IMG/VR virus record: IMGVR_UViG_3300024346_000007 | Length of the DNA stretch: 64,000 bases | DNA from: a virus | Strand: one strand, 5' to 3' | Notes under the pieces: generated by a model | Told to the model about the DNA's origin: nothing | Seen by the model: only the letters and a program-made list of their open reading frames with translations | Database searches by the model: none | Part shown: positions 1-64,000 of the stretch, piece after piece | How the letters are laid out: each line of letters begins with the position of its first letter | Numbering within the stretch: position 1 is the first letter of the stretch | Made by a program: the position numbers and the translations under genes

Positions 1-166
1 TAAACCTGTCTATATTCTCTTCGTAGTAGTAAGGCTTTACTTTACCACTGTGTGTCATATTAGATTCACAAATGACGAACTTGTCTACCACATCTGATAA
101 TAATCGAAGCCTAAGTTCTAGTAAATCTAGCTCATTAAAGAACGTAAAGCAATCTACAACTTTCAT
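1..166 (-). CDS. Glycosyltransferase family 17-like (MGAT3-like) protein, 5' part; runs off the left edge
   Basis: Manual translation from ATG at 166: MKVVDCFTFFNELDLLELRLRLLSDVVDKFVICESNMTHSGKVKP. This matches the GT17 N-terminal pattern D.F.F.NE.D.L..R...L...VD.FVI.ES..T.SG..K. Confidence 0.8.
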   Translation of the reverse strand, partial: MKVVDCFTFFNELDLLELRLRLLSDVVDKFVICESNMTHSGKVKPYYYEENIDRF

Positions 167-170
167 AACA

Positions 171-803
171 TTATTTAAATTTATAACCTGTTTGTTTTTC
201 TATAAACTTTATACTTACTTCATGTGCTTTTAATCCTAAAACATTTGATCTCACATTAAAGAAATGAAATGCCATCCACTCTTTATTTTTAACAATGTAT
301 ATAACTTTCCAACAATCTGTCGGTACTGTAACCCTTCCTATCTTACTTTGGGATCCCCAAGATCCAGACCATACTTTTACTGAATCATACTTTAGAGATA
401 ACTCCCTCGTAAACTCTTCTAGTTGTTTCCAATCCCCTCTATTTACTGTCGGGTGTTGAGGCGTCATGTTAGAAAAGAAAAAAGACTCTCTCATAGATGT
501 AGAATCACAAGCAGCATCAGCTGCTGTAAAATTATGACCTCTATCATATCCAGACTTATTATAATCCTTATATAGATCAGTCTGTTTAGGAAGTAGAGGA
601 TCTGGTATAAATTTATTAGTTCTGGGGTATTTAGTGATGCAAGTTAATGATTTCTTAGTTACTACCCAATAAACTTTTTTAGGATACTTTAAAGATGTAT
701 CAAAGCTTGTTTGATATTGTTTATGTTTAATAAATACTGTATGCTGTGTAAATGCAGTAATAGCTAAAAATACTAATAGAATAGCAAGCGTTATTTGTTT
801 CAT
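171..803 (-). CDS. DNA/RNA non-specific endonuclease (NucA/Serratia family) with N-terminal signal peptide
   Basis: GYDRGH active-site motif, ESFFFSNMTPQ...NRGDWKQLE, VTVPTDCWKV; hydrophobic leader MKQITLAILLVFLAITAFT-Q. Confidence 0.9.
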   Translation of the reverse strand: MKQITLAILLVFLAITAFTQHTVFIKHKQYQTSFDTSLKYPKKVYWVVTKKSLTCITKYPRTNKFIPDPLLPKQTDLYKDYNKSGYDRGHNFTAADAACDSTSMRESFFFSNMTPQHPTVNRGDWKQLEEFTRELSLKYDSVKVWSGSWGSQSKIGRVTVPTDCWKVIYIVKNKEWMAFHFFNVRSNVLGLKAHEVSIKFIEKQTGYKFK

Positions 804-1522
804 CGATCAAGTCTGTAATGTGTGAATAGTCCTTCTCCGTGTGCAACTGTGAAATCTTGTTCTTGCCACCACCCATCTATCTTTCCTTCTAGTTCATTGC
901 CTTCTCCGGAAAACGGTGCTATGCTTTTGATATAGAACTCTTTATTATAAATACAAGGATTGTTTGTTTGATTGGCATACTTTGATTTAGCGTAATACAA
1001 TCCTGTTTCTAGATCTTTGCTTATGTAATCAGGGAAATCAGTATCAGGGTTTTCTCTCCAATGTACACACTCAAATAAATGTTTAGGACTATCAAATTCT
1101 CGATTCGCAAATTGCAAAGTATATAGAGGCTCTCCTGGAGCTCTTCTGCTTCTAAACTTAACTACATCAGCCTTACTTTTCTCAATCATATCCATACCTT
1201 TTGATAACTCACTATATACTATAGGAAAGAAATCAGGAAGGATAATCCAGTCGTTCTCTAGAAGTAGTATGTTATCCGTCTCTGCTGCGTGTGCTAGAGT
1301 ACTTAGCCCCTTCCCTATACCTACGTTAGTAGGGCTGAGTATTACATCCGTATTATATTTGGCTGCTATTTTATAATCGATGTCGCTACCTTCCTGTGCA
1401 AAAATACAGACATCGTTTACCATGTCCAACAACCCAGATCTTTTGTAGCTTTCCATTGTATTATGCAAAGTACTGTGCGCATTCCATGTAAGAATGCCTA
1501 TAGACAGATTAAGTTTATTCAT
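800..1522 (-). CDS. GT-A fold (GT2-like) glycosyltransferase
   Basis: SIGILTWN start, NVGIGKG, ILLLEND (DxD-like); lies within the GT cluster. Confidence 0.65.
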   Translation of the reverse strand: MNKLNLSIGILTWNAHSTLHNTMESYKRSGLLDMVNDVCIFAQEGSDIDYKIAAKYNTDVILSPTNVGIGKGLSTLAHAAETDNILLLENDWIILPDFFPIVYSELSKGMDMIEKSKADVVKFRSRRAPGEPLYTLQFANREFDSPKHLFECVHWRENPDTDFPDYISKDLETGLYYAKSKYANQTNNPCIYNKEFYIKSIAPFSGEGNELEGKIDGWWQEQDFTVAHGEGLFTHYRLDR

Positions 1523-1525
1523 GTG

Positions 1526-2068
1526 TTATTTTTTATTTACTTCAAAAATAATATCATCGTATCTATTTTTATTACTTCTTAAATCAAATACTTTGCAATC
1601 ACTTACTATTGATTTATCTAAGCTATTTTTTAATGGGTCTACCCAATCTATTTTTTGCAAATCCTCTATTATAAGTTTTCCTCCTGATTTTATCTTATGT
1701 ATCCATTTAGTAGTAGATATTATTTGAGATTCTAAAGTATGGGGACCATCATCTATAATGTAATCAAAGTACCCGTCAGGAAACTTATCTATGAACTCAT
1801 CTGTATATGCATCGTCTATTATTAATTTATCGTATATACGATCAGATTCGTATAGATCTTCGTTGTCCACTCCTACTATCTCAGAGTTTGTAAACCAAGA
1901 TTTCCACAAAACTATGGAAGGGCCTCTATGAACTCCTATCTCCATAAGTTTTATTTTCTCATCTCTCTTACCTAAAAATTCTTTAGAGTAATATCCTGAT
2001 ATATAATCGTGGGTTGATCCTTTATCGCTCTTGGCTCCTTGTTTAACGTAAAGTTCTTCTAGTGTCAT
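1526..2068 (-). CDS. Class I SAM-dependent (sugar O-) methyltransferase
   Basis: SDK..H.Y motif, LMEIGV..G.S, FDYIIDDGPH, GGKLIIEDL. Confidence 0.8.
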   Translation of the reverse strand: MTLEELYVKQGAKSDKGSTHDYISGYYSKEFLGKRDEKIKLMEIGVHRGPSIVLWKSWFTNSEIVGVDNEDLYESDRIYDKLIIDDAYTDEFIDKFPDGYFDYIIDDGPHTLESQIISTTKWIHKIKSGGKLIIEDLQKIDWVDPLKNSLDKSIVSDCKVFDLRSNKNRYDDIIFEVNKK

Positions 2069-2679
2069 TACAGGCTAGTTTTAATAAAATCTTCTACGCT
2101 TATCAAATTTAACAGTCTTGATTTATTATCAAAGAAATAATTCCAAGATGATAGTGCTTTTTTATAATCTTCTATATCATTTTGTGTATCTCCTTTAGAA
2201 TCTTTAGAGATAACCCCACAGCCGCAATCTGTATCTACAGTAAAGAAACTATGATTACCTTTAGATCTAAATCTTAAAACAGACTTATACACATCTCCAT
2301 GCCATATAGGACTTACTCTCGGCACTAAAGTATACACTTCTTGTTCTGGGTTACAGTCGTGCATTACAATAACCCCATTGTCTCTAAGATGTAATAATGC
2401 ATTTTCTATATCAACATCTACTTGATAGGAATGATGTAACCCATCTATGAAGATAATATCGTACATCTTATCAGATCCTTTAATGCTCTTAAAGAAATCA
2501 TCTGATGTCATTGGATGAGTTACTTCTTCAGCTATATGACCTTCGGATCCTGGATCTACTCCGGTTCTATTTTCTGCAATGACTTCTCTCATACATTGTC
2601 CGGTGTACACGCCTATCTCTAAATAATCTTTATAACCCCGTTCTTTTATGAACTTGTTTATAATTTCGTATCTTTTCAT
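2068..2679 (-). CDS. Class I SAM-dependent methyltransferase (Methyltransf_24-like)
   Basis: YLEIGV, TSDDFF, YDIIFIDGLH, GVIVMHDCNP. Confidence 0.85.
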   Translation of the reverse strand: MKRYEIINKFIKERGYKDYLEIGVYTGQCMREVIAENRTGVDPGSEGHIAEEVTHPMTSDDFFKSIKGSDKMYDIIFIDGLHHSYQVDVDIENALLHLRDNGVIVMHDCNPEQEVYTLVPRVSPIWHGDVYKSVLRFRSKGNHSFFTVDTDCGCGVISKDSKGDTQNDIEDYKKALSSWNYFFDNKSRLLNLISVEDFIKTSL

Positions 2680-3335
2680 ACTTTGTACTTTGTATTATAT
2701 ATCTCTACGTCTTTGTTTTTTATTTCATCGAATGCTGGATCATCCGATGTTGTACTCATTTTAGTTTGTATAGGGAATGTCATTAAGTAATTTAATCTAC
2801 CAGCTATTCTGTTTTGGTGGTATAGGTAGTCATCCCCACACCATACTTTCATTTCTTCTGGTATGGTTACATAATGATTTTTATGCATAACCATGAATAT
2901 ACCAAATCCCCACGTTCTTTCAGGAATGTCAACTAAATTAAATTCATTTATTATAAATCTTTTAGGACTCTCTACCTGTTGTATTGATGGATGACAAGCT
3001 CCAATTACTCCCATAGTTTCCATATTAGCTTGAGATAGCCCAGTAAATATTTGTTCTGGTACTGTTACATCATCATTTATTATGGCTATATAATCTTCTT
3101 TTGCTATAGACACTCCTAAATTCCAAGCAGGGTTTACATATATGTTTTTATTTTGGGAGTGTATTTGCAACTTATCATTAAATAATATCTTTGAAACATT
3201 ACTATCGTTTTCAGTATTATCTATTAATATAACTTCAGATACAAAAGGATCTTCATATAAATTAGCTAATAGTTCATTTGTAATATCAATACATCTGAAC
3301 ATTGTAGGTACTATAACAGAGAATTTTTTTTCCAT
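2676..3335 (-). CDS. GT2 family glycosyltransferase
   Basis: FSVIVPT, EVILIDN, NIYVNPAWNLG, IINDD, WCGDD. Confidence 0.8.
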   Translation of the reverse strand: MEKKFSVIVPTMFRCIDITNELLANLYEDPFVSEVILIDNTENDSNVSKILFNDKLQIHSQNKNIYVNPAWNLGVSIAKEDYIAIINDDVTVPEQIFTGLSQANMETMGVIGACHPSIQQVESPKRFIINEFNLVDIPERTWGFGIFMVMHKNHYVTIPEEMKVWCGDDYLYHQNRIAGRLNYLMTFPIQTKMSTTSDDPAFDEIKNKDVEIYNTKYKV

Positions 3336-4261
3336 TAATATTCTTTAAACTTTCTTAAAATAGTATCAACTCTTTGTACTTGGGTATGATTCTTCATAAC
3401 TTTATTGTGTCCGTTCAAAGATATTCTTTGTCTATCTTCTTTAGCCTCTTCACTAAGATAGTAGTTTATTTTAGAGACACACTCTCCCAAACTATCGTAG
3501 TAAACTATATCTTCGTTTTCTACAAAGAGTTCGTCTATATTACTTTGAATAGGAAGTCTATCTGTAATAACTAGCTTTCCACAAGCCATGCCTTCAAACA
3601 ATCTTCTAGTTATCTCATGCCATCTGCTTTGTTGGAACACTATGATTCCGCTATTAAGGAAATCACCATACTCCATTCCAGATAACCCATTTCTATTTAT
3701 AAACTTATCAGGCATTATTTGACTAAGGTAGTCCATCAAATTAGAACCTCCAGGGCCTCTAGTAGATCTAACCTTTGGAAGTTCATCAAACGGGGTAAAC
3801 CCTGAGTATGGCTTATGTATATTGCTGTCTGCGAAGTGCGTCCACCATTCTGCGTTTATGTGCCTCCTCTTATATTCTAAGTAAGAGTCGTGGGCTGGAG
3901 TTAAAGTAAGATGGAACTTAGAGGCTTTGCTAGAATTACGTTCAAAGTTCTGGGGATCGTCTCCTGATTCCATTACCCAGAAAGCTCCGGGTATATTTTT
4001 ACTATCTAGTAAAGGAGAATCAAATCTACCCCAATCCATGTACATTATAATGTCTGGGTTGAATTCTTTTGATGTGCTATCATCAATAAGCTTTTGTATG
4101 TTAGTGTCTATATAATTGTCATACACATCAAATATAGAGTATATTTTTGTTTCCCATCCTCTAGACTCAAACTCTTTAACCACGCTCAAAGGCGTGTTCC
4201 ATACGTCCGTAGGACGGTGTGCGAATATAAAAGCTATTTTATTTACTAAAGACTGCATCAT
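3335..4261 (-). CDS. GT-B glycosyltransferase, CgeB / Glyco_trans_1_2-like
   Basis: GDDPQ, RRLFEGMACGKLVITD, EDIVYY, GHNKVMKNHTQVQRV C-terminal signature. Confidence 0.8.
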   Translation of the reverse strand: MMQSLVNKIAFIFAHRPTDVWNTPLSVVKEFESRGWETKIYSIFDVYDNYIDTNIQKLIDDSTSKEFNPDIIMYMDWGRFDSPLLDSKNIPGAFWVMESGDDPQNFERNSSKASKFHLTLTPAHDSYLEYKRRHINAEWWTHFADSNIHKPYSGFTPFDELPKVRSTRGPGGSNLMDYLSQIMPDKFINRNGLSGMEYGDFLNSGIIVFQQSRWHEITRRLFEGMACGKLVITDRLPIQSNIDELFVENEDIVYYDSLGECVSKINYYLSEEAKEDRQRISLNGHNKVMKNHTQVQRVDTILRKFKEY

Positions 4262-4874
4262 AAGTTCCAGTTCTATTTTCGTACTCGTATCTTTTATACC
4301 CTAAGCTAAATAAATATTCTATCATATCCTTCTCTTTATGCCACATAGGTTGACCAGGTATAAAACCAATCTCCATAACTATTTTACTTGGTATATGTTT
4401 TTTGAACAACTCTTTACACCCTTCTATAAATAAATGTTCTGATTGTTCTATATCTACTTTTATAACTTGTGGTAGAGGTAGCTTATCTGTATTGATTAAA
4501 TCTGATAGAGATCTCCCTGATACTAGTTCTTGTTGTCCATAAGAAACTATTTCGGAAAGAGTATTCCATCCAAGATTGTCTCCTGATCTAGATATAGCTA
4601 CTTCTCTATTGGATTCTATAAGAGCGTAGTTAAATGGTTTTACATTAGGTTTATTTTGAAACCGTTCCACAATGTAATTATAATAATCTTTAATAGGCTC
4701 AAATATATACACCTCTACATCAGGAAGTTTTTGTAAAACTAAGTCTGTAAAGGATCCTACATTCCCACCTACGTCATATAACACCCCATTAGGTTCTAAA
4801 CTGTCAACTGCCTCTTGAACTTCTTTATCTAGTGTGGATTTTAATACGGCATCCCAGCCACTATAATCAGCCAT
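4239..4874 (-). CDS. FkbM family methyltransferase
   Basis: YDVGGNVGSF, YIFEP, NYAL, VIKVDIEQSE. Confidence 0.85.
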   Translation of the reverse strand: MADYSGWDAVLKSTLDKEVQEAVDSLEPNGVLYDVGGNVGSFTDLVLQKLPDVEVYIFEPIKDYYNYIVERFQNKPNVKPFNYALIESNREVAISRSGDNLGWNTLSEIVSYGQQELVSGRSLSDLINTDKLPLPQVIKVDIEQSEHLFIEGCKELFKKHIPSKIVMEIGFIPGQPMWHKEKDMIEYLFSLGYKRYEYENRTGTYDAVFSK

Positions 4875-5790
4875 TTATTAGTATTTTAAATTTTTGCATA
4901 ATGACCTCAGGTTTAAATTGATCTACCAGAGGCTTAATATTGTAATCCTTCTTTTCAAAAGAAGTAAGTATTGCATACAGCTCATTGCCATTGCTATAGT
5001 ATAAACCTTTGTCACCAAGAACATGTATATGATTTCTATCTCTACATTGTATGTTAGTGACTACTGGTTTGTTTTGATGTAGGAACTCTGCTACCGCTAA
5101 ACCAAAAGACTCTCCATCGCTTCTTCCATGTATCATAGCATCGCATGTATTGATGAATGCTGCCTTAGTATTAACGTCTGTATTAGCTTCTGAATACATA
5201 ACATTAGGGTGCTGAAAATTAAGTTGCTTTGTATTCATTAACAAGAATTTAATTCCCTTATCCGCAGAGGCTTTGATAACTTCTCCTAAATATGGGATAT
5301 CAAATTGATCAAGACCTCCGTATCTTCCAAATATAATATCACTATGAGATGCTCCAATGAAATCTCTAAAGTCTTCTTTTATATCAGGTAGAGATACGAT
5401 GTGAGGAAGATAGTCTACATTGTGCTTTTTACCCAGCCACTCACTCACTGCTACATACACATCTCCATGTCTGTCAGAGGCATCAAACACTGCATGTACA
5501 ATGTTTTTAGCACCAGGAAATAATATACCATCATTAAATCCAGCCTTTATAAAATAAGCAACATCTATTTTATAAGAAGAAGATAGTCCTAACTCTCCAA
5601 AAGTATTATACAATATAACTCTATCTCCAAATCTACTTTTAAACTTTTCTAAAGAAGACATATCAGAATTAGCAGGAGCTGCTATATAAGATACATTACC
5701 TAATATAGTTTCATTATAGTGGGCATAGTCATATAAAGCTACTTCAGTTCCTCTAATTCCTAATTGATTAGAGTGGAATAGTATATTCAT
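4867..5790 (-). CDS. GT-B (GT4-like) glycosyltransferase
   Basis: RGTEVALYDYA, FGRYGG, GESFGLAVAE (ExFGL-x3-E). Confidence 0.8.
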   Translation of the reverse strand: MNILFHSNQLGIRGTEVALYDYAHYNETILGNVSYIAAPANSDMSSLEKFKSRFGDRVILYNTFGELGLSSSYKIDVAYFIKAGFNDGILFPGAKNIVHAVFDASDRHGDVYVAVSEWLGKKHNVDYLPHIVSLPDIKEDFRDFIGASHSDIIFGRYGGLDQFDIPYLGEVIKASADKGIKFLLMNTKQLNFQHPNVMYSEANTDVNTKAAFINTCDAMIHGRSDGESFGLAVAEFLHQNKPVVTNIQCRDRNHIHVLGDKGLYYSNGNELYAILTSFEKKDYNIKPLVDQFKPEVIMQKFKILING

Positions 5791-6413
5791 TACAGAGTAT
5801 TGTAGAAATTATTTTGAGCTTCTTGCCTTTTAATATCCTTTATATGTAGCAGGCAGTAATCCTCAGTTTCAAATGGAAGCATAGCATGTGTGTCATGCCC
5901 TACTAATCTTTCATGCACTTTTCCTTCCCATGCTATCTCTGGCTTGTTTAATACTATTCTAGTTTGAGGATCCGGATAATTAATATACCCTTTATCATTA
6001 ACATTCCATCCCCATTTCTGAATATGTTCTTGAGTTAATCCTGGTACTACGTTTATCCTAGGGACTAAAAACATGTCTATGTTTATGTTGTTTAGTAGTA
6101 TTTCTTTGATAGTCAATAGAAGATTCTCATGAACATTCTCATCTGCATCTATAAAGAATATGTAATCTTTTTTACACATTGACTTAGCAAAATTCTTATG
6201 TGCAGCAAAATCTTTACCCAAGGAATTAAAGTATAGATTAACTCTATCTTTATATTCATCTAATGTATTTACTGTAGATTTTTCTGTAGAAAAATCATCT
6301 ACTATTACAATTTCATCCTCTGGTTGTAAATGTTTTAGTAGTCTGTCTAGTAAAGGTTTTATATAATTTTCCCCTTCGTTATGTGTAGTTATACAATATG
6401 ATATAGGTACCAT
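5790..6413 (-). CDS. GT2 family glycosyltransferase (beta-glucosyltransferase-like)
   Basis: DEIVIVDDFST, FAAHKN, FFIDADE, WEGKVHE. Confidence 0.85.
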   Translation of the reverse strand: MVPISYCITTHNEGENYIKPLLDRLLKHLQPEDEIVIVDDFSTEKSTVNTLDEYKDRVNLYFNSLGKDFAAHKNFAKSMCKKDYIFFIDADENVHENLLLTIKEILLNNINIDMFLVPRINVVPGLTQEHIQKWGWNVNDKGYINYPDPQTRIVLNKPEIAWEGKVHERLVGHDTHAMLPFETEDYCLLHIKDIKRQEAQNNFYNTL

Positions 6414-6417
6414 AAAA

Positions 6418-6861
6418 TTAAATTAATCCTGCGGCTTCTAAAGCCCTTGAAAAATATTCTTGATCGAAATGTAACACATGTTTCATATCAGTCTTATATT
6501 GATGGTAGGTTCCATCTGACTTTTTGAATCTCTCCTTCTCTTCCTCTACTACAGGTATGTGAGGTGCGAATGCCCACTTCCAATTATCTTTGGACGAACC
6601 ATCAGCGAATACAATACCCACCCCTTCTTTAGTAATTGTTGTTGGATACCACATAAACCCATCCTCATCTAGATACTTAATGTCCCTAAATAGATTTGGA
6701 ATCATAGACTCATATGATATTACAGTCTCTGTATTATTCAACAGTAGAGTATTTGTAGTGAATCCACACTGTAGACAGTCCCAGCTCACCACTCCATCGT
6801 TATGACGTTCGTAACACAACGGACTCTTACATTTTCGGCAGGTTGTTAATTGATCTTGCAT
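6418..6861 (-). CDS. Zn-finger (CxxC...CxxC) hypothetical phage protein
   Basis: CRKC and CLQC pairs; tightly packed ORF. Confidence 0.6.
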   Translation of the reverse strand: MQDQLTTCRKCKSPLCYERHNDGVVSWDCLQCGFTTNTLLLNNTETVISYESMIPNLFRDIKYLDEDGFMWYPTTITKEGVGIVFADGSSKDNWKWAFAPHIPVVEEEKERFKKSDGTYHQYKTDMKHVLHFDQEYFSRALEAAGLI

Positions 6862-6862
6862 A

Positions 6863-7243
6863 TTAATCTAATAATTGTTTTTTTGTTTCTTCTGGAGTTG
6901 TTTTACCCAGTGTGCTATTTGTGTAGTATCCAAATCCTTCAGGATAGTTTGTATAGTGCCAACAACCCATTTTATCGTTCCATACAGTTGTTGTTGTGTT
7001 ACCACCTCCTGTGTTAAGAAATCCAGTACTACCTGATGTTTGGATTGTTCCTGAAAAAGGATTATATGGTGGAGTTTCAGATTCAAAATCATCTATTTCA
7101 AAATCTAGCCCAACGCTCTCTTCATAATCTTCTACTTCATTCAAAACTTCTTTGATACGATCCCACTGCTTTGGTGTTGTAGTGAAATCATTACATGCTT
7201 CTGAGAATCCTTTTAGCCATATTACAAATTCATAACTTGTCAT
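6863..7243 (-). CDS. Hypothetical phage protein
   Basis: 126-aa ORF filling the gap between neighbours; N-terminal EFVIWLKGF..KQWDRIKE.L. Confidence 0.55.
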   Translation of the reverse strand: MTSYEFVIWLKGFSEACNDFTTTPKQWDRIKEVLNEVEDYEESVGLDFEIDDFESETPPYNPFSGTIQTSGSTGFLNTGGGNTTTTVWNDKMGCWHYTNYPEGFGYYTNSTLGKTTPEETKKQLLD

Positions 7244-7244
7244 A

Positions 7245-8510
7245 TTATAAAGTTTTAAGCTTTGGAAGTTTTATCATTTGAGGAACGCTTAACTTAGGGA
7301 CATTCTTCTCAAGGATCTCAGCCAATCTTTCTACCATTTTATCATAGCTGAACTGGGTTCTGGATTGATGGCCTTGACGCTTTGCATTGTCTACATACTT
7401 GCTATAGTTTTCATACACAGCCTTTAAAGAATCCTCTACTGATTTAGGATCTGCTTTAAACCAACTAGATTCCTTTATAAGAAATTGATTAGCTGCTGAT
7501 GGATGTACCTGATCCACTTTTCCTTGCACAAAGATATTATATTCTTCATTAAGAAAGTCAACATGTCCACTGAAAGGAGATGCTATTATTGGTTTACTGG
7601 ATGCTGCTGAAAATTCTAAGTAAGGTCTACCGAATCCTTCGTTACCTACTAGAGCAAATGCTTTTACCTTTTCATGGTTGTACAGATGATTCATCTCTTC
7701 CTCAGTCAATTCTCCATATAAAATATAGATATTAGGCATATCACCGCCAACAGTCTTTCTTATAACATCTATATTATCTAGAATCTTTTCTTCTTCTATA
7801 ATACTGAAGCCTGCTAAGCTTGTCTTTAGGATTAAAGCAGGGCGTTTCTTCTTGTCCCTGAAGGCGTTTAAGAATGCTTTGATAAGTGTAGTCAGCTGCT
7901 TTCTATCCTCGCCTATATCACCAGCCAGCCAATGTCCTACAGACAAGAAGCAGAACTCTTCTTTTATTTCAGATAAATCTAAATTAGATTTTTCTAATCT
8001 CTTATATTTGTTTGTATCAACACCCTCAAATAAAACTTCAATAGGTTTTACTAATTTAACAGTTTCCTGTTTTTGTTTAGTGTTTTGATCTAACTTATCA
8101 AAGCTAGTATTTTTAGCTACGTCTTTTACAAAGTTAGAAGATACTATGTTGAAGTCCATTCTATTTAACCCTTCCAATAACTCAGCAGGTAATACTGTAG
8201 TCTCTACTAAAGCAGATACGCCAATACTAACTTTCCCTACAGATTGAAACTCATTAGCTACAGTAATCTGAAACCAGATGTCAGGTTGTTTTTCCATCTG
8301 GGATATCACCCTGTTAATTAAGTCCATCTCTTCTGGTATAGCCTCACTCAAAGCTCCATAAGGACATTCACCCCATCTCTGAGATAGAATATTAATATCC
8401 CACTCATCACCCTTAGCTTTAATAAGAGCTTTAACAAAATCACGACTACGGGATCCATAACCTGAGATAACATCTATCGGACAAGAAACAACACATGTAA
8501 GTTTATTCAT
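7245..8510 (-). CDS. GT4-like glycosyltransferase
   Basis: SGYGSRSRD, FEGVD, FLSVGHW, EGFGRPYLE. Confidence 0.85.
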   Translation of the reverse strand: MNKLTCVVSCPIDVISGYGSRSRDFVKALIKAKGDEWDINILSQRWGECPYGALSEAIPEEMDLINRVISQMEKQPDIWFQITVANEFQSVGKVSIGVSALVETTVLPAELLEGLNRMDFNIVSSNFVKDVAKNTSFDKLDQNTKQKQETVKLVKPIEVLFEGVDTNKYKRLEKSNLDLSEIKEEFCFLSVGHWLAGDIGEDRKQLTTLIKAFLNAFRDKKKRPALILKTSLAGFSIIEEEKILDNIDVIRKTVGGDMPNIYILYGELTEEEMNHLYNHEKVKAFALVGNEGFGRPYLEFSAASSKPIIASPFSGHVDFLNEEYNIFVQGKVDQVHPSAANQFLIKESSWFKADPKSVEDSLKAVYENYSKYVDNAKRQGHQSRTQFSYDKMVERLAEILEKNVPKLSVPQMIKLPKLKTL

Positions 8511-8519
8511 AACAATTGA

Positions 8520-9959
8520 TTACAAAGATATATAATGTTTTAGAGTTTTCAATGGTCTATCCTCTATTTTTTTAATATGAAACCTTTCTCTAGGTTTCCA
8601 GTTTTCTAAAGTGTGATATATAGCAGCTGTGAAGTTCTCACCCATAGCCCTAGCACTCATCATAGACTCAGGAGAAGTTACCCACTCTCTTGCTAGTAAT
8701 CCTTTCCTATCTCTCTCCTCTGTCCCCATACTATATATTTCCATGATAGCCTTAGATGCATCTCTAAAATCTGCTCTATCATCTGAGATGTATGGAGTTG
8801 GAGGAGATCCTTGTATGCTAATACCGGAAGGGAATACTGGTATAGCCCACTCTCCGCACTTCTTATACTTTCCTAGATGGTTAGTGCAGAAAGATTCATC
8901 AAACTCAATCCAGTTTCCTTTCTCATCTTCAAACCTCATTTGATCTTGCATGCCTCCAGTTACGTTTGCAATAATCATTCTTCCACACATCATAGACTCG
9001 GTAAGCGATAGCCCCCAACCTTCATTAGATGACAGTAGTATGGTAGCATCTGAAGAGTTATATAACATATTCATATAATCTACTCCTGCTCCAGGATCTG
9101 AGAATATTACTTGGTCTCTCCTATCTCCCATGAACAGATCAATAACTACCGGTAAATCTGTACCATTGTCATCCACTTTGTGGGTATGTAGTACTAAACA
9201 GCACTTATCTGCTTTTTCTGATGGTAGTTGGTCTAGGAAGTGTCTAAACGCTAGTATTGTATCTGGTATAGACTTTCTTCTAATGTTTCTACTGTTGAAT
9301 AGTAATACGAATTCGTATGGCTTATCTTTAAGTAGATTATTTTTAAAGGCCTGTAGTTTTGAGTACTGGTCGTGTTCTTTCCTTATTGGGAAGAAGTTGT
9401 TCTCATTAATACCATGTGGGAAGTATTTAATGATTTTATCTTTAGCATACTCTCCTAATACTATCTCATTTAATATTTTTGTCTGCTTTGATATAGCTAA
9501 CAACGTATCGCATGATCTGTAGTAATTCTTGTTGTATAGAGGGGCTGGCTCACAATCCCAGATGTTTATATATACCATAGGAATAGTTTTCCTAATCTCC
9601 TGTTCTATTCTGAATAGCCACTCGTAATATCTAGGGTCAGTAATGAATACTAGTAAGTCAGGCTTTTCTACAGCTATTAACTGTCTTATGAAGTCTTGAG
9701 TTCCGTATCCATTTGTAGGATATAATATAACTGAGGAGTCTGGTATACCGGCTATCTCATTTGTGGATTGAGATAGATCCATCCTTTTATTCTTATCTGG
9801 ATGATCTATAGCTCCACCTATACATGCGTAGTTAAAAGTGTGAGAAGTACCTAGTACTAATTCCCTGGAGATAGTTGCGATGCCTGAAAAAAACCTAATA
9901 TCATCCCCTATGAAGAGGATTTTTTTCCTGTCTTCTTTTTTAATATAACCTGCTTTCAT
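8520..9959 (-). CDS. GT4-like glycosyltransferase
   Basis: SGIA, FPHGIN, RNIRRK, SNEGWGLSLTESM, NVTGG. Confidence 0.85.
   Translation of the reverse strand: MKAGYIKKEDRKKILFIGDDIRFFSGIATISRELVLGTSHTFNYACIGGAIDHPDKNKRMDLSQSTNEIAGIPDSSVILYPTNGYGTQDFIRQLIAVEKPDLLVFITDPRYYEWLFRIEQEIRKTIPMVYINIWDCEPAPLYNKNYYRSCDTLLAISKQTKILNEIVLGEYAKDKIIKYFPHGINENNFFPIRKEHDQYSKLQAFKNNLLKDKPYEFVLLFNSRNIRRKSIPDTILAFRHFLDQLPSEKADKCCLVLHTHKVDDNGTDLPVVIDLFMGDRRDQVIFSDPGAGVDYMNMLYNSSDATILLSSNEGWGLSLTESMMCGRMIIANVTGGMQDQMRFEDEKGNWIEFDESFCTNHLGKYKKCGEWAIPVFPSGISIQGSPPTPYISDDRADFRDASKAIMEIYSMGTEERDRKGLLAREWVTSPESMMSARAMGENFTAAIYHTLENWKPRERFHIKKIEDRPLKTLKHYISL
8523..8553 (-). promoter_or_regulatory. Bacteroidota-type housekeeping promoter for the 8510 gene
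   Basis: Minus strand ATTG-N19-TATCTTTG, inside the 3' end of the upstream GT gene, 12 nt before the ATG. Confidence 0.45.
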
Positions 9960-9975
9960 TATTTGTTTTTATTTG

Positions 9976-10170
9976 TTATAGACTTCCACTGGTTGCTAAG
10001 TTGTTATAAGTCAACATTTTAACTTGAAACTCCGGGTCAGTGAGGTACAAATGGATAGTCCTGTTTACAAATTTTTGTAATGATAACCCTGTCCTTGCGC
10101 TTTCTACCTTGAAATTTTCAGATAGATCTTTGTGTATTTTAACACTTGTTAATTTTAATTTATCTTTCAT
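9976..10170 (-). CDS. Small putative ribbon-helix-helix DNA-binding protein heading the glycan cluster
   Basis: LTSVKI beta strand followed by two amphipathic helices (LSLQKFVNRTIHLYL). Confidence 0.55.
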   Translation of the reverse strand: MKDKLKLTSVKIHKDLSENFKVESARTGLSLQKFVNRTIHLYLTDPEFQVKMLTYNNLATSGSL

Positions 10171-10218
10171 AATGTAATTATATATAATAAATATATAAAA
10201 AGTACATTAAAATTATAC

Positions 10219-11163
10219 TTAACCCATATTTTTTTTATCACAAAGATCAGGTCTATCTTTAAATGCGCAGAACCTACAGTTATTTCCAGAGGCTACTTTA
10301 GTATGTACTTTTTCTTTTGCAGTTCCGTCATCATTAAAACACTCATTTATAAAATTAATAAGACGCTGTCCGGCTTGGTGTACTTTAGATTTTCCATTAG
10401 CAGGCTCGTGTATTTGTATTCTAGATTGAGGGAAGTCCGCATTTTCATACAGCTTTCTTTTAAGTATACGGAACCTAGGAATAATCTTGGCCTCTTCTAC
10501 TCCAAACTGTTTTGCAAAGTATTTCTTGTATAAAAGAATTTGAGCTTGCTTAGTCTCATCTTTCTTTTCGTAATCTCTCCAGCCTTTAGTAGAAGTTTTA
10601 AAATCTTCAATGTATATAGTCCCGTCAGTCTTATCTCTAAGCACTAGATCTATATACCCATGGAATAAAAATGTATCTTCTATGTCTCTAATTTCTGTGA
10701 GGATTGGTATTTCCATACCTAGCATCTCCATATCTTTAGTTGAAAAGTATGCCAATCTTTTCTTTCTAAAGTAGTTTAGTATCTCTACTCCGTCCTGATA
10801 GAACTCTGCCATCTCTTGCTTTGTGGAGAAGTGAGCTCCTCCATTGTTAGTAACCTCTTTGACGTATTCTTCTCTAAATACTTTCTCAAAGTGTTCTACC
10901 ATATCGAAAGCATCGGATGCTTTTACAGAATCATTAAATAGTATAGCTAAGTATTGTTGTAGGGCTTCATGTATAGCTGTACCAAATACAGTATTAATAC
11001 TTGCTGTAAATAAGTAATGACCCTTAGCGTAAGTAAGATACCAACGATATGGACAGGCCTCGTATACAGAGTATTGAGAGAAGGATATATGTTTCTGTCC
11101 TTCTCTCTTCTCTGTTCTTATTTTTGGAGATATACTTTCTGATAAAGCTATTGCTTGTTTCAT
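10219..11163 (-). CDS. PD-(D/E)XK exonuclease, Cas4/AddB-like with putative Fe-S cysteines
   Basis: SFSQY...CPYRW, FGTAIHE, GYIDLV..IEDFKT, Q..LY, C-terminal CRFC...C. Confidence 0.85.
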   Translation of the reverse strand: MKQAIALSESISPKIRTEKREGQKHISFSQYSVYEACPYRWYLTYAKGHYLFTASINTVFGTAIHEALQQYLAILFNDSVKASDAFDMVEHFEKVFREEYVKEVTNNGGAHFSTKQEMAEFYQDGVEILNYFRKKRLAYFSTKDMEMLGMEIPILTEIRDIEDTFLFHGYIDLVLRDKTDGTIYIEDFKTSTKGWRDYEKKDETKQAQILLYKKYFAKQFGVEEAKIIPRFRILKRKLYENADFPQSRIQIHEPANGKSKVHQAGQRLINFINECFNDDGTAKEKVHTKVASGNNCRFCAFKDRPDLCDKKNMG

Positions 11164-11354
11164 TCTATCTGTTTTATCAAATCTTCTAGATCTTCTGTTG
11201 TCTTTTCAATCTCTGTTATTAAATAATGAAATTGCGCCTGCACTTCTTCTGACATTAAATCTTCTTTATTTGATAAAGCTTCTATTTGAATATTGTAATC
11301 GTCTAATCTTTTATTACAATTTTCTATACCTTCATTTATCTCTTCTAATGTCAT
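11160..11354 (-). CDS. Small acidic coiled-coil hypothetical protein
   Basis: 64-aa ORF with GTTATG start; its stop overlaps the next start (ATGA). Confidence 0.55.
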   Translation of the reverse strand: MTLEEINEGIENCNKRLDDYNIQIEALSNKEDLMSEEVQAQFHYLITEIEKTTEDLEDLIKQIE

Positions 11355-11365
11355 AACCTTTATTT

Positions 11366-11626
11366 TTAAAAAATGTTACTATCATCTTTTTCTACTTCCT
11401 CTTCCATACCTAATGGAGAGAATTCTTTGTTTACGTGTTGACACTTGATACAATAGAATGTTGGTACTGGTATCACTTGATCCTTATCGCTAGATGCAGC
11501 TACTAGGAATTTAGAAACCTTACGAAGATACAAACCTTCTGTAAAAATATTACTTCCGCAGTTCTCACATACTACTCCTGTAGTCTGATCAAATCTTACA
11601 TTTGCTAATGGATTCTGTTGTTGCAT
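11366..11626 (-). CDS. Zn-ribbon hypothetical protein
   Basis: CENC...CIKC. Confidence 0.6.
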   Translation of the reverse strand: MQQQNPLANVRFDQTTGVVCENCGSNIFTEGLYLRKVSKFLVAASSDKDQVIPVPTFYCIKCQHVNKEFSPLGMEEEVEKDDSNIF

Positions 11627-11637
11627 ATTATTTGTTT

Positions 11638-13293
11638 TTATTGCATGAATTGACTATAATCGATATTATCTTTCTTCTCGTCTCCTGTAAAGTATACTAC
11701 TGATTCTGTAGTAAGGATGGTACCAGCTACACTAGCAGCATTTTCAATAGCAGTCCTTGTTACTTTAGTAGGATCTAAGATACCTGCTGTGAAAAAGTTT
11801 TGAATCTCCCCAGTCTTGGCGTTGTATCCGTACCATATGCTATCATCTTCGTCAATAGCATAACTCTTTACACTACTTAGAATCTCATATGCATTCTCAA
11901 TACCAGCATTGGTAAGAATGGTTTTAAACGGTGCGTACAAAGCTTTAGTGACAATACGTACACCCAGTTCTTGATCATCGTTATCACAATCCAATACAGA
12001 CTCTTTAAGCAACTCTATACAGTTAATCAAGGCCATACCACCACCAGGAACGATACCTTGATCTAAGGCAGCTTTAGTAGCGTGTAATGCATCGTCTACA
12101 CGATCTTTCTTCTCTCTCATTTCAATCTCACTCATACCGCCAACATTGATAATAGCAACACCGCCAGTAAGTTTTGACAACCTCTCTTGTAGTTTTTCAA
12201 TTTCAAAGTTAGATTTGGCAATCTCGATTTGTTTTTTAATATCATTTAACCTCTGTTCAATACCTTCTACTGATCCTTTACCATCAATGATAGTGGTATC
12301 TTTAGATGATACATTTACCATACGAGCCTTACCGAACAATGGCTTGAACTCATCAGGCTTCATCTTTTCAATCTTATTACCTTTAGTAGGAGATACTACA
12401 GTACCGCCAGTAAGGATTGCAATGTCTTCTAAGATAGCAGTCCTACGATCACCAAAGTCAGGAGCCTTCACAGCACATACTTTAATAGTAGCGTTTGCTT
12501 TGTTAACTACCAAGATAGCCAATGCCTCATGCTCAATGTCTTCAGCAACGATAAGTAGAGGAAGACTTTCTGCATGTGCTGCTTGCAACAAAGGTAATAC
12601 CTGTGCAGTGCTGGTAAGTCTGCCATCATATAAGAATATCAACGGCTTATCAAACACAGCTTGCATTGTTGAGTTGTCTGTAACGAAGTATGGAGATTTA
12701 AAACCTCTGTCAAACATCATACCTTCTACTACTTCCAAAGAGGTCTCACCAGACTTTGACTCTTCTATAGCCACTACACCATCAGTACCCACTTTATCCA
12801 AAGCAGTAGCGATCAATGTCCCAATCTCAGAATCATTATTAGCAGAGATAGTTGCTACTTGCTTAATCTGATCTTCTGAAGAGATGTCTTTAGATATAGA
12901 CTTTAAACCAGCCACTACTGCTGATACTGCTTTATCAATACCTTTCTTTACTTCTACCGCGTTAGATCCTTGTGTAATGGCTTTAATACCTTCGTTCACC
13001 ATTACAGATGCCAATAGTGTGGAAGTTGTTGTACCATCTCCAGCTTTATCTGCTGATCTTACTGATACGCTTTTAATCATTTGAGCTCCGATATCCTCAA
13101 TAGGATCTTCAAGCTTTGTAAATGATTGTGCTACCGTAACACCATCTTTTGTAATCTTAATAGTACCATCAGCACCTCTAATGATTACATTCCTACCTGC
13201 AGGACCTAGTGTAGAGGACACACTTGCATTAATCTTGTTAACTCCCTCTAGGAGTTTCTTTTTGAGGTCTGTTCCAAATTCTGTCTTAATCAT
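11638..13293 (-). CDS. groEL: Phage-encoded chaperonin GroEL
   Basis: TLGPAGRNV, ITKDGVTVA, AGDGTTT, KAPDFGDRR, EKKDRVDDALHAT, GIVPGGG, DPTKVTR. Confidence 0.97.
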   Translation of the reverse strand: MIKTEFGTDLKKKLLEGVNKINASVSSTLGPAGRNVIIRGADGTIKITKDGVTVAQSFTKLEDPIEDIGAQMIKSVSVRSADKAGDGTTTSTLLASVMVNEGIKAITQGSNAVEVKKGIDKAVSAVVAGLKSISKDISSEDQIKQVATISANNDSEIGTLIATALDKVGTDGVVAIEESKSGETSLEVVEGMMFDRGFKSPYFVTDNSTMQAVFDKPLIFLYDGRLTSTAQVLPLLQAAHAESLPLLIVAEDIEHEALAILVVNKANATIKVCAVKAPDFGDRRTAILEDIAILTGGTVVSPTKGNKIEKMKPDEFKPLFGKARMVNVSSKDTTIIDGKGSVEGIEQRLNDIKKQIEIAKSNFEIEKLQERLSKLTGGVAIINVGGMSEIEMREKKDRVDDALHATKAALDQGIVPGGGMALINCIELLKESVLDCDNDDQELGVRIVTKALYAPFKTILTNAGIENAYEILSSVKSYAIDEDDSIWYGYNAKTGEIQNFFTAGILDPTKVTRTAIENAASVAGTILTTESVVYFTGDEKKDNIDYSQFMQ

Positions 13294-13303
13294 AACTGTT
13301 TAT

Positions 13304-13600
13304 TTAATCTTTAATAATTGAAAGGATTTCTACTTCACGGCATACATAATACTCATCACCGTCTACAATGATTTGCGTTACTACTGCTTTTGGCACAATA
13401 ACCGTGTCCCCGGTTTGTACGTGCATAGGAAAGTACTTACCGTTGTTGGTATCGTACATACCTAGACCTGCGCTAACTACTTCAAAGTAGTTTGATTTTT
13501 CAGCTCCCATGTCTGGTACAATAATACCACCTACCGTTTTGTCTTCTGAGTCAATCTTCTTTAGAATGACTTTGTCGTGTAATGCAACTAATTTACTCAT
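13304..13600 (-). CDS. groES: Co-chaperonin GroES
   Basis: LHDKVIL, KTVGGIIVPD mobile loop; immediately upstream of groEL. Confidence 0.93.
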   Translation of the reverse strand: MSKLVALHDKVILKKIDSEDKTVGGIIVPDMGAEKSNYFEVVSAGLGMYDTNNGKYFPMHVQTGDTVIVPKAVVTQIIVDGDEYYVCREVEILSIIKD

Positions 13601-13620
13601 TGTTTTATTTTTTATGTTTC

Positions 13621-15927
13621 TTAATGGCCTTCTTTTAGGTTATGTGCCAGAGATGGCACTGCAACTAAATCTAAAGATAGTTTTGTAGTATTTTCCATTC
13701 TATCTTGTACTATTCTGCAAGCTTCATCTGACATAGTCTCATCAACTTCCATAACCAACTGGTCATGTATTTGTGCTACTACCTGTCCTTTTATACCAGC
13801 TTTTTTAAATTCTCTGTTTATTTCAATGGCAGCACGGTTTACTATAGATGCGGCCAAACTTTGTATCTGGAAGTTCATACTATTGTTAAGACCGTTCTTA
13901 TAATCCCTTGACATATTCATAACCATTTCTTTTCCCAACTGTCCTTCTAGTTTATTTTGGAAGTCCCACTCTAATAAAGAGTCACCGAACTTCTGGTGAA
14001 GGTACGAAACTTTTGGTAAATGACGAACTCTTCCTACTTGTGTTTTTACATACCCTTCTTTTTTTACAAACACTTTAGAATCAGTCATCCACTTTTTCAA
14101 GTTAGGGAACCCATTAAGATACCCGTCCACTAGCTTCTGTGCTTCTTTAGTACTTAGATCAATACTCTTACCTAAGGCGTAAGCTGACATTCCGTAAGGT
14201 ATGCCCAGGGAGTATGCTTTTGCTTTCTGTCTAATATTATTTGCATGCTTCTTTAGATAGTTCGGAGCTTTCTTATCTGGGGAGTACTGATCAAGCTTTT
14301 CTGTTTTAATGGCGATTGTAGAATAAAAATCCCACCCATTACGGAAGATATCTTTCAACCCTTCGTCATCAGCTACGTGAGAGAATACTTTAGGCTCAAG
14401 TGATTCATAGTCACAATCTATGAATACTGTTCCCGGTTTGCAAACAAAGAACGCACGGATCATGTTATTATATTTAAGAACAATTGGATCCTCTTCTCCT
14501 TCTTCTTTAGGTCTTGGCAACTGCTGTGCATCAGATCCGTATCTACCTGATACTGTAGCGTGTTGCTTATAGTAGAAGTAGTACATGCCTTCTTCTTCCT
14601 TATCTAAAAACCTATCCATATAGGTAGATTTTATCTTAAGAAGTTTATTATAAATGCGAAGATTCTTAGCCCACTCATGTTTATCGGCAATGGACTGTAT
14701 GAAATCATCATCAAATTTATCCTTGCCTTTGTCTGTAGCAGATATTGGTTCCATCCCTAAAGCTGTGAATGCGATACTACCTAAGTGATCTTTAGATTGA
14801 ATATTAAAGAAATCCCCGTCCTGACTATCTTTCCATAGCCTCATACTGACTTTTACAGCTAGATCAGCGTCTAGGACATCCATGTTGCCAGTTGTTAAAT
14901 ACTCTTTGATAGGACCTTCTTCAAGAGTCTTTAGTGTCGCAGCATTCATTGTATACTTACCAGTCTTCTCAGATTTAGGTAAGGAGTAACCTGATTCTGT
15001 TATAAGCTGTTGTGCATAGCTTCCTTTATGTGTAGGAGGGAATTTTTCTAGAGCCTTATCTATAACCCACTCTTTTACTCTAGGATCTTTCAAAAGAGTC
15101 TTGATTACGATAGCTTTGTATTCCTCAAGATCTTTTATAATCTCTTCTCTAGATTGGACTATAAGATCCATATCTAACAACATGCCGTTGCTTTCCATGG
15201 GGATTGTAACTTCCTTGTATAGAGGCATCACTTCATCCTCGAAAAAGAATTTCTCTAGTCCTTCTGATTTTAGTTTTTCTAAGTAGTAATTGAATACCCT
15301 AAGAGTTAAGTCAGTATCAGCACAAGCATATTTAGATAGTATAGGGAGGTCTGCTTTCCAGATCTCATAATTATCTTTTGTCGTCGTGCCTCCATTAGAT
15401 TTTATGGACTCTTTAAGTTCCACCTGCTCTTCATTAGCCTCTTTCTCCATGTCAAGACCAATATGCACTTGTATAACCTTTGCAATATTTTTGAGACCAA
15501 AAGAACTGCCTGCGCCTTCTCCTGCACCTTCCTCTGCTACTGTATGTACTAATAGCATCGTGTCTGCGTATATAGCAGGTATTATATCAATCCCGTAAAA
15601 TTCTTTTACGAATCTAGAATCAAATGAAAGGTTATGTCCTATAAGTTTTTTGGTGCAAAGTAGCGTTAATACTTTCTTAGCAAGATCATGACAACTTTCT
15701 CCGTATATAAGATCGTCTGTTAGTTCACCATTTTTAAATACCATGGTTGGCATGTAATACCCTACTCCTACTTCCCCTGATACTGATAGTCCTATTATCT
15801 TTCCTTTCCTTGGATTTAAACTTGTAGTTTCCGTATCAAAAGCAATTATATCAAATGCTTTTATATGTTGAACCATATCCCTCAATGTCTGCGGTGTGTC
15901 CACCGTGACGTACTTCTTTTCACTCAT
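13621..15927 (-). CDS. polA: Family A DNA polymerase with 3'-5' exonuclease (no 5'-3' exo domain)
   Basis: ExoI DTET, ExoII HNLSFD, ExoIII YACAD; motif A DYESLE, motif B RQKAKAYSLGIPYG, motif C QIHDQ. Confidence 0.95.
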   Translation of the reverse strand: MSEKKYVTVDTPQTLRDMVQHIKAFDIIAFDTETTSLNPRKGKIIGLSVSGEVGVGYYMPTMVFKNGELTDDLIYGESCHDLAKKVLTLLCTKKLIGHNLSFDSRFVKEFYGIDIIPAIYADTMLLVHTVAEEGAGEGAGSSFGLKNIAKVIQVHIGLDMEKEANEEQVELKESIKSNGGTTTKDNYEIWKADLPILSKYACADTDLTLRVFNYYLEKLKSEGLEKFFFEDEVMPLYKEVTIPMESNGMLLDMDLIVQSREEIIKDLEEYKAIVIKTLLKDPRVKEWVIDKALEKFPPTHKGSYAQQLITESGYSLPKSEKTGKYTMNAATLKTLEEGPIKEYLTTGNMDVLDADLAVKVSMRLWKDSQDGDFFNIQSKDHLGSIAFTALGMEPISATDKGKDKFDDDFIQSIADKHEWAKNLRIYNKLLKIKSTYMDRFLDKEEEGMYYFYYKQHATVSGRYGSDAQQLPRPKEEGEEDPIVLKYNNMIRAFFVCKPGTVFIDCDYESLEPKVFSHVADDEGLKDIFRNGWDFYSTIAIKTEKLDQYSPDKKAPNYLKKHANNIRQKAKAYSLGIPYGMSAYALGKSIDLSTKEAQKLVDGYLNGFPNLKKWMTDSKVFVKKEGYVKTQVGRVRHLPKVSYLHQKFGDSLLEWDFQNKLEGQLGKEMVMNMSRDYKNGLNNSMNFQIQSLAASIVNRAAIEINREFKKAGIKGQVVAQIHDQLVMEVDETMSDEACRIVQDRMENTTKLSLDLVAVPSLAHNLKEGH

Positions 15928-15942
15928 AACCTTTATTTTATT

Positions 15943-16368
15943 TTATTTTCCTGTGCTGCCAAATCCGCCGGACCCTCTTTCTGTTTCCGACAGTTTATCT
16001 GATTCAACAAACTCAACCTGTGGATATGGCAGTATCATTATCTGTGCTACTCGATCTCCTACTTCATAGTTGGTTAGGTTCATACCAAACTTTTTATTGA
16101 ACACCGCCATAATCTCACCTCTATACCCACTATCAATAACTCCAACTGCATTGCTTAACGATAGTCCGGATTTGAAGACAGAGGATCTTGGAAAGATCAA
16201 TCCTACATATCCATAAGGAATTTCCATCGCAAGGCCTGTATAATATTTTACTTGAGTAGGAGATACGTCTTCTTTTTTTATAGCCACTAGATCCATTCCA
16301 GCATCCCCATCTTTTGCATAAGTTGGTATTACAGCTTCTGGATTTAGCTTTTCTATCTTTACTATCAT
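15943..16368 (-). CDS. dut: Trimeric dUTPase
   Basis: AGMDL, PRSS, GVIDSGYRGEI, RVAQ, RGSGGFGSTG. Confidence 0.96.
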   Translation of the reverse strand: MIVKIEKLNPEAVIPTYAKDGDAGMDLVAIKKEDVSPTQVKYYTGLAMEIPYGYVGLIFPRSSVFKSGLSLSNAVGVIDSGYRGEIMAVFNKKFGMNLTNYEVGDRVAQIMILPYPQVEFVESDKLSETERGSGGFGSTGK

Positions 16369-16371
16369 AAT

Positions 16372-16602
16372 CTAATTTTCAATTTCATCAAGCATCACTT
16401 CTGCTAATATCTCTGGGATCTCATCCGGAGATTGAACCTCTACGAATCTTTCTCTGAAAAATGAACTGTGCGGATGGGGAGGTTCTGCTTCAAAAACATT
16501 GATGTTTCCTTGGGAAGTCACCTCTCTTACTGTGTAGATCTGATCTTGTTCTAATACTCCTGGGTGTCCTAAGACACAGCATACTAATGAATTTACTTTC
16601 AT
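16372..16602 (-). CDS. Hypothetical protein
   Basis: 76-aa ORF with GTTATG start, packed in the operon. Confidence 0.5.
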   Translation of the reverse strand: MKVNSLVCCVLGHPGVLEQDQIYTVREVTSQGNINVFEAEPPHPHSSFFRERFVEVQSPDEIPEILAEVMLDEIEN

Positions 16603-16607
16603 AACCC

Positions 16608-16805
16608 TTATTTTTTTTCTGTACTTAATTTTGTAATCTGATTTTCTAGCTCTTCTACGGTTTCTTTTAGCACTTCTAATATTGCATTATTAAGAATTGC
16701 ATTTTTTAAAAACTCTGTGTTTACTTCTTTCTGTCTTTCATAAACATAAAACAGGAATCCCATTCCAAGTAAGTTTAAAGATATCAAGATTGTGTATATA
16801 ATCAT
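16608..16805 (-). CDS. Small membrane-anchored coiled-coil protein
   Basis: N-terminal hydrophobic helix; preceded by a consensus Bacteroidota promoter. Confidence 0.55.
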   Translation of the reverse strand: MIIYTILISLNLLGMGFLFYVYERQKEVNTEFLKNAILNNAILEVLKETVEELENQITKLSTEKK

Positions 16806-16819
16806 AACATTAATTTTAA

Positions 16820-16850
16820 CAAATATAATAACTATTCTTCTTTTGCCAAA
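16820..16850 (-). promoter_or_regulatory. Bacteroidota-type promoter (-33/-7) upstream of the dut-polA-groE block
   Basis: Minus strand TTTG-N19-TATATTTG, 14 nt upstream of ATG 16805. Confidence 0.65.
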
Positions 16851-17029
16851 TTTTTATTTCCTTTTAACCACTTCTCTTCGTAAGGGCACTCTTTACATTT
16901 ATTACCGCAGCACTTGCCTCTTTGGGAAAGATAGAGAGCAGTGAATACAAAGTATCCAGTCTGCTCATCTATATAATAATCAATCCCTTCTTGTAATTTA
17001 TTGTTCGACACTACAGTTGGCCCCGGCAC
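16832..17029 (-). CDS. Cys-rich DUF5522-like protein
   Basis: GYFVFTA.YL.QRGKCCGNKCKECPY. Confidence 0.7.
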   Translation of the reverse strand: MPGPTVVSNNKLQEGIDYYIDEQTGYFVFTALYLSQRGKCCGNKCKECPYEEKWLKGNKNLAKEE

Positions 17030-18851
17030 AGGCAGCTATTTGGCCAAAGTTTACAGTATCATCTTCCTCCATAACACTAGTCAAGTCCATAGAAGTAAGG
17101 TGCTTTGATCTTTCTTCATACTGTTCTTTAGTAATATCTTCAAAAGGAGCCTGTTGGTAAGTACCTCCCCAATAAGGCAATACTGATAGGCCGTTATAAT
17201 ACTCTCTGTTTTTCCACATCCACTCTCCTACTGGAAGCCACTCGTCTTCTTTAAGAGATACCGTAGCTGATACGTTGTGGGTATTGTATCCATTCCTATG
17301 GCCACTCTTAATCCAATTAACTGAGAAATGCTTTACCCTTTCTAGTAACTCTATTGGGGTCTCGCTTCTCATTATTGATCCTTCTGGTGCTTTGATAGGG
17401 ATCCTTGCACACAAGGTATCGTGAGATCTTAACACATCATCTTCACACATCTCAGGATGGTTTGCAATCAGATACTTAGCAATGTCTTCACTCTTATTAA
17501 ATCTTACTGTTCTGAGATAATAATCATTGTGCCATGCGTGTATTCCAGAAGCTGTACCCAATACACAAGATGTTGTTCCTGAAGGCTTTATACAAGTTAC
17601 ACGAGCGGCTCTGTTGATTCCTATAAGATCTGCGTATTTTGCATTTACTTCTTTTGCAATCTCAGCAGCTTTTTCAAGATCATACTTCAAGATCTCTCCA
17701 CTTCCGATACCTGTCATACCTATTCCAAGCAAAGCATCCTTCTCAGTAGTCTTCTGCCATATAGGACGGAGATAATGAAAATCAGTGAATGACGCTTGTA
17801 AAGTTCCAAAGAATGCAGCTATACGCACTCTGTCAAATAGATCCTCTTCATCTTTGATATCAGATACATTCACTTCACAAAGGTTGCAGAATTGATATGG
17901 ACGTAGTGCTATTTCGCAACATGGGTTAGTTCCCCACTCAGCATTCTTTGTCCAATAGAACCCAGGCTCTCCAGAGTTACTCAACTCTATCTTCTTCCAT
18001 AAACCTTTAAATTGTTCTTCTGTAATCTGGCCTCTTTCCAATACTGCAGAGTTATTAGACCTTCCCCTTTGTTCATTAAGTTCCCACCAATTACCGTACT
18101 TACAAGTAAGCATTTCTTCATCATCATAGCTAAACAATGCGATCATAGCAGCCCTTCTAATACCTCCAGACAATACGCTGTTAGCAATGTGGCACATGAT
18201 ATCATGCACTTCCAAGGTAGATAGCTTCTCACCGTTTTGTTTACGATCCAATATAGCTTCTATATGTGTAAGACAGATCTTAAGAGGCTCTGGTCCAGGC
18301 GCTTTTCCACCTGCAGTAATAAGCCTAGATCCTTTAGGACGTACATCTCTGTAGTCAAATGTAGGCTTAGCACCCTTACCAAAGTATGATTTCATCAATA
18401 CTTTCACAGCGTCAGCCCATCCAATAATACTATCTTGTACTAAGTATCTTTTTTGTTTTACTGGCTTTATGATTTCTGGTAACTTCTCTACGTGCTGGAA
18501 CTGAACAGAATATCCTACCCCAGTACCCCCAAGCAATAGAAACATGGACTCTGAAAAACAGTGTACGCTATCCATTGGGAGGTAGCAGCAGTTGTATATA
18601 CGTGCATTATTTACTTCAGCTGCTATGCCTGAGAACTGTAAGGCCCTCATTGAAGGAAGTACTTTTTTATCTACTATATAACTAGCGTTACCCAATATCT
18701 CTTTTTTTAAATTTGGGAACTTTTGCATTAACATAACCTCATATCTAGATACTATTTCTTCCCATGTTTCCCTTCTTTTTACTTCGGGAATGTACTTGGC
18801 GTACTTAGAAAAAATAGTTATCTGACTTAGTATCTCTGATCCTAATTCCAT
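16998..18851 (-). CDS. nrdJ: Class II (adenosylcobalamin-dependent) ribonucleotide reductase; likely start is MELGSE at 18851
   Basis: KYAKY..RRETWEE, PSMRAL, YNCC, TNPCCEI, FCNLCEVN, CIKPSGT, C-terminal ACAGANC; no beta subunit nearby. Confidence 0.9.
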   Translation of the reverse strand: MELGSEILSQITIFSKYAKYIPEVKRRETWEEIVSRYEVMLMQKFPNLKKEILGNASYIVDKKVLPSMRALQFSGIAAEVNNARIYNCCYLPMDSVHCFSESMFLLLGGTGVGYSVQFQHVEKLPEIIKPVKQKRYLVQDSIIGWADAVKVLMKSYFGKGAKPTFDYRDVRPKGSRLITAGGKAPGPEPLKICLTHIEAILDRKQNGEKLSTLEVHDIMCHIANSVLSGGIRRAAMIALFSYDDEEMLTCKYGNWWELNEQRGRSNNSAVLERGQITEEQFKGLWKKIELSNSGEPGFYWTKNAEWGTNPCCEIALRPYQFCNLCEVNVSDIKDEEDLFDRVRIAAFFGTLQASFTDFHYLRPIWQKTTEKDALLGIGMTGIGSGEILKYDLEKAAEIAKEVNAKYADLIGINRAARVTCIKPSGTTSCVLGTASGIHAWHNDYYLRTVRFNKSEDIAKYLIANHPEMCEDDVLRSHDTLCARIPIKAPEGSIMRSETPIELLERVKHFSVNWIKSGHRNGYNTHNVSATVSLKEDEWLPVGEWMWKNREYYNGLSVLPYWGGTYQQAPFEDITKEQYEERSKHLTSMDLTSVMEEDDTVNFGQIAACAGANCSVEQ

Positions 18852-18960
18852 GTTTTTTTGTTTTAAATTTTTGTAACGGTAAAAATAAATACCCATTGAA
18901 AATGGAAAAAAAGTTCAATTGCTCAGCTTTTTTTTTGCCACTTTTTTGATGCTTATGAGA

Positions 18961-20313
18961 TTATGCCTTGAGAAACTTTTTCTTTAGCATAGACATATCA
19001 TCCGAACTAAAATCTCCTTTTGACCCAGTGTCTTGACTATCAGTCTCTTCATCAAATAGGTCCTCAGAAATCTCTATAAAGCCTCTACCTAGATCTATTT
19101 TAGCGGAATATGTCATCCCATCTGGTCCTAATCTAGACTTCATGATATGGAATCTTCCTGTATTGTTTATCTTATCCTTCCTGCGTCTGGATAGAGATAC
19201 ACTCAGATCCGCTATCATCATCTTTTGAAAACTTCCGGCTACCTTATCCCCTTCGATGATCTCATCCTTGGCTCCCATACGATTAATCTGGGAAGGACAA
19301 ACGAATGGAATTTTAAGATCTTTAGCCATTCCTTTTAGATCGGTATAGATATCATCTAGTTCTTCTTTGCTTTCTTTCCTTGATTTACGAGGCTTTAAAA
19401 GATCCGGGTAGTCTATGATGATTAGGTCTGGAATAAAGTCGTTATTGGCTTCTAATTGCTTTATATGAGATTCTATGGTACTTAGTGAGGCCCTACCAGG
19501 AGAATATTCCTTAATCACAATCTTACCTTTAAGATTTTTAACTGCGGCTTCTACTTCTTTGCGGTGGAACTTAAGCATCTTGACTTCTACTCCAGTAAGG
19601 ATAGAATCAATCTTTTTACCTACATACCTCTCATCCAACTCTAAAGTATAGTAGATTACATTAAATCCCATCTTAAGACAATGGGATGCAATATTACAAA
19701 CCACTGTAGACTTTCCTATGCCGGGAGGTGCAAATAAAAGCATAAGGTTGCTTCCGCCTATTCCTCCATCTGTAATGTCATTGAATACTTTCCAAGGGAA
19801 TGGGATCTTTTTATCTTCCTCTTCTCTGAATCTGGACTCGATGTCTTTGTCGTATTCGTGTCCTATTTCTTTTGTGCTTCCAGCCCTTAACGCTTCATCA
19901 ATAATCTTTCTGATTCCTTCAAACTCTCCGCCTGTGAGAAGATCTACTGAAGCTAGTAAAGCATCTTTTAGTTTCTGATTCTTACAGAAGTTAAAAAACT
20001 CTTCCTTTACATAATCAATATCATCTTGTGTAGCGGTGTAGGCTTGTTTTAATTCCTCTTTAATGGATACTTGTAACACTTCGTTCTTTTCCTTTTTAAG
20101 TTCTATCTTAAGAACTTCCATTGTAGGATAGGTGTGGTATTTGCTATAGTACTCTAGAATAGTTCCAATGATCCATTTGTGTGCAGGAGATTCAAAATAC
20201 TCAGCTGTGATTACATCTGCTATGTTTTGAAGGAACTGTTTGTCGTTTAGTAAGGAGTAAAGTACTTTTATTTGGAACTGGTGTCCGTAACTGGTTAATC
20301 TTTGTTGTGTCAT
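18961..20313 (-). CDS. Replicative helicase, DnaB / T4 gp41-like
   Basis: Walker A APPGIGKST, YYTLEL, IIIDYPDLL, SQINR, KSRLGPDG. Confidence 0.9.
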   Translation of the reverse strand: MTQQRLTSYGHQFQIKVLYSLLNDKQFLQNIADVITAEYFESPAHKWIIGTILEYYSKYHTYPTMEVLKIELKKEKNEVLQVSIKEELKQAYTATQDDIDYVKEEFFNFCKNQKLKDALLASVDLLTGGEFEGIRKIIDEALRAGSTKEIGHEYDKDIESRFREEEDKKIPFPWKVFNDITDGGIGGSNLMLLFAPPGIGKSTVVCNIASHCLKMGFNVIYYTLELDERYVGKKIDSILTGVEVKMLKFHRKEVEAAVKNLKGKIVIKEYSPGRASLSTIESHIKQLEANNDFIPDLIIIDYPDLLKPRKSRKESKEELDDIYTDLKGMAKDLKIPFVCPSQINRMGAKDEIIEGDKVAGSFQKMMIADLSVSLSRRRKDKINNTGRFHIMKSRLGPDGMTYSAKIDLGRGFIEISEDLFDEETDSQDTGSKGDFSSDDMSMLKKKFLKA

Positions 20314-20320
20314 AACTTAT

Positions 20321-21358
20321 TTAATAATTATTCAATGTGGAAAATAGATTTATCCAAAGATCCAAATTTGATATAGCATTTCCCATCTTATCATAGTTGT
20401 ATAGTTTTATGAAGTCGTACTTCTTTAAGGTCGGTGCCTTTGTATGGTACTTGTCCATAAGTTCTACAACTGTCTCCTCAGAAATGTTTGGCTCCATAAT
20501 ATTCATAATCTTGTAGAAGATCTCTACTTGTTTACGAACATTTAGTATCCTTTCATATAAGACAGACTTTTTAGGAGGATTTTCGCAGATGTGATAAATG
20601 TCCTGCAATGTTTTCCTTTCAGGCTTTGATACAAACTCAAAAAGCTTTACTACATTCTTTTCTCCTAATCCGTTCACTCCAGGTATATTATCTGAAGTGT
20701 CCCCTACTAAAGATTTGTATAATAAGAAATTATCTGGGTGTATTCCGAAATCTTCTAATACATTTTCTACTCCGTATATCTTCTTCTTAGTTGGACTGTA
20801 TACGCTGATTCTATCATTTACAAGCTGCATAAAATCATTGTCTGAGGACATGAGATAAACATGGGAATCATTATACTCTTTGTATATACTCCCTGCTAAA
20901 TATCCCATCACGTCATCTGCCTCAAGCTTGTCATAAGACATTAAAGACACGGGTAGAAATTGTAAGTAGTCTATTAACCTAGTGATCTGATTGTACTTGG
21001 AATCATCCTCGGAAGTTTTTGTTTGAAAGGATTTATAATTCATAATCCTTCCAGTATCCCTATTTCCTTTGTATTGGTTATAGAGATATTTTCTGTTGCC
21101 CGACCCGCCTTCACCATCAAAGACGATTACTACACGAGTCGGGGATAACAGTTTTATTGCATGTCCAAGTGATTTCAAAAATCCAATGAGTCCGCCTACA
21201 TCATTACCAGATAGGTTAACTCGGTTAACTACTGCGAAGCTTCTTAGGAATGTATTCATTCCATCTATAATCAATACTCTACTATTGTAGTGTAGATTAG
21301 TAGGCTTCTCATCATTTTTAAGTTTAGAGAATATATTAAGGAGTCTCTCCTTATTCAT
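20321..21358 (-). CDS. 5'-3' exonuclease / flap endonuclease (PolI N-terminal, T4 RNase H-like)
   Basis: IIDGMN, VFDG, YKGNR, EADD, SSDNDFMQL, GDTSDNIPGV.GLG. Confidence 0.92.
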   Translation of the reverse strand: MNKERLLNIFSKLKNDEKPTNLHYNSRVLIIDGMNTFLRSFAVVNRVNLSGNDVGGLIGFLKSLGHAIKLLSPTRVVIVFDGEGGSGNRKYLYNQYKGNRDTGRIMNYKSFQTKTSEDDSKYNQITRLIDYLQFLPVSLMSYDKLEADDVMGYLAGSIYKEYNDSHVYLMSSDNDFMQLVNDRISVYSPTKKKIYGVENVLEDFGIHPDNFLLYKSLVGDTSDNIPGVNGLGEKNVVKLFEFVSKPERKTLQDIYHICENPPKKSVLYERILNVRKQVEIFYKIMNIMEPNISEETVVELMDKYHTKAPTLKKYDFIKLYNYDKMGNAISNLDLWINLFSTLNNY

Positions 21359-22469
21359 TACCTAAGCTGTTAATGGTAGCATCTCCATGATTATCTATCA
21401 TATCTCCATTATCTACTTCTTCTATTATGTCGAAGTCTTCGCTTCCAAGAATCTTTAACCATTCTGATGAATGTTGTTTCTTATAAGCATCAATGTATTT
21501 CTTATCATCTATGATAAATCCATGGGGAGTTGCAATAATCTTACCAGTGGTCGTTACACCGTTGATGTGATTCTTGTCTACTGAAATCTTAGTCCTCTTT
21601 GCAAACTCAACATCCTTACCATTCTTAGTGGCTTTGATCTTGTTTGTTCCTGCTCCAGTAGAGTTGCCAAAGGTTACTACTATTGTAGAGTCAAAGAACA
21701 TTGTATTTCCTCCCTTGTTCTTTATCTTTGGCATTTCACCATATGAAGAGGGTTTCTCCACCCAAACTTTGTTTACAGCAATAAGGGTGTTTGTATACTG
21801 AGAGCTATCTTTTCTAGAGCCGACAATTCTTTGGTTTATAAAGTTGCCAAACTGTTGAGACATTGCTCCTGCATTCCACTCATTATTGTTCTTATTAGAT
21901 TCTACGGATAGCTTACATGGTAAGGATCCTACGGAATCCCAAAGGAATACTAAATCAATAGGAAGCACTCCTTTTGTTTGTTCATCCAACAAATCCAAAA
22001 TAAATGCAGCCACATCTTCTACGGTAGTTATACTACTCTTATCAATATAGATAAAATTACCTTCATAAGATATTGTTTGGGTTACCTCTCCTGTAACTTT
22101 ATCTACAACATCTTTAACTTTTGTTTCTACTTCAAACCCCATAATCTTAGCATGACTCCAATCCCACTTCATCTCAGTGATGATAAAGACTGGTAGTTTT
22201 CCCATTTTCTGTACACTAACCGCTGCTTCAATCAATGCTGTGGTTTTTCCAGTATCGCTATGGCCACGAAGATTAATAACGTGCCCATGAGGAAGACCTG
22301 GTAAACTGATTGCTTGTTGAAACGCTTCTGATAATGGGATCCACTCTTGTTTCTTGAAGGATCCGTTCTCAGATAGGTTCTTTGATTTCTTAAAGTTTTC
22401 TAAATTAAAGGACGTACTCTTACCTAAGGCGCTGGCTACAGCACCTTTGATGTTTTTTGATTCTGCCAT
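21351..22469 (-). CDS. recA: RecA/UvsX-like recombinase
   Basis: Walker A GHSDTGKTT, FIITE, Walker B FLWDSVG, KGG, VDKNH. Confidence 0.8.
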   Translation of the reverse strand: MAESKNIKGAVASALGKSTSFNLENFKKSKNLSENGSFKKQEWIPLSEAFQQAISLPGLPHGHVINLRGHSDTGKTTALIEAAVSVQKMGKLPVFIITEMKWDWSHAKIMGFEVETKVKDVVDKVTGEVTQTISYEGNFIYIDKSSITTVEDVAAFILDLLDEQTKGVLPIDLVFLWDSVGSLPCKLSVESNKNNNEWNAGAMSQQFGNFINQRIVGSRKDSSQYTNTLIAVNKVWVEKPSSYGEMPKIKNKGGNTMFFDSTIVVTFGNSTGAGTNKIKATKNGKDVEFAKRTKISVDKNHINGVTTTGKIIATPHGFIIDDKKYIDAYKKQHSSEWLKILGSEDFDIIEEVDNGDMIDNHGDATINSLGNE

Positions 22470-22479
22470 ATGTTATTTT

Positions 22480-23340
22480 TTAATTGTCTTCTCCGAATAG
22501 ATCATCAAACTTTGATGCTACTGTTGTTTTCTTTTCTTCGTATTTTGAAGCAGGCTCGTATGGCCCTTCAAAAGGTGGAGCAGCCTCATTTGTTGCAGCT
22601 GGTGCAACTTCTTCTACTGTAGGAGTTGATACTTCTTCAGATTGTGCTTCTTGTGGATTGATGTAATCATGAAGCATCTTCTTAATTTCATCATAAGAAT
22701 ACTTCTTATAGATTTCAGTGATCTCTTTTTGAGTCTCCAATACTTTCTGTACCAGAGCAGCGTCTTCGGAGATAGCAGAAATGTTTCTCTTTGGAGTTAC
22801 GTTAACTGCAACATAGTTGACATCACGCTTACCAATCTTAATTACATCGTTGTATCCTTCTACAGTAAGGTCAGTACCTTCTGTTACATCAGATACATCA
22901 CCGAAATCATCATCGGCCATGATGCTAAGCAACTTCTCATAGGTAGTTTTGTTAAACTCCCAAAGTCTAGCACCCATACCTTCTTCACCACGAACTAGTA
23001 CTTGTGCAAAGAATTTAGTACGAGGCCTAAGCTTACGAGCCAAGTCTTTGCTCTCTTCTGTGTTCTCATCATATAGTTCACGCATAAGTTGAACTACCGG
23101 ATCTTTCTCACCGAAGTTTTCAAGACTGTAAACGTTCTTTTTAAAGATGTTGTACTGGTGGAAGCTAACTTCTGCAAATGGGAAGTCTTTGTTGGTTTTC
23201 CTAGGGAGGATCCTTACTACTTGCTTACCCAACTTTGGTTTCCAGAAAATGGTTGTGAAGTCAATCTTTTCGAATGCGGAGCCTGAGTTTTTAGACTGTA
23301 GCTTATTCAGTCTTTCTTTGATCAAATCAATCTTGGACAT
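22480..23340 (-). CDS. Single-stranded DNA-binding protein, T4 gp32-like
   Basis: FWKP...VRILP, GEKDPV, G.RLWEF, D..EGTDLT; acidic tail FDDLFGEDN; next to the recombinase. Confidence 0.8.
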   Translation of the reverse strand: MSKIDLIKERLNKLQSKNSGSAFEKIDFTTIFWKPKLGKQVVRILPRKTNKDFPFAEVSFHQYNIFKKNVYSLENFGEKDPVVQLMRELYDENTEESKDLARKLRPRTKFFAQVLVRGEEGMGARLWEFNKTTYEKLLSIMADDDFGDVSDVTEGTDLTVEGYNDVIKIGKRDVNYVAVNVTPKRNISAISEDAALVQKVLETQKEITEIYKKYSYDEIKKMLHDYINPQEAQSEEVSTPTVEEVAPAATNEAAPPFEGPYEPASKYEEKKTTVASKFDDLFGEDN

Positions 23341-23366
23341 AACTTGTTTTTTTAAAAAGTGAAGAA

Positions 23367-23397
23367 CAAAAGTAAGGAATATTTTAACTATTCCAAA
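23367..23397 (-). promoter_or_regulatory. Bacteroidota-type promoter upstream of ssb-recA-exo-helicase
   Basis: Minus strand TTTG-N19-TACTTTTG. Confidence 0.65.
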
Positions 23398-23832
23398 TTA
23401 TTTTTTATCCACATTAACGATATCGTGGATCTTAGTCTTAAGTTGTACGAACTGGTCCTTTTGGGTAAGGAGGATGCTATTTTCATAGTCTTTCCAGTTA
23501 ACACGGTAGTTGTTATCTCTAACACCTCCGTTAAGAGATTCTATAAGCTTGTTAAGGGAATTGATCGTGTAAAGAACATTGCACTCTTTACGGCGATGCA
23601 TTAGGATAGTATTGGGGAGAACGTTATCCTTGTTAATATTATCGCTATCAATGTTATATGTGCACACATACTCATTGTCATTATCTGTCTCTAATATGAA
23701 TATCTTAGAATAGATTACTTCATACCTGCTTTTTATGTCAGATATGGTGACTTGTAAGTCTTCTTTTTTCGTAAACGTGCAAAATAGCTTGTTCAAGTAA
23801 TCGTAAGTTAGATCAATAATATTATTATTCAT
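23398..23832 (-). CDS. Hypothetical phage protein between PolA-like and SSB genes
   Basis: 144-aa ORF (KLFCTF, HRRKE..LYTINSLN); fills the intergenic space. Confidence 0.6.
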   Translation of the reverse strand: MNNNIIDLTYDYLNKLFCTFTKKEDLQVTISDIKSRYEVIYSKIFILETDNDNEYVCTYNIDSDNINKDNVLPNTILMHRRKECNVLYTINSLNKLIESLNGGVRDNNYRVNWKDYENSILLTQKDQFVQLKTKIHDIVNVDKK

Positions 23833-23862
23833 ATATAAATATCTAATAAAAGCGTCAAAAAT

Positions 23863-25197
23863 TTATAAATTCTTCATTTCCTGATAGTTCGAACCATGCT
23901 TACATGATGTTTTGTAATCATCTTGTTCTAATATCATCTGTATGTCGCAAAGAGTCTGCTTACCGTCTTCTTTGCTGTAGTCAAAAAGAAAGGAGTCGTA
24001 GTTATATAATACAAGCTTCGTTCTTTTGCATGCAAGATACTTAAAAATATCATTCAAAACAAGAATATTTCTTTCTGTTTCGTAGTTTTGTAGTATATAT
24101 GGTAGTATTTGTGTTTTAGAAGTTATCCCCCTTATAGGCCTTTTTGATATAATACTTTCAATATATCCTTGTTTTCTATAGATATTCCATAAAGATTCTT
24201 TATATTCTTTAACTTTTGCAAAGAATGGGATATCTGCTACTTCTTCCGATATAGAGTCTGTATATAGAAGTTTAAAGGTCAAACTCTTACTCTCTTCGTA
24301 CTGTGATCTGGTTATTTCATCTGTCCCAAAATAGTATTTAGCTAAGTGGCTGTGTATGTCACTGTCAAAGACATATCCGATATGATACGCTAATATCCGA
24401 ATATGATACGATTGATAATCAAACTCTATTAATCTATCATTCTCTGCTATAAATGACTTTCTACTGCCATCATTCTTGTTCATAGCAGCATAATTTATAC
24501 CATTAAAGGCATTTGAGGGCCTTCCGGTGGCGGTATATAAGTTATATTGGCTATATGTTTTGTATGATTTAACCGACATTAAGGCCTCTTTTGGGGTATA
24601 ATGACTGAAAAATACGTCATTATCTATACTAATTCCATTAGATTCGATGGAATTAAACAGTCTAGGAGCTAAGTCTCCATACAGTTTATAGTACTTTGTT
24701 TTAAACCAAGCATAATCTATCTTGATAGAAGCTATCAACTTCTCATACTTCTCAAAATGTTTGGCTATAGGGATGATTTTATTTATATCAGAACGGTATT
24801 CATACTTCTGGCAAAAGAAGTTGTGCGCCGTTGTGTTAAACTTTGATTCGTCTATTATATCTCCGGTAGCTAAGTAATTAGCCATTTTAAGACAATATAA
24901 GGCACTATCTCTTTTAGTGAAGTATCTCATCCTCTTTCCATCAATAGCGTAGATATTGCCAAGCTTATTGATTATGAAGGCCTCTACAGACTCTTTAGAC
25001 AAGGAGAAGGCTTCTGTATGGTCTAAACATAGCATAAATCCCATACGGGATCTAAAAGGCTTTATATAAATTAAGGAGATGTCTGCCAGTTTAGGATGGC
25101 AGTTGTCGTTTGATGGAATTACATCAACAAAACAATTAGTAAAATCGTATGCAGAAAACTTTTGAAGTTGTTCTTCTGTCTCTATTATGTAATACAC
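23863..25197 (-). CDS. Second, short and divergent family A DNA polymerase-like protein
   Basis: TATGRPS, motif A FDYQSYHIRILA, motif B SKSLTFKLLY, motif C YNYDSFLFD; N-terminal region lacks clear exonuclease acidic motifs. Confidence 0.8.
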   Translation of the reverse strand: MYYIIETEEQLQKFSAYDFTNCFVDVIPSNDNCHPKLADISLIYIKPFRSRMGFMLCLDHTEAFSLSKESVEAFIINKLGNIYAIDGKRMRYFTKRDSALYCLKMANYLATGDIIDESKFNTTAHNFFCQKYEYRSDINKIIPIAKHFEKYEKLIASIKIDYAWFKTKYYKLYGDLAPRLFNSIESNGISIDNDVFFSHYTPKEALMSVKSYKTYSQYNLYTATGRPSNAFNGINYAAMNKNDGSRKSFIAENDRLIEFDYQSYHIRILAYHIGYVFDSDIHSHLAKYYFGTDEITRSQYEESKSLTFKLLYTDSISEEVADIPFFAKVKEYKESLWNIYRKQGYIESIISKRPIRGITSKTQILPYILQNYETERNILVLNDIFKYLACKRTKLVLYNYDSFLFDYSKEDGKQTLCDIQMILEQDDYKTSCKHGSNYQEMKNL

Positions 25198-25213
25198 TTT
25201 TATAACCTTTGTA

Positions 25214-25246
25214 CAAAGATAAGGTTATTTTGCGTACTGCGCCAAA
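25214..25246 (-). promoter_or_regulatory. Bacteroidota-type promoter upstream of the PolA-like gene
   Basis: Minus strand TTTG-N21-TATCTTTG. Confidence 0.65.
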
Positions 25247-25740
25247 TTTGTAAAATAATCTGATATGCCTGGTATGGTTTTCTCCAAACCTTCTAAGGTT
25301 TTCTGATTAGTATTTACTATTCCAGGCATTCCTTCTGGAGTGGTGTATAGAGGTCCTGTTAGTTTCCAAGAGAACTTTACTGCTGTGTACAATGGATCTT
25401 TAGAGGCTCTTTCATATTCAGTTTGATCTACTTCTAATATGGTTTCAAATCCACTGTTTACTCTTTTTATTGTATACCTGGTGAAGGATCCTTTTTCATA
25501 GTCTTTATCAGAAGGCATTGCATAGTGAAATCCATATGCTACAGCTTCGTTTTGTACAATACCTTTTTGTATTATAGGGACTAGTTCCTGAGTAGTAGAT
25601 GTATACTCTTTTCCAGAAAAGAACTTTCCATCATTAGTCAAATAGTAATCTCCTATATAAGGCTTTCTAGTCTTTTTAACAAGTAGTTGTGTGCCTGCGG
25701 TATTTGATACTAATGATATTTCTGATTTAGGGTAGTACAT
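25225..25740 (-). CDS. Hypothetical baseplate-region protein
   Basis: 171 aa; last gene of the tail/baseplate run. Confidence 0.55.
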   Translation of the reverse strand: MYYPKSEISLVSNTAGTQLLVKKTRKPYIGDYYLTNDGKFFSGKEYTSTTQELVPIIQKGIVQNEAVAYGFHYAMPSDKDYEKGSFTRYTIKRVNSGFETILEVDQTEYERASKDPLYTAVKFSWKLTGPLYTTPEGMPGIVNTNQKTLEGLEKTIPGISDYFTNLAQYAK

Positions 25741-25742
25741 TT

Positions 25743-28700
25743 TTATTGGTAATATGGATATCCTGTAATAAAGAAACTAGCTACAGGACCGTTAAATAAT
25801 CCTGTATTTAAATCTATGGCTCTGCTTATATCTATTTTAGAAAAAGTAGTTATTTTTTTATATCTACTGCTTTGTGTATCTAATCTTACGGCCTCTAATT
25901 CTTCTTTTGTAGTAACAATCTTATCGTCAGTACGAAATAATTCAAGAAACTGAGCCTTCCAGGCTTCATAGGTTGTAGGATCATTCTCTCTTTTTACTTT
26001 TGCAATTGCGCCGACTTTATTATAGAACTCATTATTAAAAGTAATTCCAACTTCTTGATTAGCTGTAGACATGGCAAAATATAAAGACAGTTCAGATAAA
26101 ACTTTAGTTAGAACTATAGGGCTATTTAGATTATCTAATCTAAAACTTACTTTTTTATTTTCGTCATACTGAGCTACGGGGAATGCTTTTAAATAAGCTC
26201 TGTTAAGGTCCTTCAGCACATAATCAAAATCAACTAAACCATTAGAAAATTCTGTAATTGCCGTTTTAGTATACAAAGGCTCTGAGATGTTTCTTACTTT
26301 TATAGCCCCACTAGTAGTATCGATCTGGTATCTATTTAACAAACAGTCTATTACCAAAGCAGCCAATATATTAAAGTATATAATAGAAGTAGTGTTTTCT
26401 ATTTTTTTACTTTCTGCTTCATTAAGTAATTCTTTTAATACTTCTTCTCCTTTTATCTTAGACTTTATTTGTTTATCTTCCTGATCTAAGATGCACATTT
26501 GAGATACTAGATTAGTAGTCCACCCATTTGTAACTACTTCATTGGATATACCAGTTACTATAAAACCAATGTGCTTTGCTTCGTAGTCTTTAGGTAATAC
26601 TTTTTTATCTACAGTAAATATTTCACCTATAGTCAATCCAGAAAGACCGTCAGTAGTTAAATCAACAGATATGGGAACCACAGCTTTGTAGTCTGTTCCT
26701 CCCTCCATTTCTACTAAAAGTGTGTTCAAATACCCATTCATAGCTACTATGTTAGAATTATAATAAACCCCTATGGATTTATTTACCATCACATACTTAT
26801 TTACATATTGAATAAGTAATAATATAGAACTTAGTTTTCTTCTTTTTGCTACTATTTCAGAAATATTCTTATTATCAACATCTGTCTTTGTATTATTAGT
26901 ACGCTCAAACAACCTATCTTTTAACCCTTCGTTTAAGTAATTGTATGTTGATGTCTGTATAGCAGATACGTTCTCTCTATCTTGTGCAGCTATGGCTATC
27001 ATAGTAGCTTGTGAAGGAAATATCTTAGATTGTATCTTATGATTTCTAACAATGCTGTTATTTCCTGATACATTTATCTTAAATTTAGAACTATATAAAG
27101 AATCGGCAGGTAATTCAGTGTAGTGCTTATCTATGATAACTATCTTATTGTCCTTTACAAACTTATCAAAGTCATTTATAGTACCCAAAGAAAACGCAAC
27201 TCTAGATAATAATTCACTTATGACTCTTCCTAAATATACATACCCTTTATTTGATACTGCTTCTTGTTTATATATAGATACTATCTCTTTTATGTTAATG
27301 TAGATATTTCCTATCTGACCAAAATTAGTATTTTCATATAAGTATTCTCTTAGATTATAGTCTGCTGTAACTGGACCAGTAACAGATTTTGTTTCTGTTT
27401 TAAATATCTCCGGTCTAAATGCTTTGTTCCCCTCTATGTCTGTAAATAAATTTGCTCTACTATTTCTTATTACAGCTACATTTGGATCTATGGTTATTGA
27501 ATTATAGGATGCTTGACATAGTCCGTTAGATATAGAATCACTTTTTAATGGGTTTGCAGGTATTTCTATATCAACTAGAGTTTGATCTTTTGAAGCAAAT
27601 ACATTTTTAAACACATTTAATATGTGCAGCAAGTATGCAAATTGAATATAATAATAAGATCTTTTATCTCCTGGGTTATCTTGAGATACCGGTACTGCTT
27701 GCTCTTCGTCTTTAGTTACATCAGAAACTCCGGATCCTAATAAAGACCCATCATTAGTATTTGAATTTTTATTATACCTGTCTGGGCTTTCCCATGAAGT
27801 CATTGCTTTTTGTAAACCTCCTCTTGCTGCCTGATCTGTAGTAAGATTTGCATTAGCAGCAGTTGTAGAAAATCCAGATTTATACTTATATATAAAATTG
27901 TCTATATAAGGCTTATCAGAATCTTTAATAACACCATCTATGGCAGTTATGTTTTGAGAATTTGATCTAGGATTACTATCACTCAAAGTGCAATATTCAT
28001 CCATCAACAATTCAAATTGGCTTTTTATTTCGCTATAATCTATGTTGTTTAAAGATTCTGGATCTATATTTTGATCTTGGCTTTTAGCAATATCTGCAGG
28101 TCCTATACTAACGCCTATAGTATCATTCATTCTTATAGTATCTATAACGTCTCCTATACTAATCAGTACAGTCGTACATTCATAAGATCCATTGGGCATC
28201 AACGTATAGTCAAAATTCTTTATAGATCCTAAAACTCCATCATAGTTACCAGAATATCTATGTCTCAAAATATCTAGCTGATTGTATATGATATCCTGAG
28301 TTATTCCTGTATTAAAGCAATCTATGGTATTAAAAACCATAGTCTTTGTATTGTATTTAGTAGATGTATAATTCAAAGCATTTGTAGTTGCTTTTGCTTT
28401 ATAGTCCTCTCCTGTAACAGAGCTATCTAAATACATTGACCAGCCCCATTCTAAAACTACTTTATATCCAGGTCTCATAAATAATACAGTCAGATCTTCT
28501 AACTGTTTTACATCCCATGCTTGGAATTTAATAGTAGCCTCTGTTAAAGATCCGTAAGCTCCTAGTGACCTAGTTTTCATACTTGTTATCCCTGGCATAG
28601 GTCTGATGCCATATTGATTAGTTCCTAAATCTCCTCCATAAGAAGCGCCTTTTCCTCCCACCCCTCCTCTAGTAAAGTAGGTATCGGTACCAGCTCTATT

Positions 28701-28919
28701 ATATAAAGTACCTCCCATTAGCACATACTTTTTCGCCAGATCAGGACTTTCGTTACCTACAGGACCATAATCTACTAAAGAAGTCATCCTTATCCAAGGA
28801 GCTTTGCTGGATACATAATGTGCAAAGTCTACAGGCCGATTTACTTCAGATAGAAGATTCTGCCTAGTATTAATCTGACGTATTACATATGGCTTAAAAG
28901 TACTTTTGAATATAGACAT
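25743..28919 (-). CDS. Large baseplate hub-like virion protein
   Basis: 1058 aa with PWIRMTS, RPMPGI, LFMRPG..V.LEWGW and C-terminal GLSGL.IG.F...W.T; follows the LysM-like baseplate gene. Confidence 0.55.
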   Translation of the reverse strand: MSIFKSTFKPYVIRQINTRQNLLSEVNRPVDFAHYVSSKAPWIRMTSLVDYGPVGNESPDLAKKYVLMGGTLYNRAGTDTYFTRGGVGGKGASYGGDLGTNQYGIRPMPGITSMKTRSLGAYGSLTEATIKFQAWDVKQLEDLTVLFMRPGYKVVLEWGWSMYLDSSVTGEDYKAKATTNALNYTSTKYNTKTMVFNTIDCFNTGITQDIIYNQLDILRHRYSGNYDGVLGSIKNFDYTLMPNGSYECTTVLISIGDVIDTIRMNDTIGVSIGPADIAKSQDQNIDPESLNNIDYSEIKSQFELLMDEYCTLSDSNPRSNSQNITAIDGVIKDSDKPYIDNFIYKYKSGFSTTAANANLTTDQAARGGLQKAMTSWESPDRYNKNSNTNDGSLLGSGVSDVTKDEEQAVPVSQDNPGDKRSYYYIQFAYLLHILNVFKNVFASKDQTLVDIEIPANPLKSDSISNGLCQASYNSITIDPNVAVIRNSRANLFTDIEGNKAFRPEIFKTETKSVTGPVTADYNLREYLYENTNFGQIGNIYINIKEIVSIYKQEAVSNKGYVYLGRVISELLSRVAFSLGTINDFDKFVKDNKIVIIDKHYTELPADSLYSSKFKINVSGNNSIVRNHKIQSKIFPSQATMIAIAAQDRENVSAIQTSTYNYLNEGLKDRLFERTNNTKTDVDNKNISEIVAKRRKLSSILLLIQYVNKYVMVNKSIGVYYNSNIVAMNGYLNTLLVEMEGGTDYKAVVPISVDLTTDGLSGLTIGEIFTVDKKVLPKDYEAKHIGFIVTGISNEVVTNGWTTNLVSQMCILDQEDKQIKSKIKGEEVLKELLNEAESKKIENTTSIIYFNILAALVIDCLLNRYQIDTTSGAIKVRNISEPLYTKTAITEFSNGLVDFDYVLKDLNRAYLKAFPVAQYDENKKVSFRLDNLNSPIVLTKVLSELSLYFAMSTANQEVGITFNNEFYNKVGAIAKVKRENDPTTYEAWKAQFLELFRTDDKIVTTKEELEAVRLDTQSSRYKKITTFSKIDISRAIDLNTGLFNGPVASFFITGYPYYQ

Positions 28920-28924
28920 AACTT

Positions 28925-29227
28925 TTATATACTGTTTAAAGAATCGTAATCTGCCAATACTTGATCTAGATTTGCTGGTATTCTTATTTGAGTTCCGGGA
29001 GGTACAAAGATACTATCTCCTGGGAGATTATTTGCTACTAATATTACCCAATAATATTCTGTGGACTTATAGTAATCATAGGATATTATATCTAGTCTGT
29101 CTCCATACGCTGCCTCTATATAAGTGTCGGTGTCAGAGAAAGCTATATCAGGATATTTAGAAGCTCTATAATATCTTCTGCTATTCTCACTGTCCTTTAA
29201 TACTTTTGTGTTTGAATATCTACTCAT
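28925..29227 (-). CDS. LysM-like baseplate wedge protein (T4 gp53 / P2 gpX-like)
   Basis: GDRLDIISYDYY...YWVILVAN...PGTQIRIP. Confidence 0.8.
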   Translation of the reverse strand: MSRYSNTKVLKDSENSRRYYRASKYPDIAFSDTDTYIEAAYGDRLDIISYDYYKSTEYYWVILVANNLPGDSIFVPPGTQIRIPANLDQVLADYDSLNSI

Positions 29228-31106
29228 CTCCTATTTTATATGATTTATCTACTGGTTCTACAATTACAGTTCCTTTCTTTTTGCTAGATTTTAAAGCGGC
29301 TATTGCAGCTTCCTTACCTTCCTTTAGTTTATCACTAGTTCCTTTTAACCATTGCTTATTTATTTTCTTTGGTTCTGACATCCCGTCTATTCCTATGAAC
29401 GGAGCTTCTGAAGACTTTCTTGGTAAAAAGTTGTAAATAGGTATAAAGGTCATATTACATTTTATAAGCTGTGGCAATTCATGCATATCTGCATCTACTC
29501 CTGTAGCATCAGCTTCCGGTTCTTGCAGTGCTATCTCCCAGTTAGAGTCTTCGTCTATGTTCATATCGAAGTTAGTAATGATACCTGGTTGATACAATAC
29601 AAAGTCTCCTATAGTTAATTCTGCAATGTTTCCTCTCATCAAATTATCCTTATAGTCAGGAGTCATTGATGATATCAAATAGTTTAGCTTTTGATATAGT
29701 GGTTTCATTTCTGCACGAGAAGATGCAGCTATAACAAAGGAGTATGTTATGGTTTCTGTGAACCCATCATAAGCGTAGAATGACTCACCCCTTCCTACAT
29801 ACTTGTAGGCATCCCACTTAGATACAACGTTTCTTCTAATGTTTGATATATAAGCTCTAAATACAATATACACTCCAAGACTATTGCCTTTGGCTTCTGG
29901 CCTAACATCATTGTCCAATATTTTTATACGAAATTTTATAATATCCCTAATGAAACTTTCAGGACTGCCGTCAGTATTTACTGGCTTACCGTTTATGTCT
30001 GTAGTAGTTGCTGCTGGCCCTGCTGCGTAGTATAAACTGATAGCATTTATTCTATCGGCTGTGGGTGTGCTTGCTTCAGATGTGTAATCTACTCTATCTT
30101 GAGGTTTTCTAACTCTAGGCACACCTATTCTAGTTTCTAGATTTAATTTTCTATAATTTGAACTGGGTAGCGTGTAATACTTATTAGCATTACCAGAAAA
30201 ATCTACATCCCTTACAGCTATATTCTTAAACTCCCTAAAGTCATCCTTTCTTAAATCAAACTCTACATTTTCACTAGGTACCTGCGGTATGTCGGCAGTT
30301 GCAGTTAAATCAGTTGAGGACGGCTTAAAAGTATATACTCTACTTTCATTTTCTCCTGCCGTTCCTCCTATACTTCTCAATGTTTCCATTGGAAGATATA
30401 TAAACCCTTGATTAACTTGGGTACTTGATCTCACTTCATTATCTCTAATATAACTAGTCTTCATTATTTGAGAGTACCTATTAATAGTTGTGTTACCTAT
30501 ACCAAAAAAAGAGTCTGTACCTCCAGCATATTTTAAAATATGATTTACATCTTCTTTGGCAAGCTGAACCACAAGAGATCTCATTCTATTTTGCCCTGCT
30601 TTTTCTTTAGCAATAATCATTTTTTCATAACTATCTTGTTTGCTAAACCCAGGAAGTAATCCATGTTTTTTAAAGTGCAAACCAGCGCCCGATACTCCTA
30701 CTTGAGCCAAAGTGTTTAACCCTAGAGGATTATAAGTTTGAGTATCTATGACTTTTTTATCAAAATTATAAGCATCTGCTGAGGTATTCGGGTTCATTCT
30801 TTGTAATCCCGTCTGCTTCAAAAGAAATATAGGCCCCTCTATAGTTGTATACAAGAATTTAGATATTCTTTCTACATCTGCTACAGTTCTAGTTATTGTT
30901 GTGACTGCTCCAAATTGAGTTAGCCCGTCATTAAAATTAGATGGAGACCATCTCTGATCTATCTTTCTTACTACAAAAGGCTGTCTGCTATCCCCACCAC
31001 CTGGAGTATCTCTTCCAAACGGTAGTTCATTTGAATTAAACGTACCTACTCCACTATAGTATCTATAGTTGGCTAAATTAGTTGATAAATCTTGTAATGA
31101 TGGCAC
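29220..31106 (-). CDS. Baseplate / tail-tube initiator-like protein (GTG start)
   Basis: C-terminal FRAYI...W...KYVGRGE.FY.Y.GF...LTIGD...PGII...WEI; sits between the tape measure and LysM-like genes. Confidence 0.6.
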   Translation of the reverse strand: MPSLQDLSTNLANYRYYSGVGTFNSNELPFGRDTPGGGDSRQPFVVRKIDQRWSPSNFNDGLTQFGAVTTITRTVADVERISKFLYTTIEGPIFLLKQTGLQRMNPNTSADAYNFDKKVIDTQTYNPLGLNTLAQVGVSGAGLHFKKHGLLPGFSKQDSYEKMIIAKEKAGQNRMRSLVVQLAKEDVNHILKYAGGTDSFFGIGNTTINRYSQIMKTSYIRDNEVRSSTQVNQGFIYLPMETLRSIGGTAGENESRVYTFKPSSTDLTATADIPQVPSENVEFDLRKDDFREFKNIAVRDVDFSGNANKYYTLPSSNYRKLNLETRIGVPRVRKPQDRVDYTSEASTPTADRINAISLYYAAGPAATTTDINGKPVNTDGSPESFIRDIIKFRIKILDNDVRPEAKGNSLGVYIVFRAYISNIRRNVVSKWDAYKYVGRGESFYAYDGFTETITYSFVIAASSRAEMKPLYQKLNYLISSMTPDYKDNLMRGNIAELTIGDFVLYQPGIITNFDMNIDEDSNWEIALQEPEADATGVDADMHELPQLIKCNMTFIPIYNFLPRKSSEAPFIGIDGMSEPKKINKQWLKGTSDKLKEGKEAAIAALKSSKKKGTVIVEPVDKSYKIGDE

Positions 31107-31118
31107 GTTTTTCTTATT

Positions 31119-33314
31119 TTATGATCCTGAAGTATGGTTAGAGCTTGCTATTGCTGTAGCAAACTGCTTGCTATCTAAATTAAATATAGCCGTAGTTTGA
31201 GTATTTTGGTTTGTTCCTGTGTTTTGATTGTTGTTATACCCTCCCCCTTGTTGATTGTTATTATAATTAGGAAGGTTGGAGTTTCTTGTAGGTAGGGCTG
31301 GTTTTGCCACAGCCATATCCTCTTTTACCGATTCTGATCCTCCAATTAATCCCAGACCAGCTCCTGTTGCTGCTACTGCTAATGCAGCTCCCACTAAAGC
31401 AGTGCCTCCAGTTGCCACAATCACAGAATACGCTACGGCTGCTGCTAATGTTGCTAATCCAAACATTAATGATTTCAATAAAAAAGTATGTTCTAATAAT
31501 TTTGCAAAACCAGTTACTAATTTAATCATAGGTCCAGCAGCTAATTCTGTAAATACCTGCTTAATTCTTTCCATAGATTCATTAAATCTATCTTGTAGAT
31601 TAGCTCTAGCTATATCTTGAAGTAAAGCTTGGCCTCCTTCTTTTCTAGCAGCTTCTGCTTTAAGTTGTTCTAATCCTGCTAAGTCCCCAGATTTTCTTAA
31701 AAACTCATATCTTTCTTCTAAAGCATTTTTATTCTCTACGCCTAAAGCGTTTAACACTGCTTGCTCTTGAGCAGACTTAGTTAACTCTTCTGCGGACATT
31801 CCTATAGATGCAGCCAATCTTTCACGTTGTATAACGTTCATATTGGTTAAAGCATTAAGGCCTCCCATCTGACCTATCAATTCTGTAGCTGCTTCTGCTG
31901 ACTTTCCATCAAGGGCCAACGCTCTTGCTTTCTCAAAGTTAAATCTTTTTCCCAAAAGAAGTTCTGCCTCAAGCTCTCCTGATATTGATGTTTCAAAATC
32001 TAATAGGCTTTTAGATATCTTTTGAGTTTGTTCTAAAGACATTCCAAGTTTATTAGCTTCTACTACTGCTTTAGCTATTAGTTCTGGATTGTTTTTATAG
32101 GCTGTTGATATCTCTGCGTTTAGTTTTGATATCTCTGCAAACACTTTCTTGTATGATATTACAGTAGTGTTTTGCTTCATAGCCGTATTAAGTATCTTTT
32201 CTGCAGACTGTCCTGATATCAAAGATAGCTTCTGTATGCCAGCAGCTTCTTCTTTGGACATCTTCAGCTGCTTTGTTAACAAGATTTCATTTTGAATCCT
32301 TTCATTGGTGAACAGTGCGTTTGTTCCCAATGTTTCTTGTAACTCAAGCATTGCATTAGCTTGATTCTTTACTGATAGGTACGCCGAGCTTAAAGATCCT
32401 ACTAATTTATTTCCTTCGTAAGAAGTTTCTCTAAAGGCATCCAGCATTCCTACAGCAGAGGTCTTAGATAAAGCTGTATTATTAGCTATATCTGTAACTA
32501 TCTTATCATAATCAAATGCTAGTTTTACTAAAGCTTTAAATGCTGTTACTAATGCTACTACTCCAAGGGCAGCTAAGAATAGTGGATTTGTTATTATTGT
32601 TTTTAATTGAGTTCCTAAATTAGTCATACCAGCCCCGAATCCTTTTTGGAATTCTTTGGACAGCACTTTAAAGTCCATGAAGTCTTTTAAGAATGGTATT
32701 CCAGACATAGACCCAAATATCTTAGATAATGCAGTAGCTTTTATACTACTTTCTTGTACTTTTTTATTAAATGTATCTACTTTACCTGCCGCTCCTGTTA
32801 ATATATTGTTTATTGTATTTCTTGCTTCTACCTGCTGCATTAAAACTGCTAGCTCCTTTTCTTCGTTAGTTACTGTAGCTCTAATAGCAGCGCTACTGCT
32901 TTCCATATCTTTTAAAATGCTTTTATAATATTCTTCTTGAGTACCTAATAAACTTAAAGCTTGAGTTTGACTTCCTAGTTGATTTGTATAGGACTGCAAT
33001 ATATTATCATATATAATACTTGCGCTATTTTGAGTACTTAAGTTTTTAGTATTATTTTCTAATATTCTTTCCGTAATTTTATCCGCACTCAAATATTCTC
33101 TACCTAATTTAGATACTACATCTAAAGCATCAGTTAAAGAATTTCTTACATCTGTAGTATTGTTATATGCTGATCTTAAGTTGCTATTTACTTTTTTAAA
33201 CTCTTTATCAAGTTCTCTGCTTATGTCAGTAGTTATTAGCAACTCTCTATTTACAGCACTTATATTATTTGCTGCATCTTCTCTAAACTGTTCAAACGGA
33301 TCTTGAGGGGCCAT
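31119..33314 (-). CDS. Tape measure protein
   Basis: Long helical Ala/Leu-rich protein, LLDFETSI..ELEAELL motif, hydrophobic segments; downstream of the chaperone pair. Confidence 0.7.
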   Translation of the reverse strand: MAPQDPFEQFREDAANNISAVNRELLITTDISRELDKEFKKVNSNLRSAYNNTTDVRNSLTDALDVVSKLGREYLSADKITERILENNTKNLSTQNSASIIYDNILQSYTNQLGSQTQALSLLGTQEEYYKSILKDMESSSAAIRATVTNEEKELAVLMQQVEARNTINNILTGAAGKVDTFNKKVQESSIKATALSKIFGSMSGIPFLKDFMDFKVLSKEFQKGFGAGMTNLGTQLKTIITNPLFLAALGVVALVTAFKALVKLAFDYDKIVTDIANNTALSKTSAVGMLDAFRETSYEGNKLVGSLSSAYLSVKNQANAMLELQETLGTNALFTNERIQNEILLTKQLKMSKEEAAGIQKLSLISGQSAEKILNTAMKQNTTVISYKKVFAEISKLNAEISTAYKNNPELIAKAVVEANKLGMSLEQTQKISKSLLDFETSISGELEAELLLGKRFNFEKARALALDGKSAEAATELIGQMGGLNALTNMNVIQRERLAASIGMSAEELTKSAQEQAVLNALGVENKNALEERYEFLRKSGDLAGLEQLKAEAARKEGGQALLQDIARANLQDRFNESMERIKQVFTELAAGPMIKLVTGFAKLLEHTFLLKSLMFGLATLAAAVAYSVIVATGGTALVGAALAVAATGAGLGLIGGSESVKEDMAVAKPALPTRNSNLPNYNNNQQGGGYNNNQNTGTNQNTQTTAIFNLDSKQFATAIASSNHTSGS

Positions 33315-33345
33315 CTATACGCTTTATATATAAATATGAAAGCCG

Positions 33346-33627
33346 CTATTTTTTAGCGGCTCTCGGAGACTTATAGTCCGGGGTTTGTTCTTTTCTCTTG
33401 GCTAAATCTTCCATACTCATGGTAGTTCCCTTACTATTAGCCTTTTCCATCTCATCATTATGCTTTTTAATAATGTCAGACAGCTTCTTTATGTTAATTA
33501 ATCTATATGCTATAGGCATATGATATGCCATTGCATAGTTTATAGCACCTTGGCTATTCATAGATAGCCACAATAGTTCGTCAAATAGTTGATTCCTATA
33601 CGCCGAGTTCAGGCCAAAAAAAGTCAA
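33346..33627 (-). CDS. Tail assembly chaperone extension (gpT / T4 gp51-like), probably expressed by frameshift
   Basis: Only a TTG start at the 5' end, overlapping the upstream ORF at a T7 run; YHMPIAYR motif; directly upstream of the tape measure. Confidence 0.6.
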   Translation of the reverse strand: MTFFGLNSAYRNQLFDELLWLSMNSQGAINYAMAYHMPIAYRLINIKKLSDIIKKHNDEMEKANSKGTTMSMEDLAKRKEQTPDYKSPRAAKK

Positions 33628-34360
33628 CCGTCATCGGTATGCTTAGGCCCTCCACTACCTCTCCATTCTTCCTAGTGAAATCAAACTTCATTATGATGTC
33701 TGGTGTGGAAGTTACCATATGCTTTCTTAGATCTTGTGAGTCTCTCATAGGCATTGCCTTGATGAAGTCTCTTACTACTTTCTTATCTCTATCTCCATTA
33801 ATAGCCACGATAGAATGTGCTAAACGTACAGTAATCTCAGCAGACATGTTCTTGTTTATCTTCTGCAACCCTTTGATCTCGGCTTCAATAGCTGATTCAT
33901 CTTTATGGGTGAGGATCTTATAAGTGACTAGCTGCTTTGACATAGGCAGTTGATAATCAAACTCATTCTGTCCTTTCTTTATAGAATCCCAATCAAGTTC
34001 TTTCTCTTTCAACTCAGAAAGATCAACAGTTACCTCTTCTGATTGATTTGAAGTAGGGTCTGTGTACTTGAATGCATACTTGCTGCCATATGCGAGGATC
34101 CTAGCTCCTATCATGATGGCATTCTTATCTCCGACTAGGAGTTCATTATAGTCGATCTTTGAGGCTATAATAGCCTGTAGGAACTTATCTATAACCGTAC
34201 CCTGTTGAATGAAGTTCCTATTGGTTAGGATGTCTTCATGCATTGCTGTCGGGAGGTAGAGATCAATTTGTCCTGAACTGAGTGGGCTTGATTCTGGATA
34301 GAGTAGACCTTTAGATGGAAGGTCTAGAGGCTGTGTTGGAACATTTAGTAATTCTGACAT
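33596..34360 (-). CDS. Tail / baseplate assembly chaperone (T4 gp26-like); likely start MSELL at 34360
   Basis: LDLPSKG..YP, EDIL, LLVGDKNAI...R...YG, ends DFFWP; the longer annotated start overlaps a terminator and promoter motif. Confidence 0.7.
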   Translation of the reverse strand: MSELLNVPTQPLDLPSKGLLYPESSPLSSGQIDLYLPTAMHEDILTNRNFIQQGTVIDKFLQAIIASKIDYNELLVGDKNAIMIGARILAYGSKYAFKYTDPTSNQSEEVTVDLSELKEKELDWDSIKKGQNEFDYQLPMSKQLVTYKILTHKDESAIEAEIKGLQKINKNMSAEITVRLAHSIVAINGDRDKKVVRDFIKAMPMRDSQDLRKHMVTSTPDIIMKFDFTRKNGEVVEGLSIPMTVDFFWPELGV

Positions 34361-34405
34361 AAAACTATATTTTGTATATATAAATATATTGATTTGGGTT
34401 TTTAT

Positions 34406-34445
34406 GAAAAGAAAAACCACACCCGGTCTAAGAGATGTGGCTTTC
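34406..34445 (-). terminator. Rho-independent terminator
   Basis: Minus strand GCCACATCT-cttagacc-GGGTGTGGT followed by TTTTCTTTTC. Confidence 0.65.
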
Positions 34446-34475
34446 TATGTGAGGCGCCCTGAGGTAGCAGGAAGT

Positions 34476-35168
34476 TTACTTGACCAGTTTTGTTATATCT
34501 GTGCCATCTATATCTTTAACACCGTGTTTTAAAACTAAAGTTTTATATATGCCGGGAATTGCTTTTTTATAATCTGTATCGGCGCCTCCAAAGATAGGAT
34601 AATATTCCTGTGTAGTAAATTGTCCTGGGTTACCATCCATTTTTGATCTGTTTACCATCATAAATGGCTCTCTAGTCTTTAATAAGAAGTTTTGCATGGC
34701 TTTTAATTCAAGAGGGGATAATCCAAGATCAGAAGCATCGTCTCCCCTTCTTATAACTTGCATTTCATATTGAATGCTTTTTATTAAAGCATCTTGGCTA
34801 CTAAAATCATTCAGGCTACTATTTGGATTGGCTTTTAAATAGGCATCTAACTTTTGTCTACCTAAAGTAGGAACTCCTTTATCTAATTCAGGGCTGCCAG
34901 CTTCTTTACCTAAGGATTTTAAATACTCATTCCAATCCTTTTTTTGCTGAACAGTAAGGGGTACATATCCAGAAGGTTTTGGAATATTTGCATCTATCTT
35001 TATATCTTCTGTACCCGAAGTATATGATTTTATAACAGAAACTAGTTCTGCTGTGTTGTCTGCAGCTTTAATATCTTGTGCTAGTGCCTTCGCTTTATCA
35101 GCTGAGATATTAGTTGGGATAGATTTCGCTAGGCTGCTAGCGGTTTGTTGTGCTTTTGCAGGTGCCAT
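34476..35168 (-). CDS. Hypothetical protein; frame stays open upstream through the A9 run, likely C-terminal part of a frameshifted fusion
   Basis: In-frame upstream extension KKKVDTEQLDEGFKEIIATALITLAS has no ATG. Confidence 0.6.
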   Translation of the reverse strand: MAPAKAQQTASSLAKSIPTNISADKAKALAQDIKAADNTAELVSVIKSYTSGTEDIKIDANIPKPSGYVPLTVQQKKDWNEYLKSLGKEAGSPELDKGVPTLGRQKLDAYLKANPNSSLNDFSSQDALIKSIQYEMQVIRRGDDASDLGLSPLELKAMQNFLLKTREPFMMVNRSKMDGNPGQFTTQEYYPIFGGADTDYKKAIPGIYKTLVLKHGVKDIDGTDITKLVK

Positions 35169-35233
35169 AGAAGCTAAAGTAATTAAAGCAGTAGCTATAA
35201 TCTCTTTAAATCCCTCGTCTAACTGTTCAGTAT

Positions 35234-35899
35234 CTACTTTTTTTTTACCCAGCCTTCTTTCAAAGAATGCTTTAGCATTACTCTTGCAAGTTTTTCCTCG
35301 TCAAGTTCTTTTTCTTTGCTTTGCATTTGCTGTTTCATAGCAATTACCTTTTCAATAGGCATCTTCTTCATCATCTTACCTACAGCATCTTTATCCTTTA
35401 CTATCTTTCCAAGATGCTTCTCAATAGCTTTTAGATGGCCTTGTGCGTCTTTCTCTTTAGCAGCTTGGTCTTTCTCTTCTAACATGGTTTCATGTCCTGT
35501 AAGGGCTTCTAATGCAGCCTTAGCAGATTCCATTTGCTTCATTGCCTTAGCAGCAAGCTTTTGTTTCTTAGGATCTTTAGATCCTTCTGACATTGCTTTT
35601 AATTTCTCTACGATTTCTGCTACTTGTCCGGCTATTTCTGTACCGGTTGGTTGTTGTTCCATATCTGGTTGTACCATTTCTTCTTCGTTTTCTTTTTCTT
35701 TAAGTGTCGACACTTCTTCTGGCTTTATTATTTGTATTGCTTTCTTATTTTTTAACTCTTGTCTAGCCTGTTCTTTATCTTTAATGTCTGTAATACCTGA
35801 GTATTCTCCTGTACTAGAAACATATATTGTTTTCTTTTCGTTTAACTCTTCGTTAATTATCTTCTTAATAAGTGCGTCAAGCTTTTGAGTTTGCTTCAT
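35234..35899 (-). CDS. Lys/Glu-rich helical protein, probable internal head protein
   Basis: Multiple (I/L)xE motifs (INE, LNE, LKE, LEE, LDE); preceded by two ATATTTAT motifs. Confidence 0.55.
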   Translation of the reverse strand: MKQTQKLDALIKKIINEELNEKKTIYVSSTGEYSGITDIKDKEQARQELKNKKAIQIIKPEEVSTLKEKENEEEMVQPDMEQQPTGTEIAGQVAEIVEKLKAMSEGSKDPKKQKLAAKAMKQMESAKAALEALTGHETMLEEKDQAAKEKDAQGHLKAIEKHLGKIVKDKDAVGKMMKKMPIEKVIAMKQQMQSKEKELDEEKLARVMLKHSLKEGWVKKK

Positions 35900-35952
35900 T
35901 TTTATTACAATTTGTGTATATAAATATCAAAAATACGGTATAAATATATAAA

Positions 35953-36546
35953 TTAAAAACCTTCTTCTATAAATATCTTCTCTAACCTCTTAGGTAACTT
36001 GGTATAATTCATATTAAACTTGTCTGGCATAGCTGCTATAATCTTTTTATTGCTGTATGGACTGTTTTTAGGAGTACACCAACGCCTAGAAATAAGCATA
36101 TAGTTATAAAACATGACATAACTGTTGGCTTTTTTTCTATAACTTAGGATATCTACTGGTAGGTCAAACTTTTTTATGATATCTACGCTTCTTTTTTCAT
36201 TATCCAGTTCTAAGTCTCTACAGTTTGCTATATGTTCTTCTATATCTGGTACTTCTTTACCTCCTAACCAAGCATCTAACTCAGGCATACTATAATTTAC
36301 AGACTTCCATAGGGGTATATTATCTACCCATTGGGTCAAATGTCCGTATTCATGCGCTAATATCTCTACAGCATCCTTACGTTTCATGGAACATACCAGA
36401 GTTGGCACTGATTCGTCAAAATACCCTGAAGCTTTTATAGAATCTGATATCTTTACGTACGTGGTGTTCCTCAAATCACACTTAACATGATAATGTTCAC
36501 ACTCAGATTTAACGTGTGCTATAAATCTAGATGTGTTTATATTCAT
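35953..36546 (-). CDS. HExxH zinc metallopeptidase-like protein
   Basis: ILAHEYGHLTQ plus downstream ELDNE. Confidence 0.6.
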   Translation of the reverse strand: MNINTSRFIAHVKSECEHYHVKCDLRNTTYVKISDSIKASGYFDESVPTLVCSMKRKDAVEILAHEYGHLTQWVDNIPLWKSVNYSMPELDAWLGGKEVPDIEEHIANCRDLELDNEKRSVDIIKKFDLPVDILSYRKKANSYVMFYNYMLISRRWCTPKNSPYSNKKIIAAMPDKFNMNYTKLPKRLEKIFIEEGF

Positions 36547-36557
36547 GTTATATAATT

Positions 36558-36588
36558 AAAAAACCCGCCATGTATAAATATGACGGGC
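36558..36588 (-). terminator. Rho-independent terminator after the tail tube gene; its loop overlaps the ATATTTAT motif
   Basis: Minus strand CCCGTCAT-ATTTATAC-ATGGCGGG followed by a T run. Confidence 0.75.
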
Positions 36589-36610
36589 TTTTCTTTATTG
36601 ATTTTGAGTA

Positions 36611-37099
36611 CTAGAAGTTCAGGATCATTCCTGAGTTTCCAAGTGTCATTTCGATAGTTGTATAAGCGTCAGCTGACCAATCCCAGTCTCCAAAAGAACT
36701 TACATTCTTAATGAAGGCCTTCTTAATCACCCACTCATTAACTACGTTACCAACAGGATCTACTGCGTTGAAAGTAATATCCTTCCAGTAGAAATCTCCA
36801 TATCCAGCCCTACCAGTTACGGTTTCGTATCCTAAACGAGCCCATTCCATTACGGCTTGTGCACCTGAAGGGGTTACTGGGTTATAAAGACTAAGGGTAA
36901 CGTCATTCCACCTACGTTTAGCGCGGAATTTTACATAAGAGTTAATATGATCTATGATCACCTCACCGTCATCGTATCCTATACCGCCTACTTTTTTGAT
37001 CAAGTATGAAGGGATACCATCGATATACATGATAAACCTGTGTTGCAGCATGGGCTCGAACAAGGTACCCAACATCTCATCTGTACTAAGTAATGCCAT
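36611..37099 (-). CDS. Tail tube protein (T4 gp19-like)
   Basis: FEP...RF.MYIDGI, W.DVTLSLY.P, VMEW, W.IKKAF; directly after the sheath gene. Confidence 0.85.
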   Translation of the reverse strand: MALLSTDEMLGTLFEPMLQHRFIMYIDGIPSYLIKKVGGIGYDDGEVIIDHINSYVKFRAKRRWNDVTLSLYNPVTPSGAQAVMEWARLGYETVTGRAGYGDFYWKDITFNAVDPVGNVVNEWVIKKAFIKNVSSFGDWDWSADAYTTIEMTLGNSGMILNF

Positions 37100-37120
37100 T
37101 TTATGTTATTTTATTCTATT

Positions 37121-37128
37121 ATAAATAT
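37121..37128 (-). promoter_or_regulatory. Putative late-promoter motif upstream of the tail tube gene
   Basis: ATATTTAT 21 nt before ATG 37099. Confidence 0.55.
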
Positions 37129-37132
37129 TTGA

Positions 37133-39379
37133 TTATTCAAAACTTACTCCAGTACCTGTGATGTTGAATTCCAACAAGATGAATTCGATAGACTTAACAG
37201 GAGACACGTAGATTTTACCTACAAGCTGGTTACGATCAATTACATCGTTAGTATTAAGTGAATCACTTAGATCAATCCTGAAGGCATACAGACCTTGACG
37301 AGACTGTACGTTCTCCATGTATGGAGTGATAGCAGAGATCAACTTGTTTCTAGTAGCTGCAGTGTTGTTCTCGAACACGTAGTTAAGAGCTACACCACTG
37401 ATGTATTCACGAAGATTGATTAACAACCTACGTACATTGATGCGGTTAAGAGCTGTGTCTCTAACTTGTAGAGTTTTCTGACCCCAGATTACTACTCCAG
37501 TGTTCTGGAATTTAGCGATCGGGTTAACTCTACCGTTGTAAAGAGCATCTCTATCAGCCTTTGTTAGACGGATACGAGTGTCAATTGCATTACCAAGACC
37601 ACCACGATTCAAACCTGCAGGTGCAAACCATTCAGCAGCTACCTTATCATTGTAAGCGTAGGCTTGTGGAACTACAACTGTTGGTGGAACGTATATGTCT
37701 TTAGAAGTTCCTATGCTACGAACCTTAACCCAAGGGAAGTAAGCAGCGCTATAGCTAGAATCAAGACCAGCTGCAGTAGTTATTGCTGTTACTACAGAAG
37801 CATTAAGACTAGTTAGATCACGAAGATATACACAATCTGTGCGCTCTTCTGCTGTGCTTTGAGCTACTGCTGTTACTGATGAGTGATACTCTTCAAGTAC
37901 ACCAGGTACCGCTATAAGATCGAAATTGTAAAGTTCTTTGTTAGCTATGATGTTCAAAGCTTTGATGTAAGCAACAGATCCAGGAGATGTGCTGTTAGTC
38001 AAATCATATCCGAACAAGTTACCTTGAGTTATGTCAGCTCCTGATTTCTTAATTACTGTGTAGTTTACACCATCTGTACCACCTTGGAAAGGAAGAACAA
38101 ACTTGTTATCGCCTGCTGGCTTAGTAAACGCCACGTTAAGACCAGCACCAGCGTTAGTTGGTATTGGGTTTAAGTAGTTATAGTTATCAGAGTTTGCATA
38201 GTTAAATCCTGAGAAGGTTGCACTAGATGCTGTACTTTGAACCATTGCAGCTGCTGGTAAGTTTCTTCCAGTAAAGCCGGCTATAGTTTCGTACAAAGCA
38301 GCGTGTCCGTTTGGATACAACTGAGGATGTATTGATTTTCCAGATACTCCACCAGCTACCTCTACACGAATGTAGTTAGATACGTTAGCGAAATCTCCAA
38401 ATTCTAATACATTTAAAGACAATTCATTAAACTGCTGGTACTTATCACCAATCATCTTAGAGATGTAGTTAGCAGCATCTGGGTTTAATGAAAGATTGTT
38501 GTACTGTTCGATGATAGAAGGCACTCTATCTGAGTCATTCCATGCACGAACTATGATGCTAAAGCTAGAGTAATCTTTTGAAGTAGCTCCTGCTGTTATA
38601 TTAGTTACGCATACTTTAACGTCTTTGTTGGTTTTGAAGCCATCAGACCTGTGGTGGAACCTAAATAAAGGAACACCGCTGTCAGAATATACCCATGGAG
38701 TTATTGCATGGTCGTAGCCGCTTGAGTTAGAACTAGAGAACTCACATTTACCTGCAAGGTATTCTAGTTTTCCACCAATGTCATCTGCAGAAGCTAATGC
38801 GCCACTTCCAGTAATAAAGTTACTGAAAAGTAAATAAGGGAATACTGAACTAGTTGCATAGTTCTCATCTGATCCTAACACCTTTGAAATAAAGATAGCA
38901 GATGTTGGATTAAGTGATGCACTAAAAGAAGCAGTTCCTAATACACCGCTGCCAGTACTTGCATGCATTTTAGCACCAAAAGCACTAAAAGTTCCTGTGA
39001 TAGATCCAGATATACCTACTGTAGGTGTATCATTTTTTGTAGGATACAATACTGAAAGGATGTATGATCCACTTGTGATGGCCACCAAAGTCCTAGAAGA
39101 ATTGTATACAAATCCACCATTACCAAGTACACGAGTTACTTTAACGGTGTTTCCTGCTTGCAAATAGTTGTAAGCAGTTTGTGGTAGATATGATACATTA
39201 GGATCTGACCCAAATAAAGCTGTGTACTGGCTGTAGCTAGACACATCAGTAGGAACGAATGCAGCACCTTTTTCAGTAGGTCCTACAAGGGCTAAACCCG
39301 TCTCATTCGTGCCTTGAGTATAATAACTCTGGTCATTTTCGTAGGAGTAAACTCCAGCAGAAAGAATTTGTTCTGTCAT
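37133..39379 (-). CDS. Contractile tail sheath protein
   Basis: SAGVY..E.D.S, VGPTEKG.AF.PT, WFAPAGLNRG, VNPI, WGQKTL, RINVRRL, VFENN, EFI.LEF. Confidence 0.95.
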   Translation of the reverse strand: MTEQILSAGVYSYENDQSYYTQGTNETGLALVGPTEKGAAFVPTDVSSYSQYTALFGSDPNVSYLPQTAYNYLQAGNTVKVTRVLGNGGFVYNSSRTLVAITSGSYILSVLYPTKNDTPTVGISGSITGTFSAFGAKMHASTGSGVLGTASFSASLNPTSAIFISKVLGSDENYATSSVFPYLLFSNFITGSGALASADDIGGKLEYLAGKCEFSSSNSSGYDHAITPWVYSDSGVPLFRFHHRSDGFKTNKDVKVCVTNITAGATSKDYSSFSIIVRAWNDSDRVPSIIEQYNNLSLNPDAANYISKMIGDKYQQFNELSLNVLEFGDFANVSNYIRVEVAGGVSGKSIHPQLYPNGHAALYETIAGFTGRNLPAAAMVQSTASSATFSGFNYANSDNYNYLNPIPTNAGAGLNVAFTKPAGDNKFVLPFQGGTDGVNYTVIKKSGADITQGNLFGYDLTNSTSPGSVAYIKALNIIANKELYNFDLIAVPGVLEEYHSSVTAVAQSTAEERTDCVYLRDLTSLNASVVTAITTAAGLDSSYSAAYFPWVKVRSIGTSKDIYVPPTVVVPQAYAYNDKVAAEWFAPAGLNRGGLGNAIDTRIRLTKADRDALYNGRVNPIAKFQNTGVVIWGQKTLQVRDTALNRINVRRLLINLREYISGVALNYVFENNTAATRNKLISAITPYMENVQSRQGLYAFRIDLSDSLNTNDVIDRNQLVGKIYVSPVKSIEFILLEFNITGTGVSFE

Positions 39380-39418
39380 TTTCTATAAAATTTGAAAAAT
39401 ATTATTGTTGATACGTTA

Positions 39419-39426
39419 ATAAATAT
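39419..39426 (-). promoter_or_regulatory. Putative late-promoter motif upstream of the tail sheath gene
   Basis: ATATTTAT 39 nt before ATG 39379. Confidence 0.55.
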
Positions 39427-39459
39427 CACTATTTTTCAGCAAAAATGACGAAACCTATT

Positions 39460-39729
39460 TTATAATAACTCTATTTTTCCCGATTCTATGTCTATTTGAC
39501 CTTCTCCGTACTTTTCTAGTAGTTGGCTGGTTATTTCTGTCTCCTGCATTCTCAAAGTATTGTAATCTGAAAGCAGTCCTTCCTTGTCTTTAAGTAGTTC
39601 TACTTCTTTCTGTTTTAGTAGATTTAACTTGATTTCTATGTCCCCAATGGAGTTTAGGGTACTTCCAAATTTTTTATTAAGATCTTTCAGACTATTAATT
39701 TCTTGCGCCGTAAGCGTTTTTTCTGCCAT
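39460..39729 (-). CDS. Small coiled-coil protein
   Basis: Heptad pattern ending KYGEGQIDIESG. Confidence 0.6.
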   Translation of the reverse strand: MAEKTLTAQEINSLKDLNKKFGSTLNSIGDIEIKLNLLKQKEVELLKDKEGLLSDYNTLRMQETEITSQLLEKYGEGQIDIESGKIELL

Positions 39730-39739
39730 AACTTTAATT

Positions 39740-39973
39740 TTATATTTCCCATTTACCTAAAGGACAAGCCTCACTACCTGGTAAAGGGGAAAAGATTTTC
39801 TTTTTAAGGGGACATCCACATTTACCACAGTAGTGGTAAGCTAATATTTCACTAAGTTTATTTTCCTCACATCCATTACAAATGGAGATTCTATTCTCAG
39901 CTTTTTTTTTATCTTCTTCGTTTGGATTCGCAGCGATAATCCAAGCTGAAGCTATTTCTAGTAATTTATTCAC
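39740..39973 (-). CDS. Small Cys-rich metal-binding protein
   Basis: RISICNGC...CGKCGCPL...CPLGKW. Confidence 0.6.
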   Translation of the reverse strand: MNKLLEIASAWIIAANPNEEDKKKAENRISICNGCEENKLSEILAYHYCGKCGCPLKKKIFSPLPGSEACPLGKWEI

Positions 39974-40433
39974 CTTCTGGTTTAGATATTAGTTTAAAAA
40001 ATACTTTAGGTATGTCTTTAGTTAATACACCTTCCAATTCTGGTAGACTGAACTCTCTGTATTCTACGTCTACGGTTTCCTCTAATAGATTTTGATACTC
40101 TTTTTGGAAATTATCGTATACAGGGTTTATTTCAGCGGATACTAGCTTTCCTTCCTCATCCAATACCTGATTAATATACATCGGTATAGAAATCCCGCCA
40201 TTATCATCAGCAGTGCCATGAGTCTTTATTAACTCTTCTCTGAACTTCCCAATCTTTTCTTTTTCTTTTGTTACTTTATCGGCTAGATCGCTTATCCAAT
40301 ACTTCAAAGTGAGCTTAAGTTCCTTGCTTAGTATACCTTCAGCTAATAATTTACCTGTTTGAGGATCAGTATATCCATTTAGCTCTACGTCTAAAGCTAA
40401 GATCTCATAGATCTTTAACGTAACTTTTTTCAT
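39966..40433 (-). CDS. Hypothetical protein (possible fibre chaperone)
   Basis: 155-aa acidic helical ORF in the virion region. Confidence 0.5.
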   Translation of the reverse strand: MKKVTLKIYEILALDVELNGYTDPQTGKLLAEGILSKELKLTLKYWISDLADKVTKEKEKIGKFREELIKTHGTADDNGGISIPMYINQVLDEEGKLVSAEINPVYDNFQKEYQNLLEETVDVEYREFSLPELEGVLTKDIPKVFFKLISKPEGE

Positions 40434-40436
40434 ATA

Positions 40437-40700
40437 TTATTTAATGTTTTTAGAAGAACTCCTATTAGCTGAGGTCTTAGCTGTTGGTTTAGCTGGTTCT
40501 TTAGCTTTTGCCTTTTTAGCAACCTTTTTTACCTTAGGCTCCACTACTTCTACAGGAGCGGCGGGGTTTTCTAGATCTGAGTTGAAGTTTGGATTAACTA
40601 AAGGTTCTGGTACTTCCTCTACTGCTTTCTTAGAACTGTTAGAAATAATAGCCATTGCTACGATTAAGGCGGCGACTAATACGATAATTACTAAATTCAT
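40437..40700 (-). CDS. Membrane-anchored Lys/Ala/Pro-rich small protein
   Basis: N-terminal TM helix and basic tail; ATATTTAT motif upstream. Confidence 0.55.
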   Translation of the reverse strand: MNLVIIVLVAALIVAMAIISNSSKKAVEEVPEPLVNPNFNSDLENPAAPVEVVEPKVKKVAKKAKAKEPAKPTAKTSANRSSSKNIK

Positions 40701-40767
40701 AAATAATTTTTTTGTTCTATAATAAATATATACAAATATACAATTTTATATTAATAATATATATTTT

Positions 40768-41097
40768 TTATGGGGTTATTAAAGTCAGGTTTAGTAAACC
40801 AGTTACAACTATAAAAGCTGCGTCATTTATATCACTACCCATATTTCCCCAATTTTCATAGTCGGTACCGGCTACCTCTAAGGTATCTTTCAATAATATC
40901 TCTGTAATTGTATTGGTCACTGTTGCAGTTTGTTCATCAGGCAGTGATACCTCTTCTTGAACCTCTGTAACAGATATTAAATAATACTTGAATATGGCCT
41001 TATCCCTTAAGTTATCATACGATATATTCATATCAAAATAGTTAGCAATCCTATTCTGTCCTTTTACGGGGAATGTATACGGTTGTATTTGTCTCAT
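40768..41097 (-). CDS. Hypothetical fibre-associated protein
   Basis: 109 aa ending DYENWG...LNLTL; promoter motif upstream. Confidence 0.5.
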   Translation of the reverse strand: MRQIQPYTFPVKGQNRIANYFDMNISYDNLRDKAIFKYYLISVTEVQEEVSLPDEQTATVTNTITEILLKDTLEVAGTDYENWGNMGSDINDAAFIVVTGLLNLTLITP

Positions 41098-41120
41098 GTT
41101 TTGTCTTTATATATAAATAC

Positions 41121-41837
41121 TTAGGCTATCGTAAATTCTTCATAAGCCTTATTCCATTCGTTATCTGATTCTTTGGGCTCCCATCCAGATATCCAAGGGC
41201 CTCCTAAAGTATAATGAAGTATCCCAGCATCTTTTTTTAGGGATTCTTCGTTAACATCTACTAAATGATTCCATTTATTATCCAATTCTCCAATCTCCTC
41301 ATCTTTCAGCCACTTAAAAGCATGTAAATCTCTTCCTGGCCAAGTGTTTATATTCTCTACTGTTAGACTCTGGTGTGCTGGGTGATCACAGTTTATCAAC
41401 ATAACAGAAGACCAGTTCTTTCTATTATAATACACAGATGCTTGGTCTACCATTTTTACTTCTGATTGACCTACTTTTTGTTGATGCTTGACTACCATTG
41501 CAGCGTATTGCGGATCAGCCTGTTCAAATAGCTCATTTATATCTTTTAAAGCAACTATATCACAATCTAAGAATAATGCCCACCCTTTAGTTAGAAAGGG
41601 AATAGCAAATCTAGATATAGAAAACTCTGTGGTCTGTGGGGCTTGAGATATGGGACAGTACATTTGACTGCCTCTCCATTCTATAGGTCTATCTAATACA
41701 TCTTTTATCTCAGCTAGCTTTAAAGAGTGTATTTCTATTTTATTAGGATCAGCTAATCTACTATTAATTGAATGTTCAGCTACATCATAAGCTAATACTT
41801 CTCTTGGGTCCCAACCTATATATACTTTATTCTTCAT
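41121..41837 (-). CDS. GT-A glycosyltransferase, GT8-like
   Basis: VYIGWDPRE, TEFSISRF, LFLDCD, RKNWSSVML, WNHLV, LHYTLGGPW. Confidence 0.85.
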   Translation of the reverse strand: MKNKVYIGWDPREVLAYDVAEHSINSRLADPNKIEIHSLKLAEIKDVLDRPIEWRGSQMYCPISQAPQTTEFSISRFAIPFLTKGWALFLDCDIVALKDINELFEQADPQYAAMVVKHQQKVGQSEVKMVDQASVYYNRKNWSSVMLINCDHPAHQSLTVENINTWPGRDLHAFKWLKDEEIGELDNKWNHLVDVNEESLKKDAGILHYTLGGPWISGWEPKESDNEWNKAYEEFTIA

Positions 41838-43158
41838 TTTCTTTCATTGTTTTAGGACCTACTACCACATGCAGTTCTGGTCCTGTCATGTATATTTTTC
41901 CTACTGTGAAATAGTGTTGTAGTACTGTGTTCCACCAATCCATACCTTGTTGTATTAGATGAGTATTTCTACCATCAGCATATGTTTTTGAAGCTGGTCC
42001 TGTATGAATGACGAGATACCCAACTTGTTTGATGCACCGCCTCAAATCTCCTAATACATCTGGTAGTAGTTCCGGTTCTATATGTTCTAGCACATCTGTG
42101 CATATTACTATATCTGCTGGACGTGCCGACTCCTCTTTGCCGATTACTCCTGGGTCGTACTCCCATATAGGAAAAGGTAATGCTTTTCCCAAGTACCCTT
42201 TACCACATCCATAATCTAAAACTAATTTAGTGTTCAACGCCTCAGTTAACTTAATTACTAAATCAGCATATTTGCCACCACCTATACCATATACAGCATT
42301 GTCTTTATGTAATTGTTTATTTAAGTCTGCGTATTCTGGAGTTATTACTTGTGGCTTTTGGAAACCTATCACATTTTTATACTTCTCTTTCTTTTCTTCC
42401 GGAGTATGGTTCTTATACATTTCTTGTGTTAGCCCTTCTCCATATAGCGTAGCTTTAACTGCAGGTAATTGATCTAGCTCGTGCAGCACTTGTTTAGATG
42501 CTTCTAGCATTCCTGGGGTTGTTATGAATGTTTTATTGTTACACTCTACTTCACAATGTTTTTGATTACCATTTGGATGAGCACCAGCATGTCTATTATC
42601 ATTTTCTATACTCCCGTCTAGTCCAAATATATGTAGGTTTCTATATCCTAAAAAAGCTGCATTTGTTATGCATCTTAACCCAACATCGCATCCTCCTGTT
42701 ACTGCCCATTCTCCTGGGGGCATCATAGCTATCCCTTCTTCTGTCGAATCAAATACATGCCAGAGCTTTACATTATACCCTTCTAAATGTTCAAAGTATT
42801 TTGGATGACATGCGCTTGCTATTAGATATTGTACATCTTTATGCGGCTGTCCTAGTAATTCTATTTTGTGTGATCTTGGATCTACCTCTACGTGATAGTT
42901 AGGAATTATGCCTCTTTCTATTAAGAATTTGTGCGCCCCAGAACAGGACATCACAACTTTAAACTTTTTAATCTCTTCCCATGTGTGATTTAAAGAGGGG
43001 CCAAAACCTACAATTGCAATAGGCTCTTCTATTCTTTCTTCATTAAACTCTACCCTATCTTTTACTTTAGATATAGCATATCTTATTTGTTCATCCCTTT
43101 TCCATATAGGGATAACATATTTTACATCTTGCTTTTCGTTAATATCAAGCTTTTTCAT
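41827..43158 (-). CDS. Maf/DUF115 (MptE-like) domain fused to a SAM-dependent methyltransferase
   Basis: N-terminal IAIVGFGPSL...GIIPNY.V..DP...GG..VG...LGYRNLHIFGLD; C-terminal VLDYGCGKG, CTDVLEHIEP. Confidence 0.75.
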   Translation of the reverse strand: MKKLDINEKQDVKYVIPIWKRDEQIRYAISKVKDRVEFNEERIEEPIAIVGFGPSLNHTWEEIKKFKVVMSCSGAHKFLIERGIIPNYHVEVDPRSHKIELLGQPHKDVQYLIASACHPKYFEHLEGYNVKLWHVFDSTEEGIAMMPPGEWAVTGGCDVGLRCITNAAFLGYRNLHIFGLDGSIENDNRHAGAHPNGNQKHCEVECNNKTFITTPGMLEASKQVLHELDQLPAVKATLYGEGLTQEMYKNHTPEEKKEKYKNVIGFQKPQVITPEYADLNKQLHKDNAVYGIGGGKYADLVIKLTEALNTKLVLDYGCGKGYLGKALPFPIWEYDPGVIGKEESARPADIVICTDVLEHIEPELLPDVLGDLRRCIKQVGYLVIHTGPASKTYADGRNTHLIQQGMDWWNTVLQHYFTVGKIYMTGPELHVVVGPKTMKENEE

Positions 43159-43174
43159 AACAATTTTATATACG

Positions 43175-43206
43175 CAAAGATATTATCTTTAGTTGATTCT
43201 AGCAAC
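43175..43206 (-). promoter_or_regulatory. Bacteroidota-type promoter for the Maf-MTase/GT8 pair
   Basis: Minus strand GTTG-N20-TATCTTTG(CG), 16 nt upstream of ATG 43158. Confidence 0.55.
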
Positions 43207-44520
43207 TCTAAAAAAAGAACCTCTAGCAATAACTAAAGTATTAGCAGCAGCTGATGATCTAGCTACAGGGTATATAGCTCCTGTATTTTGTGCATCTATT
43301 ATTCCATTAACCCTTATAAAGTGAAGACCTGTGGCACCGACAATAGATGACCATACTGCTACGTTTGAATCGCCTGTATCGAAATCACCTACTACCAGTG
43401 TAGAGAATGTTGAAGCACCTGTTTGATTGACAGATAAAGACCCGATCCACTGCCCTGCTACCCTGTTTGCTGTAGGCCATACCAGTCCAAAAGAATTACC
43501 AGTAGCGGCAGATACGGAATACATTAGTTGTGCTTCAAATGTATATATAACACCAGCACTAACAGAAGTAGTTAAACCCGATATTCCTGCTAAAGTAGCT
43601 GTATTAAGAGTGTTTGCTGTACTGACATAAACAGTTGGATTTACTGAGTTGGCCCCCCCTGGTATTGCACTTATCCTATTAGATAAGGCATTAATAGCAT
43701 TTTGCAATCCTACTTGAGGTGCGCCTCCAGGAGCTAATGCCGAAACAGTTGCAACAGTAGTACTTACTGCAGAGATTGCGTTTGATAGTAAGTTTATAGT
43801 AGGACTTGATATACTTTCACTTACGATTAAAGATCCTGAAAAAATACCACTTCCATTAACATCTAACGTAGCGTTTAAAGATCCAGATTTCATTATACCC
43901 ATTCTGCTTCCAGATATCTTTACATCTGGAGACCCTGAAGCATTTGAAAACAGATAAAGAGATTGGGAGGCTACTCCTGGTTGATAATATGCTGTATTAT
44001 TCCCTATATATAAATCCCCGCCTGTATTATACAAATATGCGTCTTTTGATGTTCCATAGCTGAACCCCTTAATGGTACTACTGCCATTAATACCCATATC
44101 TATAAAGTTACTAGCTTCGGTTCCTATATCCGAATAGGCTACGATATCCGTGGAAGCAGATATTCCGCTATTTAAATTCTGTACATATAATTCTACGTAC
44201 CCATTTTTATTTCCTATAAACCCGCCTGCGCTATTTACATCTGTTATATTATCTATATCAACAGTAAGACTTCCAGATATAACAACGTTCTGTGTTTTAT
44301 CTATATATAATACGTCCTTACTGCCAGAAGATATTACGAATATTTGATTAGCAGCGCCTACATCAGATATTTCCATTAGTCCTCCGGTACTTCCAGATAC
44401 TACTAATATAGCAGATCCGCTTCCTTTAACGTGAAGCACGTTAGAAGATCCAGACATTGCTGTGCTTCCGGTAACCTCTAATCTTCCTAAACTGCCTGTA
44501 TCTGTGTAAAATATTGCCAT
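43189..44520 (-). CDS. Ser/Gly-rich fibre-like virion protein
   Basis: N-terminus resembles that of the 2384-aa fibre; contains one DMGIN module shared with the 1467-aa fibre. Confidence 0.6.
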   Translation of the reverse strand: MAIFYTDTGSLGRLEVTGSTAMSGSSNVLHVKGSGSAILVVSGSTGGLMEISDVGAANQIFVISSGSKDVLYIDKTQNVVISGSLTVDIDNITDVNSAGGFIGNKNGYVELYVQNLNSGISASTDIVAYSDIGTEASNFIDMGINGSSTIKGFSYGTSKDAYLYNTGGDLYIGNNTAYYQPGVASQSLYLFSNASGSPDVKISGSRMGIMKSGSLNATLDVNGSGIFSGSLIVSESISSPTINLLSNAISAVSTTVATVSALAPGGAPQVGLQNAINALSNRISAIPGGANSVNPTVYVSTANTLNTATLAGISGLTTSVSAGVIYTFEAQLMYSVSAATGNSFGLVWPTANRVAGQWIGSLSVNQTGASTFSTLVVGDFDTGDSNVAVWSSIVGATGLHFIRVNGIIDAQNTGAIYPVARSSAAANTLVIARGSFFRVARIN

Positions 44521-44540
44521 ATACTATAAATATCTTATTT

Positions 44541-44741
44541 TTAATTACTAGGCGGTGCCACGTATGGATAAGGCAATGGCCACCCTTCTGGGGTTACATA
44601 GGGGCTGTCTTCGCTTACTATAGGCATTGTCATTATAGACGTACTTGGTGCATATGACATAGTATACAACAAGTACAATATTATCATTGCTACAAATATA
44701 CGAATAACACTTTTACTATTAATTGTTATTGTGTGTTTCAT
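44541..44741 (-). CDS. Small membrane protein with Pro-rich tail
   Basis: One TM helix; fills the gap between neighbours. Confidence 0.4.
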   Translation of the reverse strand: MKHTITINSKSVIRIFVAMIILYLLYTMSYAPSTSIMTMPIVSEDSPYVTPEGWPLPYPYVAPPSN

Positions 44742-44750
44742 TATTTTATA

Positions 44751-45665
44751 TTAGAAAGTTCCATAATAAGAATTTATTATACCTGTCAACGCCGCTCTAT
44801 AGTCATATGTAGTAGTACTCTGAGGATAATGGATTACCTCTTGTATGTTTCCACTCCAAGGAAACGATGGAGGGCCACTACCTCCAAAAAATCCTAAGAA
44901 GACTGTGCCTAAATCCCCTGTTCCAGAAATTGCAGTTCCTGCAACAGCTGTGGCTCCGTTTGTTGCATTATTCACATAAACTTCTACGTTAGCAGATGTT
45001 CTTTGCGCGTAAGCAATGAACTGAGAGGTTCCTGGATTTGTTGGTCCCAAGTCTGTGCCAGTGCCTCCCACTGTGTTAAATCCTATAGATTCTATATTTG
45101 TAGAGTTTCTTCTAATATTCTGGCTTACGTTAAGTCCTGTGTAGGTCGTTCTTACCATTAGTCTTGTAGTAGTATCTGCTACTTGTCCAACAGCATAAGT
45201 TGACCAGAGTCCACTAGCGTCAGTTATTTTTGATGTTAATGTAAATAGACCGGCTAAACCATTATAAAAAACTGCTGGTCTACCATTCAAAACTCTTAAA
45301 CTTCCAGAAGATACTATGTAAGGTTCTTGGATTGTTGTGCCCCCAGGAACTTCAGCATTGTCTGTATTATCTACTTGATTATACCATATGTTTACATAGC
45401 CGGTACCGCTTCCAACAAAAGTTAATAATGATCCAGTATCAATCAATCCATCTGCTTGGAATCCTATGTCTTGAGTGGTGTTATCGCTATCTCTTCTCAC
45501 TCTCATACAGAAAGTAGCAGATTCTGAAAGCTTCCTTACGCTAAACGCAGCTGAGGATCCTGTATATATGTCTAATGGAGCCGGTATTGTATACGATACT
45601 CTTATAATGGATCTAAACACTCCATCGCGCACTCTAAAAAAACTATTATTAAATCTTAGTGCCAT
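44751..45665 (-). CDS. Concanavalin/LamG-type (arabinofuranosidase-B-like) beta-sandwich virion protein
   Basis: AAFSVRKL...MRVRRDSDN..QDIGF...GYV.IWYNQ...G.IQEVI.Y. Confidence 0.6.
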   Translation of the reverse strand: MALRFNNSFFRVRDGVFRSIIRVSYTIPAPLDIYTGSSAAFSVRKLSESATFCMRVRRDSDNTTQDIGFQADGLIDTGSLLTFVGSGTGYVNIWYNQVDNTDNAEVPGGTTIQEPYIVSSGSLRVLNGRPAVFYNGLAGLFTLTSKITDASGLWSTYAVGQVADTTTRLMVRTTYTGLNVSQNIRRNSTNIESIGFNTVGGTGTDLGPTNPGTSQFIAYAQRTSANVEVYVNNATNGATAVAGTAISGTGDLGTVFLGFFGGSGPPSFPWSGNIQEVIHYPQSTTTYDYRAALTGIINSYYGTF

Positions 45666-45667
45666 AA

Positions 45668-48600
45668 TTAGGCTGTTTCTCCATGTTTAACTGCCACCCA
45701 ACTAGTACTTCCTGCTAATGCTGTATTACTATTTGCATTTATCACGAAAGATCCTGCTATTTTACTTTCTAAAGTCCATGATCTAGCATCCTCTCCTGTT
45801 ATAGCCACTGAGTAGTTTGCATCTGTAAACGCTGCTGCGAAAGTAACTGTGGCTTTCTTAGGGTTACCAGTGAAAGAACTGTTAGCTACCGATCCTGCTT
45901 TTGTGGCTAGTCCTCCACCAGACCCACCAGTTGCACTGATAGATGCTGTTGTATTGGTTACAGTAGCTGTTATATTGGTAGCAAACTCTAGATAGGTAAT
46001 ACCTGTGCCTTGTATAACACCGCCGTCAGCTACTGTCAAAGATATAGTAGAACCTGAAGATCCTGATGATCCAGTAGATCCTGAGGAACCAGATGATCCA
46101 GTAGATCCGGTAGACCCTGAAGATCCTGTTGAACCTGAGCTGCCTGAAGAACCTCTGCTACCTGAACTACCGCTTGATCCGCTAGTTCCTGAAGAACCAT
46201 TTTGACCAGATGATCCAGAGCTGCCTGCACTTCCTGATGTACCTGTTGATCCAGCGCTACCAGAAGTACCAGAAGAGCCGTTCTGTCCTGAGCTACCTGA
46301 TGATCCACTACTTCCTGAAGTTCCTGAAGAACCGTTTTGACCGCTAGAGCCAGATGTTCCGGAGGAACCATTCTGTCCTGAGCTACCTGAAGTTCCAGAA
46401 GACCCGTTCTGGCCACTTGACCCACTAGTACCAGAACTACCGTTTTGACCACTAGAGCCAGATGTTCCGGAGGAACCGTTTTGTCCAGAAGAACCGCTGC
46501 TTCCAGATGTACCGGTAGAACCTGATGAACCTGTTGAACCGGAACTTCCGCTTGATCCTCTACTACCTGAACTACCGCTTGATCCTGATGTACCAGTTGA
46601 TCCTGAGGAGCCTGATGTGCCTGAGGAACCATTCTGTCCTGAAGAGCCTGAAGAACCACTAGAACCAGTAGATCCTGAAGTTCCAGTAAAGCCAGATGTA
46701 CCAGAACTACCATTTTGACCACTAGATCCACTGCTTCCGGATGAGCCACTTGTACCAGTAGAACCAGATGTTCCAGAAGAACCGTTTTGTCCCGATGATC
46801 CACTAGAACCAGAAGTACCCGTAGAACCGGATGTACCAGAAGAACCGTTTTGACCACTAGATCCAGAGCTACCGCTAGTACCTGTACTTCCAGATGTGCC
46901 TGAACTACCATTTTGACCACTGGATCCAGATGATCCTGCACTACCACTAGTTCCTGTACTGCCTGAAGTACCTGAAGATCCATTCTGTCCTGAGCTACCA
47001 GATGATCCACTTGACCCACTAGTACCTGTAGAACCTGAGGTTCCTGAGCTACCGTTTTGTCCAGATGATCCGCTTGATCCTGAAGATCCTGAACTACCAT
47101 TTTGTCCTGAGCTGCCTGAGGAACCAGACGTACCAGAAGAACCTGCTGCACCTGCTGTATTATAAAAGAACTGTCCAGTAGCTGAGTCAACTACTACGAA
47201 TCGAGTTAATCCTGAATTTAAAGCTAAGTCTTTTACAGCTATAGAGCCAGTAATCTTTACACTACCTGTAAACTCATGATTATCTAATAAAGAATCTCCG
47301 AATACATTAGACCCACTAGAGTATAAAACTGATGAGCTTATAGTCTGAACTACTATAGTCTGGGCTGTTAAGGTTCCTCTTACTGTAAAGTTATCTGCAG
47401 AAGATGCTGTAAGAGCGTTTATAGCCCAACTAGCAGTCCCTGATAAAGATCCTGTAATAGATCCTAATACGTTTATGCTGCCTGTTACAACAACAGATCC
47501 TGTTATTATAGCAGACCCTGTTAATAATAATGTATCTACATTTGAAGAAAATAGTGTAGTTCCACTAGCACCAGATACACTTAAGGAACCTGTTATAATT
47601 GTACTACCTGACACACTTACTGCACCATTATTTACAACTAGGATAGCTGAAGCTGTGGCTGCATTATTAGAAGCATCTGCTACTAACACTCTTCCTATAG
47701 CTGGGTTACTTATTGTATTAAAGCCTGTACCAGATGATCCACTAGTGCCACCAGTTCCAGAGGAACCAGATGTGCCTGTTGAACCGCTAGAACCAGAAGT
47801 ACCTGTACTACCTGAAGATCCAGACGTACCTGTAGAGCCGCTAGAGCCTGAGGTACCGGAGCTTCCAGAAGAACCACTGCTTCCAGCTGTGCCAGAGCTT
47901 CCTGACGTGCCTGTAGAGCCGCTAGAGCCTGAGGTACCGCTTGTACCTGATGATCCAGTACTTCCAGAGGTTCCAGTGCTGCCTGAAGTACCTGAGGAAC
48001 CGTTTGCACCGCTAGACCCTGAAGAGCCAGATGATCCAGTAGATCCTGAAGTTCCAGTAGAGCCAGAGCTACCTGATGTTCCGGAACTACCACTAGTTCC
48101 TGTAGAGCCCGATGTACCTGTTGATCCAGATGTACCAGTTGAACCGCTGCTACCTGAGGAACCATTTTGACCAGAGGATCCACTACTTCCAGATGTACCT
48201 GTTGAACCACTAGATCCTGAGGTACCTGTGCTACCTGAAGAACCTGTTGAGCCAGATGAACCAGAAGTACCTGTAGAGCCTGATGTTCCACTAGTTCCTG
48301 TAGAACCACTACTACCAGTTGACCCACTTGATCCAGAAGAGCCTCTGGTTCCTGATGACCCAGAAGAGCCGGAAGTTCCCGATGTTCCTGTAGAACCGGA
48401 AGTACCGCTTGTTCCAGATGTGCCAGATGTAGCTGCTGTATATGAAGTTCCGTTTATTACTAAAGATCCAGATATTGATACTGAACCAGTAAATTCGTGA
48501 GTGTTTTGTACTACCGTACCAAAATGAGTAGATCCAGTTACGAATTCTACAGAAGCAGTAATAGTTTGAACTATTAAAGTTTGAGCTGTTAGGGTTCCCC

Positions 48601-51600
48601 TTACAGTAAAGTTATCTGCTGAAGATGCAGTAAACGCATTTAAAGCCCAACTTGCAGTACCTTGTAAAGATCCTGTAATAGACGGGGATATAATAGAAGA
48701 GGCGCTAACCTGTGCTACATTGTATATGTTATTTCCTCCTAGTCCTAAGTTACCAGACATTTGTCTAGTACCATTTACTAGAAGATACTGAGTGTGGTCG
48801 TCAGCACCTAACCCTAATAGGTTTCCGTGAGTGGCAGAGGCGTTAACTCCAGCAGCTCTAAAACCAATAATAGGTCTAATATCTTGTATCTCTATTATAT
48901 TAGCTGAACCTGATCTTACATAGATAGAGGCTAGAGATACGACACCATCACTAAAATATGTTGGAGGAGTAGGCAATGCTGCACCTTCAGCTTCTACTAA
49001 TGAATTGTACTGTGTTTGTCCTACAACTAAGAAGTATTCTTCATCAACACCATCCCCTACAAGATATAAAGTATGTTTAGTGTAAGCTGATGAGGATAGA
49101 GGAACTAAAACGTCACTTCCAGAATCAAAGGTATTAGAAGTTACAGTTGTGGTTTGAGATCTATTCCACCCTGATCCGCTTCTATAGTATTGTGTAAAGT
49201 TTATAGATCCTGTACCAGCTGGAGTGAAGTTATTTTCTGAGAAGAAGTAGCTACCTTGTGTTACGTCTAATTTAAAAGGAGTAACATTTTCAGATACTAT
49301 AGATCCATCAGCAAATACAGGTCCTAGGGCGTCTCTATTAAACTTAGATAGTTTATTAGACATGTGAGCCCCATCATATGGACTCTGATCAATAAATTCT
49401 ACCCCAGTAGCATTTGTTACTACTCTTCCTAATATAATGTTTTGTGTACTATTAGGAGCAGAACCTGCTGCTGATAATATACCACTCTCATCAAGATAGA
49501 TGTAATTATTTGTATTTGGAGATAGAGTTAATGTGCTATTAACCCAATCTACTCTTTGGTATACATCAGGGTTTATTGAATTTTCTAAGTAGCCAAATCC
49601 AGCTGCAGTGTTAATTGTTAAACTACCAGAAATAGTAATTTGACCCCCTTCCATTACACCCATTGAACTACCCTTAAAGATAAGGGTTGTAGCGTCTGTA
49701 TGAGTACCATCTGCAAATGTTACAGATAATTTTCTTGTGATATCATTTTCACCGTCAGCATCATCTAAGAAGTTCCAATAGAAATCTTCACTTGCATTAT
49801 TAATTTTAGAATGATCTGATACTCCTTGGTATCTACCTCTTGTAGTTGCATTTAATATATTAAAATCATAAGTAGTAGAGTCGTGTATCATTGATCCCAC
49901 TACTCTAAAGTTAGGACCTATTCCTACATTAGGTACTACATATCCATAATCCCAATCTTGAATATCAATAGCAGCTCCTTCTAATTGAGCTCCATTTTCT
50001 AATTTAACTGCTGTTGAATCAGTTGTACCGTCTCCAAGGAACTTAGATGTATATAAACTTAGGCTAGAGCTAGGACCTGTTACAAAGTTACCTATAGTAG
50101 CACTTGCTGAAGGGAATAGGTAGTAGTTTTCTACAGTAGTAGATACAGAACCCCCATTACTAGAGGAAATATAAGTTCCATAAGTAAAAGTACCGTTTAT
50201 ATCAACATATTCTCCATAGAATTGAGTGTCAGTAGTGTTTGCTAAAACAGTTATACCTCTATCACAATCGTAAATTGATATTTTATGTACCTGAGCAAAA
50301 TCACCAATATCATCAACATATATTGCTGAGTATCCTGATCCTGCATTTGCTAAGCTCAAAAATGATACTTCATTATTGATGCCCATCTTAATGATGTGCT
50401 GGGTAGAACTGCTTGGGAATATCTGTGTAGTTTGAATGTTACTACCAACAATACTTACATATGGTCTACCAGTTAAGTCAATTGTATTTTCTGTGTATTG
50501 GCCAGGACCAACTTCAATTACATAGCGATTATTCTCGTTTGACCCACTAATCCAAGCTACAGATGCACTGATTGAGGTGAAATCTCCTCCTTTTTTAGCT
50601 ACAAACAATCTTCTTGGATCTTGTCCTACTTCATATAAAGGCGCATCTGTGGGGATAATGGTTTTTAAGAAGTTATCTGTACCTTGTACTTTACCTGTAG
50701 ATCCTGTATGTTCTATTAATACGTCTGTTGTACAGTTTTCAAAGTTAAGTGCAATTGCATCTATACTTGGTGCTGATCCGGTTTGTGGAGCCCATATACC
50801 ATTTATCCACCTTTGGAAGTTAACACCTGTTAAACGAAGCTGTCCCCCGTTATATACTTTAAATCCAGTACCTCTAGCAGTTCCTGTCGATCTTGTTAGC
50901 AAACATCCATTAACAATGAATGTACAACCAGGAGCGTCTGCTAAAGCAAATATTTGGTTGTTGTCACTTCCTGCTACACCACCATTTGTAGAAGTGACGT
51001 TTCTCAATTGCATCCTACCAATACCTCCGCTTGAACCAGAAGTTACATGGAATCCTACATCAAATGATTTTAATAAGCCTGCGTCTGTGTATCCTCCGTA
51101 TTTAACGTTAGAACATTGTAATATACAGTTTCCACTACTTCCGCTACCAATTACTTTAGCGTTTGTATAGTTAGTTCCAAAGCGAACGTTCTCTACGTAA
51201 GCAATTGCATTTCTTTGAGGGGTTGTAGCAGAAGAGTACACTACCGCAGAAGATCCTGTAAAAGTAGTTCCTTGAATCTGCATGTCTATGACCATAGATT
51301 GGTCACTCATTACAAAGATACTTGAACTAGGGTTAGAGGCAGAAACTACAGTTGATATAGAACTGTCTCCTTTAATTGCTACCCAAGAAGGAACAGTAAT
51401 AGTATCTTCTATGTATATTCCAGGAGCTACACTTACTGTGTAAGTATTGTTCTCAGAAGCATCTGTGATGCTAGATATGGCAGTCTTAATAGCGTTATAC
51501 CTAACTCCTCTACTTCCAGAAAGTCCTACGTTGACTATATTTTTTGTGAAAGTAAGATCATTGATAGTACTATACTCTACTGTACTACTAGCTGTGTTGT

Positions 51601-52822
51601 ACGTAAGTACATTTATGCTAGATGTATTATAAGTAGGAGTTGATAGTTTTAAAGACCCTGTTATATTAATAGATCCTACTAATTGATAAGATCCGGTAAG
51701 TTGTTTAGAATTAGTCCAAACACTTCCGCTTTTAACGAGCAGATCACCGTATGATGATGTAGTTGTCGTGTCTATTAAATCGTGGAGCTCGCCTAATTCG
51801 TAACCGTTATCGATTTTTATGTATATTGATCCTAAAGTAGCATTTACTCTCTCAACAAAACCTAAGATAACAGTGTGATTAGGAGCAATTGGTCTAGTTT
51901 GAGTATATTGTCCTGCAGAACCGCTTAGATATATAGCTCTACCAGCTATTAATCCAGATGTATTTATTTTTCTTAAAGATCCTTCTGTTTGTATCCATCC
52001 TTCAGCTCCAGCTGATATTGGTTCTGCTACAAATCCTAAAGTATTAGCTGATCCTTGTTCAGCAACTGCTGAAGCTAATTTAACAGCTACTCTGTTGCCT
52101 TGTGATCCTGAAATATATACTACTTGTCCTTTTGTTAAAGGATTTCCTGTACTGTTGTAAGCGTATTGGTATAGATCTTCACCTATATTTGCAATAACAT
52201 TTCCTCCAGCTAATCCAAGTTGTAGAGTACCTTCTCCAGAATCATACTTTAATCTTCCCACAGCATCCACTACAGATGCCGTAGTATCAAATTGTATATA
52301 ATCTACATCTGTTAATCCTCCAGATATAATCATATTAACAGCATAAGAAGCTGTTAGAGAGGTTGTTGCAAAGCTAGAAGATACTGCATATGATGATGTT
52401 ATAGCATTTAGAGCCCAACTTGCGGTTCCAAATAGGCTACCAGTTATGCTTGGTGCGTTTAAACTACCAGTTATAGCTACTGATCCGGATACATCTAAGG
52501 TGGCGCTTAAGGGCCCTTCCTTGCCTATACCTACTAAAGATTGAGATACATATAGTGCTTGTTTACCATACTGGCCAATTCTGACAGTATTATCTGAGAA
52601 GGCTTCTATTACGGGTAATCCAGCGGCTGTATTGACGGAAAATAGAGATCCTGATAGAGAATCATCGACTGAGAAGAGACGGCCTGAAGTGCCGTCAACA
52701 GTAAATACATTAGATCCTGAAGCATTGATTGCTAAAGATCCTGAAATAGCTGAAGAGCCTGTTATATTAGCCCCTCCTTGGTCTACTATGACCCCGTTTT
52801 TTATCCGAAATTCTTGTGGCAT
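45668..52822 (-). CDS. Giant tail fibre / tailspike (2384 aa) with two putative right-handed beta-helix domains and two collagen-like Gly-Ser/Thr repeat tracts
   Basis: Pectin-lyase-like starts YNAIKTAI...V.PGIYIE and GGDFTSI...V.PGQYTE; HGNL.GL.ADDHTQY fibre motif; G-X-Y tracts. Confidence 0.8.
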   Translation of the reverse strand: MPQEFRIKNGVIVDQGGANITGSSAISGSLAINASGSNVFTVDGTSGRLFSVDDSLSGSLFSVNTAAGLPVIEAFSDNTVRIGQYGKQALYVSQSLVGIGKEGPLSATLDVSGSVAITGSLNAPSITGSLFGTASWALNAITSSYAVSSSFATTSLTASYAVNMIISGGLTDVDYIQFDTTASVVDAVGRLKYDSGEGTLQLGLAGGNVIANIGEDLYQYAYNSTGNPLTKGQVVYISGSQGNRVAVKLASAVAEQGSANTLGFVAEPISAGAEGWIQTEGSLRKINTSGLIAGRAIYLSGSAGQYTQTRPIAPNHTVILGFVERVNATLGSIYIKIDNGYELGELHDLIDTTTTSSYGDLLVKSGSVWTNSKQLTGSYQLVGSINITGSLKLSTPTYNTSSINVLTYNTASSTVEYSTINDLTFTKNIVNVGLSGSRGVRYNAIKTAISSITDASENNTYTVSVAPGIYIEDTITVPSWVAIKGDSSISTVVSASNPSSSIFVMSDQSMVIDMQIQGTTFTGSSAVVYSSATTPQRNAIAYVENVRFGTNYTNAKVIGSGSSGNCILQCSNVKYGGYTDAGLLKSFDVGFHVTSGSSGGIGRMQLRNVTSTNGGVAGSDNNQIFALADAPGCTFIVNGCLLTRSTGTARGTGFKVYNGGQLRLTGVNFQRWINGIWAPQTGSAPSIDAIALNFENCTTDVLIEHTGSTGKVQGTDNFLKTIIPTDAPLYEVGQDPRRLFVAKKGGDFTSISASVAWISGSNENNRYVIEVGPGQYTENTIDLTGRPYVSIVGSNIQTTQIFPSSSTQHIIKMGINNEVSFLSLANAGSGYSAIYVDDIGDFAQVHKISIYDCDRGITVLANTTDTQFYGEYVDINGTFTYGTYISSSNGGSVSTTVENYYLFPSASATIGNFVTGPSSSLSLYTSKFLGDGTTDSTAVKLENGAQLEGAAIDIQDWDYGYVVPNVGIGPNFRVVGSMIHDSTTYDFNILNATTRGRYQGVSDHSKINNASEDFYWNFLDDADGENDITRKLSVTFADGTHTDATTLIFKGSSMGVMEGGQITISGSLTINTAAGFGYLENSINPDVYQRVDWVNSTLTLSPNTNNYIYLDESGILSAAGSAPNSTQNIILGRVVTNATGVEFIDQSPYDGAHMSNKLSKFNRDALGPVFADGSIVSENVTPFKLDVTQGSYFFSENNFTPAGTGSINFTQYYRSGSGWNRSQTTTVTSNTFDSGSDVLVPLSSSAYTKHTLYLVGDGVDEEYFLVVGQTQYNSLVEAEGAALPTPPTYFSDGVVSLASIYVRSGSANIIEIQDIRPIIGFRAAGVNASATHGNLLGLGADDHTQYLLVNGTRQMSGNLGLGGNNIYNVAQVSASSIISPSITGSLQGTASWALNAFTASSADNFTVRGTLTAQTLIVQTITASVEFVTGSTHFGTVVQNTHEFTGSVSISGSLVINGTSYTAATSGTSGTSGTSGSTGTSGTSGSSGSSGTRGSSGSSGSTGSSGSTGTSGTSGSTGTSGSSGSTGSSGSTGTSGSSGSTGTSGSSGSSGQNGSSGSSGSTGTSGSTGTSGSTGTSGSSGTSGSSGSTGTSGSTGSSGSSGSSGANGSSGTSGSTGTSGSTGSSGTSGTSGSSGSTGTSGSSGTAGSSGSSGSSGTSGSSGSTGTSGSSGSTGTSGSSGSTGTSGSSGTGGTSGSSGTGFNTISNPAIGRVLVADASNNAATASAILVVNNGAVSVSGSTIITGSLSVSGASGTTLFSSNVDTLLLTGSAIITGSVVVTGSINVLGSITGSLSGTASWAINALTASSADNFTVRGTLTAQTIVVQTISSSVLYSSGSNVFGDSLLDNHEFTGSVKITGSIAVKDLALNSGLTRFVVVDSATGQFFYNTAGAAGSSGTSGSSGSSGQNGSSGSSGSSGSSGQNGSSGTSGSTGTSGSSGSSGSSGQNGSSGTSGSTGTSGSAGSSGSSGQNGSSGTSGSTGTSGSSGSSGQNGSSGTSGSTGTSGSSGSSGQNGSSGTSGSTGTSGSSGSSGSSGQNGSSGTSGFTGTSGSTGSSGSSGSSGQNGSSGTSGSSGSTGTSGSSGSSGSRGSSGSSGSTGSSGSTGTSGSSGSSGQNGSSGTSGSSGQNGSSGTSGSSGQNGSSGTSGSSGQNGSSGTSGSSGQNGSSGTSGSSGSSGSSGQNGSSGTSGSAGSTGTSGSAGSSGSSGQNGSSGTSGSSGSSGSRGSSGSSGSTGSSGSTGSTGSSGSSGSTGSSGSSGSTISLTVADGGVIQGTGITYLEFATNITATVTNTTASISATGGSGGGLATKAGSVANSSFTGNPKKATVTFAAAFTDANYSVAITGEDARSWTLESKIAGSFVINANSNTALAGSTSWVAVKHGETA
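46046..47152 (-). repeat. Coding Gly-X-Y repeat (~123 triplets: GSS/GTS/GST/GQN)
   Basis: Gly at every third residue, no Pro; 9-nt period with synonymous variation. Confidence 0.9.
47729..48430 (-). repeat. Coding Gly-X-Y repeat (~78 triplets)
   Basis: TSGTSG...SSG tract in the 2384-aa fibre. Confidence 0.9.
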
Positions 52823-52871
52823 ATGTATTTACTGTTTTCACTATCCGACAGTCCTATATAAATATAGAGAT

Positions 52872-53132
52872 CTATGGTAATACAATAGGACTAGTCCACT
52901 CTTCTGTGGCTAATATTATCAATATTTCATCGTATGTGTAGGGCCCTTGTTTTGTAGTTAACCCATCTACTGATGATGGGATTGTTTCTGAGTCCCACTT
53001 TACAAATGTCTTGGTTTGATCTACAGACTTTCTTACGGTATCTATAGAAGTCTCTAGTACTTGAGTAAAGTCAACGTTTGGTAGTTCTGATACGTTGAAG
53101 ATCATGAATTCTCTGTGTTCGTAGTTATGCAT
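52872..53132 (-). CDS. Small acidic protein ending the LamG array
   Basis: 86-aa ORF (FTQVLETS..TVRKS.D..KTFVKW). Confidence 0.6.
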   Translation of the reverse strand: MHNYEHREFMIFNVSELPNVDFTQVLETSIDTVRKSVDQTKTFVKWDSETIPSSVDGLTTKQGPYTYDEILIILATEEWTSPIVLP

Positions 53133-53135
53133 AAT

Positions 53136-53810
53136 TTATAGATTAAAGCGTGATTTTTGTGCGTTATAGTTTTGGAGGATTTCTTGTATAGTTAGCTCTC
53201 TGTTATACAAAATAAAAGACCCAGCTTGCATATTAGTAGCTGTATTTATGCTATCACTTCTGTTAGCTATAGTAAATCTATTATGTGTATTCCAAGAAGA
53301 AACTCCTGTGGCAACTAATGTTATCATTTCCCACGAGCCAGTCGTATTGATATTACTAACAGTAGCCCAAGTACTTACAGATGACCCTGCAAGTACTCCA
53401 TTTTTATATAGTTTTATACCAGTATTCCCTGTACCGCCCCAATATTGAAAAGTAGCACCGAGAGATCTTCTTACCCCCCACCCTTGAACTAAAGTTCCCT
53501 CCTCTGCATTATAAGAAATGTAAGTTTCGTAACTGCTTATATATGAGGTCAAATACATCCATATATTTGCAGTAATAGTAGTGTAGTTTTTTAAGGCTGC
53601 GTCTGTTCTTACAGCATAATCATCTACACCATCAAATACAATGCTATTATTTGAAAAAGTAGGTCCATTAACTAGGGATCCACTATTCCCATTTCCACTA
53701 ACATCATTCCAAACAGTAGATCCACTCATATAGCTATTCCTATCAGCAGCATCTAATGCTAATACTAATCCTGAAGTTACAATACGGCCAAAAGCATACT
53801 GAGTACTCAT
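53136..53810 (-). CDS. LamG/concanavalin-like virion protein, paralog 4
   Basis: GLVLALDAA..NSY.SGS.VW.D.SGN...FDGVDDY...YNR.L...E.LQNYNAQKSRF. Confidence 0.8.
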   Translation of the reverse strand: MSTQYAFGRIVTSGLVLALDAADRNSYMSGSTVWNDVSGNGNSGSLVNGPTFSNNSIVFDGVDDYAVRTDAALKNYTTITANIWMYLTSYISSYETYISYNAEEGTLVQGWGVRRSLGATFQYWGGTGNTGIKLYKNGVLAGSSVSTWATVSNINTTGSWEMITLVATGVSSWNTHNRFTIANRSDSINTATNMQAGSFILYNRELTIQEILQNYNAQKSRFNL

Positions 53811-54562
53811 TTGTCTTCATTTAATCGTTTCCATATATAGCCCTTGTGAGTCTTTCTTTCACCGCTTAAGCATCTAAATACCCCTGAAGCAGTTGCTCCT
53901 GTTTGACGGATGGCTTCTTTTATAGATTCGTAAGTTGCTATTATTTGTCCATCTAAACTAAGTAATTGTATATTCACTTTAGCTTTATTAGCCAAACTCA
54001 TCTTTACCTTTGTTTCCTCAGAAGTTGGCCTACCTTTATGAAATTCGCTTATCATTCTTTTCTGGTCTTCTGAGATCTTTTTTCCTTTATTTCTTTCAGA
54101 CACTTTTTTAATGTGGTCCAAACTAAGTTTTCTTCCTTTTAACCCTTTTGAGATATTTTTAGCGTGATCTTCTGTTTTTTTCTTACCAATATGAGCCTCA
54201 CTCATTTTTTTTCTTGTTTCTTCAGACGCTTTCTTCCCTGTTATAGCCTTCCTATGATTTTCTATTTGGGTATGTGTTTTTTTATACCCAGCAGTACCCT
54301 CTCCACCATCAGTTAAATTATACCCATTAGGACGTTTTGTATTAAGCTTTTCTATCCAAAATATTTCTCTAATTGATAGTTCTTCTGGTTTTATATTTTC
54401 TTCTAGTATTTCTTTAATAAAACTTTCCTTTCCATACTTTTGTATAGCTTTATTTATTATCACTCCTGATCCTAAGTAATACTTACTTTTGTTAACAGGT
54501 TTACTCATTTTACCAACATACATCTTATTATTTATCATATTGGTTATACAATATATGTACAT
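53807..54562 (-). mobile_element. Free-standing GIY-YIG homing endonuclease (Seg-like) with NUMOD3 and NUMOD1-type DNA-binding repeats
   Basis: YIY...YVG, YLGSG, REIFWI, GYNLTDGGEG, SEETRKKMSEAH repeats, C-terminal YESIKEA...KGYIWK. Confidence 0.9.
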
Positions 54563-54624
54563 ATTTTATCTTTTATATAAATATGTAGATTTTGTATTTT
54601 ACCGTTTGCGTATTGTGTTGCCAT
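54544..54624 (-). pseudogene. Orphaned 5' end of a LamG gene (MATQYANGKI) running into the endonuclease insertion
   Basis: GTTATG start 4 nt after the upstream stop; the first 10 codons parallel MSTQYAFGRI at 53810. Confidence 0.65.
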
Positions 54625-54628
54625 AACT

Positions 54629-55345
54629 TTATAGATTGAATCTTGATTTTAATGCGTTGTAGTTTTGGAGGACTTCTTGTGCTGAGAGAGCTCGGTTATA
54701 TATCCGTGTATTATATATTTTTCCATTTGTCCAGCCTCTAAATGAACCTCCAAATTTTAAAACACCTGTGCCTCCGATATTAACAGGTGTATCTATTGCA
54801 ATATCAAAAGTAGATGTAAATACCCCAGTTGTAATTAACCTGCCATTAATATATATCTTTATTTCATCTGTAATAGTATCACAAGTTCCGACAGCATGTA
54901 CATTTATACCAAAAGCACTCATAGTCGCTAAAGCTCCTCTTTGAACTCTGTCTGTACCTGTTACTCCAAAAAATATAGCTGAGGGTCCAGCGCTTAGTAC
55001 GTATTGTTCATAAAAGTCTGCATAGTTATTTTGCTTAAATACAATAGGGGCGTAGTTTGCTCCGTAAGAGGTAACGTTAAAAAAAGAAGATACAGTAATT
55101 GAACTAGTAGGATTTAAAATTGTACTTCCACTATTAATTAATACGTAATCATCAAGACCATCAAACACAATACTTCCTAAATTATTAGAACTAAAAGTAG
55201 GTCCATTCACTAAACTGCCAGTAAAGTTATTTGCAGTTAAGTCTCTCCATGTAGTACCACTCCCAGGATATGAATTTCTATCACTAGCATCTAATGCTAA
55301 TACTAATCCATCATCAATCATATTTGGTCCACCTGATACTCCCAT
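54629..55345 (-). CDS. LamG/concanavalin-like virion protein, paralog 3
   Basis: Same conserved N- and C-terminal motifs as its neighbours. Confidence 0.8.
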   Translation of the reverse strand: MGVSGGPNMIDDGLVLALDASDRNSYPGSGTTWRDLTANNFTGSLVNGPTFSSNNLGSIVFDGLDDYVLINSGSTILNPTSSITVSSFFNVTSYGANYAPIVFKQNNYADFYEQYVLSAGPSAIFFGVTGTDRVQRGALATMSAFGINVHAVGTCDTITDEIKIYINGRLITTGVFTSTFDIAIDTPVNIGGTGVLKFGGSFRGWTNGKIYNTRIYNRALSAQEVLQNYNALKSRFNL

Positions 55346-55347
55346 AG

Positions 55348-56034
55348 TTATAAGCCGAAGCGTGATTTTTGTGCGTTATAGTTTTGTAGGACTTCTGTTG
55401 CTGATAAGGCTCGGTTGTATAGTAATCCTCCGGCTATATTTCCTTTAAAAATTCTACCTGATCCCGTATTGTCTCTAGCTAAAGATAAAGCAGCTAATGT
55501 TGTTGATGCATGACTTACGCTATTTGTAGCTGATCTTAGTCCTAATTGATTTACCAAATACGCTATTGCAAAAGTAGAAACAACGGTAATAGCAATCATG
55601 CTCCAAGATTCTGGTATTACTAATCCTGAATTCCATCCATACGTAGTAACTGTATCATTCCAATGGTATCCTATACCTTGTTGTCCAGATGGATCAACAT
55701 TCATTCCAGTTACATTACCTCCTGTACCGCCTCTTGAGTGCATCAATCCTGTATAACTTACTTGAAGACCATTTCTTTTTATCCATAGCAAAAAAGTAGC
55801 TTGAGTTAATATTATAGATCCAGCAACTGCTACGTAATCATCGACTCCATCAAAAACAATGCTTCCTCCATTAGTAGTATCAAAAGTAGGCCCATTAGAT
55901 AGAGTTCCTGTCTTTCCATTCCCACTAACATCATTCCAAACACTAGACCCACTCACATAACTATTCCTGTCTCCGGCATCTAATGATAATACCAACCCAC
56001 TAGTAACAATCCTCGGTCCATTTCCAAATGCCAT
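55348..56034 (-). CDS. LamG/concanavalin-like virion protein, paralog 2
   Basis: Same conserved N- and C-terminal motifs. Confidence 0.8.
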   Translation of the reverse strand: MAFGNGPRIVTSGLVLSLDAGDRNSYVSGSSVWNDVSGNGKTGTLSNGPTFDTTNGGSIVFDGVDDYVAVAGSIILTQATFLLWIKRNGLQVSYTGLMHSRGGTGGNVTGMNVDPSGQQGIGYHWNDTVTTYGWNSGLVIPESWSMIAITVVSTFAIAYLVNQLGLRSATNSVSHASTTLAALSLARDNTGSGRIFKGNIAGGLLYNRALSATEVLQNYNAQKSRFGL

Positions 56035-56046
56035 ACTTTTTATTTT

Positions 56047-56811
56047 TTATAGTCCGAATCTTGATTTTTGTGCGTTGTAGTTTTGTAACATCTCTGCGTC
56101 TGTTAAACCTCTATTATATACCTTAATATTATAAAGTCTCCCTGGATAAGAGGGGCTTCTGTCGTTATAAAAACTACCTAATGTGACAGGTAGTGATCCA
56201 AATGATAATGTGTTGGTGGTATTTACCCCAGAGTTTACTTTTTCCACTGTGTTTTCAAATACTTGTCTTCTAGGAAATTCAGAGGTTCTACATCTAAAAG
56301 TCATAATAGTTATTTTATTTAGTATATTAGATCCATATGAAACTCTTTGAGTAGGTAGACAACACCCAGCTACATCGTAATATACTACGCTATCTGACCA
56401 TGGAGTATGTCCGCTTATAGTTCTTGTTCCTGCAGCATCTGTCCAATGAAACAATGTACATGCTTTTGCTACAGTTGGCTGTATTATGACTTCTACTGTG
56501 TGCTCTTGATCCAGATTAAAAGCATTTGATGCTGGCCCTTCCATATAATCATCTATGCCATCAAAAGAAAAGTATCCTCCACTATTCCAAGACACAGAGT
56601 TGTTTAGCGTAAAATTTCTACTACCCCCACTTAAATCAGTCCAAGTAGTTCCGCTACCAGGGTAACTTAATACATTACCAGCATCTAAATTTAATACTAA
56701 TCCTTCTGTTACAATAGTAGATAATGATGACATACTAAGTCCACCACTATTATTTCTATTAATAAGTGATATATTACCTGAGTTATTTCTATTTAAAAAC
56801 GTTATTGGCAT
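56047..56811 (-). CDS. LamG/concanavalin-like virion protein, paralog 1; likely start MPITF at 56811
   Basis: TAATG stop/start overlap with the upstream fibre gene; conserved motifs. Confidence 0.8.
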   Translation of the reverse strand: MPITFLNRNNSGNISLINRNNSGGLSMSSLSTIVTEGLVLNLDAGNVLSYPGSGTTWTDLSGGSRNFTLNNSVSWNSGGYFSFDGIDDYMEGPASNAFNLDQEHTVEVIIQPTVAKACTLFHWTDAAGTRTISGHTPWSDSVVYYDVAGCCLPTQRVSYGSNILNKITIMTFRCRTSEFPRRQVFENTVEKVNSGVNTTNTLSFGSLPVTLGSFYNDRSPSYPGRLYNIKVYNRGLTDAEMLQNYNAQKSRFGL

Positions 56812-59800
56812 TATAATAAGTTTGCTAATGCTTTTACTGTCCAACCTCCAGAAGAAGATGCATTAAGTAGAACATTACCGTTAGATAGTCCAACACTCAT
56901 GTACACTAGTGATGTATTTCCTATATCAGTAGTTGTCACTTCGGTATATCTTACTGTACTTCCACTCCATATTGACATTATTTGTCCTGATCTGGCATTT
57001 GAAGCAGACATTATATAATAATTGTAAAATGCTGATTTGAATGATCCTGTAGGGATTATAGATACGGCTGTTGTTCCTGCTGCTGTTGTAGAGGAAGTTG
57101 AATTGAATTCGGCTATGCCTATATCAAATGAAGAGTTTGCGTATGATGCTGTTGCAGCATATGATGCGCTTATCGCATTTAGTGAGTATGATGATGTTAT
57201 TGCGTTTTCTGCCCAGCTTGCAGTGCCGAATAGAGAACCTGTGAATGAAGCTGCAGTCACACTACTACTAAACGTGGCTGCACCTGTGGTATTGGCAATA
57301 TTAAGAACAACTGCTGCTGCTGAATGATTATAAAATTGCAAATCTGTATTAGACCCTATAGCCGAACTACCAACATACCAATTACTTGTCCCAGATGTTT
57401 GTAATATTATTCCATTTGCATCTCCCCCTGCTGCTCTGTTTAATGTCAACCCACCACTAAACCTACCCGTACCATTAACTTGTAGTTGTTCTCCAGTGTC
57501 ACCAGTTTGATTTATTAATAACCTGTTATTAGCAGTAAGAGTCATTGCTTGGGTGAAGGTGATAGCATTGCCTATCGTGCCGATTGGGGCAGTTAACCAT
57601 TGGTGTGCATTTTGAACTATTTGATAATTACCTGCTGAACCATTTGAGCTATATTTCCAACCTGAATTATAATATCCATTGTTAACTAAAATAGTTGCTC
57701 CACCATCTGGTAAACCATAAAATGAACCTAACCCACTTTGATAAACTTTTTGACCATTATCCCACGCACTCGGTGTAACACCTAAGCCGAGATTACCAGT
57801 AGAGGTAATGCGCACCTTTTCAGTATTATTTGTATAGATTGTAAAATCGTGATTAGTTTCAGTACCTATTAAAGCACTAGCTGCTATTTGTAGCTTTGCA
57901 ATTACAGTACCATTAGTAGTTTGAATTTGTGGATTTGTACCATCTTTAACTGTAATACCCGGTATTGACCCACTTTGAACTACTTCTAATTTTGATGATG
58001 GGTTTGTAGTACCTATACCAATATTTCCTGTTGAATGTTGGAATGTTAAAAAGAAAGAAGCTAAAGCATCAGAATACCAGTTCATGGATGTTGTATCAAC
58101 AGCCATTTCCATTCTTTTGGCTCCAGCATTATCAAGAAAATGCATATTAGCTCCGTTAGTGTCAGAAGCTCTAGATTTAAGATAACCCAAATGATTAATA
58201 CTAATAAATTCTTTACCACCAGATCCTTTAAATATAAAAGCGTCTCCTGAAGTTGATACTATATTTAGTAAAGCATTTGGAGTTGTAGTACCTATACCAA
58301 TATTACTTGATGATTGGTACATTACACTGCTACTTAAACTAGTTGCTCCACTCCATAGTGGTATATAGTTTGTAGCACCTCCTAATACATTTGAAGCAGT
58401 AGCAACAGACATTGATCCTGTCTGATTAGACAATACAACACTGCTGTTATTTACAGATAAACTCCCTGATATAGTTACGCTACCAGTAAATTCGTGTGTA
58501 TTTGATATTATACTACCGAAATGAGTAGACCCAGTCACAAATTCTACGCTAGACGTGATAGTTTGTACTATAAGAGTCTGTGCTGTTATTGTATTTGATA
58601 CTGTCAGTGAGCCAGTGATGAACGCACTGCCAGACATACTCACCGCTCCGTTATTAACGGTTAGGATAGCTGATGCTGTGGCTGCATTTAAAGTACCGTC
58701 AGATATTAAGACTCTGCCTATAGCAGCATTGCTTATAGTATTAAACCCTGTACCGCTACTTCCTGAAGTTCCTGATGTTCCAGAAGATCCGGCTGAGCCA
58801 GAAGTACCAGAAGAGCCGGATGTACCTGTACTACCTGAGGAACCAGACGTTCCGCTAGATCCTGCACTTCCAGAAGTACCTGAGCTGCCACTAGTGCCTG
58901 AGCTTCCTGCTGAACCTGATGTACCAGTAGATCCACTAGATCCTGAGCTTCCACTTGTACCTGTGCTACCTGATGATCCCGATGTGCCACTTGACCCACT
59001 AGATCCTGAAGTACCGGTAGATCCAGAAGAACCGGATGTTCCGCTTGTACCAGATGATCCAGAGGTACCTGTGCTACCGGAACTTCCACTAGTTCCAGAT
59101 GTTCCTGCACTTCCAGAAGACCCTGAGGTTCCAGAAGAGCCAGATGTACCTGTTGACCCAGAAGATCCTGAAGTTCCTGTTGAACCACTGCTGCCAGAAG
59201 TGCCTGAAGAGCCACTACTACCAGAGCTGCCGCTAGTACCTGTTGATCCAGATGAACCAGATGTACCAGAACTACCACTAGTACCTGTAGAACCAGATGA
59301 ACCAGAGGTTCCGGAAGTGCCTGAAGATCCTGCTGTACCAGATGTACCACTAGTTCCTGATGTGGCTGCAGTGTATGATGTACCGTTGATTACTAAGGAT
59401 CCAGATATTGATAAAGATCCAGTAAATTCATGTGTATTTTGGATGATGGTTCCAAAATGAGTAGACCCTGTTACAAACTCTACAGAAGATGTAATAGTTT
59501 GAACTACTATAGTCTGTGCTGTAAGCGTGCCTCTAACAAGGAAATTGTCTGCTGAAGATGCTGTAACAGCGTGTGATGCGCTTATTACACTGTTTTGTCC
59601 ATAAGGTCCGTAAACATTAGAGGCTGTTATATAAGAAGCAGTTAAAGCGTTCTCTGCCCAACTAGAAGTCCCTTGTAGCGAACCTGTGAATCCGTTTGTA
59701 GCTGATAGAGATCCGGTTAAGGAGTGTACGTCATTTGGTCTTAGTGTTAACTTAGCTCCTAATTCACCGTCAAAGTCTTCTCTAGTCCAGAAAATTAAAC

Positions 59801-61214
59801 TACCGCTAGTAGCACTACCTATGTAGTGGTTTCTACCCGTAGAAAATTGATATGAATCACTAGGCCCACCAACACCAAACGATGGATCAAATATGTGATT
59901 ACTACTGTTGATACCCATATCAACGTAGTTATCAGTTTCAGTTCCTATATCATTTGTAGCTACTATATCAGCAGATGCATATGATCCAGTACCTAAGTTT
60001 ATTATGTTTAACTGTAAATAACTTTCATTTATTATACCCTTTCCTATTATTAAGTTAGAAAAAGAACCTGACGGGCCTACTCCTGTAATTACCAAAGGTT
60101 CTACTAATAATGATTCTGGATTTGATGGGTTATTATCACTAGCGTTAATTCCTACGGTACCGTCTGCAGTTATGTACACACGAGCGTTGGCTACTGCTGA
60201 TCCCGTACCATTAAATATAATAACCCTTTTGCCTTCAGCAGCATTTCCTATCAATAGGTCTTCTGCAATAGAGTATAAATAAGCATCATTTTGACTGCCT
60301 ATTCCATCTTCTATATTATAGCCGTCTCCATTGATACCCATATTAACATAGTAGCTTTCTTCATCACCTATGTTACTGGTTGCTACTATGTCAGAAGATC
60401 CGGTAACTCCAGAATTAATATTTTTTATATTAATCTGGGAGTAATTATTTACATCCCCTTGTGCATATATTAAGTTATATGAACTAGTAGTTGCTGCGAA
60501 TACTCTTAGAGACGATGGATTATCATAATCTATAGTATCTGTATTAAATCCTATGGTACCCTGTTCGTGTATAAACACTCTAGCGTTAACAAAGGCATCA
60601 AAGCCTCCGTTAAATATTATTACCCTTTTACCAGCAGAAGCATTACCTAGATATAGATCATTACCAGTAGAGTACATATATGCATCTCCTGCAGAACCTA
60701 CGAAGTCTGGGGATGTGTATCCGCTACTGTTGATACCCATGTCAATATATCTGACAGTCTCGTTCCCATTATCTGCAGTAGCTACTATGTCAGAAGAAGC
60801 AAAAGCCCCTGCACTGTAGTTTTGTACATTTACTTGTACATAGTTATTAAGCCTACCATGTGCAGATATAAGATTGTAAGTATTTACACCATCTCCGTTT
60901 ACAAATAGTATATCTGGATTTGTTGGATTTACAGGAACTGTAGTTTTCCTTATAGATGTAAAAGATCCAGATTGGTATATTGAACTGGTTACTATATTAT
61001 TAGGACCTGAGAATACAGGTATATGGTATATAGATCCGGAAACATTTGCAGAATTGGCCCCTATTTCTATTACACTATCTCCTCCGCTACCGCTAACCTT
61101 CATAAACAGCTTACCATCAGCTGTGTTCATTGCTACTTCACCAAATTCTATTTGGGATATAGTAGGCTTAGCGCCAGATATAGCGCTCCTTCGGAGTTTG
61201 AGTATTTGGGCCAT
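56811..61214 (-). CDS. Large tail fibre (1467 aa) with Mtd-N-like N-terminus, three DMGIN modules and a collagen-like tract
   Basis: ILKLRR....P.....GEVAMNTADGKLF; GNIGIGTT.P repeats; G-X-Y tract. Confidence 0.8.
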   Translation of the reverse strand: MAQILKLRRSAISGAKPTISQIEFGEVAMNTADGKLFMKVSGSGGDSVIEIGANSANVSGSIYHIPVFSGPNNIVTSSIYQSGSFTSIRKTTVPVNPTNPDILFVNGDGVNTYNLISAHGRLNNYVQVNVQNYSAGAFASSDIVATADNGNETVRYIDMGINSSGYTSPDFVGSAGDAYMYSTGNDLYLGNASAGKRVIIFNGGFDAFVNARVFIHEQGTIGFNTDTIDYDNPSSLRVFAATTSSYNLIYAQGDVNNYSQINIKNINSGVTGSSDIVATSNIGDEESYYVNMGINGDGYNIEDGIGSQNDAYLYSIAEDLLIGNAAEGKRVIIFNGTGSAVANARVYITADGTVGINASDNNPSNPESLLVEPLVITGVGPSGSFSNLIIGKGIINESYLQLNIINLGTGSYASADIVATNDIGTETDNYVDMGINSSNHIFDPSFGVGGPSDSYQFSTGRNHYIGSATSGSLIFWTREDFDGELGAKLTLRPNDVHSLTGSLSATNGFTGSLQGTSSWAENALTASYITASNVYGPYGQNSVISASHAVTASSADNFLVRGTLTAQTIVVQTITSSVEFVTGSTHFGTIIQNTHEFTGSLSISGSLVINGTSYTAATSGTSGTSGTAGSSGTSGTSGSSGSTGTSGSSGTSGSSGSTGTSGSSGSSGSSGTSGSSGSTGTSGSSGSTGTSGSSGTSGSSGSAGTSGTSGSSGSTGTSGSSGTSGTSGSSGSTGTSGSSGSSGTSGSSGSTGTSGSSGSSGSTGTSGSAGSSGTSGSSGTSGSAGSSGTSGSSGSTGTSGSSGTSGSAGSSGTSGTSGSSGTGFNTISNAAIGRVLISDGTLNAATASAILTVNNGAVSMSGSAFITGSLTVSNTITAQTLIVQTITSSVEFVTGSTHFGSIISNTHEFTGSVTISGSLSVNNSSVVLSNQTGSMSVATASNVLGGATNYIPLWSGATSLSSSVMYQSSSNIGIGTTTPNALLNIVSTSGDAFIFKGSGGKEFISINHLGYLKSRASDTNGANMHFLDNAGAKRMEMAVDTTSMNWYSDALASFFLTFQHSTGNIGIGTTNPSSKLEVVQSGSIPGITVKDGTNPQIQTTNGTVIAKLQIAASALIGTETNHDFTIYTNNTEKVRITSTGNLGLGVTPSAWDNGQKVYQSGLGSFYGLPDGGATILVNNGYYNSGWKYSSNGSAGNYQIVQNAHQWLTAPIGTIGNAITFTQAMTLTANNRLLINQTGDTGEQLQVNGTGRFSGGLTLNRAAGGDANGIILQTSGTSNWYVGSSAIGSNTDLQFYNHSAAAVVLNIANTTGAATFSSSVTAASFTGSLFGTASWAENAITSSYSLNAISASYAATASYANSSFDIGIAEFNSTSSTTAAGTTAVSIIPTGSFKSAFYNYYIMSASNARSGQIMSIWSGSTVRYTEVTTTDIGNTSLVYMSVGLSNGNVLLNASSSGGWTVKALANLL
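58752..59363 (-). repeat. Coding Gly-X-Y repeat (~68 triplets)
   Basis: GSS/GTS/GST/GSA tract with no Pro. Confidence 0.9.
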
Positions 61215-61271
61215 ATGTATGAGTCTCTAAGTGTATTTACACGCAGCTTTCGCTGGCCTATATAGGCGTAT

Positions 61272-61279
61272 ATAAATAT
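61272..61279 (-). promoter_or_regulatory. Putative phage late-promoter motif ATATTTAT (one of ~16 copies)
   Basis: Same motif (or its TATTTAT core) also at 10187, 18885, 23835, 33330, 34380, 35920, 35940, 36574, 37121, 39419, 40722, 41113, 44526, 52858 and 54577, each shortly upstream of a start codon. Confidence 0.6.
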
Positions 61280-61308
61280 GAATAAAAACTCTATATTTCA
61301 GGATAGAC

Positions 61309-63390
61309 CTACAGTAGATTGGATATTTTTGAGATTACATCCTCTGCAGTGATTGTTTTGGTGCATTCGAACTGCCGATCTGTTCCTTTATGCTTAGGAC
61401 ACCAGTTCCAATCTCCTGGATCTAGCTTCTCTTTATTAAAACAGAATCTACAAACAGACTCTTTTGGTGATATCCTTACTGTTGGAGTAAAATCTGACTC
61501 AGGCTTGGTTATCCCTGATATTAGACATGTGTTAGTTCCTAAAGCCCAAGCCAACCAGCTTAGTCCGCTACTTATTCCAATGAACATTTCTGATGTTAAT
61601 ACCTCACTTATTACTGATTCTAAGCTGCTATCTAGTAGATGTGTCACTCCTTTAGGATATTTATTTCCCATGTAGCCATCTTCTTCTTTAGATACCATTA
61701 CAACCTCATACTTGTTCTCCAGTAGGTAGTCTACTAACTTCTGCCACCCCGTCTCATTGTTCCAATACTTACATTGTGCTGTAGAATGCATAGCAATAGT
61801 AACTTTTCTTTCTTTTGATCCTATTTTAGGTAGCTTTATCTTTGGCTTTACCTCTTTAAACTCTAATCCCAATATATCTGAGGCTGTCTTTTGTAGTGAT
61901 TGGTCTCTAAAGTTTTCAGGAACCTTTCTAAAATCAAAAGACCCGTCTGGGGTGTAGAACCAGCCTAAAGTATACATGGCATATATATTATTCACCACTT
62001 CCCCAGGTTTAACAAACTCAATCTCTGGATACTCTGGCTTGAAGAAATGATTCCAAAAAGTAGAACAAACTACCTTACAGTTGTGTTTTTTTCTAAACTC
62101 TTCTACATATGGAAACCAAGCTAGAGTATCACCTAGTGCTTTTGAGTCTAAAGCTATATACACTCTCTTACCGGTATAGTCTGGCTTAAACTCATATGAA
62201 CTTAGGCCATCGTCTACAAATATACTCCAATCTACAAAATATGAGATTGATGCCTTTACCCAATGATCCTTTTTTATATTGGATTTATGGACTATTTGTC
62301 CAGTTTTTTTGTTTATAAACTGGACATTGTACTCCCTGTCGGGTCCTCCTAATATCTCAAAAAAAGCACCATCTATAAAATTCATATTGAACACAGGACT
62401 AAGAGGCTTAGATTTTACTCCTATAATTTTAGTATTATTGTAGCTATCTATTAATTGTTTTTTAAAACTCATTGTGTAATGTTTTAACAGTTCTTTTGTT
62501 CTATTTTCCCATGATAGATCTTTAGCTTGCATTCTTGCAGTATTTGAATAATACAAATACCTAGTGGGGTTGGCAAATACTTCCTCTATTGCTTTAACTG
62601 TTTGGTCTACATCTCTACCCACCACTATCATACCATCCAGACTATTACCATCTTCATACGTACCCACTACTGGCAAACCTGATGCCATTGCCTCCAGTAG
62701 AGTTAGATTCGGGTGTCCAGCTTCTAAAGTGGATAAGTGTAAGAAGCAACTATGCTCTTTATATAAGTCTTTCAATTGATCCTCTGTTAGATCATATAGA
62801 ATTGTTAGCTTCTCATAGTCAGAAGGGTATTTTTCAAAGTATCTCTTGTTGTTACTGGGCCCAGCTATGGTTATAGGTAGGTTTAACCTCTTAGCAGCTT
62901 CTATGGCATACCCAAAACCCTTCCTATCCTCCGCTTGATCGTGTATAAACCCATTATTTGCTACGCATAATAGCTTTGGTTCGCTAGTTCCACTAGGAGT
63001 GAAGTAGTCTATGTTTACTCCATGAGAAAAATACTCCGGTATGTTTCCAAAATAACCGACCAAGAATTTAGCGGGGACGAATGCTTTTTTGGCATTTTTG
63101 ATTGCAAGCATGTTTTCTTTGAACACTGCTGAATCTTTCCCATATAGATACGCATGGTGGTCATGCATTGTAAAGTAATATGGAATACCTCTCTCATGTG
63201 CAATGTTTGCTAGATTAGCAACATGAATATGCACCACATCACAGTCTTTTACATCATCTAAGTATTCTATTGTAGAATTATGCCCTAGTTTTAACAAGGC
63301 ATTATGAGTTTCCCATATTATTTTTTCCACAGCTCCCCAACCATTAGGAGGGATTGGTATTAATCCTGGAGTGACGTTTATTATCTTCAT
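61309..63390 (-). CDS. GT4 glycosyltransferase fused to an autotransporter O-heptosyltransferase (TibC/AAH, BAHT family)-like domain
   Basis: N-terminal PPNGWGAVE...EAGHP.LTLLEAMASGLPVV; C-terminal ALGDTLAWFPY, KYWNN..GW, FIGISSGLSWLAWA, iron-finger CRFCFN...WCPKHKGTDRQFECTK. Confidence 0.85.
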   Translation of the reverse strand: MKIINVTPGLIPIPPNGWGAVEKIIWETHNALLKLGHNSTIEYLDDVKDCDVVHIHVANLANIAHERGIPYYFTMHDHHAYLYGKDSAVFKENMLAIKNAKKAFVPAKFLVGYFGNIPEYFSHGVNIDYFTPSGTSEPKLLCVANNGFIHDQAEDRKGFGYAIEAAKRLNLPITIAGPSNNKRYFEKYPSDYEKLTILYDLTEDQLKDLYKEHSCFLHLSTLEAGHPNLTLLEAMASGLPVVGTYEDGNSLDGMIVVGRDVDQTVKAIEEVFANPTRYLYYSNTARMQAKDLSWENRTKELLKHYTMSFKKQLIDSYNNTKIIGVKSKPLSPVFNMNFIDGAFFEILGGPDREYNVQFINKKTGQIVHKSNIKKDHWVKASISYFVDWSIFVDDGLSSYEFKPDYTGKRVYIALDSKALGDTLAWFPYVEEFRKKHNCKVVCSTFWNHFFKPEYPEIEFVKPGEVVNNIYAMYTLGWFYTPDGSFDFRKVPENFRDQSLQKTASDILGLEFKEVKPKIKLPKIGSKERKVTIAMHSTAQCKYWNNETGWQKLVDYLLENKYEVVMVSKEEDGYMGNKYPKGVTHLLDSSLESVISEVLTSEMFIGISSGLSWLAWALGTNTCLISGITKPESDFTPTVRISPKESVCRFCFNKEKLDPGDWNWCPKHKGTDRQFECTKTITAEDVISKISNLL

Positions 63391-64000
63391 CTTTTCTTAG
63401 CGTATATAAATCCTACAGTATCTTCTTTGGTAGAGTTTCTGTACTCAACAAAGTAATTATTGTTTATTAGAGTGCTTTCTATATCTTTTGGATTATTATG
63501 AAACTCTATAAACATTTGATCTATTTTATCAAATTCATTTGCTGTTAACTTTTCTATTACATCAAACTCAGCCCCTTCTATATCTAATTTTAACAGATTT
63601 ATTCTATTTTCTATTTTAAGTATACTATTAATTGTCACAGACTCCACCAATACAGATTGTTTATTTTCATAGTTTGTATACTTGCTTATAGCACTTCCTA
63701 CTGATGCGCCTATGCATATATCAAAACTTACAGGCTGTTCTGTATCGTTTAATACTTTGTTTAAGAGTATGATTCCGGGATCAAAACCATAGTTTTTTTC
63801 TAAATAAAAAAAAGGCATTGGATCAGGTTCTATGCTGTAAATTCTTTTTGATCCATGTTTTTTGCAATATAAAGTAAAGAATCCTACATTAGCTCCAGCA
63901 TCTATAACCGTTCCAGAAGTATCTATGTTCTTACACAGATCTCCATAAAAAAAATCTACGTAAGAAGGGCCAGTAACATCAAATTCTGGAGTTGCGTACA
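63387..64000 (-). CDS. FkbM family methyltransferase; ORF extends past the right edge
   Basis: Frame is open upstream of 63818 to the window end, giving VIDAGANVGFF and YSIEPDP; LLKLDIEGAE and IEFH downstream. Confidence 0.85.
   Translation of the reverse strand, partial: YATPEFDVTGPSYVDFFYGDLCKNIDTSGTVIDAGANVGFFTLYCKKHGSKRIYSIEPDPMPFFYLEKNYGFDPGIILLNKVLNDTEQPVSFDICIGASVGSAISKYTNYENKQSVLVESVTINSILKIENRINLLKLDIEGAEFDVIEKLTANEFDKIDQMFIEFHNNPKDIESTLINNNYFVEYRNSTKEDTVGFIYAKKR

Follow-up and report, generated by a model that had tools for sequence, protein, structure and literature searches.

A block of genes in the 64,000-nucleotide stretch of DNA analyzed here (the window), which comes from an environmental T4-like myovirus, probably forms a module for the O-glycosylation of virion fibers, a reading to which we assign a probability of roughly 0.65. 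Judged from the sequence, the phage most likely sugar-coats its own fibers, because just before two fiber genes rich in Ser/Thr triplets it encodes a relative of TibC, which glycosylates adhesins in E. coli, as a fusion with a GT4 glycosyltransferase domain. All of the genes considered, from the FkbM methyltransferase to the GT8-like block, are on the minus strand (Table 1). They lie in the late structural module beside the tail sheath and tail tube genes, and the downstream end of the block, made up of a Maf-like/methyltransferase fusion and the GT8-like gene, is just upstream of the tail sheath gene. A megablast search with the 40-64 kb region against isolated phages gave no match.

Table 1. 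Positions in the window of the features of the proposed fiber glycosylation block
Feature	Position	Strand	Basis
FkbM-family methyltransferase gene, 5' end cut by window edge	63387..64000 (ORF 63387-63998)	-	TIGR01444, PF05050
GT4 domain (GT-B, retaining-type) of the fusion protein, residues 1-302	62485..63390	-	Pfam, fold, invariant Glu
BAHT (TibC/Aah-like) part of the fusion, residues 333-693	61309..62394	-	TIGR04414, phmmer, Foldseek, conserved residues
ATATTTATATA promoter-like motif	61268..61281	-	57 nt upstream of fiber gene 1
Fiber gene 1 (P0003, 1467 aa)	56811..61214	-	Pfam Collagen; tract 58746-59357
Four small LamG/concanavalin-like paralogues, split by homing endonuclease gene	53136..56844 (56047-56844, 55348-56034, 54629-55345, 53136-53810)	-	PF13385, PHROGs
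GIY-YIG/NUMOD homing endonuclease gene	53807-54562	-	PF01541, PF07460, PF22083, phrog_314
Fiber gene 2 (P0004, 2384 aa)	45668..52822	-	Pfam Collagen; tracts 47723-48424, 46046-47152
Two Ser/Thr-rich ORFs (44751-45665, 43189-44520)	43189..45665	-	composition, 22-23 % Ser/Thr
Maf-like (DUF115/MptE-like) and SAM methyltransferase fusion	41827..43158	-	PF01973, PF13489, PDB 5MU5
GT8-like glycosyltransferase gene	41121..41837	-	PF01501, phrog_28018

The ORF at 61309-63390 encodes a 693-residue protein that, by sequence and predicted structure, is a genuine member of the BAHT family fused to a GT4 domain. A preliminary description of this DNA had recognized a TibC/AAH signature in the fusion and quoted a four-Cys iron finger, and both were borne out. 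The NCBIfam model TIGR04414 (hepto_Aah_TibC; cut-off 200 bits) scored 275.4 bits, its positions 25-373 of 374 aligning with residues 350-691, and phmmer aligned residues 337-690 with TibC (4RAP) at E 6e-50. In the AF2 model (mean pLDDT 86), two domains are joined by a low-confidence linker at residues 308-326, and the best Foldseek matches were the TibC chains (4RAP and 4RB4), with a target-normalized TM of 0.81-0.82 (0.82 to 4RAP) and about 380 of 381-390 residues aligned. The modeled BAHT domain holds the parts of the TibC protomer, namely the beta-barrel, the GT-B core, a thumb formed by a beta-hairpin, and the four-Cys iron finger. Cysteines C647, C650, C664, and C676, putative Fe ligands here, align with TibC C339, C342, C358, and C370 and are kept in 77-78 of the 79 phage-type rows of the family tree described below. 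The equivalent of the catalytic base Asp110 of TibC is D421 (78 of 79 rows), while the donor phosphate-binding Thr226 and Lys230 correspond to T537 (Thr in 73 rows and Ser in six more) and K541 (79 of 79), and the heptose-contacting Trp305 to W612 (79 of 79), the roles being those assigned in TibC (PMC4358343). V593 replaces TibC Arg286. At the positions of F265 and V266, a hydrophobic pair on the thumb's tip, and of F368, all needed for the TibC dodecamer (PMC4358343), the fusion has Y573-M574 and F674, and the Tyr/Met pair is nearly invariant in the phage clade.

The GT4 part was matched by Pfam Glycos_transf_1, Glyco_trans_1_4, and Glyco_trans_1_2 over residues 153-302, all above the gathering scores (PF13692, 41.9 bits against a cut-off of 27; PF00534, 39 bits against 26.4), and its predicted fold resembles the GT4 enzymes MshA, BshA, and PimA and a methylmannose-polysaccharide mannosyltransferase (Foldseek E 1e-10 to 1e-12). 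Residues E223 and E233, which flank an invariant AGHPNLT, are invariant in 41 homologues; they are spaced E-x9-E, whereas the motif of retaining GT4 enzymes is E-x7-E. The FkbM gene said to precede the fusion is there, although cut by the window end (TIGR01444, 90.8 bits against a cut-off of 37.7; PF05050, 60 bits). Its stop overlaps the start of the GT4-BAHT gene by 4 nt, and the two genes appear to be translationally coupled; a 79 % identical relative (L004) served as a proxy for the DNA upstream of it.

The preliminary description had confined the system to the fusion enzyme and FkbM, which stand as described, but the system is larger. The Maf-like/methyltransferase fusion matched PF01973 (74 bits, cut-off 34.6) and PF13489 (44 bits), as well as PDB 5MU5, which we take to be the Magnetospirillum Maf structure, over residues 40-192 (E 3.7e-6), and is by sequence a candidate second protein O-glycosyltransferase. 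The GT8-like gene matched PF01501 (29.8 bits, cut-off 24.3) and phrog_28018 (E 5e-40), and an 81 % identical homologue flanks the BAHT-fiber cassette in another phage locus (L007). A second island of about ten glycosyl- and methyltransferase genes lies away from the fibers, at 800-9959.

The fiber proteins carry 269 Gly-X-Y triplets, against an earlier estimate of about 270: a single unbroken tract of 68 in P0003 and unbroken tracts of 78 and 123, in the order of Table 1, in P0004. Ser or Thr fills almost every X and Y position, some being Gln, Asn, or Ala, and Pro is absent, which is atypical of collagen. Pfam Collagen (PF01391) scored 95 bits for P0003 and 264.6 bits for P0004, so that the tracts are collagen-like in sequence and a triple helix is putative. 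The fibers as a whole are 29-32 % Ser/Thr and have conserved Ser-rich 'GSLxGTASWAxNAxTAS' segments outside the tracts, and the N-terminal 50 residues of P0003 match phage proteins annotated as tail fiber or collagen-like minor tail protein. The enzyme gene is directly upstream of the fibers, as had been described, but the two fiber genes are not next to each other; between them are four small LamG-like genes, a small ORF, and the homing endonuclease gene. PF13385 was found on two of the four LamG-like paralogues (55348-56034 and 54629-55345), and the PHROG matches of all four were to phrog_24074 and phrog_8510, 'virion structural protein'. The two Ser/Thr-rich ORFs had no match in Pfam, PHROG, or NCBIfam. 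Both fiber genes carry a late-gene promoter-like motif: the one upstream of fiber gene 1 is found again at 52857-52864, ahead of fiber gene 2, and also precedes other late genes, among them those of the tail tube and the baseplate region. Of the 18 matches to TATAAATA, 16 read TATTTATA on the coding (minus) strand, and 12 of these 16 have a start codon no more than 70 nt downstream; as a raw count, 18 is no excess over the 12.4 expected from shuffling.

A tree of 107 BAHT domain rows split cleanly (SH-aLRT 100) into a classical bacterial clade of 28 rows and a clade of 79 phage-type rows that holds all of the viral ones. The earlier notion that a phage had repurposed an autotransporter-modifying enzyme is misleading, as the sequences place the phage enzymes in an old, separate branch rather than make them a recent loan. 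At E ≤ 1e-10 this branch takes in over 5,700 metagenomic proteins, it counts at least 497 loci in IMG/VR, and it also occurs in bacterial genomes: in records of a bacterial genome collection, for the most part MAG contigs (Methylococcales, Burkholderiales), small Pfam-confirmed collagen-like proteins, some of them little more than a Ser/Thr Gly-X-Y tract, adjoin phage-type BAHT genes. Among the phage-type rows, counting BAHT-anchored ones only, a Ser/Thr collagen-like ORF lies within 10 kb in 33 of 65 and no more than 150 bp away in 17 of 65, usually on the strand of the BAHT gene, compared with 0 of 28 classical rows (Fisher p 2.5e-7 for 33/65 against 0/28, a value that overstates independence because tree rows are related). 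As controls, 79 helicase-anchored phage loci (1.02 Mb) contained neither a collagen-like ORF nor a BAHT. In the classical branch, the known BAHT substrates are indeed encoded next door, AIDA-repeat adhesins (PF16168) being directly downstream of the enzyme at four loci (L263, L286, L266, and L317); AIDA repeats were seen only beside these four classical-branch enzymes tested, and the phage enzyme here adjoins collagen-like fibers instead. In other phages, GT4, BAHT, and FkbM also occur in one polypeptide, as GT4+BAHT+FkbM (L081) and GT25-like+GT4+BAHT+FkbM (L068), which backs a joint pathway; a further fusion is methyltransferase+GT4+BAHT (L148).

The pairing is recurrent, not obligatory. It recurs in many unrelated phages, but in roughly half of the phage-type rows, an entire subclade of 12 clusters among them, a collagen-like ORF is absent within 10 kb, and BAHT was found in the flanks of only 19 of 78 Ser/Thr-collagen loci. 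The large ORF neighboring BAHT in the collagen-less phage subclade has tracts of only 4-7 triplets. We rejected the idea that Ser/Thr-collagen fibers always come with a cis-encoded glycosyltransferase, as BAHT-less flanks showed no glycosyltransferase enrichment: those of 47 such loci held mostly Gp23, 2OG-Fe(II) oxygenases, and PhoH, with no glycosyltransferase family among the 25 commonest. Sheath-anchored loci are uninformative as a same-neighborhood 2x2 test, because their 10-kb flanks end before the position of BAHT, which is 22 kb from the sheath gene here.

The caution in the preliminary description that the donor may not be heptose is justified, because Arg286 is replaced and the ADP-heptose genes searched for were not found: there was no HldE homologue in the window, no match to the GmhA and HldE-adenylyltransferase profiles on the two large contigs (G001 and G002) of a relative, and no GmhA in five related phage records. 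In TibC, Arg286 contacts adenine N1 and is a determinant of ADP specificity (PMC4358343); the residue is Arg in 28 of 28 classical rows and in 6 of 79 phage-type rows, and the other phage-type rows have Val, Thr, Ile, or Ala there. Directly after BAHT, however, 22 related phage loci have split HldE-like genes for a kinase and an adenylyltransferase, among related phage records only in a standalone-BAHT subclade. This subclade also has Val at the Arg286 position, so loss of the Arg need not exclude ADP-heptose, and we rejected the Arg-to-Val change as proof of a non-ADP donor. For some of the phage branch at least, the HldE linkage points to ADP-heptose as the donor.

In the scheme that we infer for the acceptor, the sugar, the order of the enzymes, and the benefit to the phage, the soluble GT4-BAHT enzyme would, late in infection, place a sugar, by homology heptose from ADP-heptose, on Ser and possibly Thr hydroxyls of the two fibers encoded downstream, the most likely acceptor being the 269 proline-free Gly-Ser/Thr-Ser/Thr triplets. 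A second sugar would come from the fused GT4 domain, and the FkbM enzyme would O-methylate the glycan, with further decoration probably by the Maf-like/methyltransferase fusion and the GT8-like enzyme. Prolines and charges normally hold collagen-like helices together, and the glycan coat would stabilize or protect a rod that is without them. A bolder version, which we offer tentatively and think rather doubtful, is that the phage-type BAHT is a dedicated 'collagen glycosylase', in which a ring like the TibC dodecamer would thread nascent Gly-Ser/Thr-Ser/Thr chains or the triple helix and heptosylate them processively, and the dense methyl-capped glycan would replace hydroxyproline in the folding and stability of the proline-free triple helix.

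Among known systems, TibC-TibA and Aah-AIDA-I of E. coli (TIGR04414; PDB 4RAP/4RB4; PMC4358343) share with the phage BAHT the fold and domain set, the catalytic Asp, the phosphate-binding Thr/Lys, and the heptose-contacting Trp, and in both cases the enzyme gene directly precedes a long, Ser-rich, repetitive surface protein presumed to be the hyper-glycosylated substrate. The phage enzyme differs in its separate branch (SH-aLRT 100), its Val for Arg286 and putative donor, its phage origin, its fusion to GT4 with FkbM alongside, and its neighbor, a Gly-Ser/Thr-Ser/Thr collagen-like fiber rather than an AIDA-repeat beta-helical autotransporter. Mycobacteriophages encode glycosyltransferases that decorate their own virion proteins (Freeman et al. 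2023, PMC10527164, as cited in PMC12619734); what we infer here is experimental there, but, as that work is cited, the enzyme families are others, the C-terminal ends of capsid and tail-tube subunits serve as acceptors, and the hosts are actinobacterial.

Sugars on collagen-like filaments have precedents: the Gly-Pro-Thr repeats of BclA in the Bacillus anthracis exosporium carry O-linked oligosaccharides, and Mimivirus collagen is modified by L230. Both are triple-helical surface filaments whose repeat hydroxyl residues carry sugars, some of them methylated, but they use other glycosyltransferases and no known BAHT, on Pro-containing GPT repeats or hydroxylysine rather than Pro-free Gly-Ser/Thr-Ser/Thr. 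Maf enzymes O-glycosylate Ser/Thr of flagellin, another bacterial filament protein. The phage Maf-like domain (PF01973/DUF115) differs from them in its fusion to a SAM methyltransferase and its place beside fiber genes, and the window showed no genes of the nonulosonic-acid pathway.

The acceptor could instead be on the virion but outside the collagen-like tracts, in other fiber parts (a possible beta-helix or the Ser-rich segments), the LamG-like proteins, or the two Ser/Thr-rich ORFs, which we consider unlikely. That TibC and other classical BAHTs act on the loops of a folded beta-helix, not on a triple helix (PMC4358343), counts against the collagen tracts, and the overall Ser/Thr content of the fibers with its conserved motifs beyond the tracts, the short tracts of the collagen-less subclade, and an ESM Atlas lead from residues 420-1000 of P0004 to Beta_helix clusters (weak, at rank 22 only) are in line with such an acceptor. 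For the putative beta-helices of the preliminary description, however, a PDB sequence search with P0004 gave no match and the single-sequence AF2 model used for this check (pLDDT 38) was unusable, and the feature that goes along with the phage-type BAHT in phages and bacteria is the Ser/Thr Gly-X-Y tract as such, including the small bacterial proteins that consist of little else.

Coating of the phage's own fibers also has to be weighed against targets other than the virion. It is well known that phage glycosyltransferases can change the serotype of the host (reviewed in PMC12619734), and the GT4-BAHT, FkbM, Maf-like, and GT8 enzymes, together with the second island, might modify LPS, capsule, or surface proteins of the host envelope during infection, in which case the purpose could be a superinfection block or a receptor change, and the proximity to fibers could reflect a shared hypervariable region. 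The weak matches of the BAHT C-lobe to LPS heptosyltransferases (PF01075, 23.9 bits; TIGR02193) and the transferase genes of the second island, away from the fibers, fit this proposal, but the TIGR04414 match is far stronger than that to any LPS enzyme, the collagen-like genes are close by in the 17 rows noted above, and the beta-barrel, thumb, and iron finger, reported to contribute to protein-substrate recognition in TibC (PMC4358343), are all present; we regard it as improbable. Glycosylation of phage DNA or another non-protein target, as by the T4 glucosyltransferases, is suggested by a T4-like phage with many glycosyltransferases and by the virus-encoded glycosyltransferases that hypermodify DNA (as cited in PMC12619734). 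It seems very remote to us, as the gene is in the late structural block and not in the replication module at 13-23 kb, and such a target would not account for the pairing with collagen-like genes. We know of no DNA glycosyltransferase with the BAHT architecture.

To our knowledge, the only described role of BAHT enzymes has been the virulence-associated modification of autotransporter adhesins in Proteobacteria. Our literature search found no published report of a phage BAHT paired with a collagen-like fiber and no paper linking an O-heptosyltransferase with tail fibers or phages, and the combination of heptosyltransferase and collagen-like returned a single, irrelevant paper. A collagen-paired sister branch of the size found here would give the BAHT family a new substrate class, would take phage virion glycosylation past the mycobacteriophages and into the abundant myoviruses of aquatic habitats, and would offer a way to explain stable fibers built from proline-free Gly-Ser-Ser 'collagens'. 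Receptor-binding fibers with a glycan coat would matter for host range, for how well the phage resists proteases and grazers, and for phage engineering. If the phage-type BAHT is indeed a 'collagen glycosylase', sugar-dependent collagen-like fibers would be a widespread, unrecognized principle of aquatic phage virions, shared by some bacterial surface proteins.

The protein P0001 (693 aa) consists of two domains. Residues ~1-302 matched the Pfam 'group 1' GT-B profiles with scores over the gathering thresholds, and residues 350-691 scored 275.4 bits (cut-off 200) on NCBIfam TIGR04414, the 'autotransporter strand-loop-strand O-heptosyltransferase' profile. The crystal-structure sequence of TibC aligned with this bacterial autotransporter heptosyltransferase (BAHT) domain at E 6e-50. 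An AlphaFold2 model built from 41 homologues had a mean pLDDT of 86, with a disordered linker at 308-326, and Foldseek ranked TibC chains at the top (TM 0.81-0.82, TibC-normalised, ~380 aligned columns); the retaining GT4 enzymes MshA, BshA, PimA and methylmannose-polysaccharide mannosyltransferase, matching the N-domain, ranked after TibC. Residues were equated to those of TibC through sequence alignment, with roles taken from PMC4358343. The catalytic base Asp110 is retained as D421, the beta-phosphate residues Thr226 and Lys230 as T537 and K541, Trp305 (heptose O4) as W612, and the iron-finger cysteines 339, 342, 358 and 370 as C647, C650, C664 and C676. The thumb tip Phe265-Val266 is Y573-M574, Pro300 (stereoselectivity) is S607, the same as in Aah, and Arg286 (adenine N1 contact) is not conserved (V593). 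The preliminary description of a GT4 domain fused to a TibC/AAH-type domain with a four-cysteine finger is thus borne out, as is the FkbM methyltransferase gene that it placed before the fusion gene; the two genes overlap by 4 nt.

That description had also given the fibre genes ~270 Ser/Thr Gly-X-Y triplets, and we counted 269, in three tracts without breaks (68, 78 and 123); its putative beta-helices were not confirmed. The X and Y positions are nearly all Ser or Thr, with some Gln, Asn and Ala and no Pro. Tract length changes fast among relatives. The 68-triplet tract of fibre 1 (58746-59357) compares with 128 triplets at the same position in the fibre gene (11175-15575) of L004, the nearest phage relative; the two phages are 79 % identical in their BAHTs and 53 % in this fibre gene. 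Residues 1-50 of fibre 1 (P0003; 61064-61214) share 42-53 % identity with the N-termini of other phage proteins, among them annotated tail fibre or collagen-like minor tail proteins of Synechococcus phages and hypothetical proteins of Vibrio and Ralstonia phages, and form a fibre attachment motif that is widely shared.

The window is part of a T4-like myovirus genome, with all predicted genes on the minus strand; megablast (40-64 kb) found no close relative among isolated phages. Between the two fibre genes, the homing endonuclease gene interrupts four LamG-like paralogues. Farther downstream, the Maf-like domain matched PDB 5MU5 (E 3.7e-6), and since Maf proteins glycosylate flagellin, this fusion is a candidate for a second protein O-glycosyltransferase. 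Phage L007, a relative, has a cassette of FkbM fusion, GT4-BAHT and collagen fibre, in that order, flanked by homologues of the GT8-like and sheath genes; the block therefore behaves like a fibre module that can be exchanged while keeping its enzymes. At the opposite end of the window, a sugar-modifying island of ~10 genes includes three GT2 genes, one GT4-like gene (Glyco_trans_1_2), another FkbM, two phrog_2170 glycosyltransferases and two class-24 methyltransferases (Methyltransf_24, one under the Pfam cut-off), and adjoins a non-specific endonuclease gene (171-803). This island could supply glycan for the fibres.

On the coding strand, the conserved motif (A/C)ATATTTATATA stands 2-69 nt before the starts of many late or structural genes; for both fibre genes, the tail tube gene and other late genes, the distance from ATATTTATATA to the start codon is 2-57 nt. 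Its placement is consistent with late co-expression of the fibre and other late genes, and it is probably the late promoter of this phage. The T4 late promoter TATAAATA would stand on the coding strand, and the motif thus differs from it.

Features of the window, with the fibre block in transcription order
Feature	Coordinates	Strand	Remarks
FkbM methyltransferase	63387 to window edge	-	TIGR01444, 90.8 bits
GT4-BAHT fusion (P0001)	61309-63390	-	
Fibre 1 (P0003)	56811-61214	-	
Three small LamG-like proteins		-	
GIY-YIG/NUMOD homing endonuclease	53807-54562	-	
Fourth LamG-like protein and small ORF		-	
Fibre 2 (P0004)	45668-52822	-	
Two ORFs		-	Ser/Thr-rich, no assigned function
Maf-like + SAM-methyltransferase fusion		-	PF01973, 74 bits
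GT8-like gene		-	
Three small ORFs		-	
Tail sheath	37133-39379	-	
Tail tube	36611-37099	-	
T4-type baseplate protein	33596-34420	-	
DNA polymerase, DnaB-like helicase, ribonucleotide reductase, UvsX-like recombinase, GroEL	11-23 kb	-	
Sugar-modifying island	800-9959	-	
Late promoter-like motif	23834, 33329, 35919-35975, 36573, 37120, 41112, 44525, 52857, 54576, 61271	+	read as TATAAATA

The expectation that BAHT-like and Ser-rich repeat genes co-occur across phage genomes held mainly in one direction. After dereplication at 90 % identity of 80 BAHT-anchored IMG/VR loci and three phage records, a collagen-like ORF of 10 or more triplets lay within 10 kb of the BAHT in 27 of 50 clusters, most of them with X/Y positions 63-100 % Ser/Thr and ~0 % Pro. 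Ten clusters have this ORF starting no more than 150 bp downstream of the BAHT, nine of them on the same strand. Control loci anchored on the helicase of the window phage (n = 79, 1.02 Mb) contained neither a collagen-like ORF nor a BAHT. The reverse association was weaker, with a BAHT in the flanks of only 19 of 78 Ser/Thr-collagen-anchored loci. The flanks of 47 BAHT-less loci showed no glycosyltransferase enrichment, their commonest families being Gp23, 2OG-Fe(II) oxygenase and PhoH. Four of 137 proteins in BAHT-less flanks (e.g. L084-L160) are 2OG-Fe(II) oxygenases (PF13640, prolyl-hydroxylase-like superfamily); the collagen-like tracts near them contain no proline. Finding a BAHT is thus a much better guide to a Ser/Thr collagen gene nearby than such a gene is to a BAHT: either the gene for the enzyme often lies in another part of the genome, or many such fibres are modified otherwise or not at all.

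A prokaryote scan with one genome per species returned two enzyme classes. The class at 34-38 % identity (Paraburkholderia, Lentisphaeria, Negativicutes and others) has a long protein next downstream, and all four tested were AIDA-repeat adhesins (PF16168, up to 410 bits). The class at 42-53 % identity (Methylococcales, Burkholderiales and others) was drawn from MAGs plus two records of isolates or long chromosomes; small Ser/Thr Gly-X-Y proteins adjoin about half of these enzymes, and all four such proteins tested matched Pfam Collagen. Ser/Thr-type collagen-like proteins of 298-534 aa lie within ~100 bp of a phage-type BAHT at L257:11163-12056, L244:7240-8229 and L259:8844-9806, and ~900 bp from one at L258:11986-13587; these loci are from Methylococcales and other bacterial genome records, one a contig of 2.67 Mb. 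A maximum-likelihood tree of 107 dereplicated BAHT domains separated a classical clade of 28 rows from a clade of 79 containing all viral rows (SH-aLRT 100). Counting only BAHT-anchored rows, against circularity, Ser/Thr collagen lay within 10 kb in 33 of 65 phage-type rows and within 150 bp in 17 of 65, compared with 0/28 at either distance in the classical branch. Because rows are mutually related, the p values for the branch difference (Fisher's test, 2.5e-7) and for adjacency against a 2 % expectation (~1e-14) are indicative only. The Arg286 position is Arg throughout the classical clade; the phage-type clade has Arg there in only 6 of 79 rows, with Val, Thr, Ile or Ala as replacements.

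The family is widespread: a word-indexed search returned >5,700 proteins at E ≤ 1e-10 on contigs up to 188 kb, the majority being GT4-BAHT fusions of 690 aa or standalone enzymes of 380 aa, and IMG/VR contains at least 497 loci. The deposited phage records with homologues are two from a 735-kb uncultured-phage assembly, a third one (636 kb) and that of Microcystis phage Mel-JY01 (PP395634.1; L001). The 1,226-aa Mel-JY01 protein (4750-8430), annotated solely as 'methyltransferase FkbM', carries a BAHT domain at its C-terminus as well as a GT4 domain. Lying 1.7 kb upstream, at 2-3049 on the + strand, is an unannotated, Ser/Thr-rich collagen-like frame of 1,016 codons and ~200 Gly-X-Y triplets, where the record places two minus-strand hypothetical CDSs.

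Other phages fuse the BAHT to GT4 and FkbM (L081, 979 aa), to GT25-like, GT4 and FkbM (L068, 1,527 aa), to SAM methyltransferase and GT4 (L148), or to SAM methyltransferase without GT4 (L074), which ties the separate FkbM gene and GT4 domain of the window to the BAHT pathway. A 12-cluster subclade of standalone BAHTs had no collagen-like ORF over the threshold; its neighbours are ORFs of 1,600-2,000 aa with tracts of only 4-7 triplets. In this subclade the BAHT is followed directly by two genes whose best NCBIfam matches are the HldE halves, heptose-1-phosphate adenylyltransferase (100.7 bits) and heptose-7-phosphate kinase (116.9 bits), both under the curated cut-offs. Such split genes directly follow the BAHT at L038:11080-12214, at L025, L029 and L043 and at 18 further loci (products of 129 and 250 aa, respectively), with a 720-aa GT4-like gene before it. 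A search of three near-complete phage records yielded no GmhA. The HldE-like neighbours are the best hint that the phage branch may still use ADP-heptose, and since the HldE-linked subclade has Val at the Arg286 position, that substitution alone is no argument for another donor. The 64-kb window contains no HldE homologue, and profiles for GmhA and the HldE adenylyltransferase domain had no match in the two contigs (87-90 kb) of a close relative; in this phage, the host would have to supply the sugar.

The best-supported reading is a virion-fibre O-glycosylation module, to which we assign a probability of roughly 65 %. The analysis shows what the enzymes are, which residues they conserve, how the genes are ordered, how the clades divide and which fusions occur; the acceptor, sugar, order of action and function we infer. 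An acceptor elsewhere in the virion seems unlikely to us, modification of the host envelope by these enzymes somewhat more so, and modification of DNA highly improbable. In a fibre module, the BAHT would initiate on fibre Ser/Thr, most likely inside the collagen-like tracts, the GT4 domain would attach a second sugar, FkbM would methylate the glycan, and the Maf-like and GT8-like enzymes may decorate it further. The glycan may stabilise a proline-free triple helix, as the analogy to BclA and other collagen-like proteins that carry sugars suggests.

Virion glycosylation is documented for mycobacteriophages (PMC10527164, as cited in PMC12619734), with enzymes and acceptors both different from those of the window phage. 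A full-text literature search found no link of BAHT or O-heptosyltransferases to phages, tail fibres or collagen-like proteins. As Mel-JY01 is a cultured phage, fibre glycosylation is testable there. We rate as new a distinct branch of a known enzyme family, with a new class of partner and in a new biological setting.

Follow-up and report, generated by a model that had tools for sequence, protein, structure and literature searches.

Introduction

Many phage endonuclease genes are housed in introns or inteins. The general view is that a homing endonuclease gene can persist within a coding gene only if an intron or intein removes it, and is intergenic otherwise. Systems close to the one described here are known from fungal mitochondria and from phage T4. 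The mobile ORFs (mORFs) of fungal mitochondria make hybrid genes, namely of atp6 in Allomyces macrogynus and of atp6, atp9, cox2 and nad3 in Glomus: an intron-less endonuclease ORF lies in a coding gene together with a diverged in-frame substitute for the gene end, which was interpreted as foreign in origin, and the displaced native terminus stays near-identical to that of ORF-less relatives (PMC3630166). In T4, the free-standing endonuclease MobA is encoded within a coding gene (gene 39/gene 60) at one fixed site (bioRxiv 10.1101/2022.08.31.505936; PMC2988022), and its element also encodes "homR", a diverged homologous replacement of the target region (bioRxiv 10.1101/2022.08.31.505936). The I-TevI-type GIY-YIG enzymes of T4 introns combine a GIY-YIG domain with NUMOD3 and a helix-turn-helix tail (PMC2988022; 1LN0); I-TevI binds across its insertion site and cuts 23–25 nt upstream (PMC2988022). 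Furthermore, SegF, SegG, SegB and MobE of T4 are free-standing endonucleases encoded among phage genes, which spread by double-strand-break repair in mixed infection (PMC2988022).

We analyzed a 64,000-nt stretch of viral DNA (hereafter, the window), which also encodes a tail sheath, DNA polymerase, helicase, ribonucleotide reductase and GroEL; the virus is a myophage. One of its genes very probably carries, inside its 5′ coding end, an intron-less homing endonuclease cassette that brings a replacement start. The cassette shares with mORFs all of the features given above, its substitute being likewise probably foreign in origin. However, mORFs replace the 3′ (C-terminal) end of an organellar gene and leave the native end downstream, whereas the cassette replaces the 5′ end of a phage gene and leaves the native start upstream; in addition, the cassette brings a promoter motif, the start codon that it supplies is coupled to the stop of the endonuclease gene, and its substitute is only 10 codons long. 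Since its host is a myophage genome and not a fungal organelle, it does not belong to the mORFs, although it would function in the same way. With MobA, the cassette shares the fixed site within a coding gene and the diverged replacement, and in both cases close phages without the insert as well as endonuclease relics and losses are seen. On the other hand, MobA is an HNH enzyme and splits its gene into two polypeptides with added extensions, whereas the cassette enzyme is of the GIY-YIG type and the LamG gene stays one ORF; the native segment was deleted in the MobA case and persists as an orphan here; and MobA immunity was attributed to a 50-nt bypass insert, not to polymorphisms, whereas the cassette needs no bypass and leaves no coding gap. 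The I-TevI type resembles the cassette in its domains, its own late-type promoter (a putative one in the cassette), its precise insertion inside a coding gene and a likely target spanning the insertion site, but the cassette has no intron ribozyme, its neutrality would come from a new gene start instead of splicing, and the canonical catalytic Arg is not evident in its enzyme. The Seg and Mob genes, although similarly free-standing and spread by the kind of repair that we propose for the cassette, are intergenic, often without a promoter, encode enzymes that cleave at a distance from the gene, and have no duplicated gene end. A phage endonuclease cassette with a replacement 5′ gene end had no description in the full-text literature that we searched, most subscription journals being outside it, and MobA "homR" was the nearest case. 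The initial annotation of this DNA mentioned neither the fungal mORFs nor the MobA element.

Organization of the Locus

The features of the locus are listed in Table 1. An ORF and sequence check of the window found all elements named in the initial annotation in place on the minus strand, including the two starts flanking the GIY-YIG gene, the ATGA overlap and the LamG gene read from the second start. The cassette comprises a phage-type promoter motif, the endonuclease gene and the replacement first 10 codons; its insertion point is precisely the boundary of codons 10 and 11 in a LamG-type host gene, and the replacement codons are in frame with codon 11. Over the full length, this LamG gene of the window shares 74% identity with the uninterrupted gene in a related locus, L001.

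Table 1. Features of the interrupted LamG locus (positions in the window).
Feature	Position	Strand	Basis or remark
LamG paralog 3, upstream gene	54629..55345	-	238 aa ORF; Pfam Laminin_G_3
LamG paralog 3 stop TAA	54631-54629	-	followed by AGTT spacer before the orphan ATG
Orphaned native start MATQYANGKI, ATG + 9 codons	54595..54624	-	ATG at 54624
Remnant ORF: 10 native codons + 16 junk codons + stop	54544..54624	-	translation; TAA 54546-54544
Inserted mobile cassette (probable), 814 nt	53781..54594	-	absent from all endonuclease-free relatives
Promoter-like motif ATATTTATATA	54574..54584	-	12 nt upstream of the endonuclease ATG
Free-standing GIY-YIG homing endonuclease gene	53807..54562	-	251 aa ORF; Pfam GIY-YIG, NUMOD3, I-HmuI NUMOD-like
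Replacement start MSTQYAFGRI, ATG + 9 codons	53781..53810	-	ATG overlaps the endonuclease stop (ATGA)
LamG gene (224 aa), interrupted but seemingly functional	53136..53810	-	intact ORF from the replacement start
Right homology arm, LamG codons 11-60	53631..53780	-	near-identical to endonuclease-free alleles

Both flanks of the cassette are shared with endonuclease-free phages. The left arm includes the last ~47 nt of LamG paralog 3 and the AGTT spacer; these ~47 nt are identical in L097, L118 and L135, and the rest of that gene is unrelated. The right arm, compared with L097 and L118, has identities of 100, 90, 100, 70 and 90% in successive 30-nt bins, and beyond that of ~50%. Independent assemblies show the same arrangement, which rules out an artefact of assembly. 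We found neither a further copy of the endonuclease nor a further intact target in the rest of the 64,000-nt window, and blastn of positions 53000–55400 against GenBank phages returned just short matches of 68–73% and no close relative.

Endonuclease-Free Alleles and the Absence of an Intron Core

The initial annotation predicted that relatives lacking the endonuclease would read MATQYANGKI contiguously into VTSGLV, and this is what we found. In more than 30 endonuclease-free relatives (L001, L097, L099, 17 JGI metagenome loci and ~12 further IMG/VR loci), MATQYANGKI or a close variant leads straight into VTSGLV, indicating that the element indeed sits in a 5′ coding end. At this one junction, presence and absence are polymorphic: at least 12 loci carry the endonuclease and more than 30 lack it. 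Endonuclease-free alleles dominate among close relatives, as in 17/17 loci of the JGI scan, which were picked by a 32-mer in codons 14–24 and are biased toward close relatives. Note that the matches L002–L010 were rejected as evidence on the start, being internal LamG domains of 728-aa fusion proteins.

Were the interruption spliced out of the RNA (as a group I or II intron) or of the protein (as an intein), or skipped by the ribosome, the orphan would be the true start of the gene. Some homologues are labelled "group I intron endonuclease" by JGI, and introns and inteins are, as mentioned, frequent homes of phage endonuclease genes. However, the non-coding DNA amounts to only 32 nt before the endonuclease ORF and 0 nt after it, and Rfam gave no match at E ≤ 1, to a self-splicing ribozyme or otherwise, across positions 52500–56000, in agreement with the earlier remark that there is no room for an intron core. 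An intein was rejected because the orphan is not in frame with the endonuclease and runs into a stop after 26 codons, and because the endonuclease has its own start and stop. To our knowledge, a gap of 814 nt is far beyond known ribosomal bypassing, and a complete in-frame start is supplied anyway. Removal of the interruption in any of these ways is thus hardly conceivable at this locus.

Spelling and Origin of the Replacement Start

The orphan and replacement peptides share 7 of 10 residues, yet every shared codon after the ATG (6/6) differs at its third base, just as the initial annotation had it. In total, 15/27 bases differ between the two starts, and the longest in-register identical run is 3 nt. 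Compared with the endonuclease-free locus L097, the window has 15/27 differences in codons 2–10 and 3/90 in codons 11–40 (Fisher p = 3e-9). The window, L105, L131 and L133 each show 0 differences in codons 11–20 to some endonuclease-free allele and at least 11 in codons 2–10, and the replacement start has at least 9 differences from each of 19 close endonuclease-free alleles. The nearest natural endonuclease-free start is that of L014, with 5–7 differences, the count for the replacement start of the window being 7; the L014 start already has three of the "recoded" codons, so part of the divergence is historical and not selected. (L014 also has plain intergenic relatives of the endonuclease between its LamG paralogs.) The most consistent changes lie in the two junction codons, where AAA ATA is replaced by CGT, CGC or AGA followed by ATT, ATC or GTC. 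Arg at codon 9 is also present in some endonuclease-free alleles (L025, L138 and L139) and is thus not exclusive to the cassette.

The replacement start was seen solely beside the endonuclease or a relic of it. A degenerate pattern scan of IMG/VR gave 0 hits for an endonuclease-free gene starting with MSTQYAFGRI, and in each of the three further proteins with this start that we examined, the endonuclease or a relic lay directly upstream, in line with the expectation that endonuclease-free relatives do not begin with MSTQYAFGRI. The eight cassette-linked starts share one ancestor, so they are not independent observations. The description of the start as a "recoded" copy stands as far as the differing spelling is concerned (15/27 bases), but not in the sense of re-spelling in place: with L014 as the nearest allele, the start was probably copied from the natural gene start of a diverged relative. 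Microhomology at AAAAT was considered as the founding event and rejected, as it does not reproduce the observed left junction.

The Endonuclease and Its Promoter-like Motif

The endonuclease matched Pfam GIY-YIG (PF01541) with a marginal score of 23.0 bits against a cut-off of 22.6, NUMOD3 (PF07460) with 37.2 bits and the I-HmuI NUMOD-like family (PF22083) with 39.6 bits, and phmmer aligned its residues 3–86 to the I-TevI catalytic domain 1LN0 (E = 4.6e-6). A modular DNA-binding tail of the I-TevI/Seg type, consisting of NUMOD3 and a C-terminal helix-turn-helix, is present. Y15, G17, E66 and G80-Y81-N82 are invariant in a 20-sequence alignment, and the equivalents of the GIY/YIG Tyr, Tyr, Glu75 and Asn90 of I-TevI are conserved; the position of I-TevI Arg27 aligns to Lys or variable residues in this subfamily, with no clear equivalent of the catalytic Arg. 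This, together with the narrow margin of the GIY-YIG score, weighs against our explanation. The ORF is intact in 8 lineages with dN/dS of 0.06–0.2, a ratio by which the endonuclease is under purifying selection. Together, the intact ORFs, the dN/dS and the I-TevI domain match support the view that it is a working enzyme. The cassette endonucleases form a single clade with 100/100 support. Note that the informative homologues came from a large protein collection and not from IMG/VR, where a protein search with the endonuclease yielded only relatives of ≤29% identity.

All 12 occurrences of the 9-mer core of the promoter-like motif in the window are on the coding strand. The 7 exact copies of the 11-mer ATATTTATATA are all within ~60 nt upstream of ORF starts, including those of both fibre genes, and the motif is kept in the cassettes of 7/8 lineages. 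Such strand specificity, placement and conservation lend support to the earlier suggestion that the element has its own promoter, the motif being a copy of one that the phage itself uses, probably for late transcription.

Distribution, Decay and Possible Loss of the Cassette

At least 11 further metagenome loci have a member of the same cassette family at this site, their endonuclease ORFs being intact; homologues 66–100% identical, with the same site and layout, are present in L100–L108, L129–L133 and L135–L137. L100–L104 and L129–L137 stem from a lake metagenome time series with sample sets labelled GROS21 and KRAE22. The cassettes are 72–86% identical in nucleotide sequence, against 57–75% for the flanks where these can be aligned, and two cassette loci have unrelated upstream genes. 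In the window, L135 and L137, the orphan and cassette together (844 nt) differ by only 1–2 bases, whereas the protein identity is 27–40% for the upstream genes and 29–35% for the LamG bodies; a conserved neighbouring gene of 85–87 aa is ~80% identical in protein. The near-identity of the 844 nt beside flanking genes that have mostly diverged (27–50% protein identity) indicates recent horizontal spread of the cassette among lake phages.

A static old insertion, inherited vertically and no longer mobile, would produce a similar pattern if phage phylogeny were combined with rapid shuffling of LamG bodies. The LamG paralogs in these phages are in fact mosaics with conserved ends and variable cores, and flank recombination could therefore mimic mobility of the cassette. 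Nevertheless, this explanation is very improbable, given that the 844 nt are almost unchanged in three loci in which even the 85–87-aa gene has diverged, that the enzyme is under purifying selection, and that endonuclease-free alleles are dominant among close relatives.

Two loci bear on the later fate of the cassette. In L134, the replacement start is kept behind a 59-aa helix-turn-helix relic of the endonuclease. In the endonuclease-free locus L138, native codons 1–7 are joined to cassette-type codons 8–10, and this allele is a possible loss recombinant.

Conservation of the Orphan Start

The orphan is identical at 30/30 nt to the starts of intact genes in L097, L099, L118, L122, L123 and L127, and at 29/30 nt to that of L001. 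In the window, the remnant ORF beginning with it extends across the promoter motif as far as the endonuclease start, which it overlaps in a different frame. The remnants of other lineages hold 7 native codons only and stop before the motif, so the tail peptide is unconserved; the 10-codon and 7-codon forms (an 8-nt shortening) do not track the endonuclease tree. The first 7 orphan codons are near-invariant (20–21/21 nt) across lineages whose endonucleases have a dS of 0.5–2.8, and the orphan ends 9–11 nt from the promoter motif. This conservation exceeds what is expected of neutral junk at such dS and counts against our main explanation.

One possibility, which we regard as tentative, is that the orphan is kept because it is functional, either as an operator half-site, by binding to which the enzyme would repress the adjacent promoter of its own gene in the manner of I-TevI, or as a short uORF or hairpin arm controlling endonuclease translation on read-through transcripts. 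In either form, this reading adds to the cassette explanation and does not replace it. The near-invariance of the first 7 codons and the short distance to the motif are in its favour, I-TevI binds a homing-site-like operator over its own late promoter (PMC2988022), and predicted hairpins in several lineages pair the promoter or upstream region with the first endonuclease codons. However, the length of the orphan varies and its tail peptide is unconserved, the hairpin over the endonuclease start of the window is no better than in shuffled sequence (z = −1.4), and L134 has lost the orphan entirely. Moreover, the orphan would likewise stay fresh if the cassette homed into new alleles again and again, or if endonuclease-free genomes acted as donors in gene conversion. 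Predicted folds over the endonuclease start differ among the other lineages.

Proposed Mechanism

Our model of an intron-less cassette bringing a replacement start builds on the observed anatomy, exact insertion point, polymorphism, purifying selection, near-identical cassettes in unrelated backgrounds and decayed relic; the cleavage position, immunity, promoter activity and founding event are what we infer. Specifically, the enzyme would cleave alleles without the endonuclease at the codon 10/11 junction or close to it, and repair of the break would use an endonuclease-bearing genome as the template. The repair arms would be short and unusually conserved, the left consisting of the end of LamG paralog 3 with the native 30-nt start and the right of codons 11–60. 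The cassette would be copied in, the native start would be stranded upstream, and the gene would be read from the substitute start. Because the substitute is spelled differently, most consistently at the two junction codons, the right junction would not be cuttable; the target site would not be rebuilt, the spelling thus conferring immunity to cleavage, and the two start copies would be unable to recombine and delete the cassette. In the founding event, an aberrant one, the natural gene start of a diverged relative was most likely copied to serve as the substitute and then kept. The insertion geometry fits the I-TevI pattern of binding across the insertion site and cutting upstream.

Alternatively, the cassette may be an ordinary case of Seg-like intron-less homing, in which the enzyme cuts hundreds of bases away and the gene spreads by co-conversion only, the spelling being an accident of a diverged donor unrelated to immunity. 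In T4, the cleavage sites of free-standing endonucleases are usually remote from the endonuclease gene (PMC2988022), L014 naturally has a start near the cassette type, and no cleavage motif was recognized in the 30-nt start, where an I-TevI-type CNNNG was looked for by eye. However, the whole family is inserted at one and the same point, and in four lineages the break in identity falls on the cassette boundary to the nucleotide. The most consistent differences are in the two codons abutting the junction, and after a distant cut with long co-conversion tracts, flanks that stay native-like as far as the cassette edge would not be expected. We therefore consider distant cutting unlikely, and prefer cleavage at or near the junction.

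A broader scenario, which goes beyond this model and is offered as a speculation, is that the codon 10/11 junction is the site of a live gene-drive contest in lake phages. The cassette would home via the conserved LamG ends and drag the variable, receptor-binding-like cores between phages; the orphan half-site would be the enzyme's operator; and the Arg-9 alleles (L025, L138 and L139) would be resistance alleles, of which at least L138 would be the product of endonuclease loss followed by recombination of the orphan with the substitute start.

Implications

The cassette represents, in a phage, a third route to harmless insertion. It would bring a promoter and a re-spelled copy of the displaced gene end, and therefore neither splicing nor gene splitting would be needed. 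For annotation, short orphan starts and small "hypothetical" ORFs beside endonuclease genes can be footprints of such insertions. The enzyme, its ~40-bp site and the natural spelling, if this is immune as we propose, would form a ready-made pair for phage genome engineering. Furthermore, the cassette may carry tail-fibre-like modules between phages. The loci provide an unusually complete natural series, consisting of naive alleles, eight diverged active-looking lineages, recent near-identical copies, a decayed relic and a candidate loss recombinant, so that the cycle of invasion, decay and loss, and the contest over target immunity, are directly testable in these phages.

Structure of the Locus and Endonuclease-Free Alleles

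Every gene of the locus is on the minus strand. As shown in the table, the native start of a LamG gene, MATQYANGKI (hereafter the orphan), is followed by a promoter-like motif, a GIY-YIG endonuclease gene and a second start, MSTQYAFGRI (53810-53781; the substitute start), from which the LamG gene is now read. Motif, endonuclease gene and substitute start constitute the cassette. The initial annotation described this locus accurately, since both starts, the motif, the endonuclease and the overlap were present where it placed them. The two decapeptides have 7 residues in common, and the third base differs in every common codon after ATG; in all, 15 of 27 bases differ. Neither a second endonuclease copy nor an intact target was found elsewhere in the window. 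The claim that there is no room for an intron core also held: space for a ribozyme is absent, and Rfam gave no match in 52500-56000, even at E <= 1.

The annotation had further predicted that endonuclease-free relatives read contiguously from the orphan into the gene body, and this was borne out by the loci L001, L097 and L099 and by 17 metagenome sites. In L001, the closest IMG/VR relative (74% protein identity in the downstream gene), the endonuclease is absent and the gene start, identical to the orphan at 29 of 30 bases, leads directly into VTDGLV. An exact-pattern scan revealed that the orphan's 30-mer opens the syntenic gene in L097 and L099, both endonuclease-free. The 17 orthologous sites, retrieved from metagenomes by scanning with a 32-mer taken from codons 14-24, were all endonuclease-free, with M(A/S)(T/V)Q(Y/F)A(N/F)(G/S)KI contiguous with the gene body, and a regex search over all fetched loci gave about a dozen further, more distant endonuclease-free alleles. 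The window gene differed from that of L097 at 15/27 bases in codons 2-10 and at 3/90 in codons 11-40 (Fisher p = 3e-9), whereas the orphan was identical to the L097 start (30/30), indicating that the inserted block lies exactly between codons 10 and 11.

Coordinates of features in the window and in compared loci
Locus	Feature	Position	Strand	Description
Window	LamG paralog 3	55345-54629	-	ends TAA
Window	Orphan start MATQYANGKI	ATG at 54624	-	4 bases past LamG paralog 3; frame continues 16 unrelated codons, stop 54546-54544
Window	Promoter-like motif ATATTTATATA	54584-54574	-	12 bases before endonuclease ORF
Window	Endonuclease ORF	54562-53807	-	251 aa
Window	Complete LamG gene starting MSTQYAFGRI	53810-53136	-	224 aa; ATG overlaps endonuclease TGA
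Window	Inserted block	53781-54594	-	814 nt; from comparison with L097
Window	Near-identity island	53631-53780 and 54595-54690		87-100% nucleotide identity to LamG gene pairs of other phages that are unrelated outside it
Window	ATATTTATATA, exact copies	23842, 33337, 34387, 35927, 52865, 54584, 61279	-	intergenic, strictly strand-specific
Window	GroEL-type chaperonin gene	11638-13293
Window	Ribonucleotide reductase gene	16998-18896
Window	Tail sheath gene	37133-39379
L134	Decayed cassette	2321-2545		last ~52 endonuclease residues, in frame with 7-codon MGISGGP start
L138	Endonuclease-free allele	2501-2545		native-type codons 1-7; codons 8-10 spelled exactly as in the L129 cassette
L014	Endonuclease gene 1	1870-2772		300 aa
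L014	Endonuclease gene 2	3498-4502		334 aa

Endonuclease and Promoter Motif

The 251-aa protein matched Pfam GIY-YIG just over the cut-off, together with NUMOD3 and an I-HmuI NUMOD-like helix-turn-helix, and the I-TevI catalytic domain (1LN0) aligned with it at E = 4.6e-6. Eight sampled enzymes formed one clade (support 100/100). The ORF was intact in all eight lineages, and pairwise comparison gave dN/dS of 0.06-0.2 (dS 0.5-2.8), indicating selection on the protein. In the subfamily alignment, no residue clearly corresponded to the catalytic Arg27 of I-TevI. Downstream of the YIG motif, where an Arg...His stretch is canonical, the subfamily has a conserved S-(K/R)-x-Y-x-G-S-G instead, and no variation was seen at the Tyr, Glu and Asn positions of the alignment (window 53807-54562).

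On the coding strand of the window, the motif's 9-mer core was counted 12 times; the opposite strand has none. All seven exact 11-mers stand just upstream of ORF starts, including those of both giant fibre genes, and the motif is retained in 7/8 cassette lineages. Judging from this strand bias, placement and conservation, ATATTTATATA is most likely the phage's own promoter, probably of late type. Note that the window encodes a tail sheath, DNA polymerase, DnaB-like helicase, ribonucleotide reductase and GroEL, indicating that it is part of a large myophage, here a fresh-water one.

Distribution and Mobility of the Cassette

Endonuclease homologues with 66-100% identity were present in a large protein collection, and every one with a fetchable contig (L100-L108, L129-L133) had the same site and layout, namely orphan start, promoter motif, endonuclease and a gene starting MS(T/V)QY(A/S)FGR(I/V). 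Measured from the orphan ATG through the last codon of the substitute start, the length was constant (835-844 nt), and the orphan was only 7 codons long in four lineages. Natural allele variation was mirrored in the orphans across these loci; that of L103, MSTQYAFGKI, is one residue apart from the substitute peptide, yet 7/9 codons differ.

Across lineages, nucleotide identity was 72-86% for cassettes versus 57-75% for flanks where alignable, and the upstream genes were unrelated at two cassette loci. The strongest mobility result came from comparing the window with two other bearers, L135 and L137, among which the 844-nt orphan-plus-cassette is 1-2 bases apart. The protein identity was 27-40% for the upstream LamG genes, 29-35% for the LamG bodies after residue 60 and about 80% for a conserved downstream 85-87-aa gene. 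Such near-identical cassettes amid diverged flanks bear the sequence signature of very recent horizontal transfer. Bearers and non-bearers have in common a near-identity island around the site (left about 50-90 nt, right about 90-150 nt), outside which identity drops to about 50%. Two neighbouring LamG paralogs contribute to it, one with its conserved 3' end and the following one with its conserved 5' end (first ~60 codons). The site is well chosen, as the island can supply homology arms between phages that otherwise have little in common. Even where relatives were 33-40% identical in protein, hardly any synonymous change was seen in the first 10 codons.

The sample series GROS21 (L100, L129, L133) and KRAE22 (L103/L104, L130, L134-L137) are both from lakes. 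Several diverged cassette lineages and a relic derive from these same two series, so that competing cassette lineages and naive, uninterrupted alleles seem to coexist in one habitat.

Probable Origin of the Substitute Start and Decay of the Cassette

Among 19 close endonuclease-free alleles, codon 9 was AAA in 19 and codon 10 ATA in 18, whereas all eight cassette lineages had Arg at codon 9 (CGT, CGC or AGA) and ATT, ATC or GTC at codon 10; codons 3, 5 and 6 also differed consistently. A degenerate scan of IMG/VR for a cassette-type start gave no match. MSTQYAFGRI opened 10 of the 120 best N-terminal homologues. Of three new ones examined, two (L135/L136, L137) had an intact endonuclease upstream; the third, L134, had a 59-aa helix-turn-helix relic fused to a different LamG-type start, MGISGGP, typical of another LamG paralog. 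This relic has lost the orphan, the promoter motif and the catalytic domain, and has retained the substitute start and the ATGA overlap. Arg at codon 9 without the endonuclease was found in L025 and L139 (both AGA) and in L138. Given its mixed spelling, L138 may be what was left when the cassette was lost through recombination of the orphan with the substitute start; alternatively, it could be a resistance allele.

The initial annotation called the substitute start a recoded copy. The difference in spelling stands, but its origin by re-spelling in place is less favoured. The natural endonuclease-free start of L014 was nearest to the substitute (5-7 differences versus 9-15 for close relatives) and already has three "recoded" codons, Lys-to-Arg being the sole constant addition. 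We therefore think that a diverged donor supplied the substitute start, which was copied during an aberrant founding event and has been kept since. The L014 allele, MSTQYAFGKI, is the last gene of a more distant LamG cluster (L014:1185-5870) with two other GIY-YIG endonuclease genes, both intergenic between LamG paralogs, with spacers of 4-7 nt and no duplicated gene start.

Discussion

I-TevI binding spans the insertion site with a cut 23-25 nt upstream, and the enzyme has its own late promoter, which it represses via an operator resembling the homing site; T4 free-standing enzymes are intergenic and cleave far away (PMC2988022). The cassette resembles the intron-encoded kind in its precise site, its own promoter motif and a putative cleavage target that would span codons 10/11, but differs from I-TevI in that an intron is absent. 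Had the first ten codons simply been duplicated, the right junction would again contain the target, and 30-nt direct repeats would flank the cassette. Orphan and substitute start share no in-register identity longer than 3 nt, so that the substitute spelling would avoid both problems and presumably confer immunity.

The orphans were more conserved than expected of neutral DNA at such enzyme divergence. Candidate explanations are that the cassette homes into fresh alleles again and again, that endonuclease-free genomes convert the orphan, or that it has a function, e.g., as an operator beside the promoter or a hairpin arm over the endonuclease start codon. Hairpins were predicted in window 54530-54600 and in the corresponding regions of L105, L133, L129 and L132; in these, the first endonuclease codons pair with CAATACGCA of the orphan or with bases that lie within the promoter motif or upstream of it. 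The hairpins resemble the hiding of endonuclease starts on read-through transcripts in T4; the window hairpin was not significant against shuffled sequence (z = -1.4).

In fungal mitochondria, an endonuclease ORF accompanied by a foreign substitute for a displaced gene end, with the native end left behind, was reported for Allomyces atp6 and Glomus atp6, atp9, cox2 and nad3 (PMC3630166). Those elements replace the C-terminal gene end, whereas the phage cassette replaces the 5' end. Among phages, the T4 MobA element comes nearest: its insert likewise encodes "homR", a diverged sequence that replaces the target region. There the gene is split in two, the native segment is deleted and protection depends on a 50-nt bypass (bioRxiv 10.1101/2022.08.31.505936), whereas here the LamG gene is whole and the native segment persists as the orphan. 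A full-text literature search of incomplete coverage found no report of a phage cassette replacing a gene's 5' end with the gene left whole. The principle has thus already been described in fungal mitochondria. For the phage 5'-end version with an intact gene, the natural series is unusually complete, ranging from naive and invaded alleles through recently spread copies to a decayed cassette and a possible loss.
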